A stretch of DNA of 64,000 nt from Negaprion brevirostris (lineage: Eukaryota). Both the position numbers and the translations under genes were made by a program. The DNA lies in assembly GCA_030324005.1 (NCBI GenBank), contig JARDVH010000140.1, positions 21,937,561 to 22,001,560 on the forward strand. Direction: 5' to 3'. Below are positions 1 through 64,000 of the stretch, piece after piece. Numbering within the stretch: position 1 is the stretch's first letter; each line of letters opens with the position of its first letter. A model generated the notes under the pieces. That model was not told where the DNA came from, searched no databases, and was given only the letters and a program-made list of their open reading frames with translations.

Positions 1-420
1 ATTGCATCCACCACCATAACCATTCACTCTCTCCACCAGTGCACAGTAGTAGTAGTAGTACATAGTAGTGTGTACCACGTACAAGATGCACTGCTGCAAC
101 TCATCGAGCCTTCTTCAACAGCATCTTCCAAACCTGTGACTGCTGCTGCTGAGACGTACAAGGTGTATGAGAACACTACCACCTGCAAGTTCCCCTCCAA
201 GCCTCACACCACTGATTTGGAACTATATCATCATTTCTTCACTGTCACTGTGTCAAAACCCAGTACTCCCTTCCTCACAACACTGTGGGTGTTTCTGCAC
301 TGCATGGATTGCAGCAGTTCAAGAAGGTGGTTCACCACCACCTTCTCAAAAGCAATTGAGGATGGGCAACAAATGCTGGTTTTGCCCTGACGCCAACATC
401 CCATGAATGAAAAGAAAAAC
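1..420 (+). mobile_element. 3' end of an abundant CR1-group LINE (called LINE-A here)
   Basis: Same 3' region (..tacaagatgcactgc..caagttcccctccaag..gggcaacaaatgctgg..catcccatgaatgaaaa tail) recurs near 5200, 21500, 30000, 31000, 45600, 53100 and 55000; truncated by window edge. Confidence 0.75.
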
Positions 421-1025
421 GCATACACAAGATCAACTCCATTGCATAACCTAACTAAAATGTCTTAGTTCGTTCCGGTTGCTTCTTAGCATTTCATTAT
501 TAGAGGAACAGTTTGTTTGTGCCAAGTTAAATTGCAACCGTCAACGACCATAGCAACAGCTTCAAGACTTTCAGTCCAACTAAACTTTTTATCTATGGTA
601 CTGTTGTGGAACATTCCTAATTAGCACCAAATTCCACTTGTTGAAGGTGACCAGACTACTAAAGCTCTGAAGATATCACCCTTACTCCAATGCCTCAAAT
701 GCCTTCCTATTTAGTGCTAAATTCACATTAATCTTACCTCTACCCAAACACATTACGTTAGGTTCCCTGCCTTAAATGGAATCTGCAATTTTTTGCCCAT
801 TAAATCAAGCTTGTCAAAGTCTTTGTAAATGAATGCACACTGGCATTTGTCATTAGCTATTGCTCCCAATTTGGTATCATCTGCAAATCTGGACATAATT
901 ATTTTCTTAATTCATGGAAGTTATAAACAGTTAATGCAAACTTGCACATTACCACTGCAGTCTCAAGCAACACACTTGAAGAATTGTGTATGGAATATTT
1001 CAATGGTCACAAACAAACAAATTAC

Positions 1026-1143
1026 TTTTTTCTCTCTTTCTTCTTCTCGCCAAGCATTCCTCCGCTTCAAGAAATAAGGCAGACGAAGGAAATCTGTCAC
1101 TTCACCCTCTCCATTAACAAGAGAACAGAAGGCTGGTGTATCC
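1026..1143 (-). CDS. SUPT6H: SUPT6H coding exon 18 ([39 protein letters not shown]); gene continues beyond window start
   Basis: AG/GT boundaries (ttttgctag / gtaatt), 118 nt, phase 2 to 0; peptide matches vertebrate Spt6. Confidence 0.96.
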
Positions 1144-1776
1144 CTAGCAAAAAAGAAAATTACATAAAACATTAATATTTTTGATGAAGCTACCATAGCT
1201 CCAGTATGTCTGTAATTTACTAAACCGATGGTCCATTGTAATGTCAGGAAACAGGAATTTCAGGTTATAAACAGTTTTAAGTAGGTCCGCACAGAGAAAA
1301 AGCCTATCCCAAATGAAACTTTCTTCCCGTATAGATTAAAACTATTTATATTTAAGTTTGCAAATTAAACTGATTTTGCAGGAGTCTACTGAAAATTAAG
1401 CTATCACTCTGTGTGTGTCAGAATGGAGAACAGGCACAGCAAGGCTGGGCTGATAATACCAGTGAGCAACAGTTTGTATTAAAGAAAGGGAATTCAGGAG
1501 AGATTGAGGCCAAAGAGTGGGACTAGAACACTTCTCTTACAATTTTTACCATGCGGCCTTTACTAGCTGCTTGCACAAGGTAGCTTTGATTAAGATTGGC
1601 TTTACACTCTTCAAATAGACAAACATCTCCAGATTCTAGAATCTGATTTTAAATCACATCATGAATCAGATTACATAGCTGTTATACACTTGACCAGCCA
1701 TTTCTTCATTTGTAAGCTGAAAAGTGGCTTGGAAAACACCAGAAACTTAGTTTAAATTACTGTTAAGGAGCAATAA

Positions 1777-1863
1777 TGCCGGATTGTGGCGTCTAGGGGA
1801 ATTTCACAGTAACTTCATTGCAATGTTAATGTAAGCTTTACCTGTGACTAATAAATTAACTTT
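1777..1863 (+). mobile_element. Isolated 3' tail of V-SINE (tail type B)
   Basis: ttcacagtaacttcattgcaatgttaatgtaag..tgtgactaataaa, same tail as full copies at 37168 and 38614. Confidence 0.75.
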
Positions 1864-2055
1864 AACAATGTTTCAGGCAAATCTACTAATAAATATCACA
1901 GAAAGAAAAAATATGCAAGGTCAAAGTATGTTCTATGACACTCCCCATAGGGGAAAAAACCCAAGCACAAGTTTATTCAATATTATAACAGTTTAACTGA
2001 ATCTTTTAGCAGAACCCATTCCCTCCACTAAATTGTCCAAGGTGAAGAACACAAG

Positions 2056-2577
<522 letters not shown>

Positions 2578-2958
2578 CGAACATAATCGTGGTAAAGTCC
2601 ATTTGAAATTTTGTATTTACTTTGTATACCTATGCTGCATTTGCTTTAGTTTAAGAATAATAGTTCAAACTGAAATATTTAAGGAAATTACTGTAATTTG
2701 CAAAACTTATGTTTCTCAATAAAATGTGAACTGAATATATATAAAATTCTGTTGAATGCATGTCAATATACATCATCCTTCTTCTATGCACTGCATTAAA
2801 AAAATGGGTAATTCCTTAGTTTAGGAGCTAAGGTTTTCTTGTAGTGATTTTGCCACAAGTATTCTTGCATGAAAACACAATTGATATTTTCCATCATTCT
2901 CCCAGCATAGATAATTGCTCACTGGAATCCGAAAATAAATGCTTCGTTGCACACACAC

Positions 2959-3101
2959 CTTTCTCCTGAAAATGCCAAACCTAGCACTCGAACTCCTTTT
3001 CCCTGATTCTCCTCCATGAAGTCATCATCGTCTTCTTCGTTCTGCTGGTCAGGTCGATAAGGTGCAACTTTTAGCCAGTTGTAAAGCTTGCGGCTGCAAC
3101 A
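2959..3101 (-). CDS. SUPT6H: SUPT6H coding exon 17 ([47 protein letters not shown])
   Basis: AG/GT boundaries, 143 nt, phase 0 to 2; Spt6 peptide. Confidence 0.96.
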
Positions 3102-3689
3102 CTAGCAAAATAATAAGAGTATAAAATTGGCATTTTTAAGCAGAGGTTAACAAGACACAGAACTCAGGTATTAACATGACCATCAGTCAGTCAACTAGTA
3201 AATCCAGTTATCATTCAAACATTTGGATTCAATCACCAAATTTATTTTTCTACTCGGAAAATCTATTTGTGCAACTTAAAAAGAGCATCTGGTAAAGTAT
3301 CTGCACCAACCTTTTCAGTTTCAGCTTCACTTTTTTTTTTAAGCTTCTCGTGAGACTGAAAATTAATTGACAGCCTACCCTGAAGGGTGGTAGCTTTGAG
3401 TCGTGGGTGCAGATCCTTTTAGATGCAGGGTCACTGACTTCTTCATCCTGGTCGCACAGTGAAGCGTGTGAATTTTTATCATTCAAGTACCCTACCCTAA
3501 ACTATACATTTTTAAAACCTTACTTTTCTTTGACGCATTCTGATGTTCCTTCTATTTACCATCAGATGTACGTACATTTCCAACATCACAGTATAGTATG
3601 GGAACAGGCGTTTTGGGATGGCACTTGAGTAATTGGTGTCCAAATGAATCACAAAATTAGTGAAAAGTCACCATTTGGCCTGAGCTTGC

Positions 3690-4408
3690 AAAACCCTACC
3701 AACTGTCCTGGTTTGAGACAATTCACACCTCTCTAACCTGTGATTATCTCTCTCTCCACGCACATTGACTGCACCTGTAAAGACATGCATTCCAACCATT
3801 AGTAGCAATTGTGACTCTGTCAATGTGCTTGTGAATCCACTTCTCCACTCACTTGACGAAGGAACAGTGCTCCGAAAGCTTGTAATTCCAAATAAACCTA
3901 CACTTCAGCGGTCACAGGCATTTGGCCTCTGATCTTTGGGTAAGCATTCTCCAAGGTGGCCTTCACGATACACGACAGCGCAGAATCGCTGTGTAGAGAC
4001 TGATAGCCAAGTTCCGCACGCATGAGGGCGGCCTCANNNNNNNNNNNNNNNNNNNNNNNNNNNNNNNNNNNNNNNNNNNNNNNNNNNNNNNNNNNNNNNN
4101 NNNNNNNNNNNNNNNNNNNNNNNNNNNNNNNNNNNNNNNNNNNNNNNNGCTTAATGCTATCTCCACTCACACTGTCTGCACCTTTAAGACTTGAATAGCA
4201 GATTAGCTGTAAAGACTCGCATTCTAATCAGTATTCTGTAAACTGTGCGTGCCTTTATATGCCCTGATCAGAACTTTCCACTCACCTGATGAAGGAACAT
4301 TGTTCTGAAAGCTTGTGGGTTTACTATCAATTAAACGTGTAGGACTTTAACCTGGTGTTGTGAGACTTCTTACTGTGTTTGCCCCAGTCCAATGCCGACG
4401 TCTCCACA
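3690..4408 (+). mobile_element. Penelope-like element relic: pLTR (about 3690-3898), GIY-YIG endonuclease C-terminus (3901-4036), N-gap, second pLTR (4149-4408)
   Basis: 3901-4036 translates HFSGHRHLASDLWVSILQGGLHDTRQRRIAV*RLIAKFRTHEGGL(N), the HF..H..D..V.IL / I.KF.T...GLN end of PLE GIY-YIG domains; flanked by two related repeats each ending in a hammerhead-like motif. Confidence 0.85.
4280..4320 (+). ncRNA. Minimal type I hammerhead ribozyme motif in Penelope pLTR
   Basis: ACUCAC (stem I) CUGAUGA A GGAAC-AUU-GUUCU (stem II) GAAA GCU U GUGGGU (stem I'); palindromic AAGCUU replaces stem III. Confidence 0.75.
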
Positions 4409-4746
4409 ATGTCAAAGAATGCCAAGTACGATTTAAAGTAAGGTATTTAATTTTTTTTAAACTGAGTGTGTATATAGATGCTGCTTTTCTGGATTTTACC
4501 ACTCATGTCCCTTCCGGTGAATAGACTAAAATAAATAAAATATTTAACGGGATAAAGGTGGTGTACCTGAAGATTTAGAATGGATCAATATTTTCATGAT
4601 GCAAAAATACAATGTGTGGGAGAAAACATTGAAATGTTGTATTGCTATAGGGGAGGTGGAAGCCACAATGAATCCTAAATATAGCCCACGTTCCTGTCCT
4701 AAAAGGCTTACATCCAGAGCAAAAATTATAACTTTTCATTAAATAC

Positions 4747-4942
4747 CTTGCAAAGATAGTCCCTTGTCTCAATTAGTAATTTGTTTTTCAGCTCCTTGCC
4801 CATCTGTGGGTAAAGGAACTGGTTCAGCGATCGTTCAATTGCCATGCTGCGCTGTCTGTTCCACTCTTGTACTTGATGGCTGAATTCATCACGGTAATAA
4901 AACTGCTTGATTTCATCAAAATAAGTCTGGTCATTCCCGTAA
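4747..4942 (-). CDS. SUPT6H: SUPT6H coding exon 16 ([65 protein letters not shown])
   Basis: AG/GT boundaries, 196 nt, phase 2 to 0; Spt6 peptide. Confidence 0.97.
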
Positions 4943-5184
4943 CTAAAAGATGGGAGATAAAAAATAAACTCATTATCTAATAAGATATCACACTGCACGC
5001 CATGAATACCAAGGAAAGTTTCTCCATTTAAACGTTCACAGGTAGGNNNNNNNNNNCAATCTGAAGCATATTAAATCATCATCTGGCTTCCCAGAAGAAA
5101 GAATACAGGCAGTCACAAAGTATTTCCGGAATCAGTTTAACAAAACTCTCATAACTAGATTAAAATCTCCAGGAAGCACCTAAC

Positions 5185-5470
5185 ATGTATTTGTTCATGA
5201 GATGTGAGTACACTAAAAAGACCTACACCTGTTGCCCATCTCTAATTGCTCGAGGAGCTGGTGATAAGTTGCGTTCTTGAACTGCAGCAATCGGGATGCT
5301 GTGTGGTTTGGAGGGGAAGTTGTTGGTGGTGGTGTTCCCATGCCATTTGCCCTTCTCTTTCTAGGTAGTAAACAGCATGGATTTGGAAAATGAAGGAAGC
5401 TTGGTGAGTTGCTGCAGTGCATCTTGGAGATGGTACACACTGTTTGCCAATGTGTACTTGTTGTGGTGGA
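5185..5470 (-). mobile_element. LINE-A 3' fragment
   Basis: Reverse complement of the 1-420 type sequence; VCTISKMHCSNSP peptide relic. Confidence 0.7.
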
Positions 5471-7142
5471 AGCAGGTGTTTTAGACACTCAAGAGTCCTC
5501 AGGTACCTTGCCAAAGTTAGCTTTGGACACAAAGGATAGGAAATTTCCTAAGCAAGCAGAGGTGGATTTGAGTGCATACAGGAAATTAAATTCCCTGAAA
5601 GTGATGTCAGGTCTGATCGCGACATCATTCCGTCCCTGACAGGTTTCACTAATACGATGCGAACATGGGAAATAGGTGTGGCAGCTCATTTGGAACCTCA
5701 AGTCCACTCTGCTATTCAATCAACCATGGTTGATCTGTTGTGGCCTCAACCTCACTTTCCTTCACTTGGGGAGTGCACAGTGGGGAGATTTTCTTCAGTG
5801 AAGCCGACAGACTGGGAAGACTTTAATCAGTAAAACTGATGAACTCCAGCCGCAGCTGGGCAAGGTGTACTTCTTCCTGGAGAGGGTGCTCTCACTGCTC
5901 GACAGACGATTACCAACTCCTTGGAGGGCATTTAAACTGCCTACTACTTAACTTCAGCTGCTCTTCACTGGCAGCCTCCACCATGATAGGAGTGGTGCTT
6001 ACGGAGCTCCACATTGAACATCTGCTAAGGGATAAAAGGGAAAGCAACACCACCACCAACAGCATCAGATGCCCTTCCACAGGGCACAGGGAATGAATAC
6101 AGGGATCCAGCCCAAGTCAAGACTCTGCCTCTCCCCTAACCCTTGACATAGTGCCTACGGGCATAGAATCAGCTTTCTTCATGTCAGAGCACGTATGAAT
6201 CAGGAAGCCCAGGTTGCCATGATAGGCTGTCACTGAGAGCTATGCTCTTCTGAATAACACTTCCTTTTCACTGGCCTCTTGCCAAAGTTCCATGTTGTCT
6301 TCTCTTGCAAGGATAGAAAGGAGTGGTATGAGCTCACCATGCTGCAGCCCCTCAAATCCTGTTCCAAGTACGAGTGAAACTCCTGGGGTTGGGAGGGGGG
6401 CAATACCAGGTCTCCTCTCCATTTCTGTGGTAGCTGCAGCCTCAAAAATTCAATCACTGGTAAGCCATTGTAACCAATGCCATGGTCCCTTTAATTGGGA
6501 AACCTTCCTTTGGCTGATTCAGTGCACGGTTGTCTGGGAACCAGGAGGTGGGATGCTCATGCCTCGGCTTAGTTAAAGTGCCTTTGCAAAGTCCAATTTA
6601 ACTGTAATCTGGTTTCTGACCCATAAACGGCCCTGCCATTTGTCCAGTGACAAAGTTGGGTAAATTTCATACTAAGTGTCAGTTGCCCTGACAGTACTCA
6701 ATCAGTTATCACACACCAGAGATTGAACTTGTGTTGTCCTGCTCAATTGTTGCCATCGGGAAACCCATATCTCATAGCATTAATGAAGTCACTTCGCAAT
6801 TTCATTACTTTGCGAACACTAAAGAGCTTTGGTAACCAGTTGGATAGAAAAAGTAGGAAAATTGAGCTGTATGAGATAAAGTTACAGGACTCCCCTCCTT
6901 TCTACACAGGGTTAAGTTGTCCCATTTTGTTGGCTTATACTTACTGCTTGGCATCTTGCTCTCCACCAAACCTTGTGGTGTTGTTGTATATAAACTTAAA
7001 TACGATAATGAAAAATTAAGAAACTTTGTCTTTGTTAAACACCAATTCTTAACTGAAAGCGTGCAACTTCAATTTTTATTACATCATATTGAAACATTGA
7101 TCAAATTAAACTGTATTCCGTCTTCCTGCTTATGCTATTTTC

Positions 7143-7331
7143 GATGATGTGGAGATGCCAGCGTTGGACTGGGATAAGCATAGTAAGAAGTCGCACAACA
7201 CCAGGTTAAAGTCCAATAGGTTTATTTGGCAGTCCTGATCAGGTGAGTCACCTGATGAAGGAGCCTGAGACTCTGAAAGCTATTCCTGCCAAATAAACCT
7301 GTTGGACTTTAACCTGGTGTTGTGAGACTTA
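7143..7331. mobile_element. Fold-back Penelope-derived mini-element with 13-bp TSD and degenerate hammerhead core (7252-7278)
   Basis: TSD TTATGCTATTTTC at 7130-7142 and 7332-7344; inverted arms cacaacaccaggttaaagtccaataggtttatttggcag / ctgccaaataaacctgttggactttaacctggtgttgtg; CTGATGA-AGGAG..CTCT-GAAAGCTA. Confidence 0.85.
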
Positions 7332-7788
7332 TTATGCTATTTTCATCAACTTACGGACCAGGTTGGTTAATTGAAGTTTGATCCTCTGAGCTTCTCGGCG
7401 ACAGGTTGAAGAGAAATACTGTTCTGTCGTAAAGAACTAAGTTTGCGTCCTAAAGAATACTTCGATCACCATTTCCACTCTCCTGTTCATTATTTCAGAG
7501 GCCTTTAAATTTTTTGGAAGGGGCGAAGGAAGAGGAGATCCAATCATCTATGAAAATATTCGCCAAGGAATGACATCCAAGATCAGATCAGCCAAAACTT
7601 TAAATTTGTTATCCCAACCTGGACAAACATTAAGCGCCCCCAGTGCATTCATTAGCAGCAAAAGCTTTATGTAATAAATGCCAAATTCTATTTGCAAACA
7701 TCAGTCGCACTGCTCCACTAGATAGAGGGAGTCAATAATATTTGCAACACCTGCCATGAGAATTTAATGTGCTGTTGTAATAACTCAC

Positions 7789-7943
7789 CCCTCAAGTCCT
7801 TTCATATCGATAGAGATGTCAATTGTTAATAAGCCATCGTCTTCGGCAAGGCACATTTTCAGGAACTGATCATCCCTTAATTCTTTGACTGGCTTGTTCT
7901 TTACATATTTGAATGAATAAGCAAAATGTGCTTCATCAATATC
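7789..7943 (-). CDS. SUPT6H: SUPT6H coding exon 15 ([51 protein letters not shown])
   Basis: AG/GT boundaries (gttgcag / gtgagt), 155 nt, phase 0 to 2. Confidence 0.97.
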
Positions 7944-8334
7944 CTGCAACCACAAAAATGGGCCCAGCATTAGAATCTCACAGGGCTCTAAGGTCTCTTT
8001 GAGAAAATTTGTGCTGTATGGTAGATACATTTATTAGGAATATAAAAGATTGCTGAAAACTGTTTGACATAATCATCCTATTTTGCCCAATTTATTTTAA
8101 ACACCAATCTCTACTGCACAGAATTCTGACATATGGCACATCTGAATCTCCACAGGATATTTAGAATTGCCATCTTTCAGGTTGTGTGTAAAATTAGAGA
8201 ATAGTTGCAGCACAGGAATGGACCAAATGGCCCTCTGGGTACCAGCCAGCTCTCTGTAAAAATGACTCGGCTAGTTCCATGATGGCTGTGGCTTTAAATA
8301 TTTATTGTATGAGGTACATTACATCTATCGTAAC

Positions 8335-8490
8335 ATGTCTGCGTGGGTTTCCTCCCACAATCTGAAAGACATGCTGATTAGGTGCACTGGCCCAAACAGG
8401 CGCCGGAATGTGACAACTAGGGGAATTTCGCAGTAACTTCATTGCAGTGTTAATGTAAGCCTTATTTGTGACTAATAAATAAACTTTAAA
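8335..8490 (+). mobile_element. 5'-truncated V-SINE, tail type B
   Basis: tctgcgtgggtttcctcccaca..aaagacatgctgattaggtg V-domain followed by type B tail. Confidence 0.8.
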
Positions 8491-8544
8491 GTTAAAGTTT
8501 AACTTTTAACACCATTAATTTCAGTGTTTGCTCATTAACAGTAT

Positions 8545-8719
8545 GAAGTGGAGATGTCGGTGTTGGACCGGGATAAACACAGTAAGGAGTCTTACAACAT
8601 CAGGTTAAAGTCCAACAAGTCCATTTGAGGAAGGAGCAGCAAGCGCTCCGAAAGCTAGTGGCGTTTGCTACCAAATAGACCTGTTGGACTTTAACCTGAT
8701 GTTGTAAGACATCTTACTG
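8545..8719. mobile_element. Fold-back Penelope-derived mini-element with 12-bp TSD
   Basis: TSD CATTAA(C/T)AGTAT at 8533-8544 and 8720-8731; inverted arms tcttacaacatcaggttaaagtccaaca / tgttggactttaacctgatgttgtaaga. Confidence 0.85.
8621..8661 (+). ncRNA. Minimal type I hammerhead ribozyme motif (C3U variant)
   Basis: CCAU UUGAGGA A GGAGC-AGCAAGC-GCUCC GAAA GCU A GUGG; stems I and II intact, palindromic AGCU in place of stem III. Confidence 0.7.
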
Positions 8720-8779
8720 CATTAATAGTATCTCAGAGGAGCAGATAGTCATTTAAGTCTCAGAACGTGGGAGGAGAGT

Positions 8780-9585
8780 GTGACGTACAAACGTGAACTT
8801 GGGAATTTGAGTGCAGGTTGGAATCTCTGGTAATTTTTTTCTCAAGATGCAATTTAGATTAACACCCAGGCTGACTTCAAACGCTAAGCTAATTAAGGAT
8901 CCAGAGGTAACAGAGTCTGCCTGAAAGCGGCACTTTTCTGTCAACTGAAAACGAATAGGTGTTAATCACTGTAGTAGGAAGCTGATTTAGCAGTTATGAC
9001 TTGGGTATGTCATCAACTGTCTATTAGATTGTGCTATCATACAGAGTTTGACTAGGCCTGAGTGCAATGAGGTACACAGTGCAAACTTGGGAATTCGGTG
9101 CAGAAGAGGGAGGAGGGATATATGTGCATTAGAAGCAGTGCACAGAAGGTTCACTCAGCTGATTCCTAAGATGAAGGGGCTTTCTTATGAGGAAAAGTTG
9201 TGCCTATGTTCATTAAAGTTCAAATGAATAAGAAATGATCTTTTGAAATATACAAGATTCTGAGGGGCCTTGACATGATGGATGAAAGATGTTGCTGCTT
9301 CTTGTGGTAGTATCTATAATTGGGGGCAACGGTTAAAAATAAGGGTCACCCATTTAAGAAGGGGATCAGGAAGAATTTCCTGATTGATAGTCTTTGGAAT
9401 TCTCTTTCGTAGAGCAATGGAGTCTGGATCACTGAATACATTAAAAGTAGAGTTAGATTTTTGATCAACAGGAATTAAAAGATTATAGAGGGCAGGCAAA
9501 CAAATAGAGTCAAGGCCTCAATCAAGTCAACCATGATGTTGTTGAATGATGGAGAAGGCTTAACGTCCTACTTCTGTTTATGAAT
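8780..9585 (+). mobile_element. Degenerate CR1 LINE pieces (5' UTR-like part and 3' end)
   Basis: gtgcacagaaggttcactc..ttatgagga..tgatcttttgaaatatacaagattctgaggggccttgac, typical CR1 ORF2 C-terminus and 3' UTR. Confidence 0.6.
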
Positions 9586-9866
9586 CAACTACATGAGGAA
9601 AAATTAATTTATTTTGTACTTAGCTAAATACGGAACAAGACTACATGCATAATTTAACTGTAGAAATCAATTCTCCACTAGTTATTGCTCCATTTTTATT
9701 TTAATTCATGAGGAGCTAACTGGGTGCCACACAGTCTTAGATGTGGGAAGCCATGTGCGCAGCCAAGTGTTATATCCAAAGGCGCCCCCCCCCCGCCTTT
9801 TTTTTTTACTGGTTTTGTCTTTCTTGACTTGTAAAAGTATATCTATTCTCAGGTTCTGCACATTAC

Positions 9867-10017
9867 CTTTTTGCCTTTCTTTGTGGGAGTAATATTAACC
9901 TTGGCTCTCTCTTGGAAGGTCTGTCTTACAACTTGCTTGACCAATGGTTCTCGGGCAATCTGCATGGCCACCATATATCGAGAACCTTCCAGAACAGCCT
10001 CAGGTGTTGGAAATTGA
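9867..10017 (-). CDS. SUPT6H: SUPT6H coding exon 14 ([50 protein letters not shown])
   Basis: AG/GT boundaries, 151 nt, phase 2 to 0. Confidence 0.97.
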
Positions 10018-10200
10018 CTGAAATAGGCATACAATTATTATCAGACTGATGCAGGTAGCTAACTTCATATTTGCAAAAGTTGCATTCAAAGTTCACAGTA
10101 TTAATTTAGTGAAAATATTCATTCTTAATGCAAGTTTTGAAATAGTATTCTAAACTTCAAAAGGTGGCTGACATAGCGTTAAATATTATGACATACGTCA

Positions 10201-10467
<267 letters not shown>

Positions 10468-10669
10468 TTATGATTCAATTTAGAATAAATGATCTCATGG
10501 TGTTTCAAACAAGGAGTTACGATCAATTGCAGTCTTTGGCTAATATAGAAATAGAAGCCAGAAACAACTGGACTAAGACTTTCAGATGTAACTCATTCTC
10601 CACAATGTGAAACCATTTTTCAATGATTTCCATGATAAATTACTACATCCGCACTGATCAGAAAAATTG

Positions 10670-11830
10670 TTTATGGGGTGCCTTTAATGTAATAAAAATG
10701 CTTCACAAAAGTATCATAAAGCAAATCTTGATACCAAGCCAGATTAAGGAGATATTAGATGATCAAGAGTTTGGCCAATGAGGTAGGTTTTGAACATCTC
10801 AAAGGCAGAAAATTAAGAGGCAGAGGGGCTTAGGAATGGAATTTGAGAAGTTCTCATCATGACAGCTGATAAAACAGCTGCCAACTGTGGGGCAATTAAA
10901 ATTGCAGTTGTAGTAGGCACCAGAATTGGAGGAAGGCAGATATCGAAGAGGGACAAAGGGCAGGTTATAGAAATAGGGAATGGAAAAGCCATGAAAGGAT
11001 TTCAAAACAAGGAAGGGAACTTTCAAATCGAGGCATTGCTTAACTGGAAGCAGATGTAGGTCAATGAGCAATTGGATTTGGTACAAGTTGAGATATGGGG
11101 AGTAGAGTATTGGATGATGTCAAGTTTATGGAGGGGGGAAGATGCTAGGCTGGCCAGGAGCGTTTCGGAATAGTCAAATTCAGAAATAACAAAGGCCTGG
11201 ATGAGGCAATCAGCAGTCAATAAGCTGAAGCAGGGTGCGGGTATGACAACACTATGGAAGGAATAATAGGCAGTCTTCGCACAGATACATAGTCATTAAT
11301 TCATTTTGAGATCAAATATGACAGTCGGGTTGCCAAATGTCTAGTTTAACCTCAGATAATTGACAAGAAAAGGATTGGAATGTGCGGCAGGGGGTGAAAA
11401 CAATTGCTTTGGATTTTTCTAATATTTATTTGGAGGAAATTTCTGCTTACCCAGTACTGGATGTTGGATAAGCAATCAAACAATTCAGACACCATAGAGG
11501 TCAAGTGAGGTGAAGTTGAGCGTTGTCAGCATACATATGGAAACTGACTATTCTACTGGAAGATTTAACTGAACGGCCTCATTTATTTGAGAAATACCAT
11601 GCACAGACCTTTGGGGGACAACATATGGACCTGTGCTGGAGCAAGAAGAAAAGCTGTTGCAAATGATTCCGGCTATGACTGGATGGATTAAAAAACCCAG
11701 GAAGTGCAGCCACATTCAGCTGGACAATGGTGGAGAGGCATAGGAGGAAAATGGTGTGCTTGCAACTGTGTCGAAGGCTGCAGATTGGTCAAAAAGGACC
11801 AGGAGGGATAGTTTACTACTGTCAATCACA
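10670..11830 (-). mobile_element. L2-clade LINE fragment (RT to 3' end)
   Basis: Minus-strand SAAFDTV (about 11765-11785) and HMYADN (YADD-like, about 11523-11540) motifs plus FVISEFDYSETLLASL relic typical of L2 ORF2. Confidence 0.75.
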
Positions 11831-12918
11831 CAGGAGATTGCCACTGCAAGTGTTTCATGTTGTAACTATAGCCTGCTCACAAAAGAAGTTGCAATATCAC
11901 CACTGACAAGGTTATTTTTACAGCATTGGCAAACTTAAACTGACAGCTTCTTTTACAACCGCAGACATAGGAATTTAGAGTGGAGAATGTGTGTGCAGAA
12001 ACAAAATTTTTAATACATCAATTAGTCAGATTTATGATTACTAAAGCAACTGTAACAGTCAAACACTGGAATTTAGATTCTATCCCATTCACTTGAGTGT
12101 GCTCAGTAATTGTCAAAAGGGCCAGAGTTTAATTATAGCTCGCGTTTACTTTAAATGTCTGAGTATTCAACTTTCCTATGTTTTCACTCATGTCAGCAAT
12201 CATACCAGCTACCTGCTGTTTTCCCAATGTACATCTTCATTGATCTATAGTGTAACTATCTATACACTGAATCCATCCATGAGATGGCAAAAAGAAAGAT
12301 TATTGGCATTGGTATTATGGGGATATGGCAAATTCAGAGACCAGCATAAATCTCTGTACACTGTAGCTAGCTTAACTTCCAGTAGATTATTGCTTGACAG
12401 ATATTTGAAACCTAATTCGTAATAAAGTTTAGTCTACTTTTCTGAATAATGCTTAAAATTTAAATGATACATGATTGATTTTTGTCCCAATCCAGAATTA
12501 TGATCATGGATCATATATATTTTACTCATAAGGAATGACTAAAGCCACAATGATGCTGACATTGCTAAAACTGGACCAGCCATAGCATAGCTATATTAAG
12601 AGGTCAATTTTATTTTTACTTCACAGCCAGTCCCTCTCATTACCGCAAAACCGTCCCCAGATGTCTGATAATTTGAAGTCACTTATGGATTTCGTTACAA
12701 CCAGGTTAACCATGTTGGAAGTTTGAGACAATGTGCACAGTAAGACTGCACCTATCAAGCAGAAAATTTTTCTTTTGCAAGCAAATGTTGCTTGCCCTTT
12801 AATACTGGTTAGTCTAAAAAGAAAAACTAATTTGGTTTGCTATTAAAAACAATCTCAAGGCAAAAAAAAGTCAAGGTAACGGTTATCGAGCTGAGACACA
12901 CGAGCTCTTACTCTTTAC

Positions 12919-13020
12919 CTAGACCCGCAGTCTGGCAGATAGTATACATGTCTCTGCGAGAAGCCTGCTTCAGTTCAGGCCCATGATGTTCATCATCTTC
13001 AACCTCTTCATCTCGCTCTC
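12919..13020 (-). CDS. SUPT6H: SUPT6H coding exon 12 ([33 protein letters not shown])
   Basis: cag acceptor abuts an N-gap; gtaaag donor; 102 nt, phase 1 to 1. Confidence 0.95.
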
Positions 13021-14292
13021 CTGNNNNNNNNNNNNNNNNNNNNNNNNNNNNNNNNNNNNNNNNNNNNNNNNNNNNNNNNNNNNNNNNNNNNNNNNNNNNN
13101 NNNNNNNNNNNNNNNNNNNNNNNNNNNNNNNNNNNNNNNNNNNNNNNNNNNNNNNNNNNNNNNNNNNNNNNNNNNNNNNNNNNNNNNNNNNNNNNNNNNN
13201 NNNNNNNNNNNNNNNNNNNNNNNNNNNNNNNNNNNNNNNNNNNNNNNNNNNNNNNNNNNNNNNNNNNNNNNNNNNNNNNNNNNNNNNNNNNNNNNNNNNN
13301 NNNNNNNNNNNNNNNNNNNNNNNNNNNNNNNNNNNNNNNNNNNNNNNNNNNNNNNNNNNNNNNNNNNNNNNNNNNNNNNNNNNGGTGTTTAACTACCTTT
13401 ACAATTTGGAATGATATACAGCAGCTAAAATATATAAGCAAAGATTAAACAGGCTAGTAATATGGAACTCTGAAAGCAGGTATTCATTCAAACTCACACA
13501 AAAGGAGACAGGATTGCTCAACATTCTCATCAGAAAAGGAAGAGAGAAACAAAAAGCTTAGCTAGCTGAAGAGAGGGCCCAGAGAATCCTGAAGGTTGTC
13601 AGCCCAATGCCTTCCTCTGCAGCAAATGTCAAAGAGACTGCCATGCCAAAGTGAGGCCCAAGTCACACTAGGTGAGGCTTAATAGAGAGGACAGTTATGG
13701 CACTAACCATCATTTTTTGAGATAAAAGGCTGTCACTGATCGCATATTACAATGTCACTATTTGGATCCCTTAAATTTTTTACTCTGCAATAAAATCCCA
13801 AGTAGGAGATTGCTAAAGGGAAAATTCACTTGTACACTTTATATCAAGAACACTCGTCACCTCAGAAATACCCAAGCTATTTCTACTGTGAGAGGGAAGT
13901 CATCTTATACAAATTTGCCCCACTTGCTTCTAGTATTGCATTTTAGACTTCCATTGCATTATAGTCTCATTAATATCCAAGAACACAAAGGATACTAATT
14001 CTAGTGCAAATTAATTTTCACTCACAGGAGCTTTCCTGTTCTAGTTTTGATCCCAAAATGGCAAGTAATGATAAGTACTAGCATTAAAATCCTTAAGGCA
14101 GATGATTAAAACTAAAACTTTGAAAATTCTTTAAAAATACTCTTTTCTGTATGCCCCCATGACACTGAAAATCTTACCTACAGCAACATACCTTATTAAA
14201 GGCTTTGTGCTAGCGCTTCAAGAAAATTACTTCATCTTCCATACAGGAGAAGATAGGAATGGAAAACTTTGTCAATACGATGATACACTAAC

Positions 14293-14447
14293 CTTCCTCT
14301 TCATCCTCTCCGCCCTGCTGGCTCTTCTTGTATTTCTTTTTCCTTGGCTTCGATGCATTTTGCATTTTCGGAATATCACGACCATAATACAGCAGGAAAT
14401 GATTATAGACATCTCGCAACTCATCAGTCGACTGTACATCCTTCAGT
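14293..14447 (-). CDS. SUPT6H: SUPT6H coding exon 11 ([51 protein letters not shown])
   Basis: AG/GT boundaries, 155 nt, phase 2 to 1. Confidence 0.96.
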
Positions 14448-14619
14448 CTACACAAATGAAAAGGGGGAAATCTCCATAAGACAAAGAAGCACTGAAGCAG
14501 ATTTTACATAAACGAATACAGAAAATGTAAAATTGTTTTCAAATTTTCTACATAGAAAGAAGATAAAAATCCCAAGTGAAGTAACATCAAAAAAGGTAAA
14601 GAGCATTGGCCTTTACCTT

Positions 14620-15050
14620 ACATTGGGCAAAACATGAGGGAATGAAGCTTCAATTGTAGACAGTTTTAGTTAAGACCGCACCAGGGGTACTGTGCTCAGT
14701 TCTTTAGACTTGCATTGTATTATGGTGTCATTAGCATCCAAGAATAGAAAGGATCCTCAAGAGAAACGCGTTGACTTTGGCAGGGGTTCTGTGCACCTTC
14801 AATTGAAAGGCAGCAGGTCTTAAAAGAGCGGAATTACGAGGACAAGTTGTATAAATTCAGCTTTGCTTGAGAAAAGAGTGAGTTTAAAAAGAAATCAAAG
14901 CATTTGATGAAAGAAGAAAAAACCTCTCGTTTGGTGAAGGAAATTTAGAGCAAGGGAACATAACCTTAAAGTTTGAGGTATGCCATTCAAAAGTGAAATC
15001 AAGAAACACTTCAGTAAAAGGCAGTAGAAATCTGAACACTCCTTCCTGAA
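14620..15050 (+). mobile_element. Degenerate CR1 3' fragment
   Basis: ttagttaagaccgcacc..tactgtgctcagt..gggaacataaccttaaa, CR1 ORF2 C-terminal pattern. Confidence 0.5.
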
Positions 15051-15341
15051 AACTGCAAATGGCCAAACATCCATGTTCTTTTGGGGCAAGTGTGTTCTAT
15101 GTAATGCACTGTATGTCAAACTATGGGTTACAACTTGTGTCTTATCATTCTCTGACATCAGAGTAATTTTCACTAAATTAGTCTCCAGCCATTCCATTCT
15201 ATTATTTCAAAACATGCTGTTTTACAAATCTAACAGTCCAACATATAATGATTAAATTAAGAAACAGATGAAGGCTCTTTAGGCTTTGCAGAAAAAATAG
15301 TTTTGAAATCTAATTTCCCATATGACACATCAGAAAATTAC

Positions 15342-15484
15342 CTTTCAATGTCTGCTGTATCAAGTGCTCTAACTCCATCTGCCAAGGGTTTATCAGGATC
15401 AGCAGAAATTTGTTCATACTGGTATGCCTGCATTTTCTGGAACAGTCGGGTAAGGTTTTCTTTTCGAGTCCTCAGCTGTGTCCA
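15342..15484 (-). CDS. SUPT6H: SUPT6H coding exon 10 ([47 protein letters not shown])
   Basis: AG/GT boundaries, 143 nt, phase 0 to 2. Confidence 0.97.
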
Positions 15485-16048
15485 CTGTAATAGGCCATTG
15501 CAAAACATAATTCAAACAGTGCTCCAGGAATATCTGTCATTAAAAAAAATTCCACTGGGCTTAATAAGTGTGCACTTGTCTGTGTGTGTGGGTGGGGGAT
15601 GCACACAAGAGGGTGGTGGGGGGCAGGGCAGGCTAGTGCACGGGCGACGAGAGCAAGGAAAGAACTATATGGCCAGATTAACTAAAGAAAAATGCACCAT
15701 GAATCTTTCAATTCAACAACATTTTGACAATATCTCACCACCAAACTTGCGAATTTCAGAACTAAGTTCCTTCAAATTACAATATGAACACTTCCTTGTG
15801 GTAGGACCATAAACAGTGGACAGGGATAGTTTTGAACAGGCTAACACCCATAACTTCTGTTTCTTAACAATCTGTTCATTATTGCATAGGTGTAGACTTT
15901 ATTGTAGTTTGCACTCTTAGAAAATACCAGTAGTGCCCTCTGGTGTTGTAAAAATCATTATCAATAATTTTAATTTTCAAAAAGACACAATCTATCCTAA
16001 CCAAAACTAGTTTTAAAAAAAACTTGCATTCTAATCATTTCCACATTA

Positions 16049-16105
16049 TTCACAGTGACTTTACTGCAGTGTTAATGTAAGCCTACTTGTGACACTAATA
16101 AACTT
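16049..16105 (+). mobile_element. V-SINE tail type B fragment
   Basis: ttcacagtgactttactgcagtgttaatgtaagcctacttgtgacactaataaa. Confidence 0.7.
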
Positions 16106-17683
16106 CAAAACTATTCATAAAATATTGAGGCTTTAAACGAATATAAGGCAGATTTCTAGGTGACACTGTCTTTGTCATTAGTTCATCTATCCTATCAAAA
16201 TGCTTTGTTGAAATGGCGGCGCGGGCTCGTTGGGCCAAAGGGCCTGTTTCCCGTGCTGGGTTGTTCTTTGTTATTGTAGATCCTTTGCACGTTCAGATAA
16301 AGTGAGTTCAATTTTACTACTCTCCCTGACTGGATCTTACTCTCTGATGCATTGTTACTGTTAAACTCTTTCTTTTCCTTTCTGTCCCGTTCAACTTGTT
16401 TTTATTCACATCTATAAGTACTTCAATATCTTTGGATTTCTAAATCCCCCATCACCTGAACCCTCCTTGGCTACTCTGACCATATTTGCTGGTGCACTGT
16501 TATATTAGTGCACACTGTCACACTGTGGTTACTATAACTGTATCACTATCCTGTCTGCCTGCCCTATTGCCTTGTCTGTTCTCTTTAACTTTCCAAATAT
16601 CTCCTCACAAACCCTCCCCCGGCTCCCACTATTTAATGCAAAGCCCTCCCCACAGCCGTATTTACGTCATTTGTGATGGTGAAGATTGCCCCAAACGTAC
16701 AGCTCGTCTTTCCTGACTGGTGCCAGTGCCCCATAAATCAAAGTTTATTTCTCCCACACCAATCTTCAAGCCACATATTCAACTCTCTGATCCTATTTAT
16801 CCAATGTCAATTTGCTAGTAGCTCAGGTAATAACCAGAGATTATTTCTTCTGCGGTTTTACTTCGTATATCTAATACGAGAAAGCACAAATCTAAGGAAA
16901 GGCTTGAAAAATTTGCAGCTTTATAGTTAGAACAGATCCCAGGGAACACAATGTAGATATTTAAAATTATGGAGGGTTGGGACTGGGTACACAGAAATAG
17001 AGTGTTGCCAGTAGTTGAGGGGTCTAGAGGAGAGGCCAAAGATACAAAATGAAATCTGAGAGATGCAATTTAGAAAGCAAGAGAAACTACTTTAGATTGA
17101 GGTAAACTTAAAATTGCAGAATGCACTTCCAGGGTTGGTGGCTGAGGCATAAGACAAGTCAACAATCAAACTTAAATCTGAAGGAAAAGGTTTACAGGAA
17201 GAGAGTGCAGAAATGGTATCAAGGCTATTTACTTAAGTGGTCCATTTCCATATTTTAACTCGTACGCGTGCCAATCTATTATAGCCTTCATTGCCCTATG
17301 TATGCCTTCCTTCATTATTGAAGGAAAAACCCATTTGTTTGAGTTTGAGAACTAGTGTACCAGTTAACGGGGAAGCGGGTGGTACGGAACTTTCAACGAT
17401 CCTAAGTGTTTCTTTGATAACAGCCGATATATATATACACATACACTTAGCAATCTTCCATATTTGGTTTAGTCAGGCCAGGTAACCTGAACCCAAAAAT
17501 TATTCACTATTGGGAACATGGATTGCTCTTCACATTGAATGACATTCCTTCAAATGAAAGTGTATAGGTGCATCTTGTTGTAGTTTTCAACTAGTATGTA
17601 ACCACCCATTAGAAAATATTTTCCTTTTAATGAAAATTGTTTTCTAAAATGTAACTTCTATGAAAGAAACTCATTTTGTTTCA

Positions 17684-17791
<108 letters not shown>

Positions 17792-18676
17792 CTAGTGAAG
17801 GAAACACATGTGAATAACTTAAATAAAATGTCCACATTAAGAACAACTTCTTTCATATGCTGTTTGAAGAAACAGCTTGAACAAGATATTAACTTTGAAT
17901 AGTGAGCAACATTGAGAAAACAGAAGAGTTGTTGGTGCTTTATGTGATCTAACTAGATCCAGTGATAAATAGTTAATATTTATTAAATAGTTAATAAATA
18001 GACTGCCACAGATGTTCATGTTTCATTGAAGAAAGTTGAAATGAGGGTGATATGAGGGAGACCAAGACAGTAATGATCTTAATGAGGTTAAGGGCATCAA
18101 AAGTGGAAGAGAATGTGTGATTGAACAGATCAGTGACTGCAGAAATGTCATGACGAATGAAGGGCCAAAGTCTAAAAAGCTGCCAATGTGAAAACAGAGC
18201 TCCTTTGTTGCTATTGAAGCACAGATGCTCATTGCTCTGTAACTCTTCTATAGTGACTTCAGCTCAGTATTCACAGGATGCCATAAACATAATGCCAGAA
18301 GTTCCTGTTACCGTAGCAGCAATGTCAGTTTAATTAAGCTAGCAGACTTGAAGCTGATCATCATAGGTAAAGTTTTGAAAACATGTTCTCCAAGTGAGAT
18401 TTTGCTTGCTTGAAATTCGCACTAAGTGTGGAAGTCAGGAATTCCCACTCTTAAATGACAGTGGCCCACTGTATTATGTCTCAGCTCCTGACATGTTCTC
18501 TGAATGGGTAAACTGTTGCCGGTGAGCTCAAATTTACAAACTTTGCTTCTACTCCCAATATGTTCTTGACTCTTAGCAATTCTTTTGTTCTGTAATTACT
18601 TGTAAAATGTAACCATGAAACATTTATTGTATTTAGCTTAGACAATGCCATTACAAATAGCAGCAAATAAATCTAC

Positions 18677-18793
18677 CTCAAAGTGCTGGTTTCTCATAAA
18701 ATTCAGTGCTTCTTTTATCTTCTGGATGGTAGTGGGACCTTTTCGGCTGAAGTTGCTGACTCCTTGACCACGTTCCAAGTACTCTGAACTCTC
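18677..18793 (-). CDS. SUPT6H: SUPT6H coding exon 8 ([39 protein letters not shown])
   Basis: AG/GT boundaries, 117 nt, phase 0 to 0. Confidence 0.97.
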
Positions 18794-19088
18794 CTATAAT
18801 AGTAAATAGATGTTTGGCAACAAGACCTCCCAAAACAAATGATGTTCATTTGACAAAACTTTATTTGTTTCACTTCTGCTGATTGTTACAAAAGCAACAC
18901 TTTATAGAATTTGTTTTTAAGGTTGATCTGAGAAATATGCAAACTACAACGACATAGAGTAATTCTTTATTAACCAATATGTCAAAGGAACACTTCTGAA
19001 TCATAATTACCCTCATGATTTCTTCAATGAAAATGAGTAGCTGAATTCTGTACAACAGCAAATTGATTTGCAAAGGGGGTCTTCATTA

Positions 19089-19470
19089 GGGCTGCACAGT
19101 GGTTAGTACTGCTGCCTCACAGCGCCAGGAACCCGGATTCAATTCTGACCTTGGGTCACTGTCTATGCAGTGTCTGCACATTTTCCCGTGTCTGAGTGGG
19201 TTTCCTCTCCGTCCAAAAATGTATGGGTTAGGCTGATTGGCCATGCTAAACTGACCCTAGTATCAGGGGGATTAGGAGGCTAAATATGTGGGGTTACGGG
19301 AATCAGGCCTGGGTGGGATTGTGGTAGTGCAGACTCGATGGAACAAATGACCTCCTTCTGCAATGTAGAGATTCCACTATTAGGGTGGCGTGGTGACACA
19401 GTGATTGGCATTGTTGTCTCACAGCACCAGGGATCTGGGTTTGATTTCAGCCTCTTGCGACAGACTGTGT
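19089..19470 (+). mobile_element. HE1-like V-SINE with CR1-type tail (19089-19380) followed by a second tRNA-derived SINE head
   Basis: tRNA-like head cacagtggttagtactgctgcctcacagcgccagg..gattcaattc, V-domain, tail gcagactcgatgg..cctccttctgcaatgtagagattc. Confidence 0.8.
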
Positions 19471-19831
19471 CCCCTATTTCAGCCCAGGGTGAGTTCTTTC
19501 CATTTTGGAATTCCTCTGGACATTGTGAGTAGGCGTTGTACTGTGTAGAAATCTGAAGAAAAGGGTCTCTACCTTGCTATCACTGGGAATCTTTTTGTTT
19601 GTTCCATTGAAATGCTAGTATTAGGCTTGTATTTAATTCCATTGTGTTTTGAGCTGAGGAAGACTGTCATGCAATCGGCCAAAGCCTATGTGATCCAAGC
19701 AAAAATCCGAGCAATGATGTACGAATACCAAATGAAGTAAATTTCCCGCACTTCATATTAACTACCACAAACTGTTACATGATATTTTTAAAAACATAGA
19801 AGGCAATGCCATTTGGTAAATAAACTCTAAC

Positions 19832-19933
19832 CTGTAAAGAAATAGTGGGCGTTGAGAAACCATTTCTGTAAATCCACTCAGCCTCTTCCTCTAGCTCATC
19901 ATCTTCAGCAGGTTTGACTGGAATGCCACGAAG
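19832..19933 (-). CDS. SUPT6H: SUPT6H coding exon 7 ([34 protein letters not shown])
   Basis: AG/GT boundaries, 102 nt, phase 0 to 0. Confidence 0.97.
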
Positions 19934-20534
19934 CTATTGAAAGAATTTAATCAAGCTGATTTGACCATTACTCTATTTGATTGCATTAACATGTTCTAGA
20001 CATTCCACTAAATATCAGGGCTCAATGCAGAGTTATCATGAAATATATCCTAGGGGTTTAAATTTCTTCTCAAGTGTGGAAAGGATACAATTATTATCCA
20101 TTACCCACAAGCTGATGTGATGATGCCAGGCAGGGAACAGAAAGGGAAGGTACTAAATTCAAATCAGAATGAGATGATCTGGAGGAAAAACTGGAGTCTC
20201 CCATTGTTGCTCTGGTTTTCCATTGCAGTACAGGTTAACGGATGCGTGGGGATTGTTATTGACGTAAGTTTGAAGAGCTAAGCTGCTAGATCAAAAGATA
20301 TGCAAGTTANNNNNNNNNNATGCACAGGATTGTGTATGGGATGCTGTTTTAGAGAGTCAATGTAGACTAGATGGACCAAATGGCCTTTTTCTTCACTGTA
20401 AGGATACTTTGTCCCATTTAAGAGTTGTACTTTTACTCCGCTGGTGCAAGCCCAATTGGGCAATCTTCTGGATTCAGCCAGTTGTGAAGCTGATAAGCCA
20501 CTCTTGGTGGTAGGCACAGAAGATCCCAAAGGTA

Positions 20535-20975
20535 TACTGGGACATTTTTCTCTGGAGCACAGAAGGCTCAAGGGTGATCTTATAGATGTCTATTAAATAA
20601 TGAGGGGCACAGATCAGCTAGATAATTAATATCTTTTCCCAAAGATAGGGGAGTTTAAAACTAGAGAGCATAGGTTTAGGGTGAGAGGGGAGATACACAA
20701 AAGGTCCAGGGAGCGAGAGGGGAGATACACAAAAGGTCCAGGGAGCACAATTTTTTCACATATAGAGGGTGGAACATGCTACCAGAGGTAGTAGTAGAGG
20801 CAGGGACAAATTTATATTCTAAAAAGCACTTAGACAATTACATGGGGTAAGATGGGTACAGAGGTACATGGGCCAAATGCAGGCAATTGGGACTAGCTTA
20901 AGGGTTTTAAAGAAAGGCGGCATGGACAAACTGGGCCGGAGGCCTGTTTCCATGCTGTAAACCTCTATGACTCTA
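20535..20975 (+). mobile_element. CR1 (HER1-like) LINE 3' end with internal 33-bp tandem duplication (about 20683-20746)
   Basis: tttctctggagcacagaaggctcaagggtgatcttatag..ggcctgtttccatgctgtaaacctctatgactcta tail; gagagggg(g)agatacacaaaaggtccagggagc twice. Confidence 0.8.
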
Positions 20976-21499
20976 CCCCATCTCATTTCTTTGTGTCCTT
21001 GCTTACCCAAAAGCAGTGCAATAAGTTACCTTGAATATGGAGGACTCTGATTAATCAGTTGAGTGGGATGTTAAATGATTCTTGACCTGAAGCTACAAGC
21101 CAAGGTCAGTGAGTTCCCCCAGGCCCAAGGATACTTCTAATCAAAGTTATTCCACTGTGCCCAGAATCTTTGGTGAATCTATTCTAGTGGTGGGAATGGA
21201 CATGTCCAATAACCAGGGATGTACACTGATAGATATAATACTGAATATAAATATGTTAGGTGATGGTTAAGTTCTCTCTTCAGATATCTTTCTCAACTTG
21301 AGTACCTATGCCCAGATATTAGTGATGGAAACGTAGTAAGATTGATTAAGATTGTCGTAAGCAACTGGATGGGTCTATTGGCAGTTATTGAATTAAGCAG
21401 AAATAATTATGTATTAAGAGAGTCACGTTCTGATGGTAGAGGATTTCTATCAGACTCATAGCCTGAAGAGTTAAGGACCTGAAATTGTCTCCTCTTACT

Positions 21500-22255
21500 G
21501 TACTCACAGCATCTTAGCAAGAAAGATCTAGGATTTTGACCCAGAGGAAGTGGAGGAATAGTGACATGGTTCCAAGTCAGGATGGTGTGTGACTTGCAGG
21601 GGAACTTGCAGGTGGTGTTTACATGCACCTGCTGCCTTGCCCTTCTTGGTGGCAAAGGTTGCAGGTTTGGAAGGTGCTGTTGAAGAAGCCTAGGTGAGTT
21701 GCAGCAGTGCATCATATAGATTATAAATACTGCTGCCACCATCCATCAGTGGTTGAGGGAAAGAAATTTGAAGGTAGTGGATGGGGGTGTCAATCAAGTG
21801 GGTTGTTTTGTCCAGGATTGTGTCGAGTTTCCAAAGTATTGTTGGAGCAGCATTCATCTAAGCATGTGGAGAAAGTTCCATCATACTCTTAATTTGTGCC
21901 TTTGTAAATGGTAGACAGGCTTTGGGGACTGAGGAGCTGAGTTAGTCGCTGCAGAATTCCCAATCCCTCATCAACTTTTGTAGCCATAATATTTATGGGG
22001 CTGGTCCGATTTAGTTTCTGGTCAATGGTAGCCCCAGAAGGTTGTACAGTGGCGCATTCAACCATGGTGAAGCTACTGCACGTCAGGGGGAAATAGTTTG
22101 ATTCTTTGTTAGGGATGGTTATTGCCTGGCACTCGTGTGTCATGAATCAGCCCAAGCCTGAATGTTGTCCATGTCTTGCTGCAAATGAAAACAGACTGCT
22201 TCGGTGTCCAAAGAGTCAAGCGTGGTACTAAATATTGCGCAATATCAGTGAACAG
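21500..22255 (-). mobile_element. LINE-A fragment
   Basis: Minus-strand relic peptides MHCCNSPRLLQQHLPN and GATIDQKLNRTSPINIMATK..LGILQR..LSPQSLSTIYK. Confidence 0.75.
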
Positions 22256-22273
22256 TTACATTACATTATTCTA

Positions 22274-22531
22274 TGGAATTTGCACATTCTCCTCGTATCT
22301 GCATGGGTTTCCTCCGAGTGCTCCAGTTTCCTCTCACAGTCCAAAGATGTGAGGGTTAAGTTGATTAGCCAAGCTAAAATTGCCCCTTAGTGTCCTGAGA
22401 TGCGTAGGTTAGAGGGATTAGCAGGTAAAATATCTAGGGATGGGGGTAGGGCCTGGAAGGGATTGTGGTCGGTGCAGATTCAATGGGTTGAAGAGCCTCT
22501 TTCTGCACTGTAGGGTTCTATCATTCTATGA
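22274..22531 (+). mobile_element. HE1-like V-SINE, CR1-type tail, 5'-truncated
   Basis: tttgcacattctcctcgtatctgcatgggtttcctccgagtgctccagtttcctctcacagtccaaagatgtg V-domain; tail ctgcactgtagggttctatcattctatg. Confidence 0.8.
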
Positions 22532-23287
22532 CATTAGTAAATGGAACCATAGGTAGGGAGAATAGTTACCTGATAGGTTAATTTTAATTGCTATCCATAG
22601 AATGAAAATAATCAATAATCAAAATTGATAAATCCACAACATAAAGTATTACTTGTGAATTTTTCAGGTTGCTGAATTAGAAAAATGGCAGTTATTTATT
22701 TTAAGAAAATACAAGGTAATTCGGTAGAACAAGAATACACAACCCAATAAATGATTAATGACTTCAAGGGATTGACATTTTGTGTTATACATGGTTTAGG
22801 GTTGCCACAAAACAGATTTGCACCATTCAGTACTGTAACAATGTTGGTAAATCAAATAAACATATTCAATGGTGAAACCGGGCACACCAGGTTTGCAGTG
22901 TAGTAGTGTTCTAAACTAATATTTTGTAAAAATCTAAAATAATAAGGCCCAGTTTTAAATATCTGAATCCTGTTTCTCTTTATAACTCACTCCACTGCCC
23001 ACCCCCCATCAAATCAAATGAATCTGAACTACTATCATCCAAGGTAGTATCCAAAGTGGGCAGGATGTAAAATTCAATTGAAAGGTAGTGTTAACCCGTG
23101 TGCTCACAATGATAATGTGAAGCACAGATACATTATACTATAGGGTTCATCATTTTCAGAAGAAATCAAACAAAATAACTAATTTTTGAAGCTTAATATG
23201 TTCTTCTTTTCCTGGACCTTTTACAAAATCTCCAAATAAGAAAGGTTAAAGCACATTGTTCCTTTACTTCAAAACGCTGCAACTAAC

Positions 23288-23564
23288 CTGGAATCTTTCC
23301 GGCATATCTGTAATTCTAATCTCATTGTCCTGGTCTGTGAGGTGACTGCTCTCCAGCTCACTGGGTTCATAGATCTCGAAGATACTGCGGCGGCTGACAC
23401 GCTTTTTGGTGGTTTTCTTTGGGCGAACCCTTGTTTCACCTTCTCCCAATTCTTCATCTTCAAACTCATATTCATCCTCCAGTTCCTCATCGTACTCATT
23501 GTATTTTTCAAACTCATCGTAATCAAAATCTACACCGAAGATCTCCTGAGCTTCCTGAAGAGCA
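23288..23564 (-). CDS. SUPT6H: SUPT6H coding exon 6 ([21 protein letters not shown]...[19 protein letters not shown])
   Basis: AG/GT boundaries, 277 nt, phase 2 to 0. Confidence 0.97.
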
Positions 23565-24038
23565 CTGCAATAAAAATTAAAACATGTTCTACATAGATTG
23601 AACTGCATAGGATAAAACAACACCAGCGCTCTTAGTTTTGGAACACGAGTAAAACTACGTGAAATGCCATGCAATGAGGCTTAAAGTTGACCTGGGGAGA
23701 GATTACATACCAACAGCAGCTAATGTTCTTATGTATACTAATTATTAGCAGATTATGTTGAATTTAATTTGATACTGCAGCAGATGCAATAAAGCTTTCT
23801 GTCGTTTTTGAATAAAAGTATGCATTTCTCATGACGTGTTCTAAGAACTGTGTGCAGCAGAGCTATAAGAAAGGTTATATTACAGTAACTTTTTTTGTAA
23901 ATGCTGATGTTTAAACATTCTCAACAAGAAATAAAAACTTATAGCTATTTTGTTCTTTGAGCTGTTACTAGATGCTGTCTTTACAATACTGAATGTGGGA
24001 TGGTTTGTAGTTCATTATCTGTATTAGACATTACTTAC

Positions 24039-24123
24039 GCATCTGTGTACCCTGGGAATTTTCTCTTCCATTTTGGTTTTTTGATTGGCTGTCCATCATC
24101 ATCAACAATGAAGTCATCAATAT
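24039..24123 (-). CDS. SUPT6H: SUPT6H coding exon 5 ([27 protein letters not shown])
   Basis: aatacag acceptor, gtaagt donor, 85 nt, phase 1 to 2. Confidence 0.97.
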
Positions 24124-25255
24124 CTGTATTAAATGCAAAACCAGTTTAAGAGTATTAAAATTTCTGTTCCTCAATTGTTGTATCACAGATTTTGTTAATG
24201 AGGATTACATTCTGGTACACTTCAAATGTGGATCCAGCTTTCTGCTAGTTACAGCACAACAACTATGCTTCATGCCTATGTGAAGATTGCAAATGCCATG
24301 CAATGAAACTTAAAGAGGAGTCAGAAAGATGACATGATAACAGCACCTAATTAGTGATTAGGGGCCAACTACAATAGCAAACTTTGTTGGCACATACAGA
24401 AGTGGTAGGAAAAGTTGGCGTGAAGATGTTGCAGTAGTAAACTGCTACAAAGAAAATGCAGTCATTTCCTTTTCTGTTTGGTTTGGGAAATGCAATTTCA
24501 GTACACAGAAATTACAGCACAAATAAGCAATTTAACATCAACTAGTCAACATCAGTCTTTGTGCTCCACATGAGCTTCCTCCCACTTTACTTCATTTAGT
24601 CCAATCAATATATTCTTCTATTTCTTTACACCACTTTCCTTTAAATGCATCTACGCTAAACCTTTTATGACTCAGGCAAGGAGACAAAACATTGTGTGAC
24701 TTCAAGAAGAAATTAGGTATAGCTCTTGGGGTTAAAGGGATCAAAGGATATTGGGGTGGGGGGAAGAGAGATCAAAATATTGACCTTAATAATCAGCCAT
24801 GATTAAAATGAATGGTGGAGCCAAACGAAGAGCTGAATGGCCGCTCCTGCTTTTATTTTCTATGTTAAATTAATCCAAAACGCCATACGAATTCAACGTC
24901 TAAAGTAGTACAGCATATAAAGCATGGATGGTCATAATTTTTGAATTTGCACAAGTTTTGTGCTGCCATCGAGATTTAGATGACAAATCATGAAAAAACA
25001 GGACTCAGGAATTTCATGGTTTTGATGCTGTTTTCTGGATTTTTTTATCCTCATGTGGAATAAACTTTAAAAAAAGTCAACCACGAAGATGTATTGAAGC
25101 ACAAACCATTCATGATTGAGAATGCAATAAGTAAAAATGTCATTTTGCTTTAAGATTAACACAAGAAATGCTAATCTTCTGTTTATTCCCTTGTGCCAAC
25201 AGGCTTCCATTCTTAATGTCTACACTGTGTCATAACTATAGTAGGTCAAATGTAC

Positions 25256-25448
25256 CTGACTCCTCTTCTTCCTCCTCCTCCTCCTCCTCAGGAGCAACCA
25301 CTGGTGCTTCAACTTGTTCTCCTTCTTCCCCTTCAAATTCTGGAAAAAGCTCATCAGCAATAGCCTCTTTTTCATGTCCTTTCTTGGTAGTTTCTTCTTC
25401 TTCCTCATCTTCATCGTCAGATACTTTTTTCACACGTCTGAATTTTTG
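25256..25448 (-). CDS. SUPT6H: SUPT6H coding exon 4 ([40 protein letters not shown]...EEEES)
   Basis: AG/GT boundaries, 193 nt, phase 0 to 1. Confidence 0.96.
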
Positions 25449-26269
25449 CTATGAAATCAATCATGAGAATTATTAATTAATTTTTGAAACTGAATAACTA
25501 CAGAGCAATTCAATACTTCAGAGTGAACAGGAGCAGGCTGCAAAGCAGTCAGTCAGAAGCTGTTTAAACGTACTCACTGTGAAAGTGTTTGGAAATAACT
25601 CACAACTTGGACTGAAGAAGCCTACTGTCTTGTATATTTGTACATAGCTGTGTTCTACCGAAAATAATTACCATTCAGATTCTGCTTCTGAACCTGTTCC
25701 TTGGGCAGCCACAACAACATTCAACATTCACCATCCTACTTTTTAAAAATCCAACTACTATAAGTAAATTATAAAAGAGAAAAGTCAATACGTTTGGATT
25801 AAATAGCCAACCTGAAGATGCCTAATTCTGCTATAATGATTACTGTAAATATGAAGAATGGTTTGTCATCAACATTTGTTAACATAATTCTCTTTTAAAT
25901 ATTGCACTAGAATTAGGTGCTTCAATGATGTAAACCTTGAGTGGCACCATATTTTTAATTACACTGCAGTCAGCTCCTGGACTATCCTGCTACATCACAC
26001 ATTGAACTTAAGTTGGTCCCCTGGACTGAAGGTACGATAGGGTGAAAAATATTCAAAGCCATATACTGACAAGGTGTTGTGCCTGGCTGCTGACAGGTCA
26101 CAGAATGTCAAAGATCATCGGTTTCAATTTGCGAGATCTATCTTATTCAGCACCGTCATAGTGTCACCCAACACGATTCTCTCTCCTCCCAAGACAGGGA
26201 GGAGGGAGAAAGATGTCCTTGGCATTAAGAGAGGGGCTTTGCCTGTTGCTGAGCTGCAATATTGCTGAG

Positions 26270-26580
26270 TTTCACATCTTTGCAAACTTTGAAATTGTGC
26301 CCTGTTTATCCAAGGTCAGATCAGTCAGCCATATCAAATAGAGCAATGATTTTCATATCAATCACTGGGGAATGTCACACGATACCTTTCCTCTCCTGAT
26401 AATCAACAACCCATTCACCACTACTGTTTGCTTCTGTCCTGCAGCCAATTTTGAATTCACGCTGCCCCATTAATCTCGTGGGCTTTAATTTTGCTAACGC
26501 ATCCATTACATACTTTGTCAAACACTGTTTGGAAGTTCACACACACATCAGCTGCATTGTTCTCATTAACCATTCCATTC
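26270..26580 (-). mobile_element. Degenerate CR1 RT fragment
   Basis: ccactactgtttgcttctgtcctgcagccaatt..actttgtcaaacact..ggaagttc is the reverse complement of the CR1 DF.K.FDKV region. Confidence 0.5.
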
Positions 26581-28068
26581 CTATACCAAAGGACTGGATA
26601 ATACAAGTATAGTCAATGCAATCTCCTAGGTTAGTTTTCAAACACTTTAGCTATTAGGGGACTATAAAAGTATTTTCTAGAATTAACACACTCCCCAATT
26701 ATTTTTTAATCTTGTTCACTGACTCTCTCGGGAGAGTGCATGCCTATCAGAGGGCAGCAGGGTGTCTAATGATGAACTTTAGACATCGCGGCATGCATGA
26801 TGCACCTAAAGTTCTTTTCCTGTCCATCATTTCCTTATGTTATCACCCTACATACTCAGAATATAAATTTACTATTTGTTTTCTGAAGCAATTTGATTTA
26901 CATTGATTATTTTTGCTAGTATAAAATTCCAAAGTACAGATTAAATTGCCAGAGGAAAGCAGTTACATGCAACTTAATCATTCAGTCCAAGGTCCAAATA
27001 CCTGAGGGTAGTGACCGTTTTCCTTCTGGAAATGCATATTCGCACAAGAAATGTGGTGGGCATGGTAAGCATGGCAATTTAACTAATGAAAGCTCAGGAG
27101 CTGATAATGCAAGTCAGAGAATTCCACATGGAAACACCAGTCAGTTGGAAAAGCTGAATGAAAAAGATTGACAACAGGCAACAATTGCAAAGGAGAGAGT
27201 ATAACAGTGAGACTGAGTGTGCTTTGTGGTCAAATTAGCTACAATTGACGGAATTAAATTTCTACTGAATTCATGTTAAAGCTATCCTGAAATCTCCTGG
27301 TTATTTTGGCTTCATCAGGTCTTATCTAAAATGTCACAACATAATTGGAGAATATGTCACCCTATAATCAAAGAATTTAGATACAGCTTTTCTCTCAAGA
27401 TTTTATTTCATCACTTTAAAATTCAACCGGTTGCTTTATCAAGCATTTAACAAATCAAAACCATGGCATTTAGCCTATACAGGTTTGCATTAAAACCAAC
27501 AAATATTCACAATATTTTGCTCAATTGCTTTTTCAAGTGTCCCTAAAGATCCTAAATGAGACCTCTTCACATCAATTGTACCAAAAAATTGCTTCATTTA
27601 ACACGATGGTCACCAATGTATTTATGGGGAAGATTTTTGGCTAGGGTGATTGTTTAACTTTTGCTTGTATGAAATCTTTAATTCAACATCTTAAATGTCA
27701 TCACTACTAACGGTGACAAATCTATAACTACTAATGGCTCACCAACAGTGATGTTGTATGGTTTGAAATGCTGTTTTCTAACTGAAATCCAAGTGAAGAC
27801 AACCAAAATATGAATCAATATGAATTTCAAATGTACATGATCAGAGAAGTTCAAAAGTGCATCAATGCTTTTTTGAAAACCTGAGACAATGCTGGCTTAA
27901 ATATTAATTTCTTTTGAACATTTGCAGTATTTCAACATATTATAATTCGAAATAATTAATAGCAGCTTTCTACTATAGGTAAACATAAGAATTTTATTAA
28001 TTTTTAATTAAATATTAAATTCTGTATTACTAAGTAGTTTTCAGTTACACCAAAAGAATTAGCATTAC

Positions 28069-28139
28069 CCTTTTGACTTTGACACCCAAGTTTTCCTCAA
28101 TTAGATCAAAATCATCATCTTCCAGCCTGTCATCATAAG
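28069..28139 (-). CDS. SUPT6H: SUPT6H coding exon 3 ([23 protein letters not shown])
   Basis: ttgttcag acceptor, gtaatg donor, 71 nt, phase 1 to 0. Confidence 0.96.
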
Positions 28140-28510
28140 CTGAACAAAGAAAGAAAGCAGTTAATGACACATCATGGATATTGTATGATGGACATAGTAT
28201 GATTCATTAAGATTTTATTAAAAAATGCTTCATCAGAATATTCAAATGTCCACTTAAATAATTTGACATCATTACAGTCTTCTCCCACATATCCCTCCAT
28301 AACCATAGTATATTACATTCCCAAAGATCCCAAGAATATTATCATATTTGCAGGCATTCTCCAAAGAAGGATTTCCTGTTTTAAAAAAACTTTTCTACTT
28401 AAAGTACCGTATAAATCCTAAGTCAAGCAAATATCTTACAAGTATCTGCAAGAAAAAAAATCTTGGCCTGAATTGCTAACATAGAAAAATAAACTGATTT
28501 TAAGACTGAC

Positions 28511-28702
28511 TTTTACGTTTTCTCTTTTTTGTGATCGGGTCGGAACCTCCAGAGCCTTCACTCGCTCCGTCGTCATCATCATCATCATCATCCTCCTCCT
28601 CCTCTTCCTCATCATCTTCTTCTACATCATCATTTATGAAGTCCTTTAAATTTCCCTGCTCATCCTGGTCATCTGCATTTTCATCCTCCTCCTCTTCCTC
28701 CT
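28511..28702 (-). CDS. SUPT6H: SUPT6H coding exon 2, acidic N-terminal region (EEEEEEDENADDQDEQGNLKDFINDD...KKRKRK)
   Basis: ccaacag acceptor; donor gtcagt (exon end 28511) or in-frame gtaaaa (28517); phase 1 to 1. Confidence 0.93.
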
Positions 28703-29399
28703 CTGTTGGGATAAATACAAAAATTAGTATCTGGAAATTGAGTTTAAATTTCTATCTCCTGAATTGGGAGCTAGAAATATATCAAACACAATACATCAAA
28801 CAANNNNNNNNNNNNNNNNNNNNNNNNNNNNNNNTGCGCGCTCACCATACCATGGAAAGGAGATTTCCCCCGGCACGTGGACATTTTCTCCTATCTTTAA
28901 GATTCCTCTTCCATTTGAAACACAGCAGCTCCCCACCCCATCAGTCTTCTCACTGGCAATGGCATTAGCTGTGTCAGGTACTCCACTTGCTTCCCTCTCA
29001 CTGAGCTTGCAGCACTCCATCCTCACGTGTAACTGATAAGGACGGGGCTGTTGTACGGCAGGCGCACCTCCCTGTTCTGGAGGCTGAGAGGCATCACTTA
29101 GGTCAAAACCAACCTTTGTTCGGTGATCTTCTTTCTCCTGCATCACCCGCTCTGCTCGGCCGTAACCTCATTTTATCCCAACCTCACTTCTACTATCTCC
29201 CCAAGAATCATAACAGGCCTACCTCAGTATTATCCACTGTTTCACATCCTGTACTTCCAGCATCTGTAATATTTTGCATTTAGAATTACTAAAATGCTGA
29301 TTTGTTTTTACTTTGATAATAGCATACTATTGAAGCTAAATTAAATGCATGCAAGGGCAGCTGGTGAACAATCTTAGCCTGTGATTCAGTGCATTAAAC

Positions 29400-30485
29400 T
29401 GACAGTGATTGCCTCTGACATCAGTGTGATATTAGACTGAATCTAGCATCATGGAACCTAGCAAAATTGGAGTCAGTGGGCAAAACTGTCCATTGGTTGG
29501 AGTCACACTTAGCACAAAGGAAGTCTTTTTGCAATTGTTGGAGGTTAATCATCTCCATTTCCAGCACATCGCTGTAGGAATTCCTCAAGTTTGTATCCTA
29601 GGTCTAACCATCGTCAGCTGCTTCCTCAATGACCTTCACTCTATTCTAAGGTCAGGATCACGTTAACAATTGTGCAAATATATAGCACCACTTACAACTC
29701 CTCAGTTACTGAAGTGGACCATGTCCATACGTAGCAAGACCTGAACAACATTCAGGCATGGGCTGATAACTGGCAGCTAAGAGAGAATCTAACCATCTCC
29801 CTGAGACATTCAAGGCAGTATCATTTCTGAGTTCCCCACTATCAACTTCCTGTGGGTTAACCATCGACCAAAAAATTGGGCTAGCCATATAAATACTGTG
29901 GATACAATAGCAGGCCAGAAGCTGGGAACTTGAATAACTTACCTCTCTATCCCCAAAGCCTGTCTAAGACCTAAGTCAGGAGTGTGATGGAATGCTCTCC
30001 ATTTGCCTGGTTAGTGCAGTCCCAAAGTCAAGAAGCTTGTCACCATCCAAGACAAAGCAGTCTCCCTGACTGGCACCCTATTCACCACCTTTAACATTCA
30101 CATCCTCCACCACCGATACAGAGAAGCGGAATTGTGCACCATCTACAAGGTGCACTGCAGGAACTCACTAATGGCTCTTTCAGGAGCACCTTCTGAATCC
30201 ACAACCTCTACCATCTAAAAGGACAAAGATAGTAGGTGCATTGGAACACCACCATCTGGAAGTTCCCATCCCAACTTGAAAATATACTGCCGTTCCTTCC
30301 CTTACACTGGGTCAGAGTCCAGGAACTCCCTCCCTGCAGCACTATGGTGTAGGTTTACCTACACCACATGGATTTTAATGGTACATGGTGGTTCACCATC
30401 ACCTTATCAAGGGCAATCAGGGATGGGCAATAAATACAGGCCGAGCCAGCGATGCCCACATCTGTAAAAGAAACAAAGAAAAGTT
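29400..30485 (+). mobile_element. LINE-A RT region to 3' tail
   Basis: GIPQVCILGLTIVSCFLNDL (GVPQGS.LGP..F....NDL RT motif relic) followed by the shared LINE-A 3' end. Confidence 0.8.
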
Positions 30486-31019
30486 CAATACTTTAAATGG
30501 GGTGTTTGACTGTGGATCTCTAGAAGTCTGTAGACAAACGCTAATATTTACTGAGTATTTTGCATCCTTTTTCATAAGAGTACAAAATATCTACAGTTTA
30601 CAGGGACATAAACTGTGAAAGGGAAGATGTGATTCAAGTAAAATAATGGAGAAACACTACTGCACATTACACAATAATGCACATCTGCTAAGTGCTCCTC
30701 CCTTTATGACTACGTATTTGAATTTCTGTAACATTCAAAGCTCAGTTAGAGGTTAACTAGCTTTATTAATATTCTAAGAGTTAACCATGCTATTGGCAAA
30801 AAAATTCCTGTAGATTCAAATGACTTTTTAAAAAGTAAATAACAGTACAGTACAATTTTTGAAATCCAGTACTATATTTATTATTGCAAGATCTAAAATA
30901 ATTAATTTTTGCATCTATAAAAATGCCACATTCGAAACCAAGTTCTAGATGAAAGATTTTACATGCTTACAAATCTTATCTGGCATTGCTCATGACAAGT
31001 CGTTGGGTATAATGTTTGC

Positions 31020-31320
31020 AATTCACCAAGGGTTCATTGACAGCACGTCAAAGGACAAGGGCAGCAGACACTTGGAATGCCACTACCAGCAAGCTTTCAA
31101 GTCGTACACTATCCTGACTTGGAAATATATTGTCGTTCCTTCATCGTTAGTAGCCAACTCTTGGAGCTTCCTACCTAATATCACCGTGGAGTATCTTTAA
31201 CATATGAACTACAGCAGCTCAAAGAAAGTTTACCATCATCTTCTCAAGGGCACGTAAACAGTGACATTACACGCTGTTCTCAGCAGAAATGCCCATATTC
31301 CATGAATGAATAAAAAAATG
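31020..31320 (+). mobile_element. LINE-A 3' end
   Basis: aggacaagggcagcagaca..atcctgacttggaaatatat..catgaatgaataaaaaaa. Confidence 0.7.
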
Positions 31321-31499
31321 ACTGTACTCTGTAATGCTCAACATATTATTGTTATGGTACAGCAAAATCTTTTCCAAATTGCATCATATGTAATCATTAC
31401 TAAATATAGCCACAGATGAGGGATTTATTGTTGTTTGCCATGCACCAGGAACTTTACAAATGCTGAGATAAGGTTTGAAAAATAGTCTACTGTCAGGTA

Positions 31500-32600
31500 C
31501 AGTAACCTAGCAACTGCATTTCTGGAGAGGGGTTGAAAGGTTTAACTTTAAGTAAGGAGACCACAGGGGCAAAGGGATCTAATCTAGGGATACAGGTGTG
31601 CAAATCACAGAATAGTGATGTAGGTTAATAAGGCCATAAAAAAGCAAACAAAATAACTGTTCGATTCTGGAGGGAAGGGATTGAAGAGAAATTATAGCAA
31701 ACTTGTATGGAAGCTAGGTTAGACCATTACCCCATATCGTGCACCGTCTGGTCTCCACATTAAAAAAAGCTCCTGGATTACATGCAAAAAAAAGATTTAC
31801 AAGGATACTGAAACCTCAGAGGTTCTACCTAGTGGGAAAGATTGAACAGGCTGGGACTCTTCTCTCCTGAAAAGGTTAGACTGAAAATGGCCTGACAAAA
31901 GTATTTTTAAAATTATAAAGGGTTGATAGGGTAGATGGTAGAGAAATGTTTCCACTTGTGGGGAAGATCCCAACTAGGGACCATAAACATAGGAAAGTTG
32001 CTAACAAAGCCAACAAGGAACTCAGGAACAACAGTGTTTATATAGCAAGTGAAACTTGCGACTCTAGGGAATATTTGAGCTGAACAGCATAGATATATTT
32101 AAGGGAAAGCTAGACAGACGTGGGTTAGGCTGATGGGGTTAGACGAGGAGGAGGATGAAAAGGAAGCTCATACAGAACGCAAGCATGAATCTGTTCTGTC
32201 TAACGGTCTGTACCTTGCTTTACATCCTAAATACAAATCCGATGATTTAAGGCTGGATATCAGAAAAGTGATTGCAAAAGCTAACTGGTTATCACAAACA
32301 CTGAAATGTTTTATTGGTGTTGTGGGACAAATGCTAGAGTCCAGAGGTGTTTAAAGCCGGGGCATCTTTATTTCAAGCACGCAAGGGAATGCTTCAGCGA
32401 ACTGCGTTATCTCAAGGCTTGTAACGAAGATTTTCTAAATAGGTCCTTCTGCCCAACTTGTCCATGCCACCCAGTTTTTAACCATTAAGCTACTTGCATT
32501 GCCTCATATCCCTCTATACCCACCTTATCCATATAACTGCCTAAATGCTTTTTAAAAGCATTTAGAGTCTACCACCACCTCTGGCAGCTCATTCCAGGCA
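31500..32600. mobile_element. CR1 fragments (plus about 31500-32210; minus 3' end about 32430-32600)
   Basis: agggatcta..ggtgtgcaaat..gttaataagg, ggttagacc..tggtctccac and tccatgccacccagtttt..tgcctaaatgcttttta patterns. Confidence 0.55.
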
Positions 32601-35600
32601 CTCTTTCTCAAGAGCACATGAACAGTGACATTACACACTGCCCTCAGCAGGACTGCCCATATCCCAGAAATGAATAATAAAATGACTGATGCCAGACTCT
32701 AACTTGGCACCATCAGCAATTAAACAAACCAATGTTTTAAGTTACAAGGTTTTGAGATTTTGAGCCAAAGAAACACATGGGACTTTTAATTGGAATATGA
32801 GAGAATGGAGTAATTTTGTTTGAATTTTGAAACCACTGATTGAGTTGGACTGATCTTGGGTTGGAAATTTCTTTATGGTTTGGCTCCTGACAAAGTTTGA
32901 AAGGGATTTTTTTATAAAGGTTTTGAAACAACTAACATTAATGTAAAATGCTAGGAGTTTCTGTGCTGAATTAAAAAAAAGTAACAGTTTGTTCCCAAAA
33001 TAAAGACATTTGAAGGAGTTTGGCATCAATCCAATTTGCGAGTTAAAAAAACTGCTAAAAATTTAAATTAATGACATTTCTTTACTGACTATTTCTTTCA
33101 AATTTGTTAAGTAGCCAATATTGAAATTTGAAAATTGTTTTGAAGGAGAGAAACTGTAAACTCAAGAGCACTTGGGCGAGAAACACTGAAAGGTTTTGAA
33201 ACAGTGCAATTGAATCTAAAATTTGGCCAAAGCTGAAGAAAAACTAACAAGAGAATTTACTAAAGCAAGCCTAAAATGGAATTTGGTTTTTGATTGGGGA
33301 GATCTAGAAATTACATAAAATGAGGCAATTCCATGCCAGGTTTTCTCCACCCTTTTTGGCCAACAATATGCAGCAGAGTTAAATCCTTTTGTCTGACATC
33401 TCCTCCATTTTGAATTCATCACAATCATTGGATTACATTTTTAGATTTTAAGTTTCTTAATATACATATATGGAATGGATACAATGGATTATGTTTTCTG
33501 AGAACAGGTGATGAACAGAGGTTTTCCAACTCTAGGTGAACTAAAGAAGTTTGAGAATTAAAGCACAACATAAAGGTTTTGCCCTTCAGAGACCTTGCCT
33601 TAACAATTCAGGCTGTTTGTTATCAATTTGTTACCTTTCAAGACAACATGCCTGAGAATGCGAGATCTGATATAAAACACTGACCAATGATTATCAGACT
33701 TTTCTAAACTACCATTTAAAGCCGACAAGCCTTGGCATAATTGTTTCCGACACTGGATGAAATAACTTGACGTGAGTTGCTATTTCAAGCACGAGCTTCG
33801 ATTTCAAGTATTCAAAGTGAAATTTACTTGACAGTTAAGGGCATAAACAAATTCAAATTTTCAGAATAAAGGTGAATGGGAAAACAGTCCTGTTGGTTGC
33901 TTGGCAACAAAAGAAAAATAATTTTTTGGAATGAACAAATTTAACCTTGTCAATCCAATAATACTGTTTTTTGAATTTGTGGTACTTTTAAAATCATTAA
34001 AGTTAGAAACAATCTAGTGGGTTATTTTTGGGAAAATATAATGTTTAAGGGAAAGAACAAATGAACAAAACATGTTAACGTCTGGAGTCAAACAGAAATA
34101 ACCGATTTCTGTTTCAAAGGTATTACAAAAACACCATTCTGGACTGTAAAGTTTCTTCAGGGCTCATGAACAAGGTAAGGTGGCTAATTTTAGCATGTGT
34201 AAAATGGTATGAGGAATTGATTGAGGATAGGAGATAAGAGTTAGGGAAAAAGAACATGGTGTCAAACAGGAATTGGAATGATTCATATTGGACGTAGTTG
34301 AATGGAATATTTCAATCTGGTGTTAATATACATTCTAATGAAAGGACAGTGTAAATGGGACCAATAAGGTAAGAGCTTTCTCTTGGAGACATTTGTGTCT
34401 TTGCCCACAATCTTTTGAAGGGAATGGAATTTGACAATCTGGCCACCATCTGAGAACTGGGACCGTATGGGGAAAATAAGCAACGATCTGAGAGAAAACC
34501 CCTTTGATGCTTTGTGCTGATTACTGGAAAATCAGGAAGAATAATACAATGGTGCACCCTTCAAGACGGTAGAAAAAGCGGAAGAAGTTGTTCATTGGCA
34601 GAATACAAAGCACGATCCCTATAGACCTGATAGATCTTCCACAATTGCAAAATAACAATTTCTGGGAGAGGGCAGAGAGATTATTACCAAGGAAGCTTTT
34701 CAACCAAAGCTCCAGGGAACAATCTAACAGATAGTGAAATTGTAAAGTAACTAATATGCAGGAGTACATGGTGCAGCTGAACTGAATAACAGGTCCTAGA
34801 CTTATTCGGCTACTTGAAAACAGTGTGACATGGAATGGTTAACATGGCCTGAAGAAATAAAAAAAATTAAATGATCAAGGCACTGACACATACTTCATAA
34901 AAAAAATCTGACAGTGAAGTAATGTTAAGGTGAAAGGAATTTTGGGTTGTGACAATTGAAGGTTAGGAGAAATAATAATTATCCACAAGATGGATACAGG
35001 TAGAGAAAGCTAAGTATTTTTAAAATCCATACATAATTTGTTTTAATTACACATACTTATGTAATAGCTCAGAAAGTAACAATGTTCCTTTAAAAGAATA
35101 AGGAACATCACTGTCTGAGGTGATGTATGCAAAGAGTGGTTGGTGAGGGGATTCCCTGAAGATGGGTTCTGACCAACTCCAAGGCATGATAGAGGAAGTA
35201 ACAGTAATAAGAAACTGCTGAAAGGGAGAAACAGGGAGCCAAGTTTAAACCACCCAGGCTTTCTCTAGTACGGGACAATAATGAATGATAGTAGTGCCTT
35301 CTAAACCAAGACTGACATTCTGCTGGACAGGCCCCGCACAGTCCTGATGGCACGTGTATGTTTGGGAATGCTCAAGGGAAGTAGACGGAAACATCGGTCT
35401 CAGGTTAAACTTTATTACTCATATTCTGTTTCTCCAACAGGGCGGCCAACAGCAGATCTCTTAACTTGTTTAATTTCAGAGCACCCTTCTGGTAACCATG
35501 GTAGCATGGCAGATGCCCACTGTGCATATCAACACAATCACCTGCTTTCATCTTGGTCAGTATGCACAGCTGCCTAAAGGAGGTAGGGGAGCATGGATAA

Positions 35601-37167
35601 AGAAACCCAACTTCTGTTATCAGATAAGGTCACCAAATTCACACACAACCCAAACAGTTGTGGTACCCATGGGATCTGCTTGGATAAGACAAAAAAAATT
35701 GCACACTCAAACTGCACTGACCCAGCATGACACTCTGCTTGAGGGATCCAGACTGCAACACAATAGCAAGCATGGGCAATTCCAAGGGATGATATCTCTC
35801 ATCCAAGGATTGAAGGACAATGTTGTCAAGACTATGCACCAACATTATATATCAATTAAAATGTATTGATGTAGAATGTTTGAATTTAACAACATGTAGC
35901 TAGTTTTGGAAATCGATTCAACCAGTGTTGCCTCCAGGGGACAGTATGATTAGAATTGGGAATCAGAAAATATTGTACAATGTTACCATGGTCACATTAG
36001 AAGTAACTAAAACTTGAGTAGAAGAATGCCAATTGCGGCAATCATCCAGAAGCAGCTGCTTGGTTAGGGCACATGTTACAACAGTGATTATAATATTCAT
36101 ATACTCCTGGAGTGAGGAGTCTTAAGGGTAGATGGAAATTAAGTATATATGGGGAAATGGGAGGACTTTTCGGCTGTACTAATTCGATCTTGAATTCATG
36201 GCAATTTTTGGTTTTAATGATTCTGCCTCATGAGTGGCACAATATGCAAGAGGCTGTGAATTTGCTACATAATTTATGTGTTTTAAATCATAGAGCTGCA
36301 AAAAAAGGGTTACTAAAGAGAGTATCTTAACTGGGAGAGGCCATAATAAAGTCAACTGATTCCCAGTCCAAAGGATGGACCTGTGGTGTACTGGCCTAAG
36401 GTCTAATTGCTAATGCAGAATTAGGTATTGAAGATATTAAGCTTCGTCTGTACCCTGGCATACATGGGGAGATCAGTAGTTTGAGTTTAATTGATCTGAA
36501 GCAATGAAGAAGAGAGCTACTGATAACATAACTGGCAAGTGATGGGAAATGTAATGCTTACCAATTTTTACTCATAATGCCATGAAGTACTAAAAGAAGT
36601 GTCAAGTTGAATCTCTTAGGGGTGGTTGCAGAAGGATTAATGTGTAGAAAGGAATCAGATGGACATATGATATAAAAGGGTGTGACAGCATGTTGCTCAT
36701 GACCACAATACTGTATCAATTCACATTATATACTATGTACGTACAGCATTTTAAGATCAACAGATAGCGATTTCTCAGTGATAGTCACAGTAGAGCCCAT
36801 GAATTCGGCCTTTTGGTCGGTTCAGGCATTTCTAACCCAGTGGTGCTTCCCAACTGCTGAGAATAATTATCTGTATGAAGGATTGGCTGCAGAAATAACA
36901 TTATATTCTACTTGCAGGTTTCTGACCCATTCTCTCTGGGAGATTTCCAGTTGGCAGGGAGAACTCTCAAGGATATGGTTTTCATCCTTTGGTGAAATGA
37001 CACACCAAGAAAAGCTGCTCAAGAAGCAGTTAAAAGAACTTAGGAAATATCAGGTACAACAGGTTAGTGTGAAGGAGCCAGTGCAAGTACATTTAGTCAA
37101 AGGCCAGGGTATTAAGGGACTCTGCTAGTCCCAGCACTGTGGCTAGTTGGCATGCAATATAATTATA

Positions 37168-37455
37168 GGGCAGCATGGTGACACAATGGTTAGCATTGCT
37201 GTCTCACAGCACAAGTTCAATTCTCGGCTTGGGTCACTGTGTGGAGTTTGCATGTTCTCCCCATGTTTGCATGGGTTTCCTCTGGATGCTCTGGTTTCCT
37301 CCCACAATCAAACACGTGCTGGTTAGGAGCACAGGCCATGTTAATTTTCCCTCAGTGTACCCAAACAAATGCCGGAGTGTGGCGACTTGGGGATTTTCAC
37401 AGTAACTTCATTGCAGTATTAATGTAAGATTACTTGTCTCCAATAAATAAATGTT
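37168..37455 (+). mobile_element. V-SINE, tail type B
   Basis: gggcagcatggtgacacaatggttagcattgctgtctcacagc head, V-domain, type B tail. Confidence 0.85.
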
Positions 37456-37459
37456 TACA

Positions 37460-38312
37460 TTTTGTATCTCTCTCCTCTCACCTTAAACCTCTACCGTCTA
37501 GTTTTACACTCCTATCTTTGGGAAAATATGTTGACGATCTAGCTGATCTATGCCCTTCTTTATTTTATAGACCTCTATAGATCACCCCTGAGCCTCCAGG
37601 AAAAAAAAGTCCCAGTCTATCCAGCCTCTCCTCATAACTCAAACCATCAAGTTTCCGTAGCATGCTAGCAAATCTTTTCTGCACTCTTTCTAGTTGAATA
37701 ATATCCTTTCTATAATAGGGTGGCCAGGACTGTATTGTACCAGAATGCTAACTTTTTATGATTCAGACAAGGACACCCAGATCTCTCTGTATCTGCAGTG
37801 TCTCCATTTAAATTGTTCGTTTCTATTCTTTGTGCTGTATTGAATAACTTCACTTTTTTGCACATTATGCTCCTTCTGCCAAATCTTTTTGCCCACTCAC
37901 TTTATCTATATCCTTTGCAGACTCTTTGAATCCTTGTCAAAGCTAAACTTCCCAACCACCTTTGCGTTGTTGGCTATGTTAACAGTCGGTCCCTTCATCT
38001 CAGTCATTAATATCCCTAAACAGATGATCCCTTTGGAACACCCCACTGTGACTCCAATCACAGTTTGCCAACCTGAAAATGACCCATTTATTCCCTCTCT
38101 ATTTCCTGTTAGTTTATCAATCCTCTGTCCATATNNNNNNNNNNNNNNNNNNNNNNNNNNNNNNNNNNNNNNNNNNNNNNNNNNNNNNNNNNNNNNNNNN
38201 NNNNNNNNNNNNNNNNNNNNNNNNNNNNNNNNNNCCCTCATTCTTCTAAACTCTAACAAGTACAAGCCTAGTTTATTCAGCCTCTCCTCATAGCTCAACC
38301 CCCTCAACTCCA
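37460..38312 (-). mobile_element. CR1 LINE fragments
   Basis: Minus-strand relics LRGLSYEERLNKLGLYLLEFRRMR and GINGSFSGWQTV. Confidence 0.8.
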
Positions 38313-38613
38313 GAGCAAGAAAAAACCAAAACATAGGATTCATTTCTTTAAGGATAGAATGATAAAGTAGAAAGATTAAGTATAGAATTAATTAAGTTAA
38401 TTAAGTTTAGAATTTTGGTTAAATCACACTTGGAGTGCTGTGAAGAGATCTGATCTCCATATTGTAAAGACAAAACAAGAGAAGATTCAAGATAGATTCT
38501 TTTGAATGACACTGGAACCTAGATAGGTTACACATATCAGGAAAGAGATCTCTGGAAAAGAGAAGACAAGAGGTCTGAACTGGTCTAAGAGGTCTAAGAT
38601 TATGAAGGGTTTG

Positions 38614-38925
38614 GGTGGCAGCACAGTGGCACAGCAGTTAGCACTGCTGCCTCACAGCATCATGACCCAGGTTTGATTCCCAGTTTGGGTCACTGTCTGT
38701 GTGGAAGTCTGCACGTGTTGCTGCGCCTGCACGGGTTTCCTCCGGGTGCTCCAGTTTCCTTCCACAGTCCGAATGACGTGCTGGTTAGGTGCATTGGCCA
38801 TGCTAAAGTCTGCCTCAGTATACTTGAATAGGCAGCAGAGTGTGGCGACTTGGGGATTTTCACAGTAACTTCATTGCAGTATTAATGTAAGCCTTCTTGC
38901 GACATTTATAAATACATTTAAACTT
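38614..38925 (+). mobile_element. Full-length V-SINE, tail type B
   Basis: ggtggcagcacagtggcacagcagttagcactgctgcctcacagc..ggtttgattcc (A/B boxes), V-domain, type B tail. Confidence 0.85.
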
Positions 38926-39296
38926 AATTAGTAGAACTGAGGTGAAATAGCTGCTGTTTTCACTTCAGTACTCATCCTGATCATTAGCATTTGTTGTTAA
39001 CAAAAAGTGATACCATGTTCACACTGTGCAGCGTTAATGATATCAAGTGGTGATAACACTGCAAGCTGTGAACATGGTAATGATATCAAATGGCATATAT
39101 CTCAGTTGTTGCCTCAGGTATCTAAATAAAACTAGGGACTTGATGCCCCGAGGAGTCCAATAGGATCCTTGGGCAACCCTGTGGCTGAGGATCCAGTCAG
39201 ATGAGTTGTGACAAACTGGGCCAGGTGTACTCTGACCAGGCCAATTGGAGGTACTAACGTGGCAAAGAAAACGTTAATACAAGTCATAAAGCGAGT

Positions 39297-39690
39297 TGTA
39301 GTCATGAAAATTCCCTGCATTTTTCCACCATAATCCTTAGCTTACATATCTGCTGTTGTTTTTCCTATGTGTGTACACAGAAGAATTCACTGTGGCTGAT
39401 AAGCCTAAGCAATTATGTATTTTTTCTAACCTGCCTGCCTGTGAGACAAAGATAGCACATGTTTACAAGGGACACATGAAGGCCGGGAGCAGACAAAACA
39501 CACTCAGGCATATAGTTAGTTGAAGCTGCATTGAAGCATATAAACGTATGTCATTGGAACAGTCTTTTGAGATGCTTCAAGTTGCTGATGCATTCCTCTG
39601 CATGTTTGTAATAAAGATTCCCTAACTTTAACTTAGTCCAGAATCCAAGTCACATTTGTCTCACAACAATTGGCACGCTCCAGATAGGAA
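39297..39690 (+). mobile_element. Putative LTR (39297-39668, TG..CA) followed by degenerate primer-binding site (39671-39690)
   Basis: TATAAA 39539-39544, AATAAA 39610-39615, end tcacaaca, then TGGCACGCTCCAGATAGGA resembling the complement of tRNA-Arg(CCU) 3' end as recalled (TGGCACCCCAGATGGGAC). LTR start uncertain. Confidence 0.5.
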
Positions 39691-40255
39691 ACTGCAAACC
39701 AGTCACCATATGTGACATGAACAGTAGTATTGTAGTTCTGTAATTCTAAATTAGTGCCCTGGAGAGTTCAAACCCCACCATGACAATTGGGGAATTTGAG
39801 TTAGTCAAATCTAGAATAAAGAATTAGTCTCAATAGTGTCTTCTGTGAAATTACTTGAATGTCATAAAAACCCACCTTGGTTCACCAATGTCCTTCAGGA
39901 AAGTAAATCTACTGTCCTATTAAATCTGCTCTACATTTGACTCCAGACCCACAGCAATATGGCTGACCCTTAACTGACCTAGAGGCTGACTCTTTGAAAT
40001 GACCTAGAAAGCCACTTATTGTATCAAACTACTATGAAAAGGTTGAAGATTAAAACCAGATACACCACCAAGATACATGTAGCCCAGTGGACATTCCAAA
40101 TCGTTCCCCCGACATTTGGGGAATTGTGCCAAAATTGAGAGCGCTGTCCCACATACTAGTCAACCAATAGGTTGACTTAATCAAAGAATCATATCTCTCA
40201 GCCAATGTTTCAGAATTTTTCATTATCCCCGGATATGTTCTGATTTGGTGGAAGA

Positions 40256-41240
40256 TTCTTAGAGCCGACAGAATTCCACTGAAGATTGTCAATCTTGTTG
40301 GGAAGGTCTATGAGCATTTCAAGTGTAGTATCATCCTCGGCAATACATTGAGTGGTATGAATAAAGTCTGGAGTGCAACAGGCTGCATCCTCTCTCCTAT
40401 TCTAATCACCATTGACTGGGTCATATCAAACATTAGGCCACCCCAGGAGAATTCAGTGGACCTCTTTTTATACTTGGTGGATCTTGATTTTGTTGATGAT
40501 TTAGCTGCCATCTCTCCCAAGATACATCCAACTTCCAGAGAAGTCTGACAGACTTAGCATTTATGCAAAACAGGCTGGCCTTCATATCAACAAGCAGAAA
40601 ACACCAGCAGCACCTCCAATTACCATTGATGGATAAGCACCAGAGTATGTTGAGGACTTCACTTACCTCAGGAGCTTTATCAGCAATGACAAGGGTGTTA
40701 AGGAGGACATCAAGGCCCAGCTGAATAAAGCATTTAGCACACACAGAACTATCTGGAAGTCCAAACTGCATAGTCTTAAGACCAAAATCATACTATACAA
40801 CAGTAACATAAAGTCAGTCCTGCTGTATGGATCTGAAATCTGGAGGGTAGTGAAGACTGGCAATGGGCAAGGTCAACATCTTTCATAATTGATGTCTACG
40901 TAACACCTGTAACATCTACTGGCCAAATAAAATTTCCAATGAGGACGTGTACAAGAAGACAGATTGCTACAGCACTGTCCTTGAGATCAAAAAGGTTTGG
41001 CCACATGCTAAGGATGTTCCAAAAGCAAACACCAAAGGTTGCATTAAGATGCACGCTAGCTTGAAAATGTAAATGGGTTAGGCCAAAAACAACATCTTAG
41101 GAGTATGGTGACTGAACTGGAAGAGTAGGGGGCTTTTATAGGGCAAGGTACAAGCCAAGCTACAGCACAAAACAGGACCAGATGGAGGAAAGTTATTGAG
41201 GGCTGATGTCCCATCCAGGGCAAGAAGGATAACTAACTAA
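40256..41240 (+). mobile_element. RTE-clade LINE 3' part
   Basis: TGCILSPILITIDWV..DLDFVDDLA RT relic, FTYLRS, YNSNIKSVLLYGSEIW, and short tandem tail taactaactaa. Confidence 0.8.
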
Positions 41241-41369
41241 ATATCCTGATCTACTGGAAGGACAGACTCACCATAGATGGTGGCACAGTAACATACAGTC
41301 AAGAGTGGCAACACTGGCAGTCCAGAGAAAAATCTCTGAAGTTTCATGGCCAAACATTGGCAAAAAGCC

Positions 41370-41535
41370 TTTTTTAAATTCACTCATGACAAATGGGTGT
41401 CACTGGCTGGCCAACATTTATTGCCCATCCCTTACTGTCCTTTTTCAGAGGGCAGTTAAGAGTCAATTACATTACTGTGGCTCTAAAGCCACACGCAGGC
41501 CAGATCAGGTAAGGACACCTTCCCTCAAGTGATAA
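41370..41535 (-). mobile_element. SINE sharing body and tail with LINE-A
   Basis: gggtgtcactggctggccaacatttattgcccatcc (LINE-A tail) joined to gggcagttaagagtcaa..cattactgtgg, which matches the LINE-A 5' region at 39900-39980. Confidence 0.6.
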
Positions 41536-42789
41536 ATTAACACTATGTTGAGAAACCCTAGAAAGAGGCATTGTGGGTACCAANNNNNNNNNNNNNNNNN
41601 NNNNNNNNNNNNNNNNNNNNNNNNNNNNNNNNNNNAATAGTACCAAGCTGGGTGAGTTCGGAACACACATCTGCCAGACCGGGCTTATTACAGGAAGCAA
41701 GAGACCCAAAACAAGGGAAATATCTACTTTACATCATCATCACCAATCTAGCCATCAGATTCATCCATCTTGGACAGAATTGACAGGAGGACTGACCACC
41801 TTACTATCCTTGTGGAGATTAAATCCAGCCTTCACACTGAGAATACTCACCATTGTGCTGCATGCCATAACCACTTTGCTAAATGGGACAGGTGCAGAGT
41901 GGCTCAAAACTGGGCAATTAATGAGGCACAGTGGGTCATCAGCACCATCAGAATTGCAATCCAATACAATTTGCAACCTAATGGCCTGGCATATCCCTCA
42001 CTCCAGCAATATGCTAAGGTCAGGGAATCAACCCTGATTCAATGAGGAGGGCATTCCAGGAACAGCAGCACTAAACATGAGATGCCAACCTAATGAACTC
42101 CGTGCATGTTAAACAGTGGAAGCAGTATGTGATAGATAGAACTAAGCAATACAACAACCAACAGATCAGATCAAACCTCTACAATCCTGCCAGAAGCCGT
42201 CACAAATGATGGTGGACAATTAAACTAACAAGAGAAACATCATCCTCAATGATGGCAGAACACAACATGGTGGTGAAATAACATACCTGAAGTATTTGCA
42301 AGCATCTTCAGCCAAGTCTGTCAAGTGGATGATCTATTTTGATTTCTCCTAAACTCCCCAGCTTCACAGAAGCCAATCTTCATCTAATTCAACTCACTCA
42401 GGAAACAGCTCAGCACACTGAATGCAGCAAAGGCTATGAGCTCCTAATAACATCCGAATATAGTGAAGACTTGGGTTCCAGAGCTAGTTGCACTGAATTG
42501 TTCCAGAACAATTTCTGCATCTAGTCAACAATGTAGAAAATTGCTCAGGCACATTGTTTCCAGAAAACCAACCCAGCCAATTACTGTCAACAGTTTACTC
42601 TCAAAGAGATGGAAGACACCAACAGGGCCACTATTCAACACTTACTTACCACCTACAGCTGATACGCTCACTGATATTCAGCTCGGGTTCTGCCAGGGCA
42701 TCTTGGCATCTGACCTCATTACAACCTCAGTCCAGATATGGAGAAAATAACTAAATGGAAGCGGTGAGGTGAAAGTGATTCCTTGTTAC

Positions 42790-45240
42790 AGGACTGGCAT
42801 TTGTTTTGCAACTTCTGAAATCATGTCATCATGGTGATCTCCTGCCCACAGCTGACTTCATCATTTGTATCAAACATTAGCTCGAGCTTCCCACTTGTCC
42901 CCGATGTTGACGGCATTCCGTGAATCTGAGTTTTGGGTGCGCTATTGGTCTCCTGGTGTGGACTACCTCTCTATATAGCTCATCCTTAGGGATATGGGCA
43001 TCTTCCATTCTGTGCACACGTCCAAGTGAGTGTAGTTTCCTTTGCCGGATTAATGCTAACATAAGAGGCATCTTTGTCCTAGAAAGGGTTGTTTCAATGA
43101 TATCAGGTGATATCAGTTACATCACAGACACCAGAGATGGAAGTTATTGAGCATTTGCTTTTGGTGGATATTAGCTGTTCAAGCTTTTCTCCCATACAAC
43201 AAAGCACGTGTTGAACTCTTTGTCAAGATGCAGGTTTCCTGTCACTGTAGATCCAAATGCAGTAGAACTTGTTGACTGTTTCCAGTGGTGTTGTTGAGTC
43301 TGATGACAGGTGGAGACAAAGCACTCTGTCCCATAACTAGTTTTCTTGACACAGCTGGTGATGGAGAACATGACGCAAGCATGGGATAGATGCTCACGAA
43401 CCTTCGGAGCTGGTTGTGTCTGGGCATCAGAGAGGATCTCTGATCAGGAACATGTCTCACTTTTGTCTTGACTATCAGTCCGGACAGATTGAGGAGTTTC
43501 CCATCAAATTGCACGTGAAGGTAGATTCCTTCCTTATCAGCAGGGACAGCATAGGTCAACAGGACAGAGAAAAAAAATACCAAAGGTGGGGGTTAAGATG
43601 CCACTCTGTTCTCACTCCACTCTTAATCCCCAAAACATCGGAGGTGCAGCCATCGTTACGGTGTTGCACGTTATCGTGGAAAAACTGCACGAGACTGTGA
43701 AACGTGAGAAGCACCTGATTTTCCCTGGTATTGAGGATAGGCCTGTCCTGCTCAGAATGTTAAATGCTATTGGTTTGCATACATGTAGAATCTTTGTTGC
43801 TCTCTGTGCTTTGCTTTAAGCTGATATGGGGAGAAGGTTATTTCTACTGTGGAGTTGCACACTCTGAAGCCAACCTGTACTTCCAGGCAAATTCTCTTGG
43901 CTAGGCAATGTAGCCTTATTGGAACGACTCTGGAAAAGGATTGTTCTGATATAACATGTTTGCATTGCACATCTCCTGTGGGACAGAGTCTTCAGTTTAG
44001 CAGAGGTGGAAGGGGTTGTGAGGGAATGGTAGCAGATGGGGATTTCCATACGTGAGTAGCTTGGATGGTATTCCGTTCTTTCTAGGTGCTTTCCTTGCTG
44101 CTAGGGAGTCAATGGCCTTTACAAGCTTAGGTAACGAGGGTTTTGCATCAAACTCGTAAATGACATGTATATAGAGAAAATTATCAAGCACGAGCAGAGA
44201 GACATTTTTCACGTGAACATAGCTCAGCGCAGTGCATTACTCAGCAGGTTATTTGCTTGTTCTGAACGTAAGCACCTTCTCAACTATGGATTTCAAAGGA
44301 GCAACTTTGGTGATGACGGTGATAAGTGTTCTTTTGAATCCTTCATATACAGTGAAAGTTACCATTGTCAATGGCAGTTTATATTTCTTCTCATGAATTA
44401 ATCCAATACTTGAGCACAGTTCCTTGCTCCGTTCTGCATAACTACATTGGCTAGCATGAGACTGTCACATGCTTTAGGGTTACAAGGCACGTTTTAAGCA
44501 AGGTGAGTTCATTTCAATGAAAAGACATTTCTTTGAAGTGGATCTTGAAACAACCTTTGCCTATTTTTTGCTTTCCCAAATGTGATTACTGCACCTTCAT
44601 AGATGATTGACTGCAGATATTTCCATGCTTCACCAACGTTATCAGGAGAGCCCTTCAAGCGGAGGGAACTACCTGGAAGCCGAAAACTTTAACAATTGGT
44701 GGCAGCTCTTTTGGACGGAATGCAGATGCTTGCACTTGTCTTCTTTTCCCATAATTGCAACTTCACTGACAACCGATCAGTAATGCAATCTACACAGTCG
44801 TGGACGCGAGGAACACTGAATAGATTGCATTTTATGGTGATTTTCAGGTCAAATTGGCATCAAGGGCTAAATCTTGGATGGTGCAATGACATCCTGTGCC
44901 AATGTCTGCCCTGGAAGGTGGTATAACACAAAGTTCACTCTGCGCACAAAGTCCTGGTTGCAGCTGTTCATTTTCATTCACCATGGCACACATGACCAAA
45001 GCATGCTTGCCATGAAAGTGCCAGATCCAATTCTTGTGCTGAAGATCTCCAGGAGAAATAACTTTGCTCCTTGTGGCAGACGTTCCAGTTCACCTGTAAT
45101 TTTGCAGAAGTTATTTTTCTCTTCAGCACTGGCATACAAGGTTGGTGCATAAGCACAGATGGTTGTGACAAAACTTTGTGGATGAAAGCTTTCAGAAGTC
45201 ACAACAGGCATCTCCATTGTCTCCAACAATCTTAGGCTGA
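42790..45240 (-). mobile_element. RTE-clade LINE (endonuclease to C-terminus), degenerate
   Basis: Minus-strand TTICAYAPTLYASAEEKNNF (APE), KAIDSLAARKAPRKNGIP, QVGFRVCNSTVE, LGRVHRMEDAHIPKDELY..RRPIAHPKLRF. Confidence 0.85.
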
Positions 45241-45989
45241 TGTATGGCACACACTTTTTGCCATTCAAGTGCCTAGAAATGACCATCTTAAATAAAAGAA
45301 AATCTAACCATCTTCCCCTGACATTTAGCAGCATTGCCACTGCTGAATATGCCCCCATCAACATCCGAAGGGCTTACCATTGACCAAAAACTTAACTGGC
45401 CCAGTCACATAAATATGGCAACTACAAAAGCAAGGCAGTATGATTGGGAATTCACCTCCTGACTTTCTAAAGTTTCTACAAGGTTAGGTGTGTGATGAAA
45501 CATTCTCAATTGCTTGCACGAATACAGATAAACACGCTAAGTCCTGCGCAGGACAAGTAGTCCTCCACCATCCCTTAATTGTTGCCCTTTTCAACAGCTT
45601 AAATATTTAGTCTCCCCATTAGAAACACATCATAGCAGCAGCTGGACCATCTACACAACGCACTGTAGCAACTCACTAAGGCGCCTTTGATGACACCTTT
45701 CAGATCTGCAAATTCTACCACCTAGAATGGCAGCAAACACAGACACACCGGACTGTCAGGTCATGCACTTTCGTGATTTGGAAAATACTTGGCGTTCCTT
45801 CACAATCGCTGGATCAAAATCCTGAAACTCTATCCCTAACACCACTTTGACAATGCCTACACCACAACGTCTGCAGCGATTCAAGTGGCAGCTCAATAGT
45901 ACCTACTCATGGGCAATAAATACTTGCTTTGCTAGTGATGCACAAAAGCAGAGACCGAATGAAAAAAATAAATACCTAAGTGTCAATGG

Positions 45990-46230
45990 TAGCATTCTTA
46001 TCTCTCCGACTTGGGTTCAAACCCACTTCAGGATGACAGCAAACAATATATATTGAAGCACTGAAAGAGTGCTACACCATCAGAATTGCCAAGTTTCAGA
46101 TGCAATGCTAAATCTAACACCTGCATACGTGTGGACATAAAAAATTCCAACGCACTTTTCAAAAGAGAAAAATCAGGCAATTCTCTGTTTTCTGGCCAAT
46201 ATTCACCATTAAGTTTGGGGCACCAAACCG
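45990..46230 (+). mobile_element. Deu-domain SINE (SacSINE1/AmnSINE1-like), degenerate
   Basis: gagtgctacaccatcag..tttcagatg..gtggacataaaaaattcc..gcacttttcaaaagag..ctggccaatatt resembles the Deu domain; second copy at 61010. Confidence 0.55.
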
Positions 46231-47940
46231 CAGGAACTTGGATTTGAAAGCATTATAGCACAGGTTCATCAAAATGACACCAAGGCTTAAAGTATTCATC
46301 CACAAGAACAGGTTGCATAAAATATTTTGTATTTGCTTGAGTTTGGAAGTTTGAAAAAGTAATACAATTAAGGCATTTATAATGATCAATTAACTAAATT
46401 AAGTAAATATAGAGGAACTATTTCCTCTGCTGGAAAATCCAGGACAAGAGGGCGTCATTTTACAATTAGAGTGGAGTGAAATTAGAAAGCTACTTCTGTA
46501 CACAAAGCGCGTGGAAAATCTACACCTTGCTCCCCTAAAAGGCTGCAGATCTTGGAACAAATAGAACTTTTCAAAAAAGATTTTTTCAACAGATTTTTAG
46601 AAAGGTATCGAGGAACATGAAAAAATTGCAAACAGAGTTGAGGGACATTTTAGCCGTGATCTAGCTGAATGGTGGAAAGACTCAAGGGGCTGAATAGTCA
46701 ACCCCTGAGTGGGTCTGTCCAGATTACAACAACATTTGGCGATATGGAATCAAATATCAATTTGTCTTTGTTGTCAAATCCACAACCAAGAACTTTCCTA
46801 AAAATAGGTGGCATATATTGTGTAAAACGTTGAATACTTTTGAGATGAACGTGTGAATTACTATAATTTTGCACATCGGTATATGGTATTATGTAAAACC
46901 AGCACAAAACAGGAAGAATCAAGTTGGGTGAATTGGTTGTGCTAAATTGCCCATTTGTGCCCAAAAAAGTGTAAGTTAGGTGTATTAGACATGGGAAATG
47001 CATAGGCTTACGCGGGCGGGCAGGTGCTGGTTCAGTGGTGAATGGCCACCTTCTGCACTTTAGGGATTTCTAAGGTTCTATGTCCAGCATTTAAATTTCC
47101 TTTCCTCAATCTAAATAAAAAATAAAAATGAATTTTGGAAAGTGGATTTCAGAATTGTCTGTTGTTTATGGCCAGTATCAGGAATTACAATAAGCTGTAC
47201 TTAGCTAGGACAAGTTCCAATTTTATTCCCGACATCCCGCAGAAAGCATGTTTCAAGGTTCTACCTGCATCTTCAACTAATCCTTGGAGTCAGTAAGAAC
47301 ATCTACTACTGCAGATGCCAGCGTGAAAGTGTTGACTTTTGGTACACTTATTAACTTACGTCTGTTAGAGTACTATGATTTCTAGAGTCAAAATGTTGTA
47401 TGTTCAAATGGCACTAAGAGCTTATAACAGTCCTGGTCAGAAATACATCTTTTGATTGCAATGTTGAACTTAGGTCACAGGCTCTGCGTGTTTCCAGGTG
47501 GGCATAACAGACTTCAACAATCCCCTGTTNNNNNNNNNNNNNNNNNNNNNNNNNNNNNNNNNNNNNNNNNNNNNNNNNNNNNNNNNNNNNAAATAAATGA
47601 TGGCTACACATTTGCTACTTGCATACCCAAATGCGTAAATTGTCTGGTAGTTATCTACACAACATCAGCATTTCAAATAATCAGCTGCATAGTGCTTTGA
47701 GGCATCCAGAAGATTTGAGAATATGCTTATGTGAATATATTTCTCTTGCGCAGTATCACAACATGGTTCTGTGCTTTCATTTTGCATTAACCAAACTCTA
47801 AACTTTCTTTACGTGAAAGAAATATTAAAATGAGATATCATCTTCCTATCATAGTGCATATTCCAGAAATAAGTTAATTGTGCACAATGGGGATACAAAC
47901 CATATATGGCTCAAGTTTACACTGCAGACATATCACATAC

Positions 47941-48037
47941 CATCGTCATCTTCCATGAACTTCTTGGGTACTGCTGTTCCTTCTTCATTATACTCTTCCT
48001 CAGACTCCTCAGCTTCACTCTCCACAAAGTCAGACAT
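47941..48037 (-). CDS. SUPT6H: SUPT6H first coding exon ([32 protein letters not shown]); exon spans 47941-48048 with 11 nt of 5' UTR
   Basis: ATG at 48037; conserved [16 protein letters not shown] start; acceptor ttcttccttttcgctgtgcag; donor gtatgt. Confidence 0.97.
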
Positions 48038-48539
48038 CTTTGCAAACCCTGCACAGCGAAAAGGAAGAAATATTTGAAGCAAAACTCAAAGTCTATGTCA
48101 CACCAAAAGCAATTTAACAGGTATAGAAAGAGGGTCTATCTATTTGACTTTTTTTTGGGGGGGGGGAGAAAGAGAAGAGGAATGTTTATTTGAAACAGGT
48201 AACAAAAATGTATACAATAAAATATTTTATTAAGATGACAAAACATGCATGTTTAGTGCAGGAAAAAAGTAGGAAAGCGTACATTTTCTGAGATTAAAAA
48301 CACATAACGGAACTAACTTAATGTATATAAAAGATGTGGTTGACATTTAAAACAACGCTGGGGTTGTAGAATTGATAGGAGTGTGAACCTAAAGATCTGG
48401 GTAATCCTGTTACTGACTGTAAAGGGGGGAGGGGGAGAGGGCCAGTTACAGAGTAAGCAGGGATCAGAGGGAGTGGGTTTTTTGGCGATGGTTGGCAGTT
48501 TGTTTTTCCTGTGTGTGTGAGAGATGGGGATTTTGGGGC

Positions 48540-48900
48540 TGGGAGGATTTGCGGCCTAGTGCGGGTGTGGGAGCCTCCAACGCTGAAACCAGACCAGGTC
48601 AGCACGGCGGCGGTAGCCACAGTTCACACAAACAGCCGACCGTTTCAGAGAAAATATAAAAGAGAAGGGAAATAAATGGAGAGAGAAGGGAGAAGAGATC
48701 AGCACCTTGCTGAAGGTACCGAGAGAAAACGGCCCGATAACTTCCCCCGGACTGACTGAGCGATCCCAGCCCAGCACGGAAATACTTTAAAAATGGCCGC
48801 CCGTGTGCAACCCGCAAACCTCTCCGCGCCTTGTGCAACCCCTAAACCTTCCCCTTCCTGGCACCTCCAGCCCGCCGCCTCCAGTTCCGGGAGAGGAATC
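48540..48900 (-). promoter_or_regulatory. SUPT6H: CpG-rich SUPT6H promoter / non-coding first exon (candidate exon about 48706-48800)
   Basis: Local CpG enrichment; YY1-type AAAATGGCCGC 48790-48800; ETS-like CGGAAA and TTCCGG; first coding exon has an acceptor so an upstream exon is required; donor position uncertain. Confidence 0.55.
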
Positions 48901-49005
48901 AACACCAGAGATGTAAACATCCCAGCACCCAGGCATGTCCCCCCTCTCCCCTTCCAATCCTCATCCATTCTACCGTAGACAAGAGTGTGGCTCTTCCCCC
49001 TTTTG

Positions 49006-49356
49006 ATGTGGAAATAACAGGCGTTGGACTGGAGTAAAGCACAGTAAGAAGTCTCACAAAACCAGGTTTCAGTCCAACAGGTTTATTTGGTAGCACGTGA
49101 ATGGGAGTTCTGATCACAAACAGAGCATATAAAGACACACACTCAGTTTGCAGAATACTGATGAGAATGCGAGTCTTTACAGCTAATCAAGTCTTAAAGG
49201 TGCAGTCACTCACATTGTTTGTNNNNNNNNNNNNNNNNNNNNNNNNNNNNNNNNNNNNNNNNNNNNNNNNNGAAGGGGCAAACCCTGCAAGCTAGTGGCA
49301 TTTACTACCAAATAAACCTATTGGACTTTAACCTGGTGTTGTGAGACTTCTTACCG
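49006..49356. mobile_element. Fold-back Penelope-derived element with perfect 14-bp TSD, in the intergenic promoter region
   Basis: TSD TCTTCCCCCTTTTG at 48992-49005 and 49357-49370; left arm is the reverse complement of the 4149-4408 pLTR, right arm the direct pLTR end. Confidence 0.85.
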
Positions 49357-49799
49357 TCTTCCCCCTTTTGCCAAACACAACTCTACACCTGGACAACAGC
49401 TCTGAAGAAGATTTTGGCAGGAGGGTCGGAAGTGTTAATTTTTTCTCTGCACAGATTGACTCAGTTTATTCAACATTTTCTGCTTATAATATTATTATTG
49501 AAGAGGCGATGAACATACTCCAGACATGCCTGGGTGGGATTTTATAGCCTTGCTCGTCCCAAAATCATAACATCCTGCCCGCGGTCAATGGACCTTCCCA
49601 TTGCCCACTCCGATTCCTCTGGCAGGCGGGGCGGTAAAATTCTGGCCATTAACTCTGTTTCTCCCTCCACAGATGCTGCTAGATCTGCTGAGTTTAGCCA
49701 GCATTTACTATTTTTATATTATTACTCAAGAAGTCATTTTTAATCCAACTATTAACTCTGTTTCACTCTCCTTGGATGTTGCCTGACCAACGTTTTAAG

Positions 49800-50106
49800 T
49801 TTTCAAGTTATTTTTATTATTGTCACAAGTAGGCTTACATTAACATTGCAGTGAAGTTACAGTGAAAATCCCCTAGTCGCTACACTCCACCACCTGTTCA
49901 GTTACAGCGAGGGAGAATTTGTTAGCGTGGCCAATGCACCTAACCAGCACATCTTTCGTAAAGTGGGAGGAAACCGAAACCCCAGAGAAAACCCACGCAG
50001 ACATGGGGAGAATGGGCAGACTCTGCACAGACAGTGACCCAAGCCGAGAATCGAACCAGGTTCCTGGTGCTGTGAGGCAGCAGCGCTAACCACTGCATCA
50101 CCATGC
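49800..50106 (-). mobile_element. Full-length V-SINE, tail type B
   Basis: Reverse complement of the 38614-38925 element. Confidence 0.85.
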
Positions 50107-50307
50107 ATTTATCCAGCATTTTCTGACCCCAATTGCTGGCAGACTGTATATTTCTCACGATAGTTGAGTGGCCAATAGGTTAATCTCAAGGGGATAAAAT
50201 CAAATCTCTGTAATGAAGAAATTATCCAAACTCTTAAATTACAGATTTAATTGATACAAATATTTAAATATATGTATCTAACTCGATACTCCAACATTTC
50301 ATCATAA

Positions 50308-50782
50308 GGTGGCACTGTTATTGCTGGTCTTCAACCTGCCGTTGGCGCTGTTGGAGTTGGTCCTCCAGTCAGGTGGTGGCGCTGTTGGAACTGGTCCTCC
50401 AGTCTGCCGGTGGCTCTCTTGGTGCTGGTCCTCAAGTCTTCAGGTGGCGCTGTTGAGGCTGGTCCTCCAGCCTGGCGGTGGTCCTGTTGGAGCTGGTCCT
50501 CCAGTCTGGCGGTGGCGGTGTTTGAGCTGGTCCTTCAGCCTGCCGGTGGCGCTATTGGAGTTGGTCCTCCAGCCTACCGGTGGCGCTGTTGGATCTGGTC
50601 CTCCAGCTTGGCGGTGGCCCTATGGAAGCTGGTCCTCCAGCGTGCCGGTGGTGCTGTTGTAGTTTGTCCTCCAGCCTGCCGGTGGCGTTGTTGAAGCTGG
50701 TCCTCCAGCCTGCCGGTGGCGCTGTTGAAGCTGGTCCTCCAGCCTGCCGGTGGCGCTGTTGGAGCTGGTCTTCCAGCTTGCT
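50308..50782. repeat. GC-rich minisatellite, 34-bp unit, about 14 copies
   Basis: Consensus GGTGGCGCTGTTGGAGCTGGTCCTCCAGCCTGCC in contiguous tandem copies with scattered substitutions. Confidence 0.92.
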
Positions 50783-50821
50783 GACGTTGGCTGGCAGCCG
50801 GGTGGCGGTTGAAGGAGGAAG

Positions 50822-50882
50822 ATGGAGTCTGCGTTAAAGCCGGTCTCGGGGTTGGTCCGGCTGTGGATTGTTTCCTGGTTTG
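50822..50882 (+). CDS. SDF2: Probable start of SDF2 exon 1 (signal-peptide-like MESALKPVSGLVRLWIVSWF), remainder lost in N-gap 50883-51520
   Basis: Strong Kozak gaagATGG in CpG-rich sequence, hydrophobic N-terminus, upstream of SDF2 exon 2; the conserved VTCGS..HSHDV part is not visible. Confidence 0.6.
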
Positions 50883-52645
50883 NNNNNNNNNNNNNNNNNN
50901 NNNNNNNNNNNNNNNNNNNNNNNNNNNNNNNNNNNNNNNNNNNNNNNNNNNNNNNNNNNNNNNNNNNNNNNNNNNNNNNNNNNNNNNNNNNNNNNNNNNN
51001 NNNNNNNNNNNNNNNNNNNNNNNNNNNNNNNNNNNNNNNNNNNNNNNNNNNNNNNNNNNNNNNNNNNNNNNNNNNNNNNNNNNNNNNNNNNNNNNNNNNN
51101 NNNNNNNNNNNNNNNNNNNNNNNNNNNNNNNNNNNNNNNNNNNNNNNNNNNNNNNNNNNNNNNNNNNNNNNNNNNNNNNNNNNNNNNNNNNNNNNNNNNN
51201 NNNNNNNNNNNNNNNNNNNNNNNNNNNNNNNNNNNNNNNNNNNNNNNNNNNNNNNNNNNNNNNNNNNNNNNNNNNNNNNNNNNNNNNNNNNNNNNNNNNN
51301 NNNNNNNNNNNNNNNNNNNNNNNNNNNNNNNNNNNNNNNNNNNNNNNNNNNNNNNNNNNNNNNNNNNNNNNNNNNNNNNNNNNNNNNNNNNNNNNNNNNN
51401 NNNNNNNNNNNNNNNNNNNNNNNNNNNNNNNNNNNNNNNNNNNNNNNNNNNNNNNNNNNNNNNNNNNNNNNNNNNNNNNNNNNNNNNNNNNNNNNNNNNN
51501 NNNNNNNNNNNNNNNNNNNNAAAAACAAAAAGTACAGAGAAAACTTAAGACACATCAAATCAAAATGTGATTGGCAGGGTCTATAACGCACCTCAGCCCC
51601 TGCGGTGCCCAGCGGGTCTCGTTGGAGTGGGGAGAGAGGGAGGGAATAGGTGATGTCCTGTTCTCTCCTCCTCCCCTCACCACCAACAACCCCACCCCTT
51701 CAAATGGGACTGGGTTGTGTGGGAAATGGGTGAGTTGCCCAGGGCTGTGAAGGTCACTCGCTCCAGAAATGTTCTGGAGGAAATATTAGTTCTTACAGTA
51801 TCACTCATGCACTGCTTACAAATTTGGCAACTGATTAGCTGTGTCAGAGTTAATGCTCCTGATCCCTTGAATACATTAAAAGTGCAAGAAAACAGATACA
51901 ATATAAATTGGTAACTACTGCAATTCAAGCTAAAATCTATAAGAAGGTTCTCAAGCTCAAGTGAAAAAATTCATAGGTGTGATTTAAAAAAAACGAAGCT
52001 GTTATTCTAAGTATAATATGCTCACAGAAGATCAAAACACTACGTTACTTGAAACAGTCAGTATGAATTCTGACCTTGTAGTCTGTACTCAGTACCTATT
52101 GAAGATTGACTGAAATTCGAACCTGGGATACCTGAGCATTCCTCTAGGTTTATGGTTTACTAGTTCAGTGAACCATACCACTGGGCCACAGGAGGAAGCC
52201 AAACACAACAGAGCATGCATCAGCTTCTAAATAAATGGTCAGCACAAAAGCTGGGAACCCAACTTGGCTCAACTGCTTCATAGAATCCCTGCAGTGCGGA
52301 AGGAAGCTATTTGGCCCATCGAGTATGTACCGACCACAATCCCACCCAGCCCCTATTCCCATAAAACCTACTTGGTTTTCTAGGTATCTAATTTTATGCC
52401 GCTTGTCAAGTTATCACACCTTTTGTTCTCAGCGGTGCAATGTATTTTGGGCAATGTGCATTTCAGACATTTTAGTATTTATAATGCCTTCAAGAATTCT
52501 TCAATTGGTACATTTGTGTGATACTGTTTTTGCTCATTTTGACTGTAGATTTAAAATGTTATTTCTGTCTTCAAGGTCAACCCCCTCCCCCCCACATCCG
52601 CAGAGTACATTAGAAACTAATTCATTCATTGGCATTCTGTTCTAG

Positions 52646-52842
52646 GAAGTGGTCAGCAGTCTGTGACTGGAGTGACTGAAGCAGATGACAGCAACAGTTA
52701 CTGGCGAATACGTGGAAAAAGTGATATTGTGTGCCAACGTGGAAATCCGGTAAAATGTGGTGAGACGATTCGATTGACCCATGTCAATACAGGTCGTAAT
52801 TTACACAGTCATCACTTTACATCACCGTTATCAGGAAACCAG
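52646..52842 (+). CDS. SDF2: Stromal cell-derived factor 2 exon 2, MIR domains (SGQQSVTGVTEADDSNSYWRIRGKSDIVCQRGNPVKCGETIRLTHVNTGRNLHSHHFTSPLSGNQ)
   Basis: ttctgttctag acceptor, gtgagt donor, 197 nt, phase 1 to 0; peptide matches SDF2; head-to-head synteny with SUPT6H favours SDF2 over SDF2L1. Confidence 0.95.
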
Positions 52843-53054
52843 GTGAGTTGTCTGCATTGGTAATGAAGACATCTCTTCAGCACCTGCATCCTCTGTGTGA
52901 GCTTTTAAAAATTATAAGTCATCCTAAATTACTAAGCACTTTGCTGAAATTTTCAACTAGAAATAAAATTAGCTTTGGTAGTAACAACACTATCCATTGC
53001 TCTGTAGTCTACCTCTGTCAGGCTCTTTATTTTTATCCAGATTGGCTGAAAACC

Positions 53055-54210
53055 TTTTTATTCATTGACGGGATGTGGGGTCAGTGGCCAGGTCAGCATT
53101 TGTTGCCCATCTTGAATTGCCCTTGAGAAGGTGGTGGTGAGCTACCATTTTAAATGCTACAGTCCCTGTGGCATGAGTACACCTGATGTGGAGTTGTGTA
53201 ACCTCGTGTTGTGAGACTTCTTACTGTATGAGTATACCCACAGTGCTGTTAGGGAGGAGTTCCAGGATTTTGACCCAGCAACAGTGAAGGAATGGCAATA
53301 TATTTTCAAGTCAGGATGGTGAGTAACTTGGAGGGGAAACATGATGCTGCTATATGTCTGCTGTCCTTGTCCTTCTAGATGACAGTGGTTGTGGGTTTCA
53401 AAGGTGCTACCTAAGGATGGTGAGTTCCTTCAGTGCATCTTGTTGATTGTAGCAGCGGTCTGCACCATGTGTCAGTGGTAGTGGGAGGGAATGTGGATGG
53501 AGTGTTAATCGACGGGCTGCTTTGTCCTGGTTGGTATTTCCGAGTGTTATCGGAGCTACACTCCTCCAGTCAGAGTACGCCATCACACTCCTGACTTGTG
53601 CCTTGTAAATTGTGGACTGGCTTTGGAGTGTCAGGAGGTGAGTTACTTACCGCAGGATTCCTAGCCCCTGACGTATGCTAGCAGCCACAATATTTATATG
53701 GCTTGTCCAATTAAATTTCTGGCCAGTGGTAACTCCTGGGATGTTGATAGCGATGGATTCAGCAATGGCAGTGCCATTTAATGTCAAGGGATGATGATTA
53801 CATTTTCTCACTGGGGAGGTTATTGACCGGTGTTTGTGTGGTGTGAATGTTACTTGCCACATGTCAGCTCAAAACTAGATATTGTCCAGTTCTTGCTACA
53901 TTTGTGGTAGGAACCTTAGGAACATGCAAAAATGGAACAACAATTTAGTACTTCTGGCTAAAAGTGGTTTCAGACACTTCAGCCTTGTCTTTTGCACTGA
54001 TGTATTGGGTTGCCTCATCATTGAGAGTGAGGCTGTTCCTGGATCTTCCTCCGGTTATTTAACTGTTCTCCGTAAGTTACAATTGGATGTGGCTGGACTG
54101 CAGAATTTTTTGGTCTGTTTGTTGTGGCTTCAACATGTTGTCACCCAATTTTCAGGTGTCTGTGCTGCTCCTCACATGTCCTTCTGCTATCCTCATTGAA
54201 CCAGGGACGG
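53055..54210 (-). mobile_element. LINE-A fragment
   Basis: Minus-strand WQVTFTPHK..INIPGVTTGQKFNWTSHINIVAA..LGILR and the shared tail. Confidence 0.75.
53184..53227. mobile_element. 44-bp collapsed Penelope-derived insertion with 11-bp TSD inside LINE-A
   Basis: TSD ATGAGTA(C/T)ACC at 53173-53183 and 53228-53238; begins tgatgtggag and ends gtgttgtgagacttcttactgt like the larger fold-back copies. Confidence 0.75.
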
Positions 54211-54214
54211 TCCC

Positions 54215-54670
54215 CTCGTACAAAGAAGTTTAACGCAACTGATTCCTGAGATGACGTGGTTACCTTATGAAGGAAGGTTGGGCAGGTTGCACCTGTATCC
54301 ATTGGAGTTAAGAACATGAGAGATGATCTTGTGGAAGAGCTGAGCAGACTTGACACAGTGGAGGCTGAGAAGATGTTTCCCCTTGTGGGGGGAGTCAAGA
54401 ATTAAAGGCACAGTTTAAAAGTAAGGTGGCTCCCACTTAAGGTGGAAAGGAGGAGAGATATTTTGAGTCATTAACATGTGAAATTCTCTTAGCCAGAGAG
54501 CTGTAGAGGCAGGGTTGCTGAAAAGATAGATTCTTATTTGGAAGGGACTAGTGAGGATATGGAGATGAACAGGAAGGTGGAGTTGAGGCCATAATCAGAT
54601 CTGCCAAGTGGTGGAACGGGCTCAAGGGGCTGAATGGCCTACTCCTGCACTTAATTTGTATGTTATATAT
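54215..54670 (+). mobile_element. CR1 LINE 3' end
   Basis: ttatgaaggaaggttg..cattggagttaagaacatgagagatgatctt..aggggctgaatggcctactcctgc..tgtatgtt. Confidence 0.75.
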
Positions 54671-55019
54671 ATGTTTGTATGGAATACAGTTTGACTGCTG
54701 ATGGCCAACAGTATCTGAGCAATAAATTAGATCCTGTTAAAGGCACATCTGCAGCCCATCTTCCCATCTTTTGTGTGTGACTCTTCTGCTTTCTCTATCT
54801 CCTTCCTGATTTTCTCACCTCTGTTTTCTCTTTTCCCTCCTTGTTTAGATGCTATCTCAACTACCACCTCTGACTTACTGTCAAGTAGTGGAAAGTTTTA
54901 AAAAATATGTAAAGAGCAGTTCCGATGAGCGAATTATTAATCTCTGTATGAATTTGAATGTCCTAACATTCATTGTTACTGTTGCTTTCTGAAAGATAAA
55001 CATTCTTTAAAACTTTGCT

Positions 55020-56100
55020 TTGAAATGTGGGTGACCATAGCAAGATGATCATTTATTGCCCAATCATAATAATAGAAGATGGTGGATCTTTTTCCTGATC
55101 ACTGTCACCATTGCTCCCATAAGTGTTTCAGGAATTCCAGGATACTGGCTGAACAGAGATGAAAAGTTGGTCATAAACATCCAAGTTAGGATGGTGTGTG
55201 ACTTGGAGTTGATCATATTCCCATGTTGTCTTTTTCAGTGGTGAAGGTCACAGGGACCATGGAGGTGCGAGTTGGTGCTGTACATCCTTTATATTTTGTA
55301 TATGGTACTGACAGTTTGCCAGACAGACTGCTTTGTCCAGGATGGGGTCAAGCTTTTTGAATAGTGTCATGGCTGTACCAATCTGGGCAAGTGCTCAATA
55401 TGTATCACTCTCCTGACTTGAACCTTACAAATGGTGCGGGGTGGGGAGCGGGCGTGGTGTCGGATAATGAGCCATTCATTACTGACTACCTGGTCCTTGT
55501 CCTGTTCCTATAATCATGGTATTGACGTGGTTGACTCCAAGATGTTGATGAAAGAGAGATTTAGCGATGGCGGTGCTGGTAATGTTGATGGAGAGATTCG
55601 TTGGCTTTCTCTGTCTTAATGTATTTATGTAACATGAATATTACAAGTGTAAACCCGGATTGTTCCAGGCTTTGCAGCAGGCTGGATGAAGCTGCTTTGT
55701 TTTTGGAGAAGTTATGAATGGAACTGAACACTGAAATACGGCGAGCTACTCCACTCTTGGCTTTCTGACAGGGATGGTAATTCAAGAAGCTGAAGATGGT
55801 TACACTGCGGAAGCTTTTCTGAGGGCCTGTAGCAGTGATGACCAAGATTGTGGTGATGTGGCCCCAATAAACATAATACAGTTTTATGTCTGTTATAAAT
55901 GTAGCTACTGGAGGCTTTTTCCTTTCAACGTCGATCAAGCACTGCCCCCCATGCCGAATTGACTTGATTTTCTATGGCTTTTTAGTGTCATGTTAGGGCC
56001 GTGATGTTGAGAGAAGAAAACCTTAACCTTGGCACTCAGTTCTGTGTTCACGTTTATATCAAACTTGGAACCAAATGATTCCAGCAGAGTCTCAACTGTG
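55020..56100 (-). mobile_element. Older, more decayed LINE-A fragment
   Basis: atgtgggtgac..catttattgccc..gttaggatggtgtgtgacttggag pattern shared with 53055. Confidence 0.55.
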
Positions 56101-56794
56101 CAACCTGATGGGTATTCATAAAGACACCAGTCAAGTCTGATGGTTAAAGGGGCTGACTCTGTATCAGGTTAAGGACTGTTGAGAGCAGCACAGAACAGGA
56201 GGTGTAGCTATGGAACAAACTCAGGAATTGCTTCGACAGTGGCTGTTGCTATGCCTTGAGTGACTGAACCCTGTCAGATTATGACCCTGTGACAAGAAGC
56301 ATGACTCTCCCTATTCATAACCAAAAAGATAGTGATTGTTTAGTGCCTGTCCTGTGAGTACTTGACTGGAAGCATGATCAGTACCAGCAGGATATCTATA
56401 AGGAGAAGAAACAAAGAGACATCGGCAGCAGTAACCCAGATTAACTACAGAAAAAGCAGCATGATCCTGACTCTGATTGGAACAAAACCCATCACCAGGG
56501 TATCTGATGAGTTTGCTCCACATTAGGTAGTATCTGTAAGACAGAGTTGTGAGTTTGGATATTGAGGTTAGTTATTTTTGTGCGTAACAAAGTATGTCAG
56601 AGGTCAGTTACTTTGTGTATAAAGACGTTTGATGCCTGGTGTAATTTTTAGGTAATTTGGTACAGTACAATAAAGGATATTTGTTCTGCAATAATTCAGA
56701 GTTTGACTGTCTTTGTCCATTGTGACAGTTGACTTGAGTTCGAGGGCAATAACTGGGTATCAGGAGGCTCCTTAAATTACTTTCCTGATGTAAA

Positions 56795-57045
56795 AAAGTT
56801 CTTTGATCAGATGTGGGCATATCTGGCAAGCCCAGCATATGTAGTCCATCCCTAATTGTTCTTGAACTGAATGGTTTGCTAGGCTACTTTAGAGCGAAGT
56901 TAAGAGTCAGCCACATTGCTGTGGGTCTGGAGTCACATGTAGGCCAGACCAAGNNNNNNNNNNNNNNNNNNNNNNNNNNNNNNNNNNNNNNNNNNNNNNN
57001 NNNTTTACAACAATCAATAGTTTCCTGGTCACCATCACCTGACAC
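56795..57045 (-). mobile_element. SINE of the same family as 41370-41535
   Basis: gatgtgggcatatctggc..ccatccctaattg..gttaagagtcagccacattgctgtgggtctggagtcacatgtaggccagacc. Confidence 0.65.
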
Positions 57046-57689
57046 CAGTGTATATTTTGGCTTCCACAGATTTGTTCTGCGTAAGGTGAATATGTCTGCT
57101 TTCTGTGGGTATCAGTGCAGTATTTCATAACATTGCATGATCATAAAAATATGCATGTGTAAATAGATTGGCATTTATATTCACAATACTGTAGTCTGGT
57201 TGCTTATTGAGAACATTAAGACTGAGTGAAGCTATTCTAAAGACACTGCTGATGTGTCGTATCTGAATCACCGCAGAATGGAGTCAGTGCAGGCCTGACT
57301 TTTATTCTTCTAATACTGCTTTTGATGGGTCACAGCTACTTACTTAAAATTTATTTACAGTTAAAGCTGGGACTAATTTGATTCTCTTCTCGACAATATT
57401 GTCAATATCACAACAATATTGTGTCAAGCAGACAATATGTCTTCTTGACATGATTGAACAATTTTTGTTTTGTTTGTCTGAACAAATTTGAGACTTTCAA
57501 GAGGGGGCAGCCTTGAGCTGTAAATCATGTTTTTCATTTGGTTGATTCACATTTTGAAGTTTTATAAATTGAGTTGATGGTGCTTTTGTTTTGAGGGCAG
57601 TGGATTCTTGTTATAAATTGATATTTAGCATGTCTCAATGTTGACCTTGGCTAATGTTTAATTTAATGTCCAATTCATTAAATACTAAA

Positions 57690-58570
57690 AACTGGCTGAC
57701 AGGTGACTTGATCAAAATTTTCAAGGTATGAAGGGAAACTGGGTAAAGAGTGAGAAATTGTTCTTTCTGGTTGAAGAGTCTAGGACTAGGGGGCATAGTC
57801 TAAATTAGAGATAGTATAGTAAACTTAGAAAACCTTCCTACATGCACAAAGTAGTAAAAATTTGGAACACTGCCACAAAGGGCAGTTAGACGTAGCGGTT
57901 AGCACTGCTGCCTCACAGCGCCGGGGTCTTGGGTTCAGTTCCCGGCTTGAGTCATTGTCTGTGCGGAGTCTGCATGTTCTCCCTGTGTCTGTGGGAGGAA
58001 CCAAAGGTNNNNNNNNNNNNNNNNNNNNNNNNNNNNNNNNNNNNNNNNNNNNNNNNNNNNNNNNNNNNNNNNNNNNNNNNNNNNNNNNNNNNNNNNNNNN
58101 NNNNNNNNNNNNNNNNNNNNNNNNNNNNNNNNNNNNNNNNNNNNNNNNNNNNNNNNNNNNNNNNNNNNNNNNNNNNNNNNNNNNNNNNNNNNNNNNNNNN
58201 NNNNNNNNNNNNNNNNNNNNNNNNNNNNNNNNNNNNNNNNNNNNNNNNNNNNNNNNNNNNNNNNNNNNNNNNNNNNNNNNNNNNNNNNNNNNNNNNNNNN
58301 NNNNNNNNNNNNNNNNNNNNNNNNNNNNNNNNNNNNNNNNNNNNNNNNNNNNNNNNNNNNNNNNNNNNNNNNNNNNNNNNNNNNNNNNNNNNNNNNNNNN
58401 NNNNNNNNNNNNNNNNNNNNNNNNNNNNNNNNNNNCCTACCGTACTCCCCTCTGTTCAAACAAAGGACGCGTGTCCGGGAACCCACTTTCTCCTCCTCCA
58501 TCTGCACCAGAAGCTCCACCATACAATGATCACTCTCCCCAAGAGGATCCTTCACCACAAGGTCCCTAAT
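57690..58570. mobile_element. CR1 fragment, V-SINE head (57881-57992) and minus-strand CR1 endonuclease fragment (58436-58570) around an N-gap
   Basis: gcggttagcactgctgcctcacagcgcc head; minus-strand VKDPLGESDHCMVE (SDH motif). Confidence 0.7.
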
Positions 58571-58926
58571 TCTACCTAATTTAACTTTGTCACATTTGGG
58601 AGAATGTGCATTGATTTGAGTGTATTTTCCCCTCTCTGCATTGAAAAAAAGGAAGAGTATCTCAGGATTTTGGTTTGGTTTTGATTCTTTGTGGGGTCAG
58701 AATTCCAATCCTCTCAAAAAGGAGTTTTTTGTTCCTAGTGAGCAGGAAGTGTGACTGTGACATCTGATCTCTTGTTGTTCTGCATAAGACAGATGTTACA
58801 GTAATATAAACTTAAATCACATTTTAGTTACATGGTTATTAATAGGAAATCTTGAGGTCCAGTGTGACTTGATGAATGTCTAGACGAATGAGATTAATTA
58901 TAATTCCTGACTCAGCTTTCTTTTCC

Positions 58927-58970
58927 ACACACACACACACACAAAAACACACTCACTCTCTCTCTTTCTC
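58927..58970. repeat. (CA)n/(CT)n microsatellite
   Basis: acacacacacacacacaaaaacacactcactctctctc. Confidence 0.8.
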
Positions 58971-61009
58971 ATTTTGGAGCTTCTGATTTGCAACTGGCCT
59001 TGGCTTATTTTCCGAATGTTTGATTCCTGCCTCCAAGTGGTGTTGTGCCAGAATTAAACACTGCAGGCAATAGATTACCCATCTACCGACTCCCACACTG
59101 TCTTAAATATCTTAGATTATGGTTGGATTTGAACTGATAATCTTGAATGAATGGGAAGAGCATAGAATGCTTCTGACCTTTTATCACTTTTTTAATAGTG
59201 TGTACTGAAAATAAAATTTCACTTTTTAAAAAGTAAATGTTCTCCTGTTCAGGGCCAATTTTGAAACACAAGATATCTTGGAATTTGTCAATAAGGCCTG
59301 TGAATTTTCCACCATTCTGTTTTATTTCATAAAGTTGAAGCAGCACCCCCCTGCTAAAAATCTTCAACCTTGATATCATTTACAAGCTTCACAGGTTTAT
59401 TCACAGTGCAATCCACTGACATAGTTATCTGGTTCATCTTAAATTCATTTTGGAACTAAATATCTTGATGTAATCATTTCTGAGCTATATCCGTGTGTTT
59501 GCCAGGCTGAGAGATGAATACTTCTCCCGTGAGTTAAGCACTCTTGACCTCTCCCACAAGATACAATAAGTCTACATTGTGCTAGCTCCTGTATTGTCAC
59601 AACATAAAAAGTTTGGTCATCAGAGTCAGGCTGGTTTTTAATTTGTAGTGAACTTTGCATTTGGCAAAATATGTGGGCATAGATTTTGCAATCAGCAGTG
59701 AAGCAATGGTGCATGCTGCTGAACTTGAACAGCTCATAAGATCTAATGATACCTATAATATTATGATGTTAGCTTGAATCTAGCAACATGTCCAGAAACA
59801 ACAATGTAATCAAAAAGGTGAAGTGACCATTGTATTTTCTTAAACCAAGAAGAACAAAAGCACTGATTGTCATATATTCTTGAGTAATAGCCGATTGTGT
59901 GTAAAGATTGACCCCTGACCTTTGACCGAAAAATCCTAACTCTACTAACCGCCTGCCCGTGGCCTCTCCCACAGCTCAAGAGAGGGGTGGTGAGATGGAG
60001 AGTCAGGTGGGAATAGGAAAGCCTCTTAGAGCGTGGGAGAGGCTGCTCAGAAATGGCGCTGATCAAGCTCTGACTGCCAAAGAATTCAATCCTTACAAAA
60101 AGATTGTGTGCATATAAGTCAATCCCTTATTGTTTACCTACAAATTTGGCCTCTTAATTTAATTACACTTGAGATTGAAGTGCATGATTGTTAAAATATC
60201 AGGAACAACATTTTAAATATAATAAAAATAGATGGAATTTTTGTTATAGTTGAGAATTGCACAAATATTAAAATTAGTAATTTAGTACCAGTGGGGCTAT
60301 TAAACGGTAATTATGAACTTAGTACACTTCAAAAAAAATCCAGTCGCAAATCATTTCACAAAGTTGAGCTTTTTCAAAGGTTTTTACAGCAAGATTAAAT
60401 AGTGTAAAAGGGTGAAATCTTGTCATTTTTCTGTCTTCTAATTGATTGTAGACTGGTGGGCCATCAGCAACACACCCTCGGGGGAAACAGAATGGTAAAC
60501 AGAATGGTGAACAGCAATATCTGCTTTCTCACATTCCCACGTAACTACCCACATGTGGATTCCAGAAGTTGCTGTCAGTTCTCAGGGGAGTAATGGTGGG
60601 GAATACTGACAGCTTTGGCATTATTGTTCCTGCAAAATCCTGGCCAGAGTTCTGTGGGACGAGATGTCTTTTATTTAATTCTAATGTACCCTAACATTTT
60701 TTTCATCCCAGCTGAGAACCATGACATGACATGCTGGACGTGGGTTTGATTACTACTTCACTAAACATGTTCATAACCCAAATTAGATTGCGAACTGAAT
60801 GTCTGGTTAGTTCTTTGTGGTACTTTATTTATCAAAAGGGTTTCTTGCTACATTTTTACGTTGATTAGAAACCTGTTTTAAAGTTTCACTTATTTTTGGA
60901 AAACTCTTGGGTTAAATTGTATCAGTCTGTTATCTGTTGCTAAACAATCTATGCTGAACTAAATGACATCTTATTCATTTGTAAAGTTCTTGTTTCTGTT
61001 TCGAAGGCT

Positions 61010-61365
61010 TGTGGGCACAAACTCCACGTCAAGGCCTAAACACATTGCAGACTGACACTTCAATGTGATATTGAAAGAGGGAGTGCTATGGCTTTGTCAT
61101 TCGGATAAAATGCTAAACATTTTGAAGAAGATTAGGGAGTTCTCCTCGTGCCCTGGCCAACATTCACCCTTCGATCAACAACACCAAGATAGAGTTTTGG
61201 ATATAAATTTCAGTATTGATATAGGACTGAACTGTACATGAATTGGCTGTCACATTTTCTATAAGACAGCAGTTCCATTTCAAAAGTAACTCATTGACTG
61301 CAAAACATCTTAACATGCCTGGAGAACCAAAATGTTCTATATAAAGTCAATTTTCCTTTCCTTTG
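61010..61365 (+). mobile_element. Deu-domain SINE, degenerate
   Basis: gctgacact-like body, gggagtgct..tttgaagaagattagggagttctcctcgtgccctggccaacatt, L2-like tail ctatataaagtcaattttcctttcc. Confidence 0.6.
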
Positions 61366-62759
61366 CTTTGTTCCACAATTGAGGCAAATAGCGAAGCACT
61401 GTTTAATTAAATATTTCAATTTAGTTTCTTTAAACTATTTTCCAGTTCTAAACTGAGAACACAGAGATTGAATTCAATCTGGAAATGTTTAGCAACACAA
61501 GCATCATTAACGAACAAAGCATTTAATGTATTTTTACTCCAAACCAGTATCTTGACCTTGAAGGATTCATTAAAATGATGTAAGCTTTGCGGTGCTAAGC
61601 TTTTTTTCCCTCATTTTGCTTAACATTTTAAAACATTTCTACAGAACCCTTGAGGAAAGATTTCATCTAATGCTTTGGAAGCAGTGATGAATTACCTTGA
61701 ATTTACATTAACATGAACTTAATTATTTTTGGATTAGTTTAGCCCCAATCCTCACTGGTGAGGTTTCACACTTGTCGTAATCAGCTCCCAAAGCTCTAAA
61801 TTGTGACGATCCCATGCCTAGAGGATATCTGGGTCTACAGCTGATCTGAACTTTCGTAGATGCTAAAAAGAAATGCATCATTCTATGAGGTACAAATATT
61901 TTCATCTTCTAATCGTGCACATATTGAATCTTATTGATCACATAGAATTGATCAGCACAAGGCTTTTTGAGTAGGGTTGATATTTGTCAGTTTATCAAAG
62001 CAGAACAATAATTTGTGAAACATTCACGTGATTGTCTCTGTGTACTGATTGACGATGAGCAAGTCTATTGCAAGCCTGTAGCTATTTCTGTTGTCAGAAC
62101 AATGATCTCAAAAAAATCCATGGGCCAACTAACGTAACAGTTTCTAAAGCACAAAAGANNNNNNNNNNNNNNCAGTTCCTGTTTACAGCTTCAAAATTTT
62201 GATTGCATTCTCTTGTAATTTACTGATCTCAGCTGGAAAAATATGCTGACCCTTGTAGAATTTTCTGCTTCTATCTATTTAATGGAGAATTTGATCTCAG
62301 ATGGAAATAGAAATGAAATCCAGTTTCAATTTTGATCAGCTTTACTCTTTAGAGTTGAGTTTGATTTTAGCAAAGTCAAATTCTCGAACTTATTTAAATA
62401 CCTAAAAGGCAAGTAAAAAGCAATTTGAATCTATTTCCATTTATAAATTTCCAGTTCTACTCATTTAAACATAACTTAAAATGCCTCTGTTACTAACATA
62501 AATCTTAATTAAAAAATATGTGGCTCATTTCACAAGTCTGTAACTGTCAGGGAGCTTGTCCACTGGCTATGCATATCTGGGGTTCAGGTATGTGTGCTCA
62601 CAATTTTTCAATGCATCAGGTCAAGATTTCCTTGCCTGGTACTTGTAATTATAAAAGCAGCTCCAGAAAATCAAATTCAACTCTAAAGAAAAGTAAGCCT
62701 CCAGAGACAGAACAGATCTAAGTTTATCACCTTTAGGTCCTGACAGAACTTTGATACTT

Positions 62760-63846
62760 TGTCTAAGACACTATTATTCTCACAAAACTCATCTCCAAAT
62801 TCTATGGCCTGGGCCTCGGCACCTCCTTCTGCAGCTGGATCCTGAACTTCTTAATTCACAGACCACGATGAGTAAGAATAGGCAACAACACCTCCTCCAC
62901 GAACATCCTCAACACCGATGCCCCACAAAGCTGTGTTCTCAGCCCCCTACAATACTCCTTAAATATCTATGATTGCTCGGCCAAATTCCCCTCCAATTCG
63001 ATTTTCAGGTTTGCTGATGACATCACCATAGTGGATCGGATCTCAAACAATGATGAGACAGTACAGGAAAGAGATAGAGAATCTGGTGAACTGGTACAGC
63101 AACAATAATCTCCCTCAATGTCAGCAAAACGAAGGAGATTGTCATCGACTTCAGAAAGTGTAAAGAAGAGCATGCCCCTGTCTATGTCAATGGAGACAAA
63201 GTAGAAAGGTCGAGAGCTTCAAGGTTTTAGGTGTCCAGATCACCAACAACCTGTCCTGGTCCTCCCATGCCAACTCTATAGTTAAGAAAGCTCACTAATG
63301 CCTCTACTTCCTAAGAAGACTGAGGAAATTTGGCAGATCAGCTATGACTCTCACCAACTTTTACAGATGCACCATAGAAAGCATTCTTTCTGGTTGTATC
63401 ATAGCTTGGTGTGGCTCCTGCTCTGCCCAAGACTGCAAGGATCTACAAACAGTCATGAATGTAGCCCAATCTATCATACAAACCAGCCTCCCGCCCATTG
63501 ACTCTGTCTACACTTCCCGCTGCATCAGCAAAGCAGTCAATATAATTAAGGACCCCATGCACCCAAGACATTCTCTCTTCCACCACCTTCCTTTGGGAAA
63601 AAGATACAAAAGTCTGAGGTGTCATGTACCAACTGACTGAAGAACAGCTTCTTCCTTGCTGCTGCCAGACCTTTGAATGGACTTATCTTGCATTAAGTTG
63701 ATCTTTCTCTGGACCCTAGCTATGACTGTAACACTACATTCTACACTCTTTTCCCTTCCCTATGAACGGTATGTTTTGTCTGTATAGCACGCAAGAAACA
63801 ATGCTTTTCACTGTATGGTAATACATGTGATAACGAATCAAATCAA
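62760..63846 (+). mobile_element. Rex1/Babar-clade LINE, RT to 3' tail
   Basis: APQSCVLSPL, RFADDITIVDRI and NFYRCTIESILSGCIIAWCGSCSAQDCKDLQTV relics; tail ttttcactgta..catgtgataacgaatcaaatcaa. Confidence 0.85.
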
Positions 63847-64000
63847 GTAGTAGATGTTCATGTTTGCTGACATAGTTACCATCTCGAGGCAATTATATCA
63901 TGGTAAGACCTACAGTAAAGCTTAATAGTGCTTTTGCCTTCAAATGCATATGCTTTCCAGGAGTTCTCGAATAGTGATCGAGAGTGTCAGTCAGCCCCCA

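Follow-up and report, generated by a model that had tools for sequence, protein, structure and literature searches.

Minimal hammerhead motifs in SUPT6H introns as probable decayed ends of an abundant Penelope-like element family

The minimal hammerhead motifs studied here are very probably (we put this at about 0.86) the decayed ends of an abundant Penelope-like element (PLE), likely of Neptune/Nematis type and from a shark, left by three 5'-truncated insertions that lie antisense in introns of SUPT6H (SPT6), and they probably do not cleave. The four motifs reported for the window, i.e., the whole 64,000-nt stretch analysed, trace to three separate insertions (A-B, C and D), all antisense in SUPT6H introns. 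The original prediction of a dimer-competent cluster is not supported for these copies: the insertions are about 7% diverged and lie on the strand opposite to the host gene. Our analysis extends an observation on minimal hammerhead ribozymes (min-HHRs) from 2014 to a probably shark, extremely abundant family and has little import as it stands. Its value is the material: the copies are so numerous and their ends so fixed that counting in sharks could address two questions, namely in vivo cutting by PLE hammerheads (recurrent core-less stem I junctions) and host purging of sense-strand copies from introns.

Motif features and preservation

The pattern YUGANGA-A-stem II-GAAAGCU starts at 3853, 4286, 7252 and 8625, in all four cases on the + strand and at the positions first proposed. 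All four motifs also carry the two claimed peculiarities, i.e., an extra A after A9 (between 9 and 10.1) and a palindromic AGCU (15.2-16.2) without helix III. The core CUGANGA...GAAA...NUH is intact in two motifs (4286, 7252), while the other two (3853, 8625) show a U3 variant. The predicted cuts after U4314 and A8657 are arithmetically correct. The earlier account did not include a fifth copy at 49272-49294, which is damaged more heavily.

These features fit the published consensus, and the motif is linked to an ORF with RT and GIY-YIG, in line with the proposed identity as a PLE minimal type I hammerhead. Shared with the min-HHRs of metazoan PLE pLTRs (Cervera & De la Pena 2014, PMC4209133) are the arrangement CUGANGA-H-G..C-GAAA-N-palindrome-NUH, the extra nucleotide after A9, the lack of helix III and the occurrence mostly as single motifs within truncated copies. 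Unlike there, the host is shark-type and the copies are decayed. Positions 15.2-16.2 are G-C here compared to the commoner C-G of the published min-HHRs; G-C is also present in a listed turtle motif, which reads GAAAGCUU then CCAAAUAAA (PMC4209133). Neither 'shark' nor 'Callorhinchus' occurs in the searched part of the PMC4209133 supplement. We found no shark report of such hammerheads in the literature; subscription papers, Repbase/Dfam or bioRxiv supplements may list one.

The copies differ in their damage. Motif A (3853..3881, +; UUGACGA core with U3, H17 = U3881) has the same G>A change in stem II as 4286 with the partner unchanged, which yields an A-C mismatch, and its stem I is reduced to 2 contiguous bp. 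Motif B (4280..4320, +; CUGAUGA core, H17 = U4314) is the best preserved, i.e., only 4286 is nearly intact. It shows a 5-bp stem II including G10.1-U11.1 and a 6-bp stem I, and its MFE fold has both stems (z = -0.81). For this type of motif, a stem I of about 3-6 bp is expected. For 7252, the 3' strand of stem I is missing and no contiguous pairs are left. The 4-bp stem I of 8625 is a chimera of the junction between inverted and forward arm: since the CCAU strand and U3 belong to the inverted arm ending at 8627, it is not a ribozyme-derived helix. Given this origin and the 6% of random 4-mers that pair with GUGG, CCAU/GUGG of insertion D was rejected as a conserved helix. The degenerate hammerhead of insertion E has GCAA in place of GAAA. 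The pair 10.1-11.1, which closes stem II and reads G-C in the published consensus, is G-C in 2/5 copies and G-U in 3/5; C11.1 sits in a CpG and is kept in 4/4 loose-end majorities from the sequencing runs.

Orientation within the host gene

Four SUPT6H coding exons with approximate bounds were placed on the - strand. Three of them match PDB SPT6, i.e., 4745..4945 (E = 1.5e-32), 7788..7946 (E = 3e-25) and 10255..10398 (E = 5.4e-24). The exon at 2980..3097 was assigned from the reading frame alone, where CSRKLYNW... continues the SPT6 residues ending the 4745..4945 match.

In the stretch of the four motifs, the recognisable cores are antisense to the gene (4/4), and neither of the two arms in sense orientation, i.e., the inverted ones of C and D, has a full core. 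This bias could be a footprint of in vivo activity if the host retained only antisense hammerheads in SUPT6H introns, sense copies cutting the pre-mRNA; according to a preprint, Xenopus introns are depleted of hammerhead retrozymes. We consider such purging unlikely. Only three independent events contribute, for which the outcome has a chance of 1/8, and the core-less arm is the tailed inverted arm in 3/3 fold-backs, such that the insertion mechanism alone could suffice.

Fold-back insertions

Fold-back C (7144..7331) is composed of an inverted tailed arm (7144-7233), an apex palindrome near 7247 and a tail-less forward arm with the hammerhead (7252-7282). Its arms are 94% complementary over 49 nt, and its TSD spans 13 bp (7130-7142 / 7332-7344). 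Fold-back D (8543..8719) joins an inverted tailed arm (8543-8627) to a tail-less forward arm with the hammerhead (8625-8657); here, the arms are 87% complementary over 55 nt and the TSD has 12 bp with 1 mismatch (8533-8544 / 8720-8731). Beyond the stretch of the four motifs, fold-back E (49004..49356) shows an inverted arm (49004-49212), an N gap (49223-49271), a forward arm with the hammerhead (49272-49294) and a 14-bp TSD (48992-49005 / 49357-49370). That is, 3/3 fold-backs combine a TSD with a one-sided tail. The tail is found on all three inverted arms as well as on copy B and is missing from all three fold-back forward arms, which agrees with the descriptions in PMC3846280, PMC8557442 and PMC11167929.

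The inverted arm of E has no hammerhead core. At a break at 49097/49096, the stem I strands are joined as CAC|GTG, and C3 to H17 are gone (29 nt in copy B). In one alignment the break coincides with the predicted cut site, and the arm might be the fossil record of a ribozyme cut made in vivo. In that case, reverse transcriptase would have reached the 5' terminus of the 3' cleavage product and switched from there to the stem I partner. We rate this as improbable: it is a single case, and one 35-nt deletion plus one substitution give an equally simple alignment. We found no literature report of cleavage-site junctions, and neither of 2 candidates for the junction as a read-through peptide scored (weak evidence). 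If the interpretation were true and E-type junctions recurred genome-wide, they would be genomic evidence of PLE hammerhead cutting during retrotransposition.

It is very unlikely that C, D and E belong to a palindromic mini-element that propagates itself in the manner of a MITE or retrozyme, as opposed to each having arisen once by truncation. Such an element would be suited by the similarity of the three palindromes, all 180-350 bp long and flanked by TSDs, and by their fixed outer ends, which also show as loose-end piles at 7144 and 7334 in 4/4 sequencing runs. On the other hand, the centres of the three fold-backs all differ, and the two arms of D have 3 private variants in common, as expected from one template. 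Furthermore, an inverted pLTR with a tail is an already described PLE pattern.

Partial tandem

Motifs 3853 and 4286 are the sole close pair (433 nt apart). pLTR copy A (3671..3899, +) extends from the 3' UTR through the hammerhead to AATAAACCT and is tail-less; in tblastn, the read-through model P0006 from S. torazame aligns to it at 3670-3738 and 3843-3884. It is followed by a 5'-truncated PLE ORF relic (3900..4036, +; reading span 3901-4035), i.e., the C-terminal 45 aa of a GIY-YIG endonuclease, interrupted by one in-frame stop; neither the GIY nor the YIG motif lies within the relic. The adjoining assembly gap of 112 N (4037..4148) has a size that would fit the missing ORF end plus the pLTR start. 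The loose end behind 4036 in the run contigs continues the ORF end, and among the run contigs listed none bridges the gap. pLTR copy B (4149..4412, +) carries a 3' tail of about 34 nt. A TSD for A-B was looked for at the locus and not found, and tblastn revealed neither an RT nor a full ORF in the window.

The relic had been described as flanked by tandem pLTRs. While the relic is real, the two pLTRs are only 76% identical (118/155, 43 gap columns) and have the 112-N gap between them. Since copy B is 87% identical (172/197) to the distant arm of E at 49004-49212, the reading as one element's twin pLTRs fails. Copy A belongs to a subfamily other than that of B, and 3853 and 4286 are a mixed partial tandem of two subfamilies.

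Element family and abundance

The relic matches 6 of 12 candidates with 72-80% identity (3 named from sharks) and is 71% identical to the C-terminus of the RT-bearing P0007. Among five relatives scanned by Pfam, RVT_1 is above cut-off in P0007, P0011 and P0012, to whose C-terminus the relic aligns. The Pfam GIY-YIG signal in relatives is faint (E of 0.012 and 0.15 in 2/6), and the relic alone yields no Pfam family. The relatives show the CX4CxxC linker (5/6 aligned), internal cysteines (6/6) and YLIRC..C..WYIG. In the relatives, RT and, at the C-terminus, GIY-YIG are encoded by one ORF, of which only 45 aa are kept here. Within the one record P0006, ORF end, UTR, hammerhead and tail are read through in this order. 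A CX2-5CxxC linker is known for Neptune and Nematis and not for Penelope/Poseidon (PMC8557442). Assigned by motif rather than by tree, the family is likely a C-terminal EN+ PLE of Neptune/Nematis type.

With such EN+ PLEs (Craig et al. 2021, PMC8557442), the relatives share RT, CX2-5CxxC linker and GIY-YIG with internal cysteines, and our locus resembles them in showing partial tandems, a truncated copy adjacent in inverted orientation and a one-ended tail of 30-40 bp. In contrast, 45 aa of the ORF are left here, and the tandem pLTRs come from different subfamilies. Adineta Penelope (Arkhipova et al. 2013, PMC3846280) likewise features an inverted pLTR, a palindromic junction, a one-copy tail and a TSD, the latter with 8-10 bp in the part of that source consulted compared to 12-14 bp at the ORF-less stumps here. 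Anolis Poseidon PAc (Frangieh et al. 2024, PMC11167929) also combines a pLTR hammerhead with two 3' end classes separated by a tail. However, it is from another clade without the linker motif, and its ribozyme was assayed, whereas ours is known from sequence only. Non-LTR retrozymes (preprint 10.64898/2026.07.22.740005) are PLE-derived and non-coding with a type I hammerhead, too, and are reported for the one chondrichthyan sampled. They are head-to-tail arrays with a ribozyme per unit, whereas each of C, D and E is one palindrome, and the mixed partial tandem A-B includes an ORF relic. An array of two or more units in direct succession, all of them with a complete hammerhead, was not found in the window.

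The PLE family is very abundant. In 4/4 runs, the contig depth summed over the element parts exceeds the depth of unique bins nearby by a factor of about 10^3 to 10^5, which is not to be read as copy number. Across 7 segments of 46 nt, divergence from the majority averages 7.1%. Insertion D is common to more than one species label, i.e., its right junction is bridged in 4/4 runs. Two of these runs carry other organism labels, and their intron contigs show 49/1734 and 20/775 differing letters. One of the 4 runs has 0 differences on its unique contigs; it may be the source of the window and is hence not independent of it. Searching by DNA pattern gave 0 motif copies in metagenome contigs and 0 in viral contigs, and a protein-seeded metagenome scan gave 88 pattern matches, none confirmed. 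One bacterial match (a 20-mer in a Melioribacteraceae MAG) was taken as chance.

Covariation and dimer energies

The reported stem II compensation is real, in that GGAAC/GUUCU (4294) and GGAGC/GCUCC (8633) differ on both sides of the stem, but the A-C mismatch in 3853 had been omitted. Double-sided changes occur in 3/37 cells of the five sequences, including one cell in the chimeric stem I of D, and 30/500 shuffles reach the same value, such that the evidence for family covariation is suggestive only. Among non-CpG stem II changes, 4/5 fall into two compensating pairs. Simulated under neutrality, this outcome has a P of about 0.009-0.11, the value varying with the assumed rate. Selection acting on the source subfamilies is a likelier cause of the pairs than selection on the copies studied here. 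Single-strand fold z-scores range from -1.02 to +0.81 across 5/5 copies and are uninformative.

The active A-B dimer was modelled at -8.1 kcal/mol and its two monomers at -15.5 kcal/mol; of the 7 pairs tested, only one is weaker. These are nearest-neighbour energies without positive control, and all 7 pairs are less stable than their monomers, so only the ranking is meaningful. It is very unlikely that 3853 and 4286 still act together as a functional hammerhead dimer on a + transcript, processing element or antisense RNA, even though they are close on the same strand and the 5' strand of A can form 6 bp with the 3' strand of B. Min-HHR dimers of Schistosoma cleave weakly in vitro, and a U3-G8 core is on record for a PLE-linked Saccoglossus motif (both PMC4209133). 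However, the U4314 cut needs the U3 core and mismatched stem II of 3853, while the reciprocal half, with the U3881 cut, has a 2-bp stem I. In addition, the pair crosses the N gap and two subfamilies, in a window without RT or full ORF. As a counterpoint, the modelled fold suggests that copy B, with its full core and both stems, might cleave if the + strand were transcribed and a partner given.

Proposed origin

From the anatomy, strand, TSDs, protein family and damage observed, we infer the mechanism as well as the inactivity of the copies. In the source element, stems I and II would fold, and helix III would be completed by AGCU-AGCU pairing between two pLTR copies or, alternatively, with help of the element's protein, followed by a cut after NUH, as judged from published PLE ribozymes. 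Reverse transcription from either of two start sites would give tailed and tail-less ends. Truncation and fold-back may then have produced the TSD-flanked palindromes C, D and E as well as the mixed partial tandem of A, relic and B. After insertion, the copies would have decayed, including the CpG loss of C11.1.

A dimer or processing role probably applies to active source elements. It is unsettled even there, because in PAc, the one PLE assayed together with its protein, cleavage is protein-assisted and dispensable for in vitro insertion; no RNA reads ending at the PAc cut were seen (PMC11167929).

Chance level of the motif set

Scanning both strands of the window, the strict pattern matches 4 times versus a null mean of 0.05 and a maximum of 1 (40 order-1 Markov simulations), i.e., the proposed set is above chance, while a looser pattern gives 5 matches versus a mean of 2.15 under the same null. 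A covariance-model search of the window gave 15 Rfam matches at E<=10, none from a hammerhead family, which would be expected because the motif is without helix III. Chance matches without ribozyme ancestry could account for this miss and for the flat z-scores, and the copies are related, hence not independent draws; such an origin is nevertheless scarcely credible, as a single match is already 20 times the null mean, the motifs are located in a PLE pLTR and match published consensus features, and G is never found at H17, which reads A, U or C across the 5 copies and the 4 loose-end majorities. The best Rfam match, mir-3015 at 8590-8709, scores 32.7 bits versus a cut-off of 59 and is merely the hairpin of insertion D.

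State of the hammerhead copies

All four hammerhead motifs of the original prediction are found on the plus strand, at 3853 (A), 4286 (B), 7252 (C) and 8625 (D), and each carries the extra A after the core and the AGCU palindrome that had been described. The nucleotide preceding the predicted cut (H17) is U3881 in A, U4314 in B, A7282 in C and A8657 in D. No hammerhead family is among the 15 Rfam matches at E<=10. We consider the four motifs to be inactive fossil hammerheads, with a probability of about 0.86.

In copy A, U stands at core position 3 (U3), stem II contains an A-C mismatch, and stem I has two contiguous pairs. The core of B is intact, with five stem II pairs (G-U closing) and six stem I pairs, and B is the only one of five folded pieces showing both stems in its MFE structure. 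In C, the core is intact and stem II has 4 bp, but the 3' strand of stem I is lost. In D, stem II is perfect; its U3 and its CCAU strand belong to the terminus of an inverted arm reaching 8627, so that the second stem I of the original prediction (CCAU/GUGG) is derived from the junction. A fifth copy (49272-49294), in the forward arm of fold-back insertion E, has GCAA in place of GAAA and its 5' half within an N gap.

With regard to novelty, hammerheads in the terminal repeats (pLTRs) of Penelope-like elements (PLEs) have been known since 2014 (PMC4209133), and a 2026 preprint (10.64898/2026.07.22.740005) reports tandem repeats with hammerheads in the single chondrichthyan it covers. Apart from the latter, we found no shark-specific PLE hammerhead report in the literature searched; in the accessible text of PMC6155905, 'shark' denotes a ribozyme shape only. 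The hammerheads studied here are a further case of the known pLTR type.

Insertion anatomy and parent element

The four motifs lie in three separate insertions and do not form one ribozyme array; E, which the original prediction overlooked, is a further insertion. The fold-backs C (7144-7331), D (8543-8719) and E (49004-49356) each consist of an inverted and a forward arm between target-site duplications (TSDs) of 13 bp, 12 bp with one mismatch, and 14 bp, respectively. B and all three inverted arms carry a 3' tail of about 34 nt, which is missing from each of the three fold-back forward arms. This agrees with the PLE insertion pattern of inverted pLTR, optional tail and TSD, as described in PMC3846280 and PMC8557442; for the Anolis element, PMC11167929 has the tail determined by two reverse-transcription start sites.

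The remaining insertion looks like a partial tandem on the plus strand, with A (3671-3899), a 5'-truncated ORF relic (3901-4035) and B (4149-4412), with a 112-N gap between relic and B whose length would fit the missing ORF end plus the pLTR start. We looked for a TSD around it and found none. A and B had been read as tandem pLTRs, but their similarity is 76% (43 gap columns), below the 87% between B and the distant arm of E. Both a template switch between subfamilies and an insertion beside an older copy are possible origins. Several contigs in 4/4 sequencing runs join a tail-less forward end (4373-4377) to a tailed inverted-arm end (7144/7145), which suggests that PLE stumps often adjoin one another elsewhere in the genome. 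A short piece of the pLTR 3' segment (the part from AATAAACC to the tail) without hammerhead lies at 53199-53227. A SINE-like repeat, very abundant by its contig depth (the highest), occupies 8330-8490, about 50 bp before D, and recurs at 1778, 16049, 37371, 38834 and 49813.

The relic, searched with X at its stop codon, has no Pfam match. Among 12 candidate proteins six matched it at 72-80% identity, three of them named from Mustelus and Scyliorhinus. Such protein matches indicate that the host is likely a shark. A second relic search reached RT-bearing ORFs (e.g., P0007 from Heptranchias, RVT_1 E = 5e-9), to whose last 55 residues the relic is 71% identical. The GIY and YIG motifs themselves are absent from the relic; a CX4CxxC linker is found in 5/6 relatives, and all six have cysteines lying between their GIY-like and YIG motifs. 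According to PMC8557442, such a linker and internal cysteines are Neptune/Nematis traits, a likely clade placement made here by motif and not by tree. One shark gene model (P0006) spans ORF end, UTR, hammerhead and tail and thereby ties ORF, hammerhead and tail to one element. In 4/4 runs, contig depth summed over the parts of the element exceeds that of neighbouring unique bins by a factor of roughly 10^3 to 10^5, a ratio that does not give a copy number. In shark NCBI gene models (P0004, P0006, P0010, P0014, P0019, P0023-P0027), PLE endonuclease pieces are fused to host genes; exonisation and annotation artefacts are the suggested alternatives.

Host gene and age

The host gene is SPT6 (SUPT6H), on the minus strand from about 1000 to 48036, with its start codon region near 48036 and exons near 10255-10398, 7788-7946, 4745-4945 and 2980-3097. 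A-D lie antisense in three of its introns and therefore cannot cut its pre-mRNA. That the host purges sense-strand copies is unlikely as an explanation, and it is compatible with inactive fossils. On the SUPT6H sense strand, C (7144-7335) and D form hairpins of about -94 and -92 kcal/mol, predicted folds that are possible double-stranded RNA targets in the pre-mRNA.

The 3' segment diverges by 7.1% from the majority (seven arms), and the stem II closing position C11.1 is U in 3/5 copies. The right junction of D is bridged with at least 31 letters on each side in 4/4 runs, including two with other organism labels, which show intron differences of 2.6-2.8%. The left junction of A is bridged in 2/4 runs; the overlaps listed for the B and C junctions are at or under the detection limit.

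Inverted arms

The full core is absent from 3/3 inverted arms, with a different lesion in each. The inverted arm of E runs from the stem I 5' strand through GTG to the 3' segment, the core missing at 49097/49096. One alignment removes exactly C3-H17, with the right break at the predicted cut site; an alternative removes 35 nt and has one substitution. The exact reading needs a short GTGCTA-type 3' end, which contig fragments suggest for relatives, while the longer form is present in the forward arm of E. No repeat of this junction turned up in a peptide search, and we regard a ribozyme cleavage footprint as quite improbable here.

Three private variants are common to both arms of D, which suggests, from these shared bases, that the arms were copied from one template. 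That C, D and E, each with its pair of arms, represent a self-propagating palindrome is very unlikely.

Covariation

In the five-copy alignment, 33/37 stem cells pair (89.2%) and three change on both sides; the covariation values are matched by 30/500 shuffles, and slid controls pair at 27-54%. One of the double-sided cells sits in the chimeric stem I of D. The other two are genuine stem II changes: in B, G-C has become A-U, and in the forward arm of E, adjoining a gap edge, A-U has become G-C. The compensatory variation proposed for stem II is thus real in B, but A carries the same G>A without the partner change. Stem II has 10 differences in 50 positions, five of them at CpG; four of the other five are two compensating pairs. 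Under neutral simulation, at least two such pairs arise with P = 0.001, 0.009, 0.04 and 0.11 at 6, 10, 15 and 20% divergence. At the loose ends, the majority sequence in 4/4 runs has GGAGC together with GCUCC or a CpG-decayed variant of it, followed by C or U at H17 and by GUG. For source subfamilies, covariation is likely, though not established.

Cleavage potential

For source elements, the published model has helix III completed between two copies via the palindrome (PMC4209133), such that two pLTR copies would together form it. The Schistosoma minimal hammerhead was uncleaved as monomer and weakly cleaved as dimer (PMC4209133; reviewed in PMC6765202), and the Anolis ribozyme requires protein and is dispensable for insertion in vitro (PMC11167929).

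A-B is the only close pair among the predicted motifs. The proposed dimer-competent cluster is not supported: the two halves are damaged crosswise, such that the impaired core of A would have to cut B, and the good core of B meets a stem I of 2 bp on A. In modelling, the active A-B dimer has -8.1 kcal/mol vs. -15.5 for two monomers; all seven modelled pairs fall short of their monomers and no positive control was included, so that only the ranking is usable, with A-B near the bottom. A working A-B dimer is very unlikely.

Chance matching is highly improbable: a search of both strands with the pattern YUGANGA, then a stem (3 bp or longer), then GAAAGCU yields exactly A-D, whereas 40 simulated windows had 0.05 matches on average and never more than one (five matches vs. 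a mean of 2.15 without the GCU requirement), a count that shows one non-random family and not four independent matches, since A-D are mutually related.

Neighbouring features

An exon of an SDF2-like MIR-domain gene lies at 52621-52860 on the plus strand, head to head with SUPT6H, presumably as in the human locus. A motif search of 48300-53000 did not find its first exon, which may fall in the 638-N gap at 50883-51520; a GC-rich 34-bp tandem array (50295-50849) adjoins this gap. On the plus strand, an open frame at 2032-2352 resembles a ribosomal protein S27 processed pseudogene.

Follow-up and report, generated by a model that had tools for sequence, protein, structure and literature searches.

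Organization of the insertions

The window, that is, the whole stretch of 64,000 nucleotides analyzed here, contains four short insertions derived from Penelope-like elements (PLEs): A (7143-7331), B (8545-8719), C (49006-49356) and D (53184-53227). The earlier note had located them at these positions and assigned each its own target-site duplication (TSD) of 11-14 nt, and both observations hold, with a single mismatch in the duplications of B and D. Copies A and B form intronic hairpins within an SPT6 gene. All four copies lie on the same strand (4/4, a chance of 1 in 8), while the host genes point both ways. The features are given below, with positions inside the arms counted from the internal end site (position 0).

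7130..7142, forward strand: left TSD of copy A, 13/13 identical to 7332-7344
7143..7248, reverse strand: inverted arm of copy A, a 38-nt tail (7143-7180) followed by pLTR as far as about -95
7248..7331, forward strand: tail-less sense arm of copy A, beginning at about -93, hammerhead core at 7252-7281
7332..7344, forward strand: right TSD of copy A, its first 3 bases also matching the element end
8533..8544, forward strand: left TSD of copy B, 12 nt, 11/12 identical to 8720-8731
8545..8628, reverse strand: inverted arm of copy B, a 35-nt tail followed by pLTR only back to -48
8626..8719, forward strand: tail-less sense arm of copy B, beginning at -88, with 3 variants in common with the inverted arm
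8720..8731, forward strand: right TSD of copy B, 11/12 identical to the left TSD
48992..49005, forward strand: left TSD of copy C, 14/14 identical to 49357-49370
49006..49222, reverse strand: inverted arm of copy C, a 36-nt tail followed by pLTR to at least -206, entering an assembly gap
49223..49271, no strand: assembly gap of 49 N in copy C, covering the inversion junction
49272..49356, forward strand: tail-less sense arm of copy C, beginning at -84 or further upstream, hammerhead GAAA box altered
49357..49370, forward strand: right TSD of copy C, 14/14 identical to the left TSD
53173..53183, forward strand: left TSD of copy D, 11 nt, 10/11 identical to 53228-53238, within an older host repeat
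53184..53193, reverse strand: inverted stub of copy D, the last ~10 nt of the tail only
53199..53227, forward strand: tail-less sense arm of copy D, -27 to +1, 28/29 identical to copy E
53228..53238, forward strand: right TSD of copy D, 10/11 identical to the left TSD

Each insertion consists of a TSD, an inverted pLTR end with a tail, a tail-less sense pLTR end and the second TSD. As the earlier note had described, all four open with the reverse complement of the outermost pLTR end and close at a common motif, at which B, C, and D stop within 1 nt while A stops 3-6 nt sooner. This motif occurs eight times in the window against 0.66 expected, five times in sense and three times in antisense orientation, at five loci. 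The inverted arm carries an additional 35 nt (B), 36 nt (C) or 38 nt (A), reduced to a stub in D and found in sense orientation in a further copy, E, so that exactly one tailed and one tail-less end are present in 4/4 window copies of this layout (A-D). These 35-38 nt, which had gone unnoticed in the earlier note, are the published PLE tail, whose reported length of 30-40 nt (PMC11167929; PMC8557442) fits the 35, 36, and 38 nt found here. The whole layout is therefore an already described PLE insertion structure, since an inverted pLTR, a tail and a TSD have been published together (PMC3846280; PMC8557442), for example in Pen2a of A. vaga, where a tail of 31 bp and a TSD of 9 bp accompany the inverted pLTR (PMC3846280).

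The inserts are 189 (A), 175 (B), 351 (C, gap included) and 44 nt (D) long, and target and element overlap by 0-3 nt. The three overlapping bases in copy A leave its duplication at 10-13 nt. Among random position pairs with the same geometry, 2/3000 score at least as high as the weakest of the four TSDs, and 4/300 do so when the geometry is looser. For copy D, a block of 50-56 nt is absent from 4/4 aligned copies of the host repeat in the window, close to the 55 nt made up by the insert and one duplication; no repeat copy in the window spans the insertion points of A, B or C. GC lies directly left of three of the TSDs, a post hoc observation with n=4.

At the junctions, copy A shows a loop-free palindrome (-95/-93) with one shared base at 7248. 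Its inverted arm has an internal deletion from about -53 to -80, comprising most of the hammerhead, and its sense arm has lost the 3' strand of hammerhead helix I. The inverted arm of C lacks the hammerhead (-52 to -86) as well, while the sense arm of B is devoid of the first hammerhead core base and the 5' strand of helix I. No internal junction is shared among the three readable window copies, a small sample relative to the genome. Four database ORFs (P0158, P0159, P0160, and P0161) have the same layout with other junctions, read at amino-acid resolution in a sample that is biased because the query contained the tail and only open frames were searched. One tailed and one tail-less end are found in 3/3 resolvable ORFs (P0158, P0160, and P0161). 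The tail arm reaches about -30 in P0158, against -44 for the tail-less arm, whereas in P0159 and P0161 its upstream extent equals or slightly exceeds that of the tail-less arm; the tail-less end of P0160 lies at about +5 instead of 0. Copy A, P0159, P0160, and P0161 have their junctions near -85 to -100, the outside ORFs clustering loosely at amino-acid resolution. This clustering of the outside ORFs may stem from the limits set by query and reading frame.

The parent element and its hammerhead

Upstream of copy A lies a fifth, tail-bearing copy (E, 3898-4410) with an endonuclease remnant, next to a pLTR fragment (F, 3670-3899); both had been missed in the earlier note. Their parts are as follows.

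3670..3899, forward strand: fragment F, from the pLTR of a related PLE subfamily, its 3' end truncated at about -45, immediately upstream of E
3898..4035, forward strand: C-terminal remnant of the GIY-YIG endonuclease ORF of copy E, with one stop and protein matches
4150..4375, forward strand: pLTR of copy E as far as position 0 (4375), the internal end site
~4280-4320, forward strand: complete minimal type I hammerhead motif of copy E, found by core pattern
4376..4410, forward strand: tail of copy E in sense, the reverse complement of which opens copies A-D

The remnant shows 75-80% identity to four proteins from the database, among them two named shark proteins, and it matches the C-terminus of P0013, an RT-endonuclease of 881 aa, with 56% identity over 45 aa (E 1.6e-14); a Pfam search with the remnant alone gave no match. 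Copy E joins the arm sequence to the GIY-YIG remnant across a gap of 112 N, and the named shark protein P0005 spans endonuclease motif, pLTR and tail without a gap. P0013 combines RVT_1, a CX2-5CxxC linker and a GIY..YIG motif with two cysteines, while its relatives P0069, P0103, and P0068 have GIY-YIG matches in Pfam. The linker upstream of GIY-YIG was read in 5/5 long relatives examined, that is, in relatives and not in the window. Such a linker together with a GIY-YIG domain with two cysteines is a Neptune/Nematis hallmark (PMC8557442). Judged by these motifs and not by a tree, the parent is a putative Neptune-type PLE, with the qualification that Nematis shares the linker. The parent family has the RT-linked C-terminal GIY-YIG domain that defines endonuclease-containing PLEs; the four insertions are non-coding. 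Neither a TSD for E or for F and E together nor an inverted partner of E was found in the window.

The earlier note had argued for a Penelope origin instead of DNA-transposon MITEs, and the link to a PLE endonuclease via E, the unmatched termini and the variable TSDs bear this out. Insertions A-D are very probably four independent, old, heavily 5'-truncated Neptune-type PLE insertions with the published PLE layout in a shark-like genome, and they were most likely dead on arrival.

The hammerhead core pattern occurs twice in the window (in E and A) against 0.07 expected, and E alone among A-E carries the complete motif. Its helix II is paired at 88%, with two two-sided changes among five rows, a level reached by 23/500 shuffles. 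The Rfam hammerhead models gave no match in the window; at gathering score there were 0 Rfam matches of any kind, and by E-value only generic hairpin models appeared, on B. A rule by which the tail-bearing arm always loses the hammerhead was rejected, as it is true of A, B, and C while the motif is kept there in P0159, P0160, P0161, and E. The interval with both end sites is predicted to form a 9-bp stem and an inner hairpin just before position 0. Among four sequences, 0/14 pairs of this 3'-end stem have a two-sided change, and the end of copy E itself folds no better than its shuffles.

Arm variants and the route of insertion

The earlier note had held that both arms of B come from one template, with greater similarity of arms within than between copies as its test. 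The two arm-shared variants it named in B are present along with a third, and the simulated chance of three is ~6e-4. Several arm-shared variants occur only in B, one in A and none in C. Greater closeness within copies is thus retained for B and for one variant in A, but not as a general rule: over 41 columns, arms within a copy differ at 2, 4, and 4 columns (4/41 in B), the mean between copies is 5.3 (18 pairs), and the true left-right pairing with 10 differences is beaten by a cross pairing with 8, because the left arm of A has a variant in common with the right arm of C. Similarly, the shared variants are consistent with a common source copy or subfamily and fall short of proving one template molecule, since P0158 and P0161 appear to carry a B-like variant in both arms, so that such variants can be subfamily marks. 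The arm hairpins are very stable (z about -13), whereas copy D folds at shuffle level (z -0.28).

The two outer ends are constant in A-D, which points to the insertion mechanism, and in this respect the stereotyped insertion suggested in the earlier note is upheld. We infer, with a probability of roughly 0.6, that reverse transcription is primed from the two nicks of a staggered cut, each at one of two known start sites, and that the truncated cDNAs join head to head. The GIY-YIG endonuclease of the element would cut the strands 11-14 nt apart; the bottom-strand 3' end would prime at the internal start site (position 0), and the top-strand 3' end at a second site, the tail end, which lies 35-38 nt downstream on the RNA. 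The two cDNAs would be in antisense orientation, each breaking off early at a variable point, perhaps frequently close to the hammerhead. They would then be joined head to head by host repair via 0-3 nt of microhomology, and filling in of the overhangs would give the TSD. The constant outer ends would thus mark where synthesis starts and the variable inner junction where it is truncated, while the hammerhead loss in some inverted arms could be due to skipping by the reverse transcriptase or to later deletion. The two cDNAs may be templated by a single RNA molecule or by separate RNAs from one source. The Poseidon protein, a predicted dimer, cuts and extends both strands in vitro, uses two start sites bounding the tail, and primes without target homology (PMC11167929), for which reason the target-element overlap of 0-3 nt is as expected. 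Inverted copies and TSDs are not covered in that study, which concerns a Poseidon element. Our reading is drawn from the four window copies, with the junction of C falling in a gap, and from protein-level views of four outside copies.

The in vitro start site did not differ between strands (PMC11167929), so that independent priming should also yield insertions with two tails or with none. None of either kind was found among the window copies and the resolvable outside copies, and two-site priming therefore needs an added assumption of coupling. Also against it are the loop-free palindrome at the junction of A, the tail of E without partner or TSD, the P0160 end at about +5, and the 3'-end stem without covariation. 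Tentatively, a PLE dimer may hold one RNA at both start sites, one subunit using the first nick to prime at the internal site while the other uses the opposite nick to prime at the tail end. If so, every two-armed insertion would have exactly one tail and both arms from the same molecule, and the shark miniature copies would preserve, across the genome, a fossil record of twin priming at two sites, which unites tail, inverted pLTR and TSD. A literature search did not find this link between the three features, older PLE reviews being outside its reach.

Fold-back synthesis is the alternative that accounts at once for the one-tail asymmetry and the shared variants, although we consider it rather unlikely. 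The starting molecule would be an antisense template or a single cDNA with its priming point at the tail end; it would fold and copy itself to the internal site, the endonuclease would resolve the product, and later deletions would shorten the arms. Loop-free palindromic junctions as in copy A have been read in the literature as self-priming on an antisense template (PMC3846280), and 'EN-mediated resolution' is a published guess for the tail (PMC8557442). In A, P0159, and P0161 the tail arm equals or slightly exceeds the tail-less arm upstream, and internal deletions did happen in the inverted arms of A and C. However, the second arm is not copyable from the first in B (-48 vs -88), in P0158 (about -30 vs -44) or in D, where the ~10-nt tail arm shares no overlap with the 29-nt sense arm. 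Each of the three needs an additional deletion, and the sense arm of A holds hammerhead sequence absent from its inverted arm. Simple fold-back synthesis, one of the options in the earlier note, thus misfits B and D, whereas two primers suffice without further events because the tail-less arm of B, D, and P0158 holds sequence absent from the tail arm.

A non-autonomous fold-back mini-element, possibly ribozyme-bearing, that is transcribed and re-mobilised by PLE protein would fit the constant outer ends and clean TSDs in 4/4 copies, the junctions of A, P0159, P0160, and P0161 near -85 to -100 and the start of the B sense arm at -88. Non-autonomous PLE derivatives are known, such as retrozymes (bioRxiv 10.64898/2026.07.22.740005) and Chlamys (PMC8557442). 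We nevertheless regard this reading, also raised in the earlier note, as improbable: lengths range from 44 to 351 nt, the three visible junctions all differ, a complete hammerhead is present in 0/4 of A-D, and retrozymes are head-to-tail tandems. Even less probable is that the arms were made independently and homogenised later by gene conversion within the hairpin, which would render the shared variants uninformative on insertion. The concentration of these variants in B and the stability of the hairpins agree with this, but the B arms still differ at 4/41 columns, the B right-arm variant in both arms of P0158 and P0161 suggests inherited subfamily variants, and ends and TSDs are left unexplained. 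True MITEs moved by a DDE transposase would likewise be short, AT-rich and hairpin-forming with direct repeats at the flanks. The earlier note had named TSDs of fixed length with a matching DDE transposase as the sign of such elements; here the lengths vary (11, 12, 13, and 14 nt) and 0/163 scanned ORFs, from part of the window, match a transposase family. The inverted repeat begins 35-38 nt inside one end, the true termini match at only 3-5/15 bases in 4/4 copies, so that the repeats are not terminal, size is not uniform, and the sequence continues from a PLE endonuclease ORF. The MITE reading is rejected on its termini, on TSD length and on this continuity.

Comparison with known systems

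MITEs are short hairpin-forming insertions with direct flanking repeats. The copies described here differ from them in having no terminal inverted repeats, no fixed TSD length and no uniform size, and in their retroelement origin. They can nonetheless be mistaken for MITEs or for miRNA hairpins (B scores below threshold against miRNA models), and they leak into gene models (P0004 and P0005). Within the SPT6 introns, editing or small RNAs from the A and B hairpins may be possible. In L1 twin priming, two cDNAs are primed at two target nicks; the product has a TSD, a junction with microhomology and an inverted segment, which derives from further upstream in the RNA and for the most part does not overlap the rest. 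Here, in contrast, the two arms represent one and the same 3' interval, and the inverted arm has its start downstream, at a second site that is fixed. Of the twin priming put forward in the earlier note, the classical one-RNA form as in L1 is therefore a poor fit as it stands.

A close likeness exists to endonuclease-containing PLEs such as Pen2a/Pen2 of A. vaga (PMC3846280; scheme in the Figure 2 legend of PMC8557442), with a head-to-head inverted 5'-truncated copy, a tail of 30-40 nt at one end, variable TSDs (8-10 bp there), palindromic inversion junctions and a hammerhead in the pLTR. The insertions here differ in a total length of only 44-351 nt, with both arms stopping inside the pLTR, TSDs of 11-14 nt and one 10-nt tail stub. 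With the Poseidon element PAc of Anolis carolinensis (PMC11167929) they share two fixed ends 35-38 nt apart that bound the tail, little target homology, and the position of both ends in a predicted stem-loop downstream of the hammerhead; PAc belongs to the Poseidon clade, whereas the relatives here have a Neptune-type linker and the start sites are deduced from genomic ends. To the Neptune clade proteins (P0013 and relatives) the window contributes the remnant similar to the P0013 C-terminus and no full ORF. Non-LTR retrozymes (bioRxiv 10.64898/2026.07.22.740005) are also short, non-coding and derived from PLE pLTRs, but they are head-to-tail tandems with complete hammerheads, while A-D are head-to-head singletons with broken or absent hammerheads, and no tandem array was found at their loci.

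The origin of PLE inverted pLTRs and tails is stated as unresolved in PMC11167929 and PMC8557442. In a miniature copy, ~200 nt comprise the two target junctions, the two fixed ends and the point of inversion, and four copies per 64 kb suggest, by extrapolation from one window, that a shark genome has very many of them. Tail combinations, arm extents and arm variants across many copies could separate two-site priming from fold-back synthesis. The insertion shape is already known from the systems above, and A-D are miniature examples of it, useful as a mechanistic test set.

Four short insertions and their target sites

The four insertions reported in the earlier note, copies A (7143-7331), B (8545-8719), C (49006-49356) and D (53184-53227), were all found at these positions, each flanked, as claimed, by its own target-site duplication (TSD) of 11-14 nt (13 of 13 nt identical in A, 11 of 12 in B, 14 of 14 in C and 10 of 11 in D). 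The weakest TSD score was equalled by just 2 of 3000 random position pairs of matched geometry. Copy D resides in an older repeat, for which a flank search within the window gave four left-flank and eight right-flank matches; all four aligned repeat copies that reach the insertion point lack a block of 50-56 nt, approximately the insert plus one duplication (55 nt). The same search within the window found no empty sites of A, B and C. We found the end motif eight times in the window, at five loci, the fifth of which (copy E, 3898-4410) was overlooked in the earlier note. A GC dinucleotide directly precedes the left TSD in A (7128-7129), C (48990-48991) and D (53171-53172) and lies one base away from it in B (8530-8532), a possible nick preference seen post hoc in four copies.

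The window consists of intron-rich vertebrate DNA, interrupted by 13 N gaps, and contains the following features:

966-1259, minus strand: YqgF domain of the SPT6 gene (domain match)
within 7788-8030, minus strand: SPT6 exon (match to SPT6 in PDB, E 3e-25)
52621-52860, plus strand: MIR-domain exon (domain match) of a gene that we take to be SDF2
1778-1865, 8402-8489, 37371-37458, 38834-38921 and 49794-49898: copies of another interspersed repeat, presumably a SINE

Copies A and B lie on either side of the SPT6 exon near 7800-7950, copy C is located between SPT6 and the MIR-domain gene, and copy D just downstream of the MIR exon. SPT6 (minus) and the MIR-domain gene (plus) are arranged head to head (48040-52860), with a GC-rich, promoter-like stretch near 48700-48900, about 200 nt from copy C. 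One copy of the other interspersed repeat stops about 40 nt before the left duplication of copy B. An intronless reading frame within an SPT6 intron (2032-2355, plus strand), which we presume to resemble ribosomal protein S27, is probably a processed pseudogene, and a 34-nt GC-rich tandem repeat (14 copies, 50308-50781) adjoins a 638-N gap.

Relation to a Penelope-like element

On the plus strand, copy E comprises an endonuclease remnant (46 codons, one stop), a 112-N gap, a terminal repeat (pLTR), the end motif and about 35 further bases. Its pLTR contains a complete minimal hammerhead, as defined in PMC4209133, with the core at 4286. Position 0, the internal end site, corresponds to 4375 and is the motif where B, C and D end, while A-D begin with the reverse complement of the ~35 bases 3' of it. 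Four database proteins match the remnant at 75-80% identity; in one of them (P0005) a GIY-YIG motif, the pLTR and the tail follow one another without a gap. The database protein P0002, used as query, gave 190 matches, including the 881-aa P0013 with a reverse transcriptase (RT), a CX2-5CxxC linker and GIY-YIG; this linker has been assigned to Neptune and Nematis (PMC8557442). Given the link in E, the continuity in P0005 and the domains of P0013, A-D are, judged from sequence, pLTR ends of a putative Neptune-type Penelope-like element (PLE), the type being set by a linker motif common to Nematis. The Penelope origin claimed earlier was thus right, the pLTR ends being tied to PLEs via copy E, and a MITE origin of A-D is contradicted. 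The closest named matches to the repeat belong to Mustelus asterias and Scyliorhinus torazame, which points to a shark-like host.

Fragment F (3670-3899), which is pLTR sequence from a related subfamily and breaks off at about -45, directly adjoins the ORF remnant in copy E; the arrangement (3670-4410) resembles a partial tandem or a chimera of two PLE subfamilies, and no TSD was found around it. Translated pieces of the Penelope endonuclease or pLTR occur in P0004 and P0005, two shark isoforms annotated as FAM210B and septin 5a, and represent either exonisation or gene-model error.

Anatomy and comparison of the arms

Each insertion consists of an inverted arm with a tail (measured tails 35-38 nt) and a sense arm without one. 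Numbered from position 0 (hammerhead core start -89, cleavage position -61), the arms are:

Copy A: tail arm extends to -95 but lacks -53 to -80, and the sense arm begins at -93; junction palindromic, one base in common
Copy B: tail arm extends to -48, and the sense arm begins at -88; 2-3 bases common at the junction
Copy C: tail arm extends to -206 or further but lacks -52 to -86, and the sense arm begins at or upstream of -84; inversion junction hidden in an N gap
Copy D: tail of ~10 nt, then five bases that could not be assigned and a sense arm that begins at -27

The stereotyped outer ends of the earlier note were borne out, being fixed to within a few bases in A-D. Fold-back in all four went too far: long hairpins are formed by A and B (z -12.7 and -13.3, respectively) and not by D. 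Against two miRNA precursor models, the B hairpin (8588-8711) scored well below thresholds, like a generic hairpin. Each of the three long inverted arms has a breakpoint between -48 and -52, immediately 3' of hammerhead helix I (7234-7248, 8626-8628, 49094-49106), which stems from an internal deletion in A and C and is the junction itself in B; the outside ORFs described below show that such a break is not obligatory.

Seven arms were compared over 41 columns, D being too short. Within-copy differences were 2, 4 and 4 versus a between-copy mean of 5.3, and the true left-right pairing ranks second of six. Three variants are common to both B arms (simulated chance ~6e-4); both A arms have one in common, just outside the 41 columns, the C arms none, and A-left and C-right have one in common. 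The arm comparison proposed in the earlier note therefore comes out clearly for B, one of three copies. The single template deduced there was overstated: variants common to both arms show a common source copy, and they fit a single RNA molecule, two RNAs transcribed from the same locus or later conversion alike.

A protein-set search with the translation of copy A matched seven predicted ORFs, a sample at the amino-acid level that is skewed by the choice of query and by the need for an open frame. Four (P0158-P0161) contain both orientations; two others run into a stop within the inverted arm, to which the last one is confined. P0158 represents an entire miniature insertion, in which the tail arm extends to about -30 and the sense arm spans about -44 to 0; its near-identical flanking peptides suggest a duplication of ~15 nt. 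The sense end lies at 0 in P0161 and, read from the other side, at about +5 in P0160; in P0159 it is masked by a stop. A variant of the B right arm apparently occurs in both arms of P0158 and P0161 in this amino-acid view.

Origin of the insertions and published PLE structures

The two ends of the insertions are fixed and correspond to sites on the parent RNA that are separated by 35-38 nt; the arms have opposite orientations, the junctions vary, the target-element overlap is 0-3 nt and the TSDs measure 11-14 nt. We infer that each nick of a staggered cut would prime reverse transcription at one of two start sites, and that the truncated cDNAs would then be joined head to head. The published part of this scheme is the two start sites and both-strand extension: the Poseidon protein, modelled as a dimer, cuts and extends both strands, starting at two sites bounding the tail with no difference between strands (PMC11167929); the available parts of that study do not discuss inverted copies. 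Two-primer synthesis fits all eight two-orientation cases with no extra events. One tail per insertion was seen in 7/7 resolvable cases (three from the biased sample), which exceeds the expectation from independent site choice; this excess suggests fold-back or, alternatively, a dimer that engages one RNA at both sites. Fold-back synthesis from one cDNA agrees well with A, P0159 and P0161, whereas B, D and P0158 would each require an additional deletion. It is a serious rival, if a rather improbable one, because A and C lost internal pieces and deletions thus did occur.

A re-mobilised mini-element, weighed on the four copies, is unlikely. The earlier note had envisaged a ribozyme-bearing one, and the whole hammerhead is kept in none of A-D: the 3' strand of helix I is absent in A, the first core base together with the 5' strand in B, the GAAA box is altered in C, and D has none. 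Status as a mini-element family was likewise overstated, as the inner junctions vary, unlike the outer ends.

The anatomy is already known, as are very short PLE insertions, since inverted 5'-truncated copies are called frequent, with a 30-40 bp tail often at one end only (PMC8557442), and insertions of median 128 bp arise via 5' truncation (PMC9977147). Resolution mediated by the endonuclease (EN) has been guessed for PLEs, the mechanism being called undefined (PMC8557442). A-D are a real feature of a known kind, ordinary as structure, and of use as a compact set on which this open mechanistic question could be tested. In Schistosoma, hammerhead motif pairs occur on opposite strands 100-700 bp apart (PMC4209133). 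In A. vaga, one copy combines an inverted pLTR with a tail of 31 bp and a TSD of 9 bp, and a second copy has a 10-bp TSD, palindromic junctions being interpreted as self-priming on an antisense template (PMC3846280); the TSDs of the window copies measure 11-14 nt. The retrozymes in the available parts of a preprint (bioRxiv 10.64898/2026.07.22.740005) are tandem derivatives only, whereas A-D combine an inverted and a sense arm.
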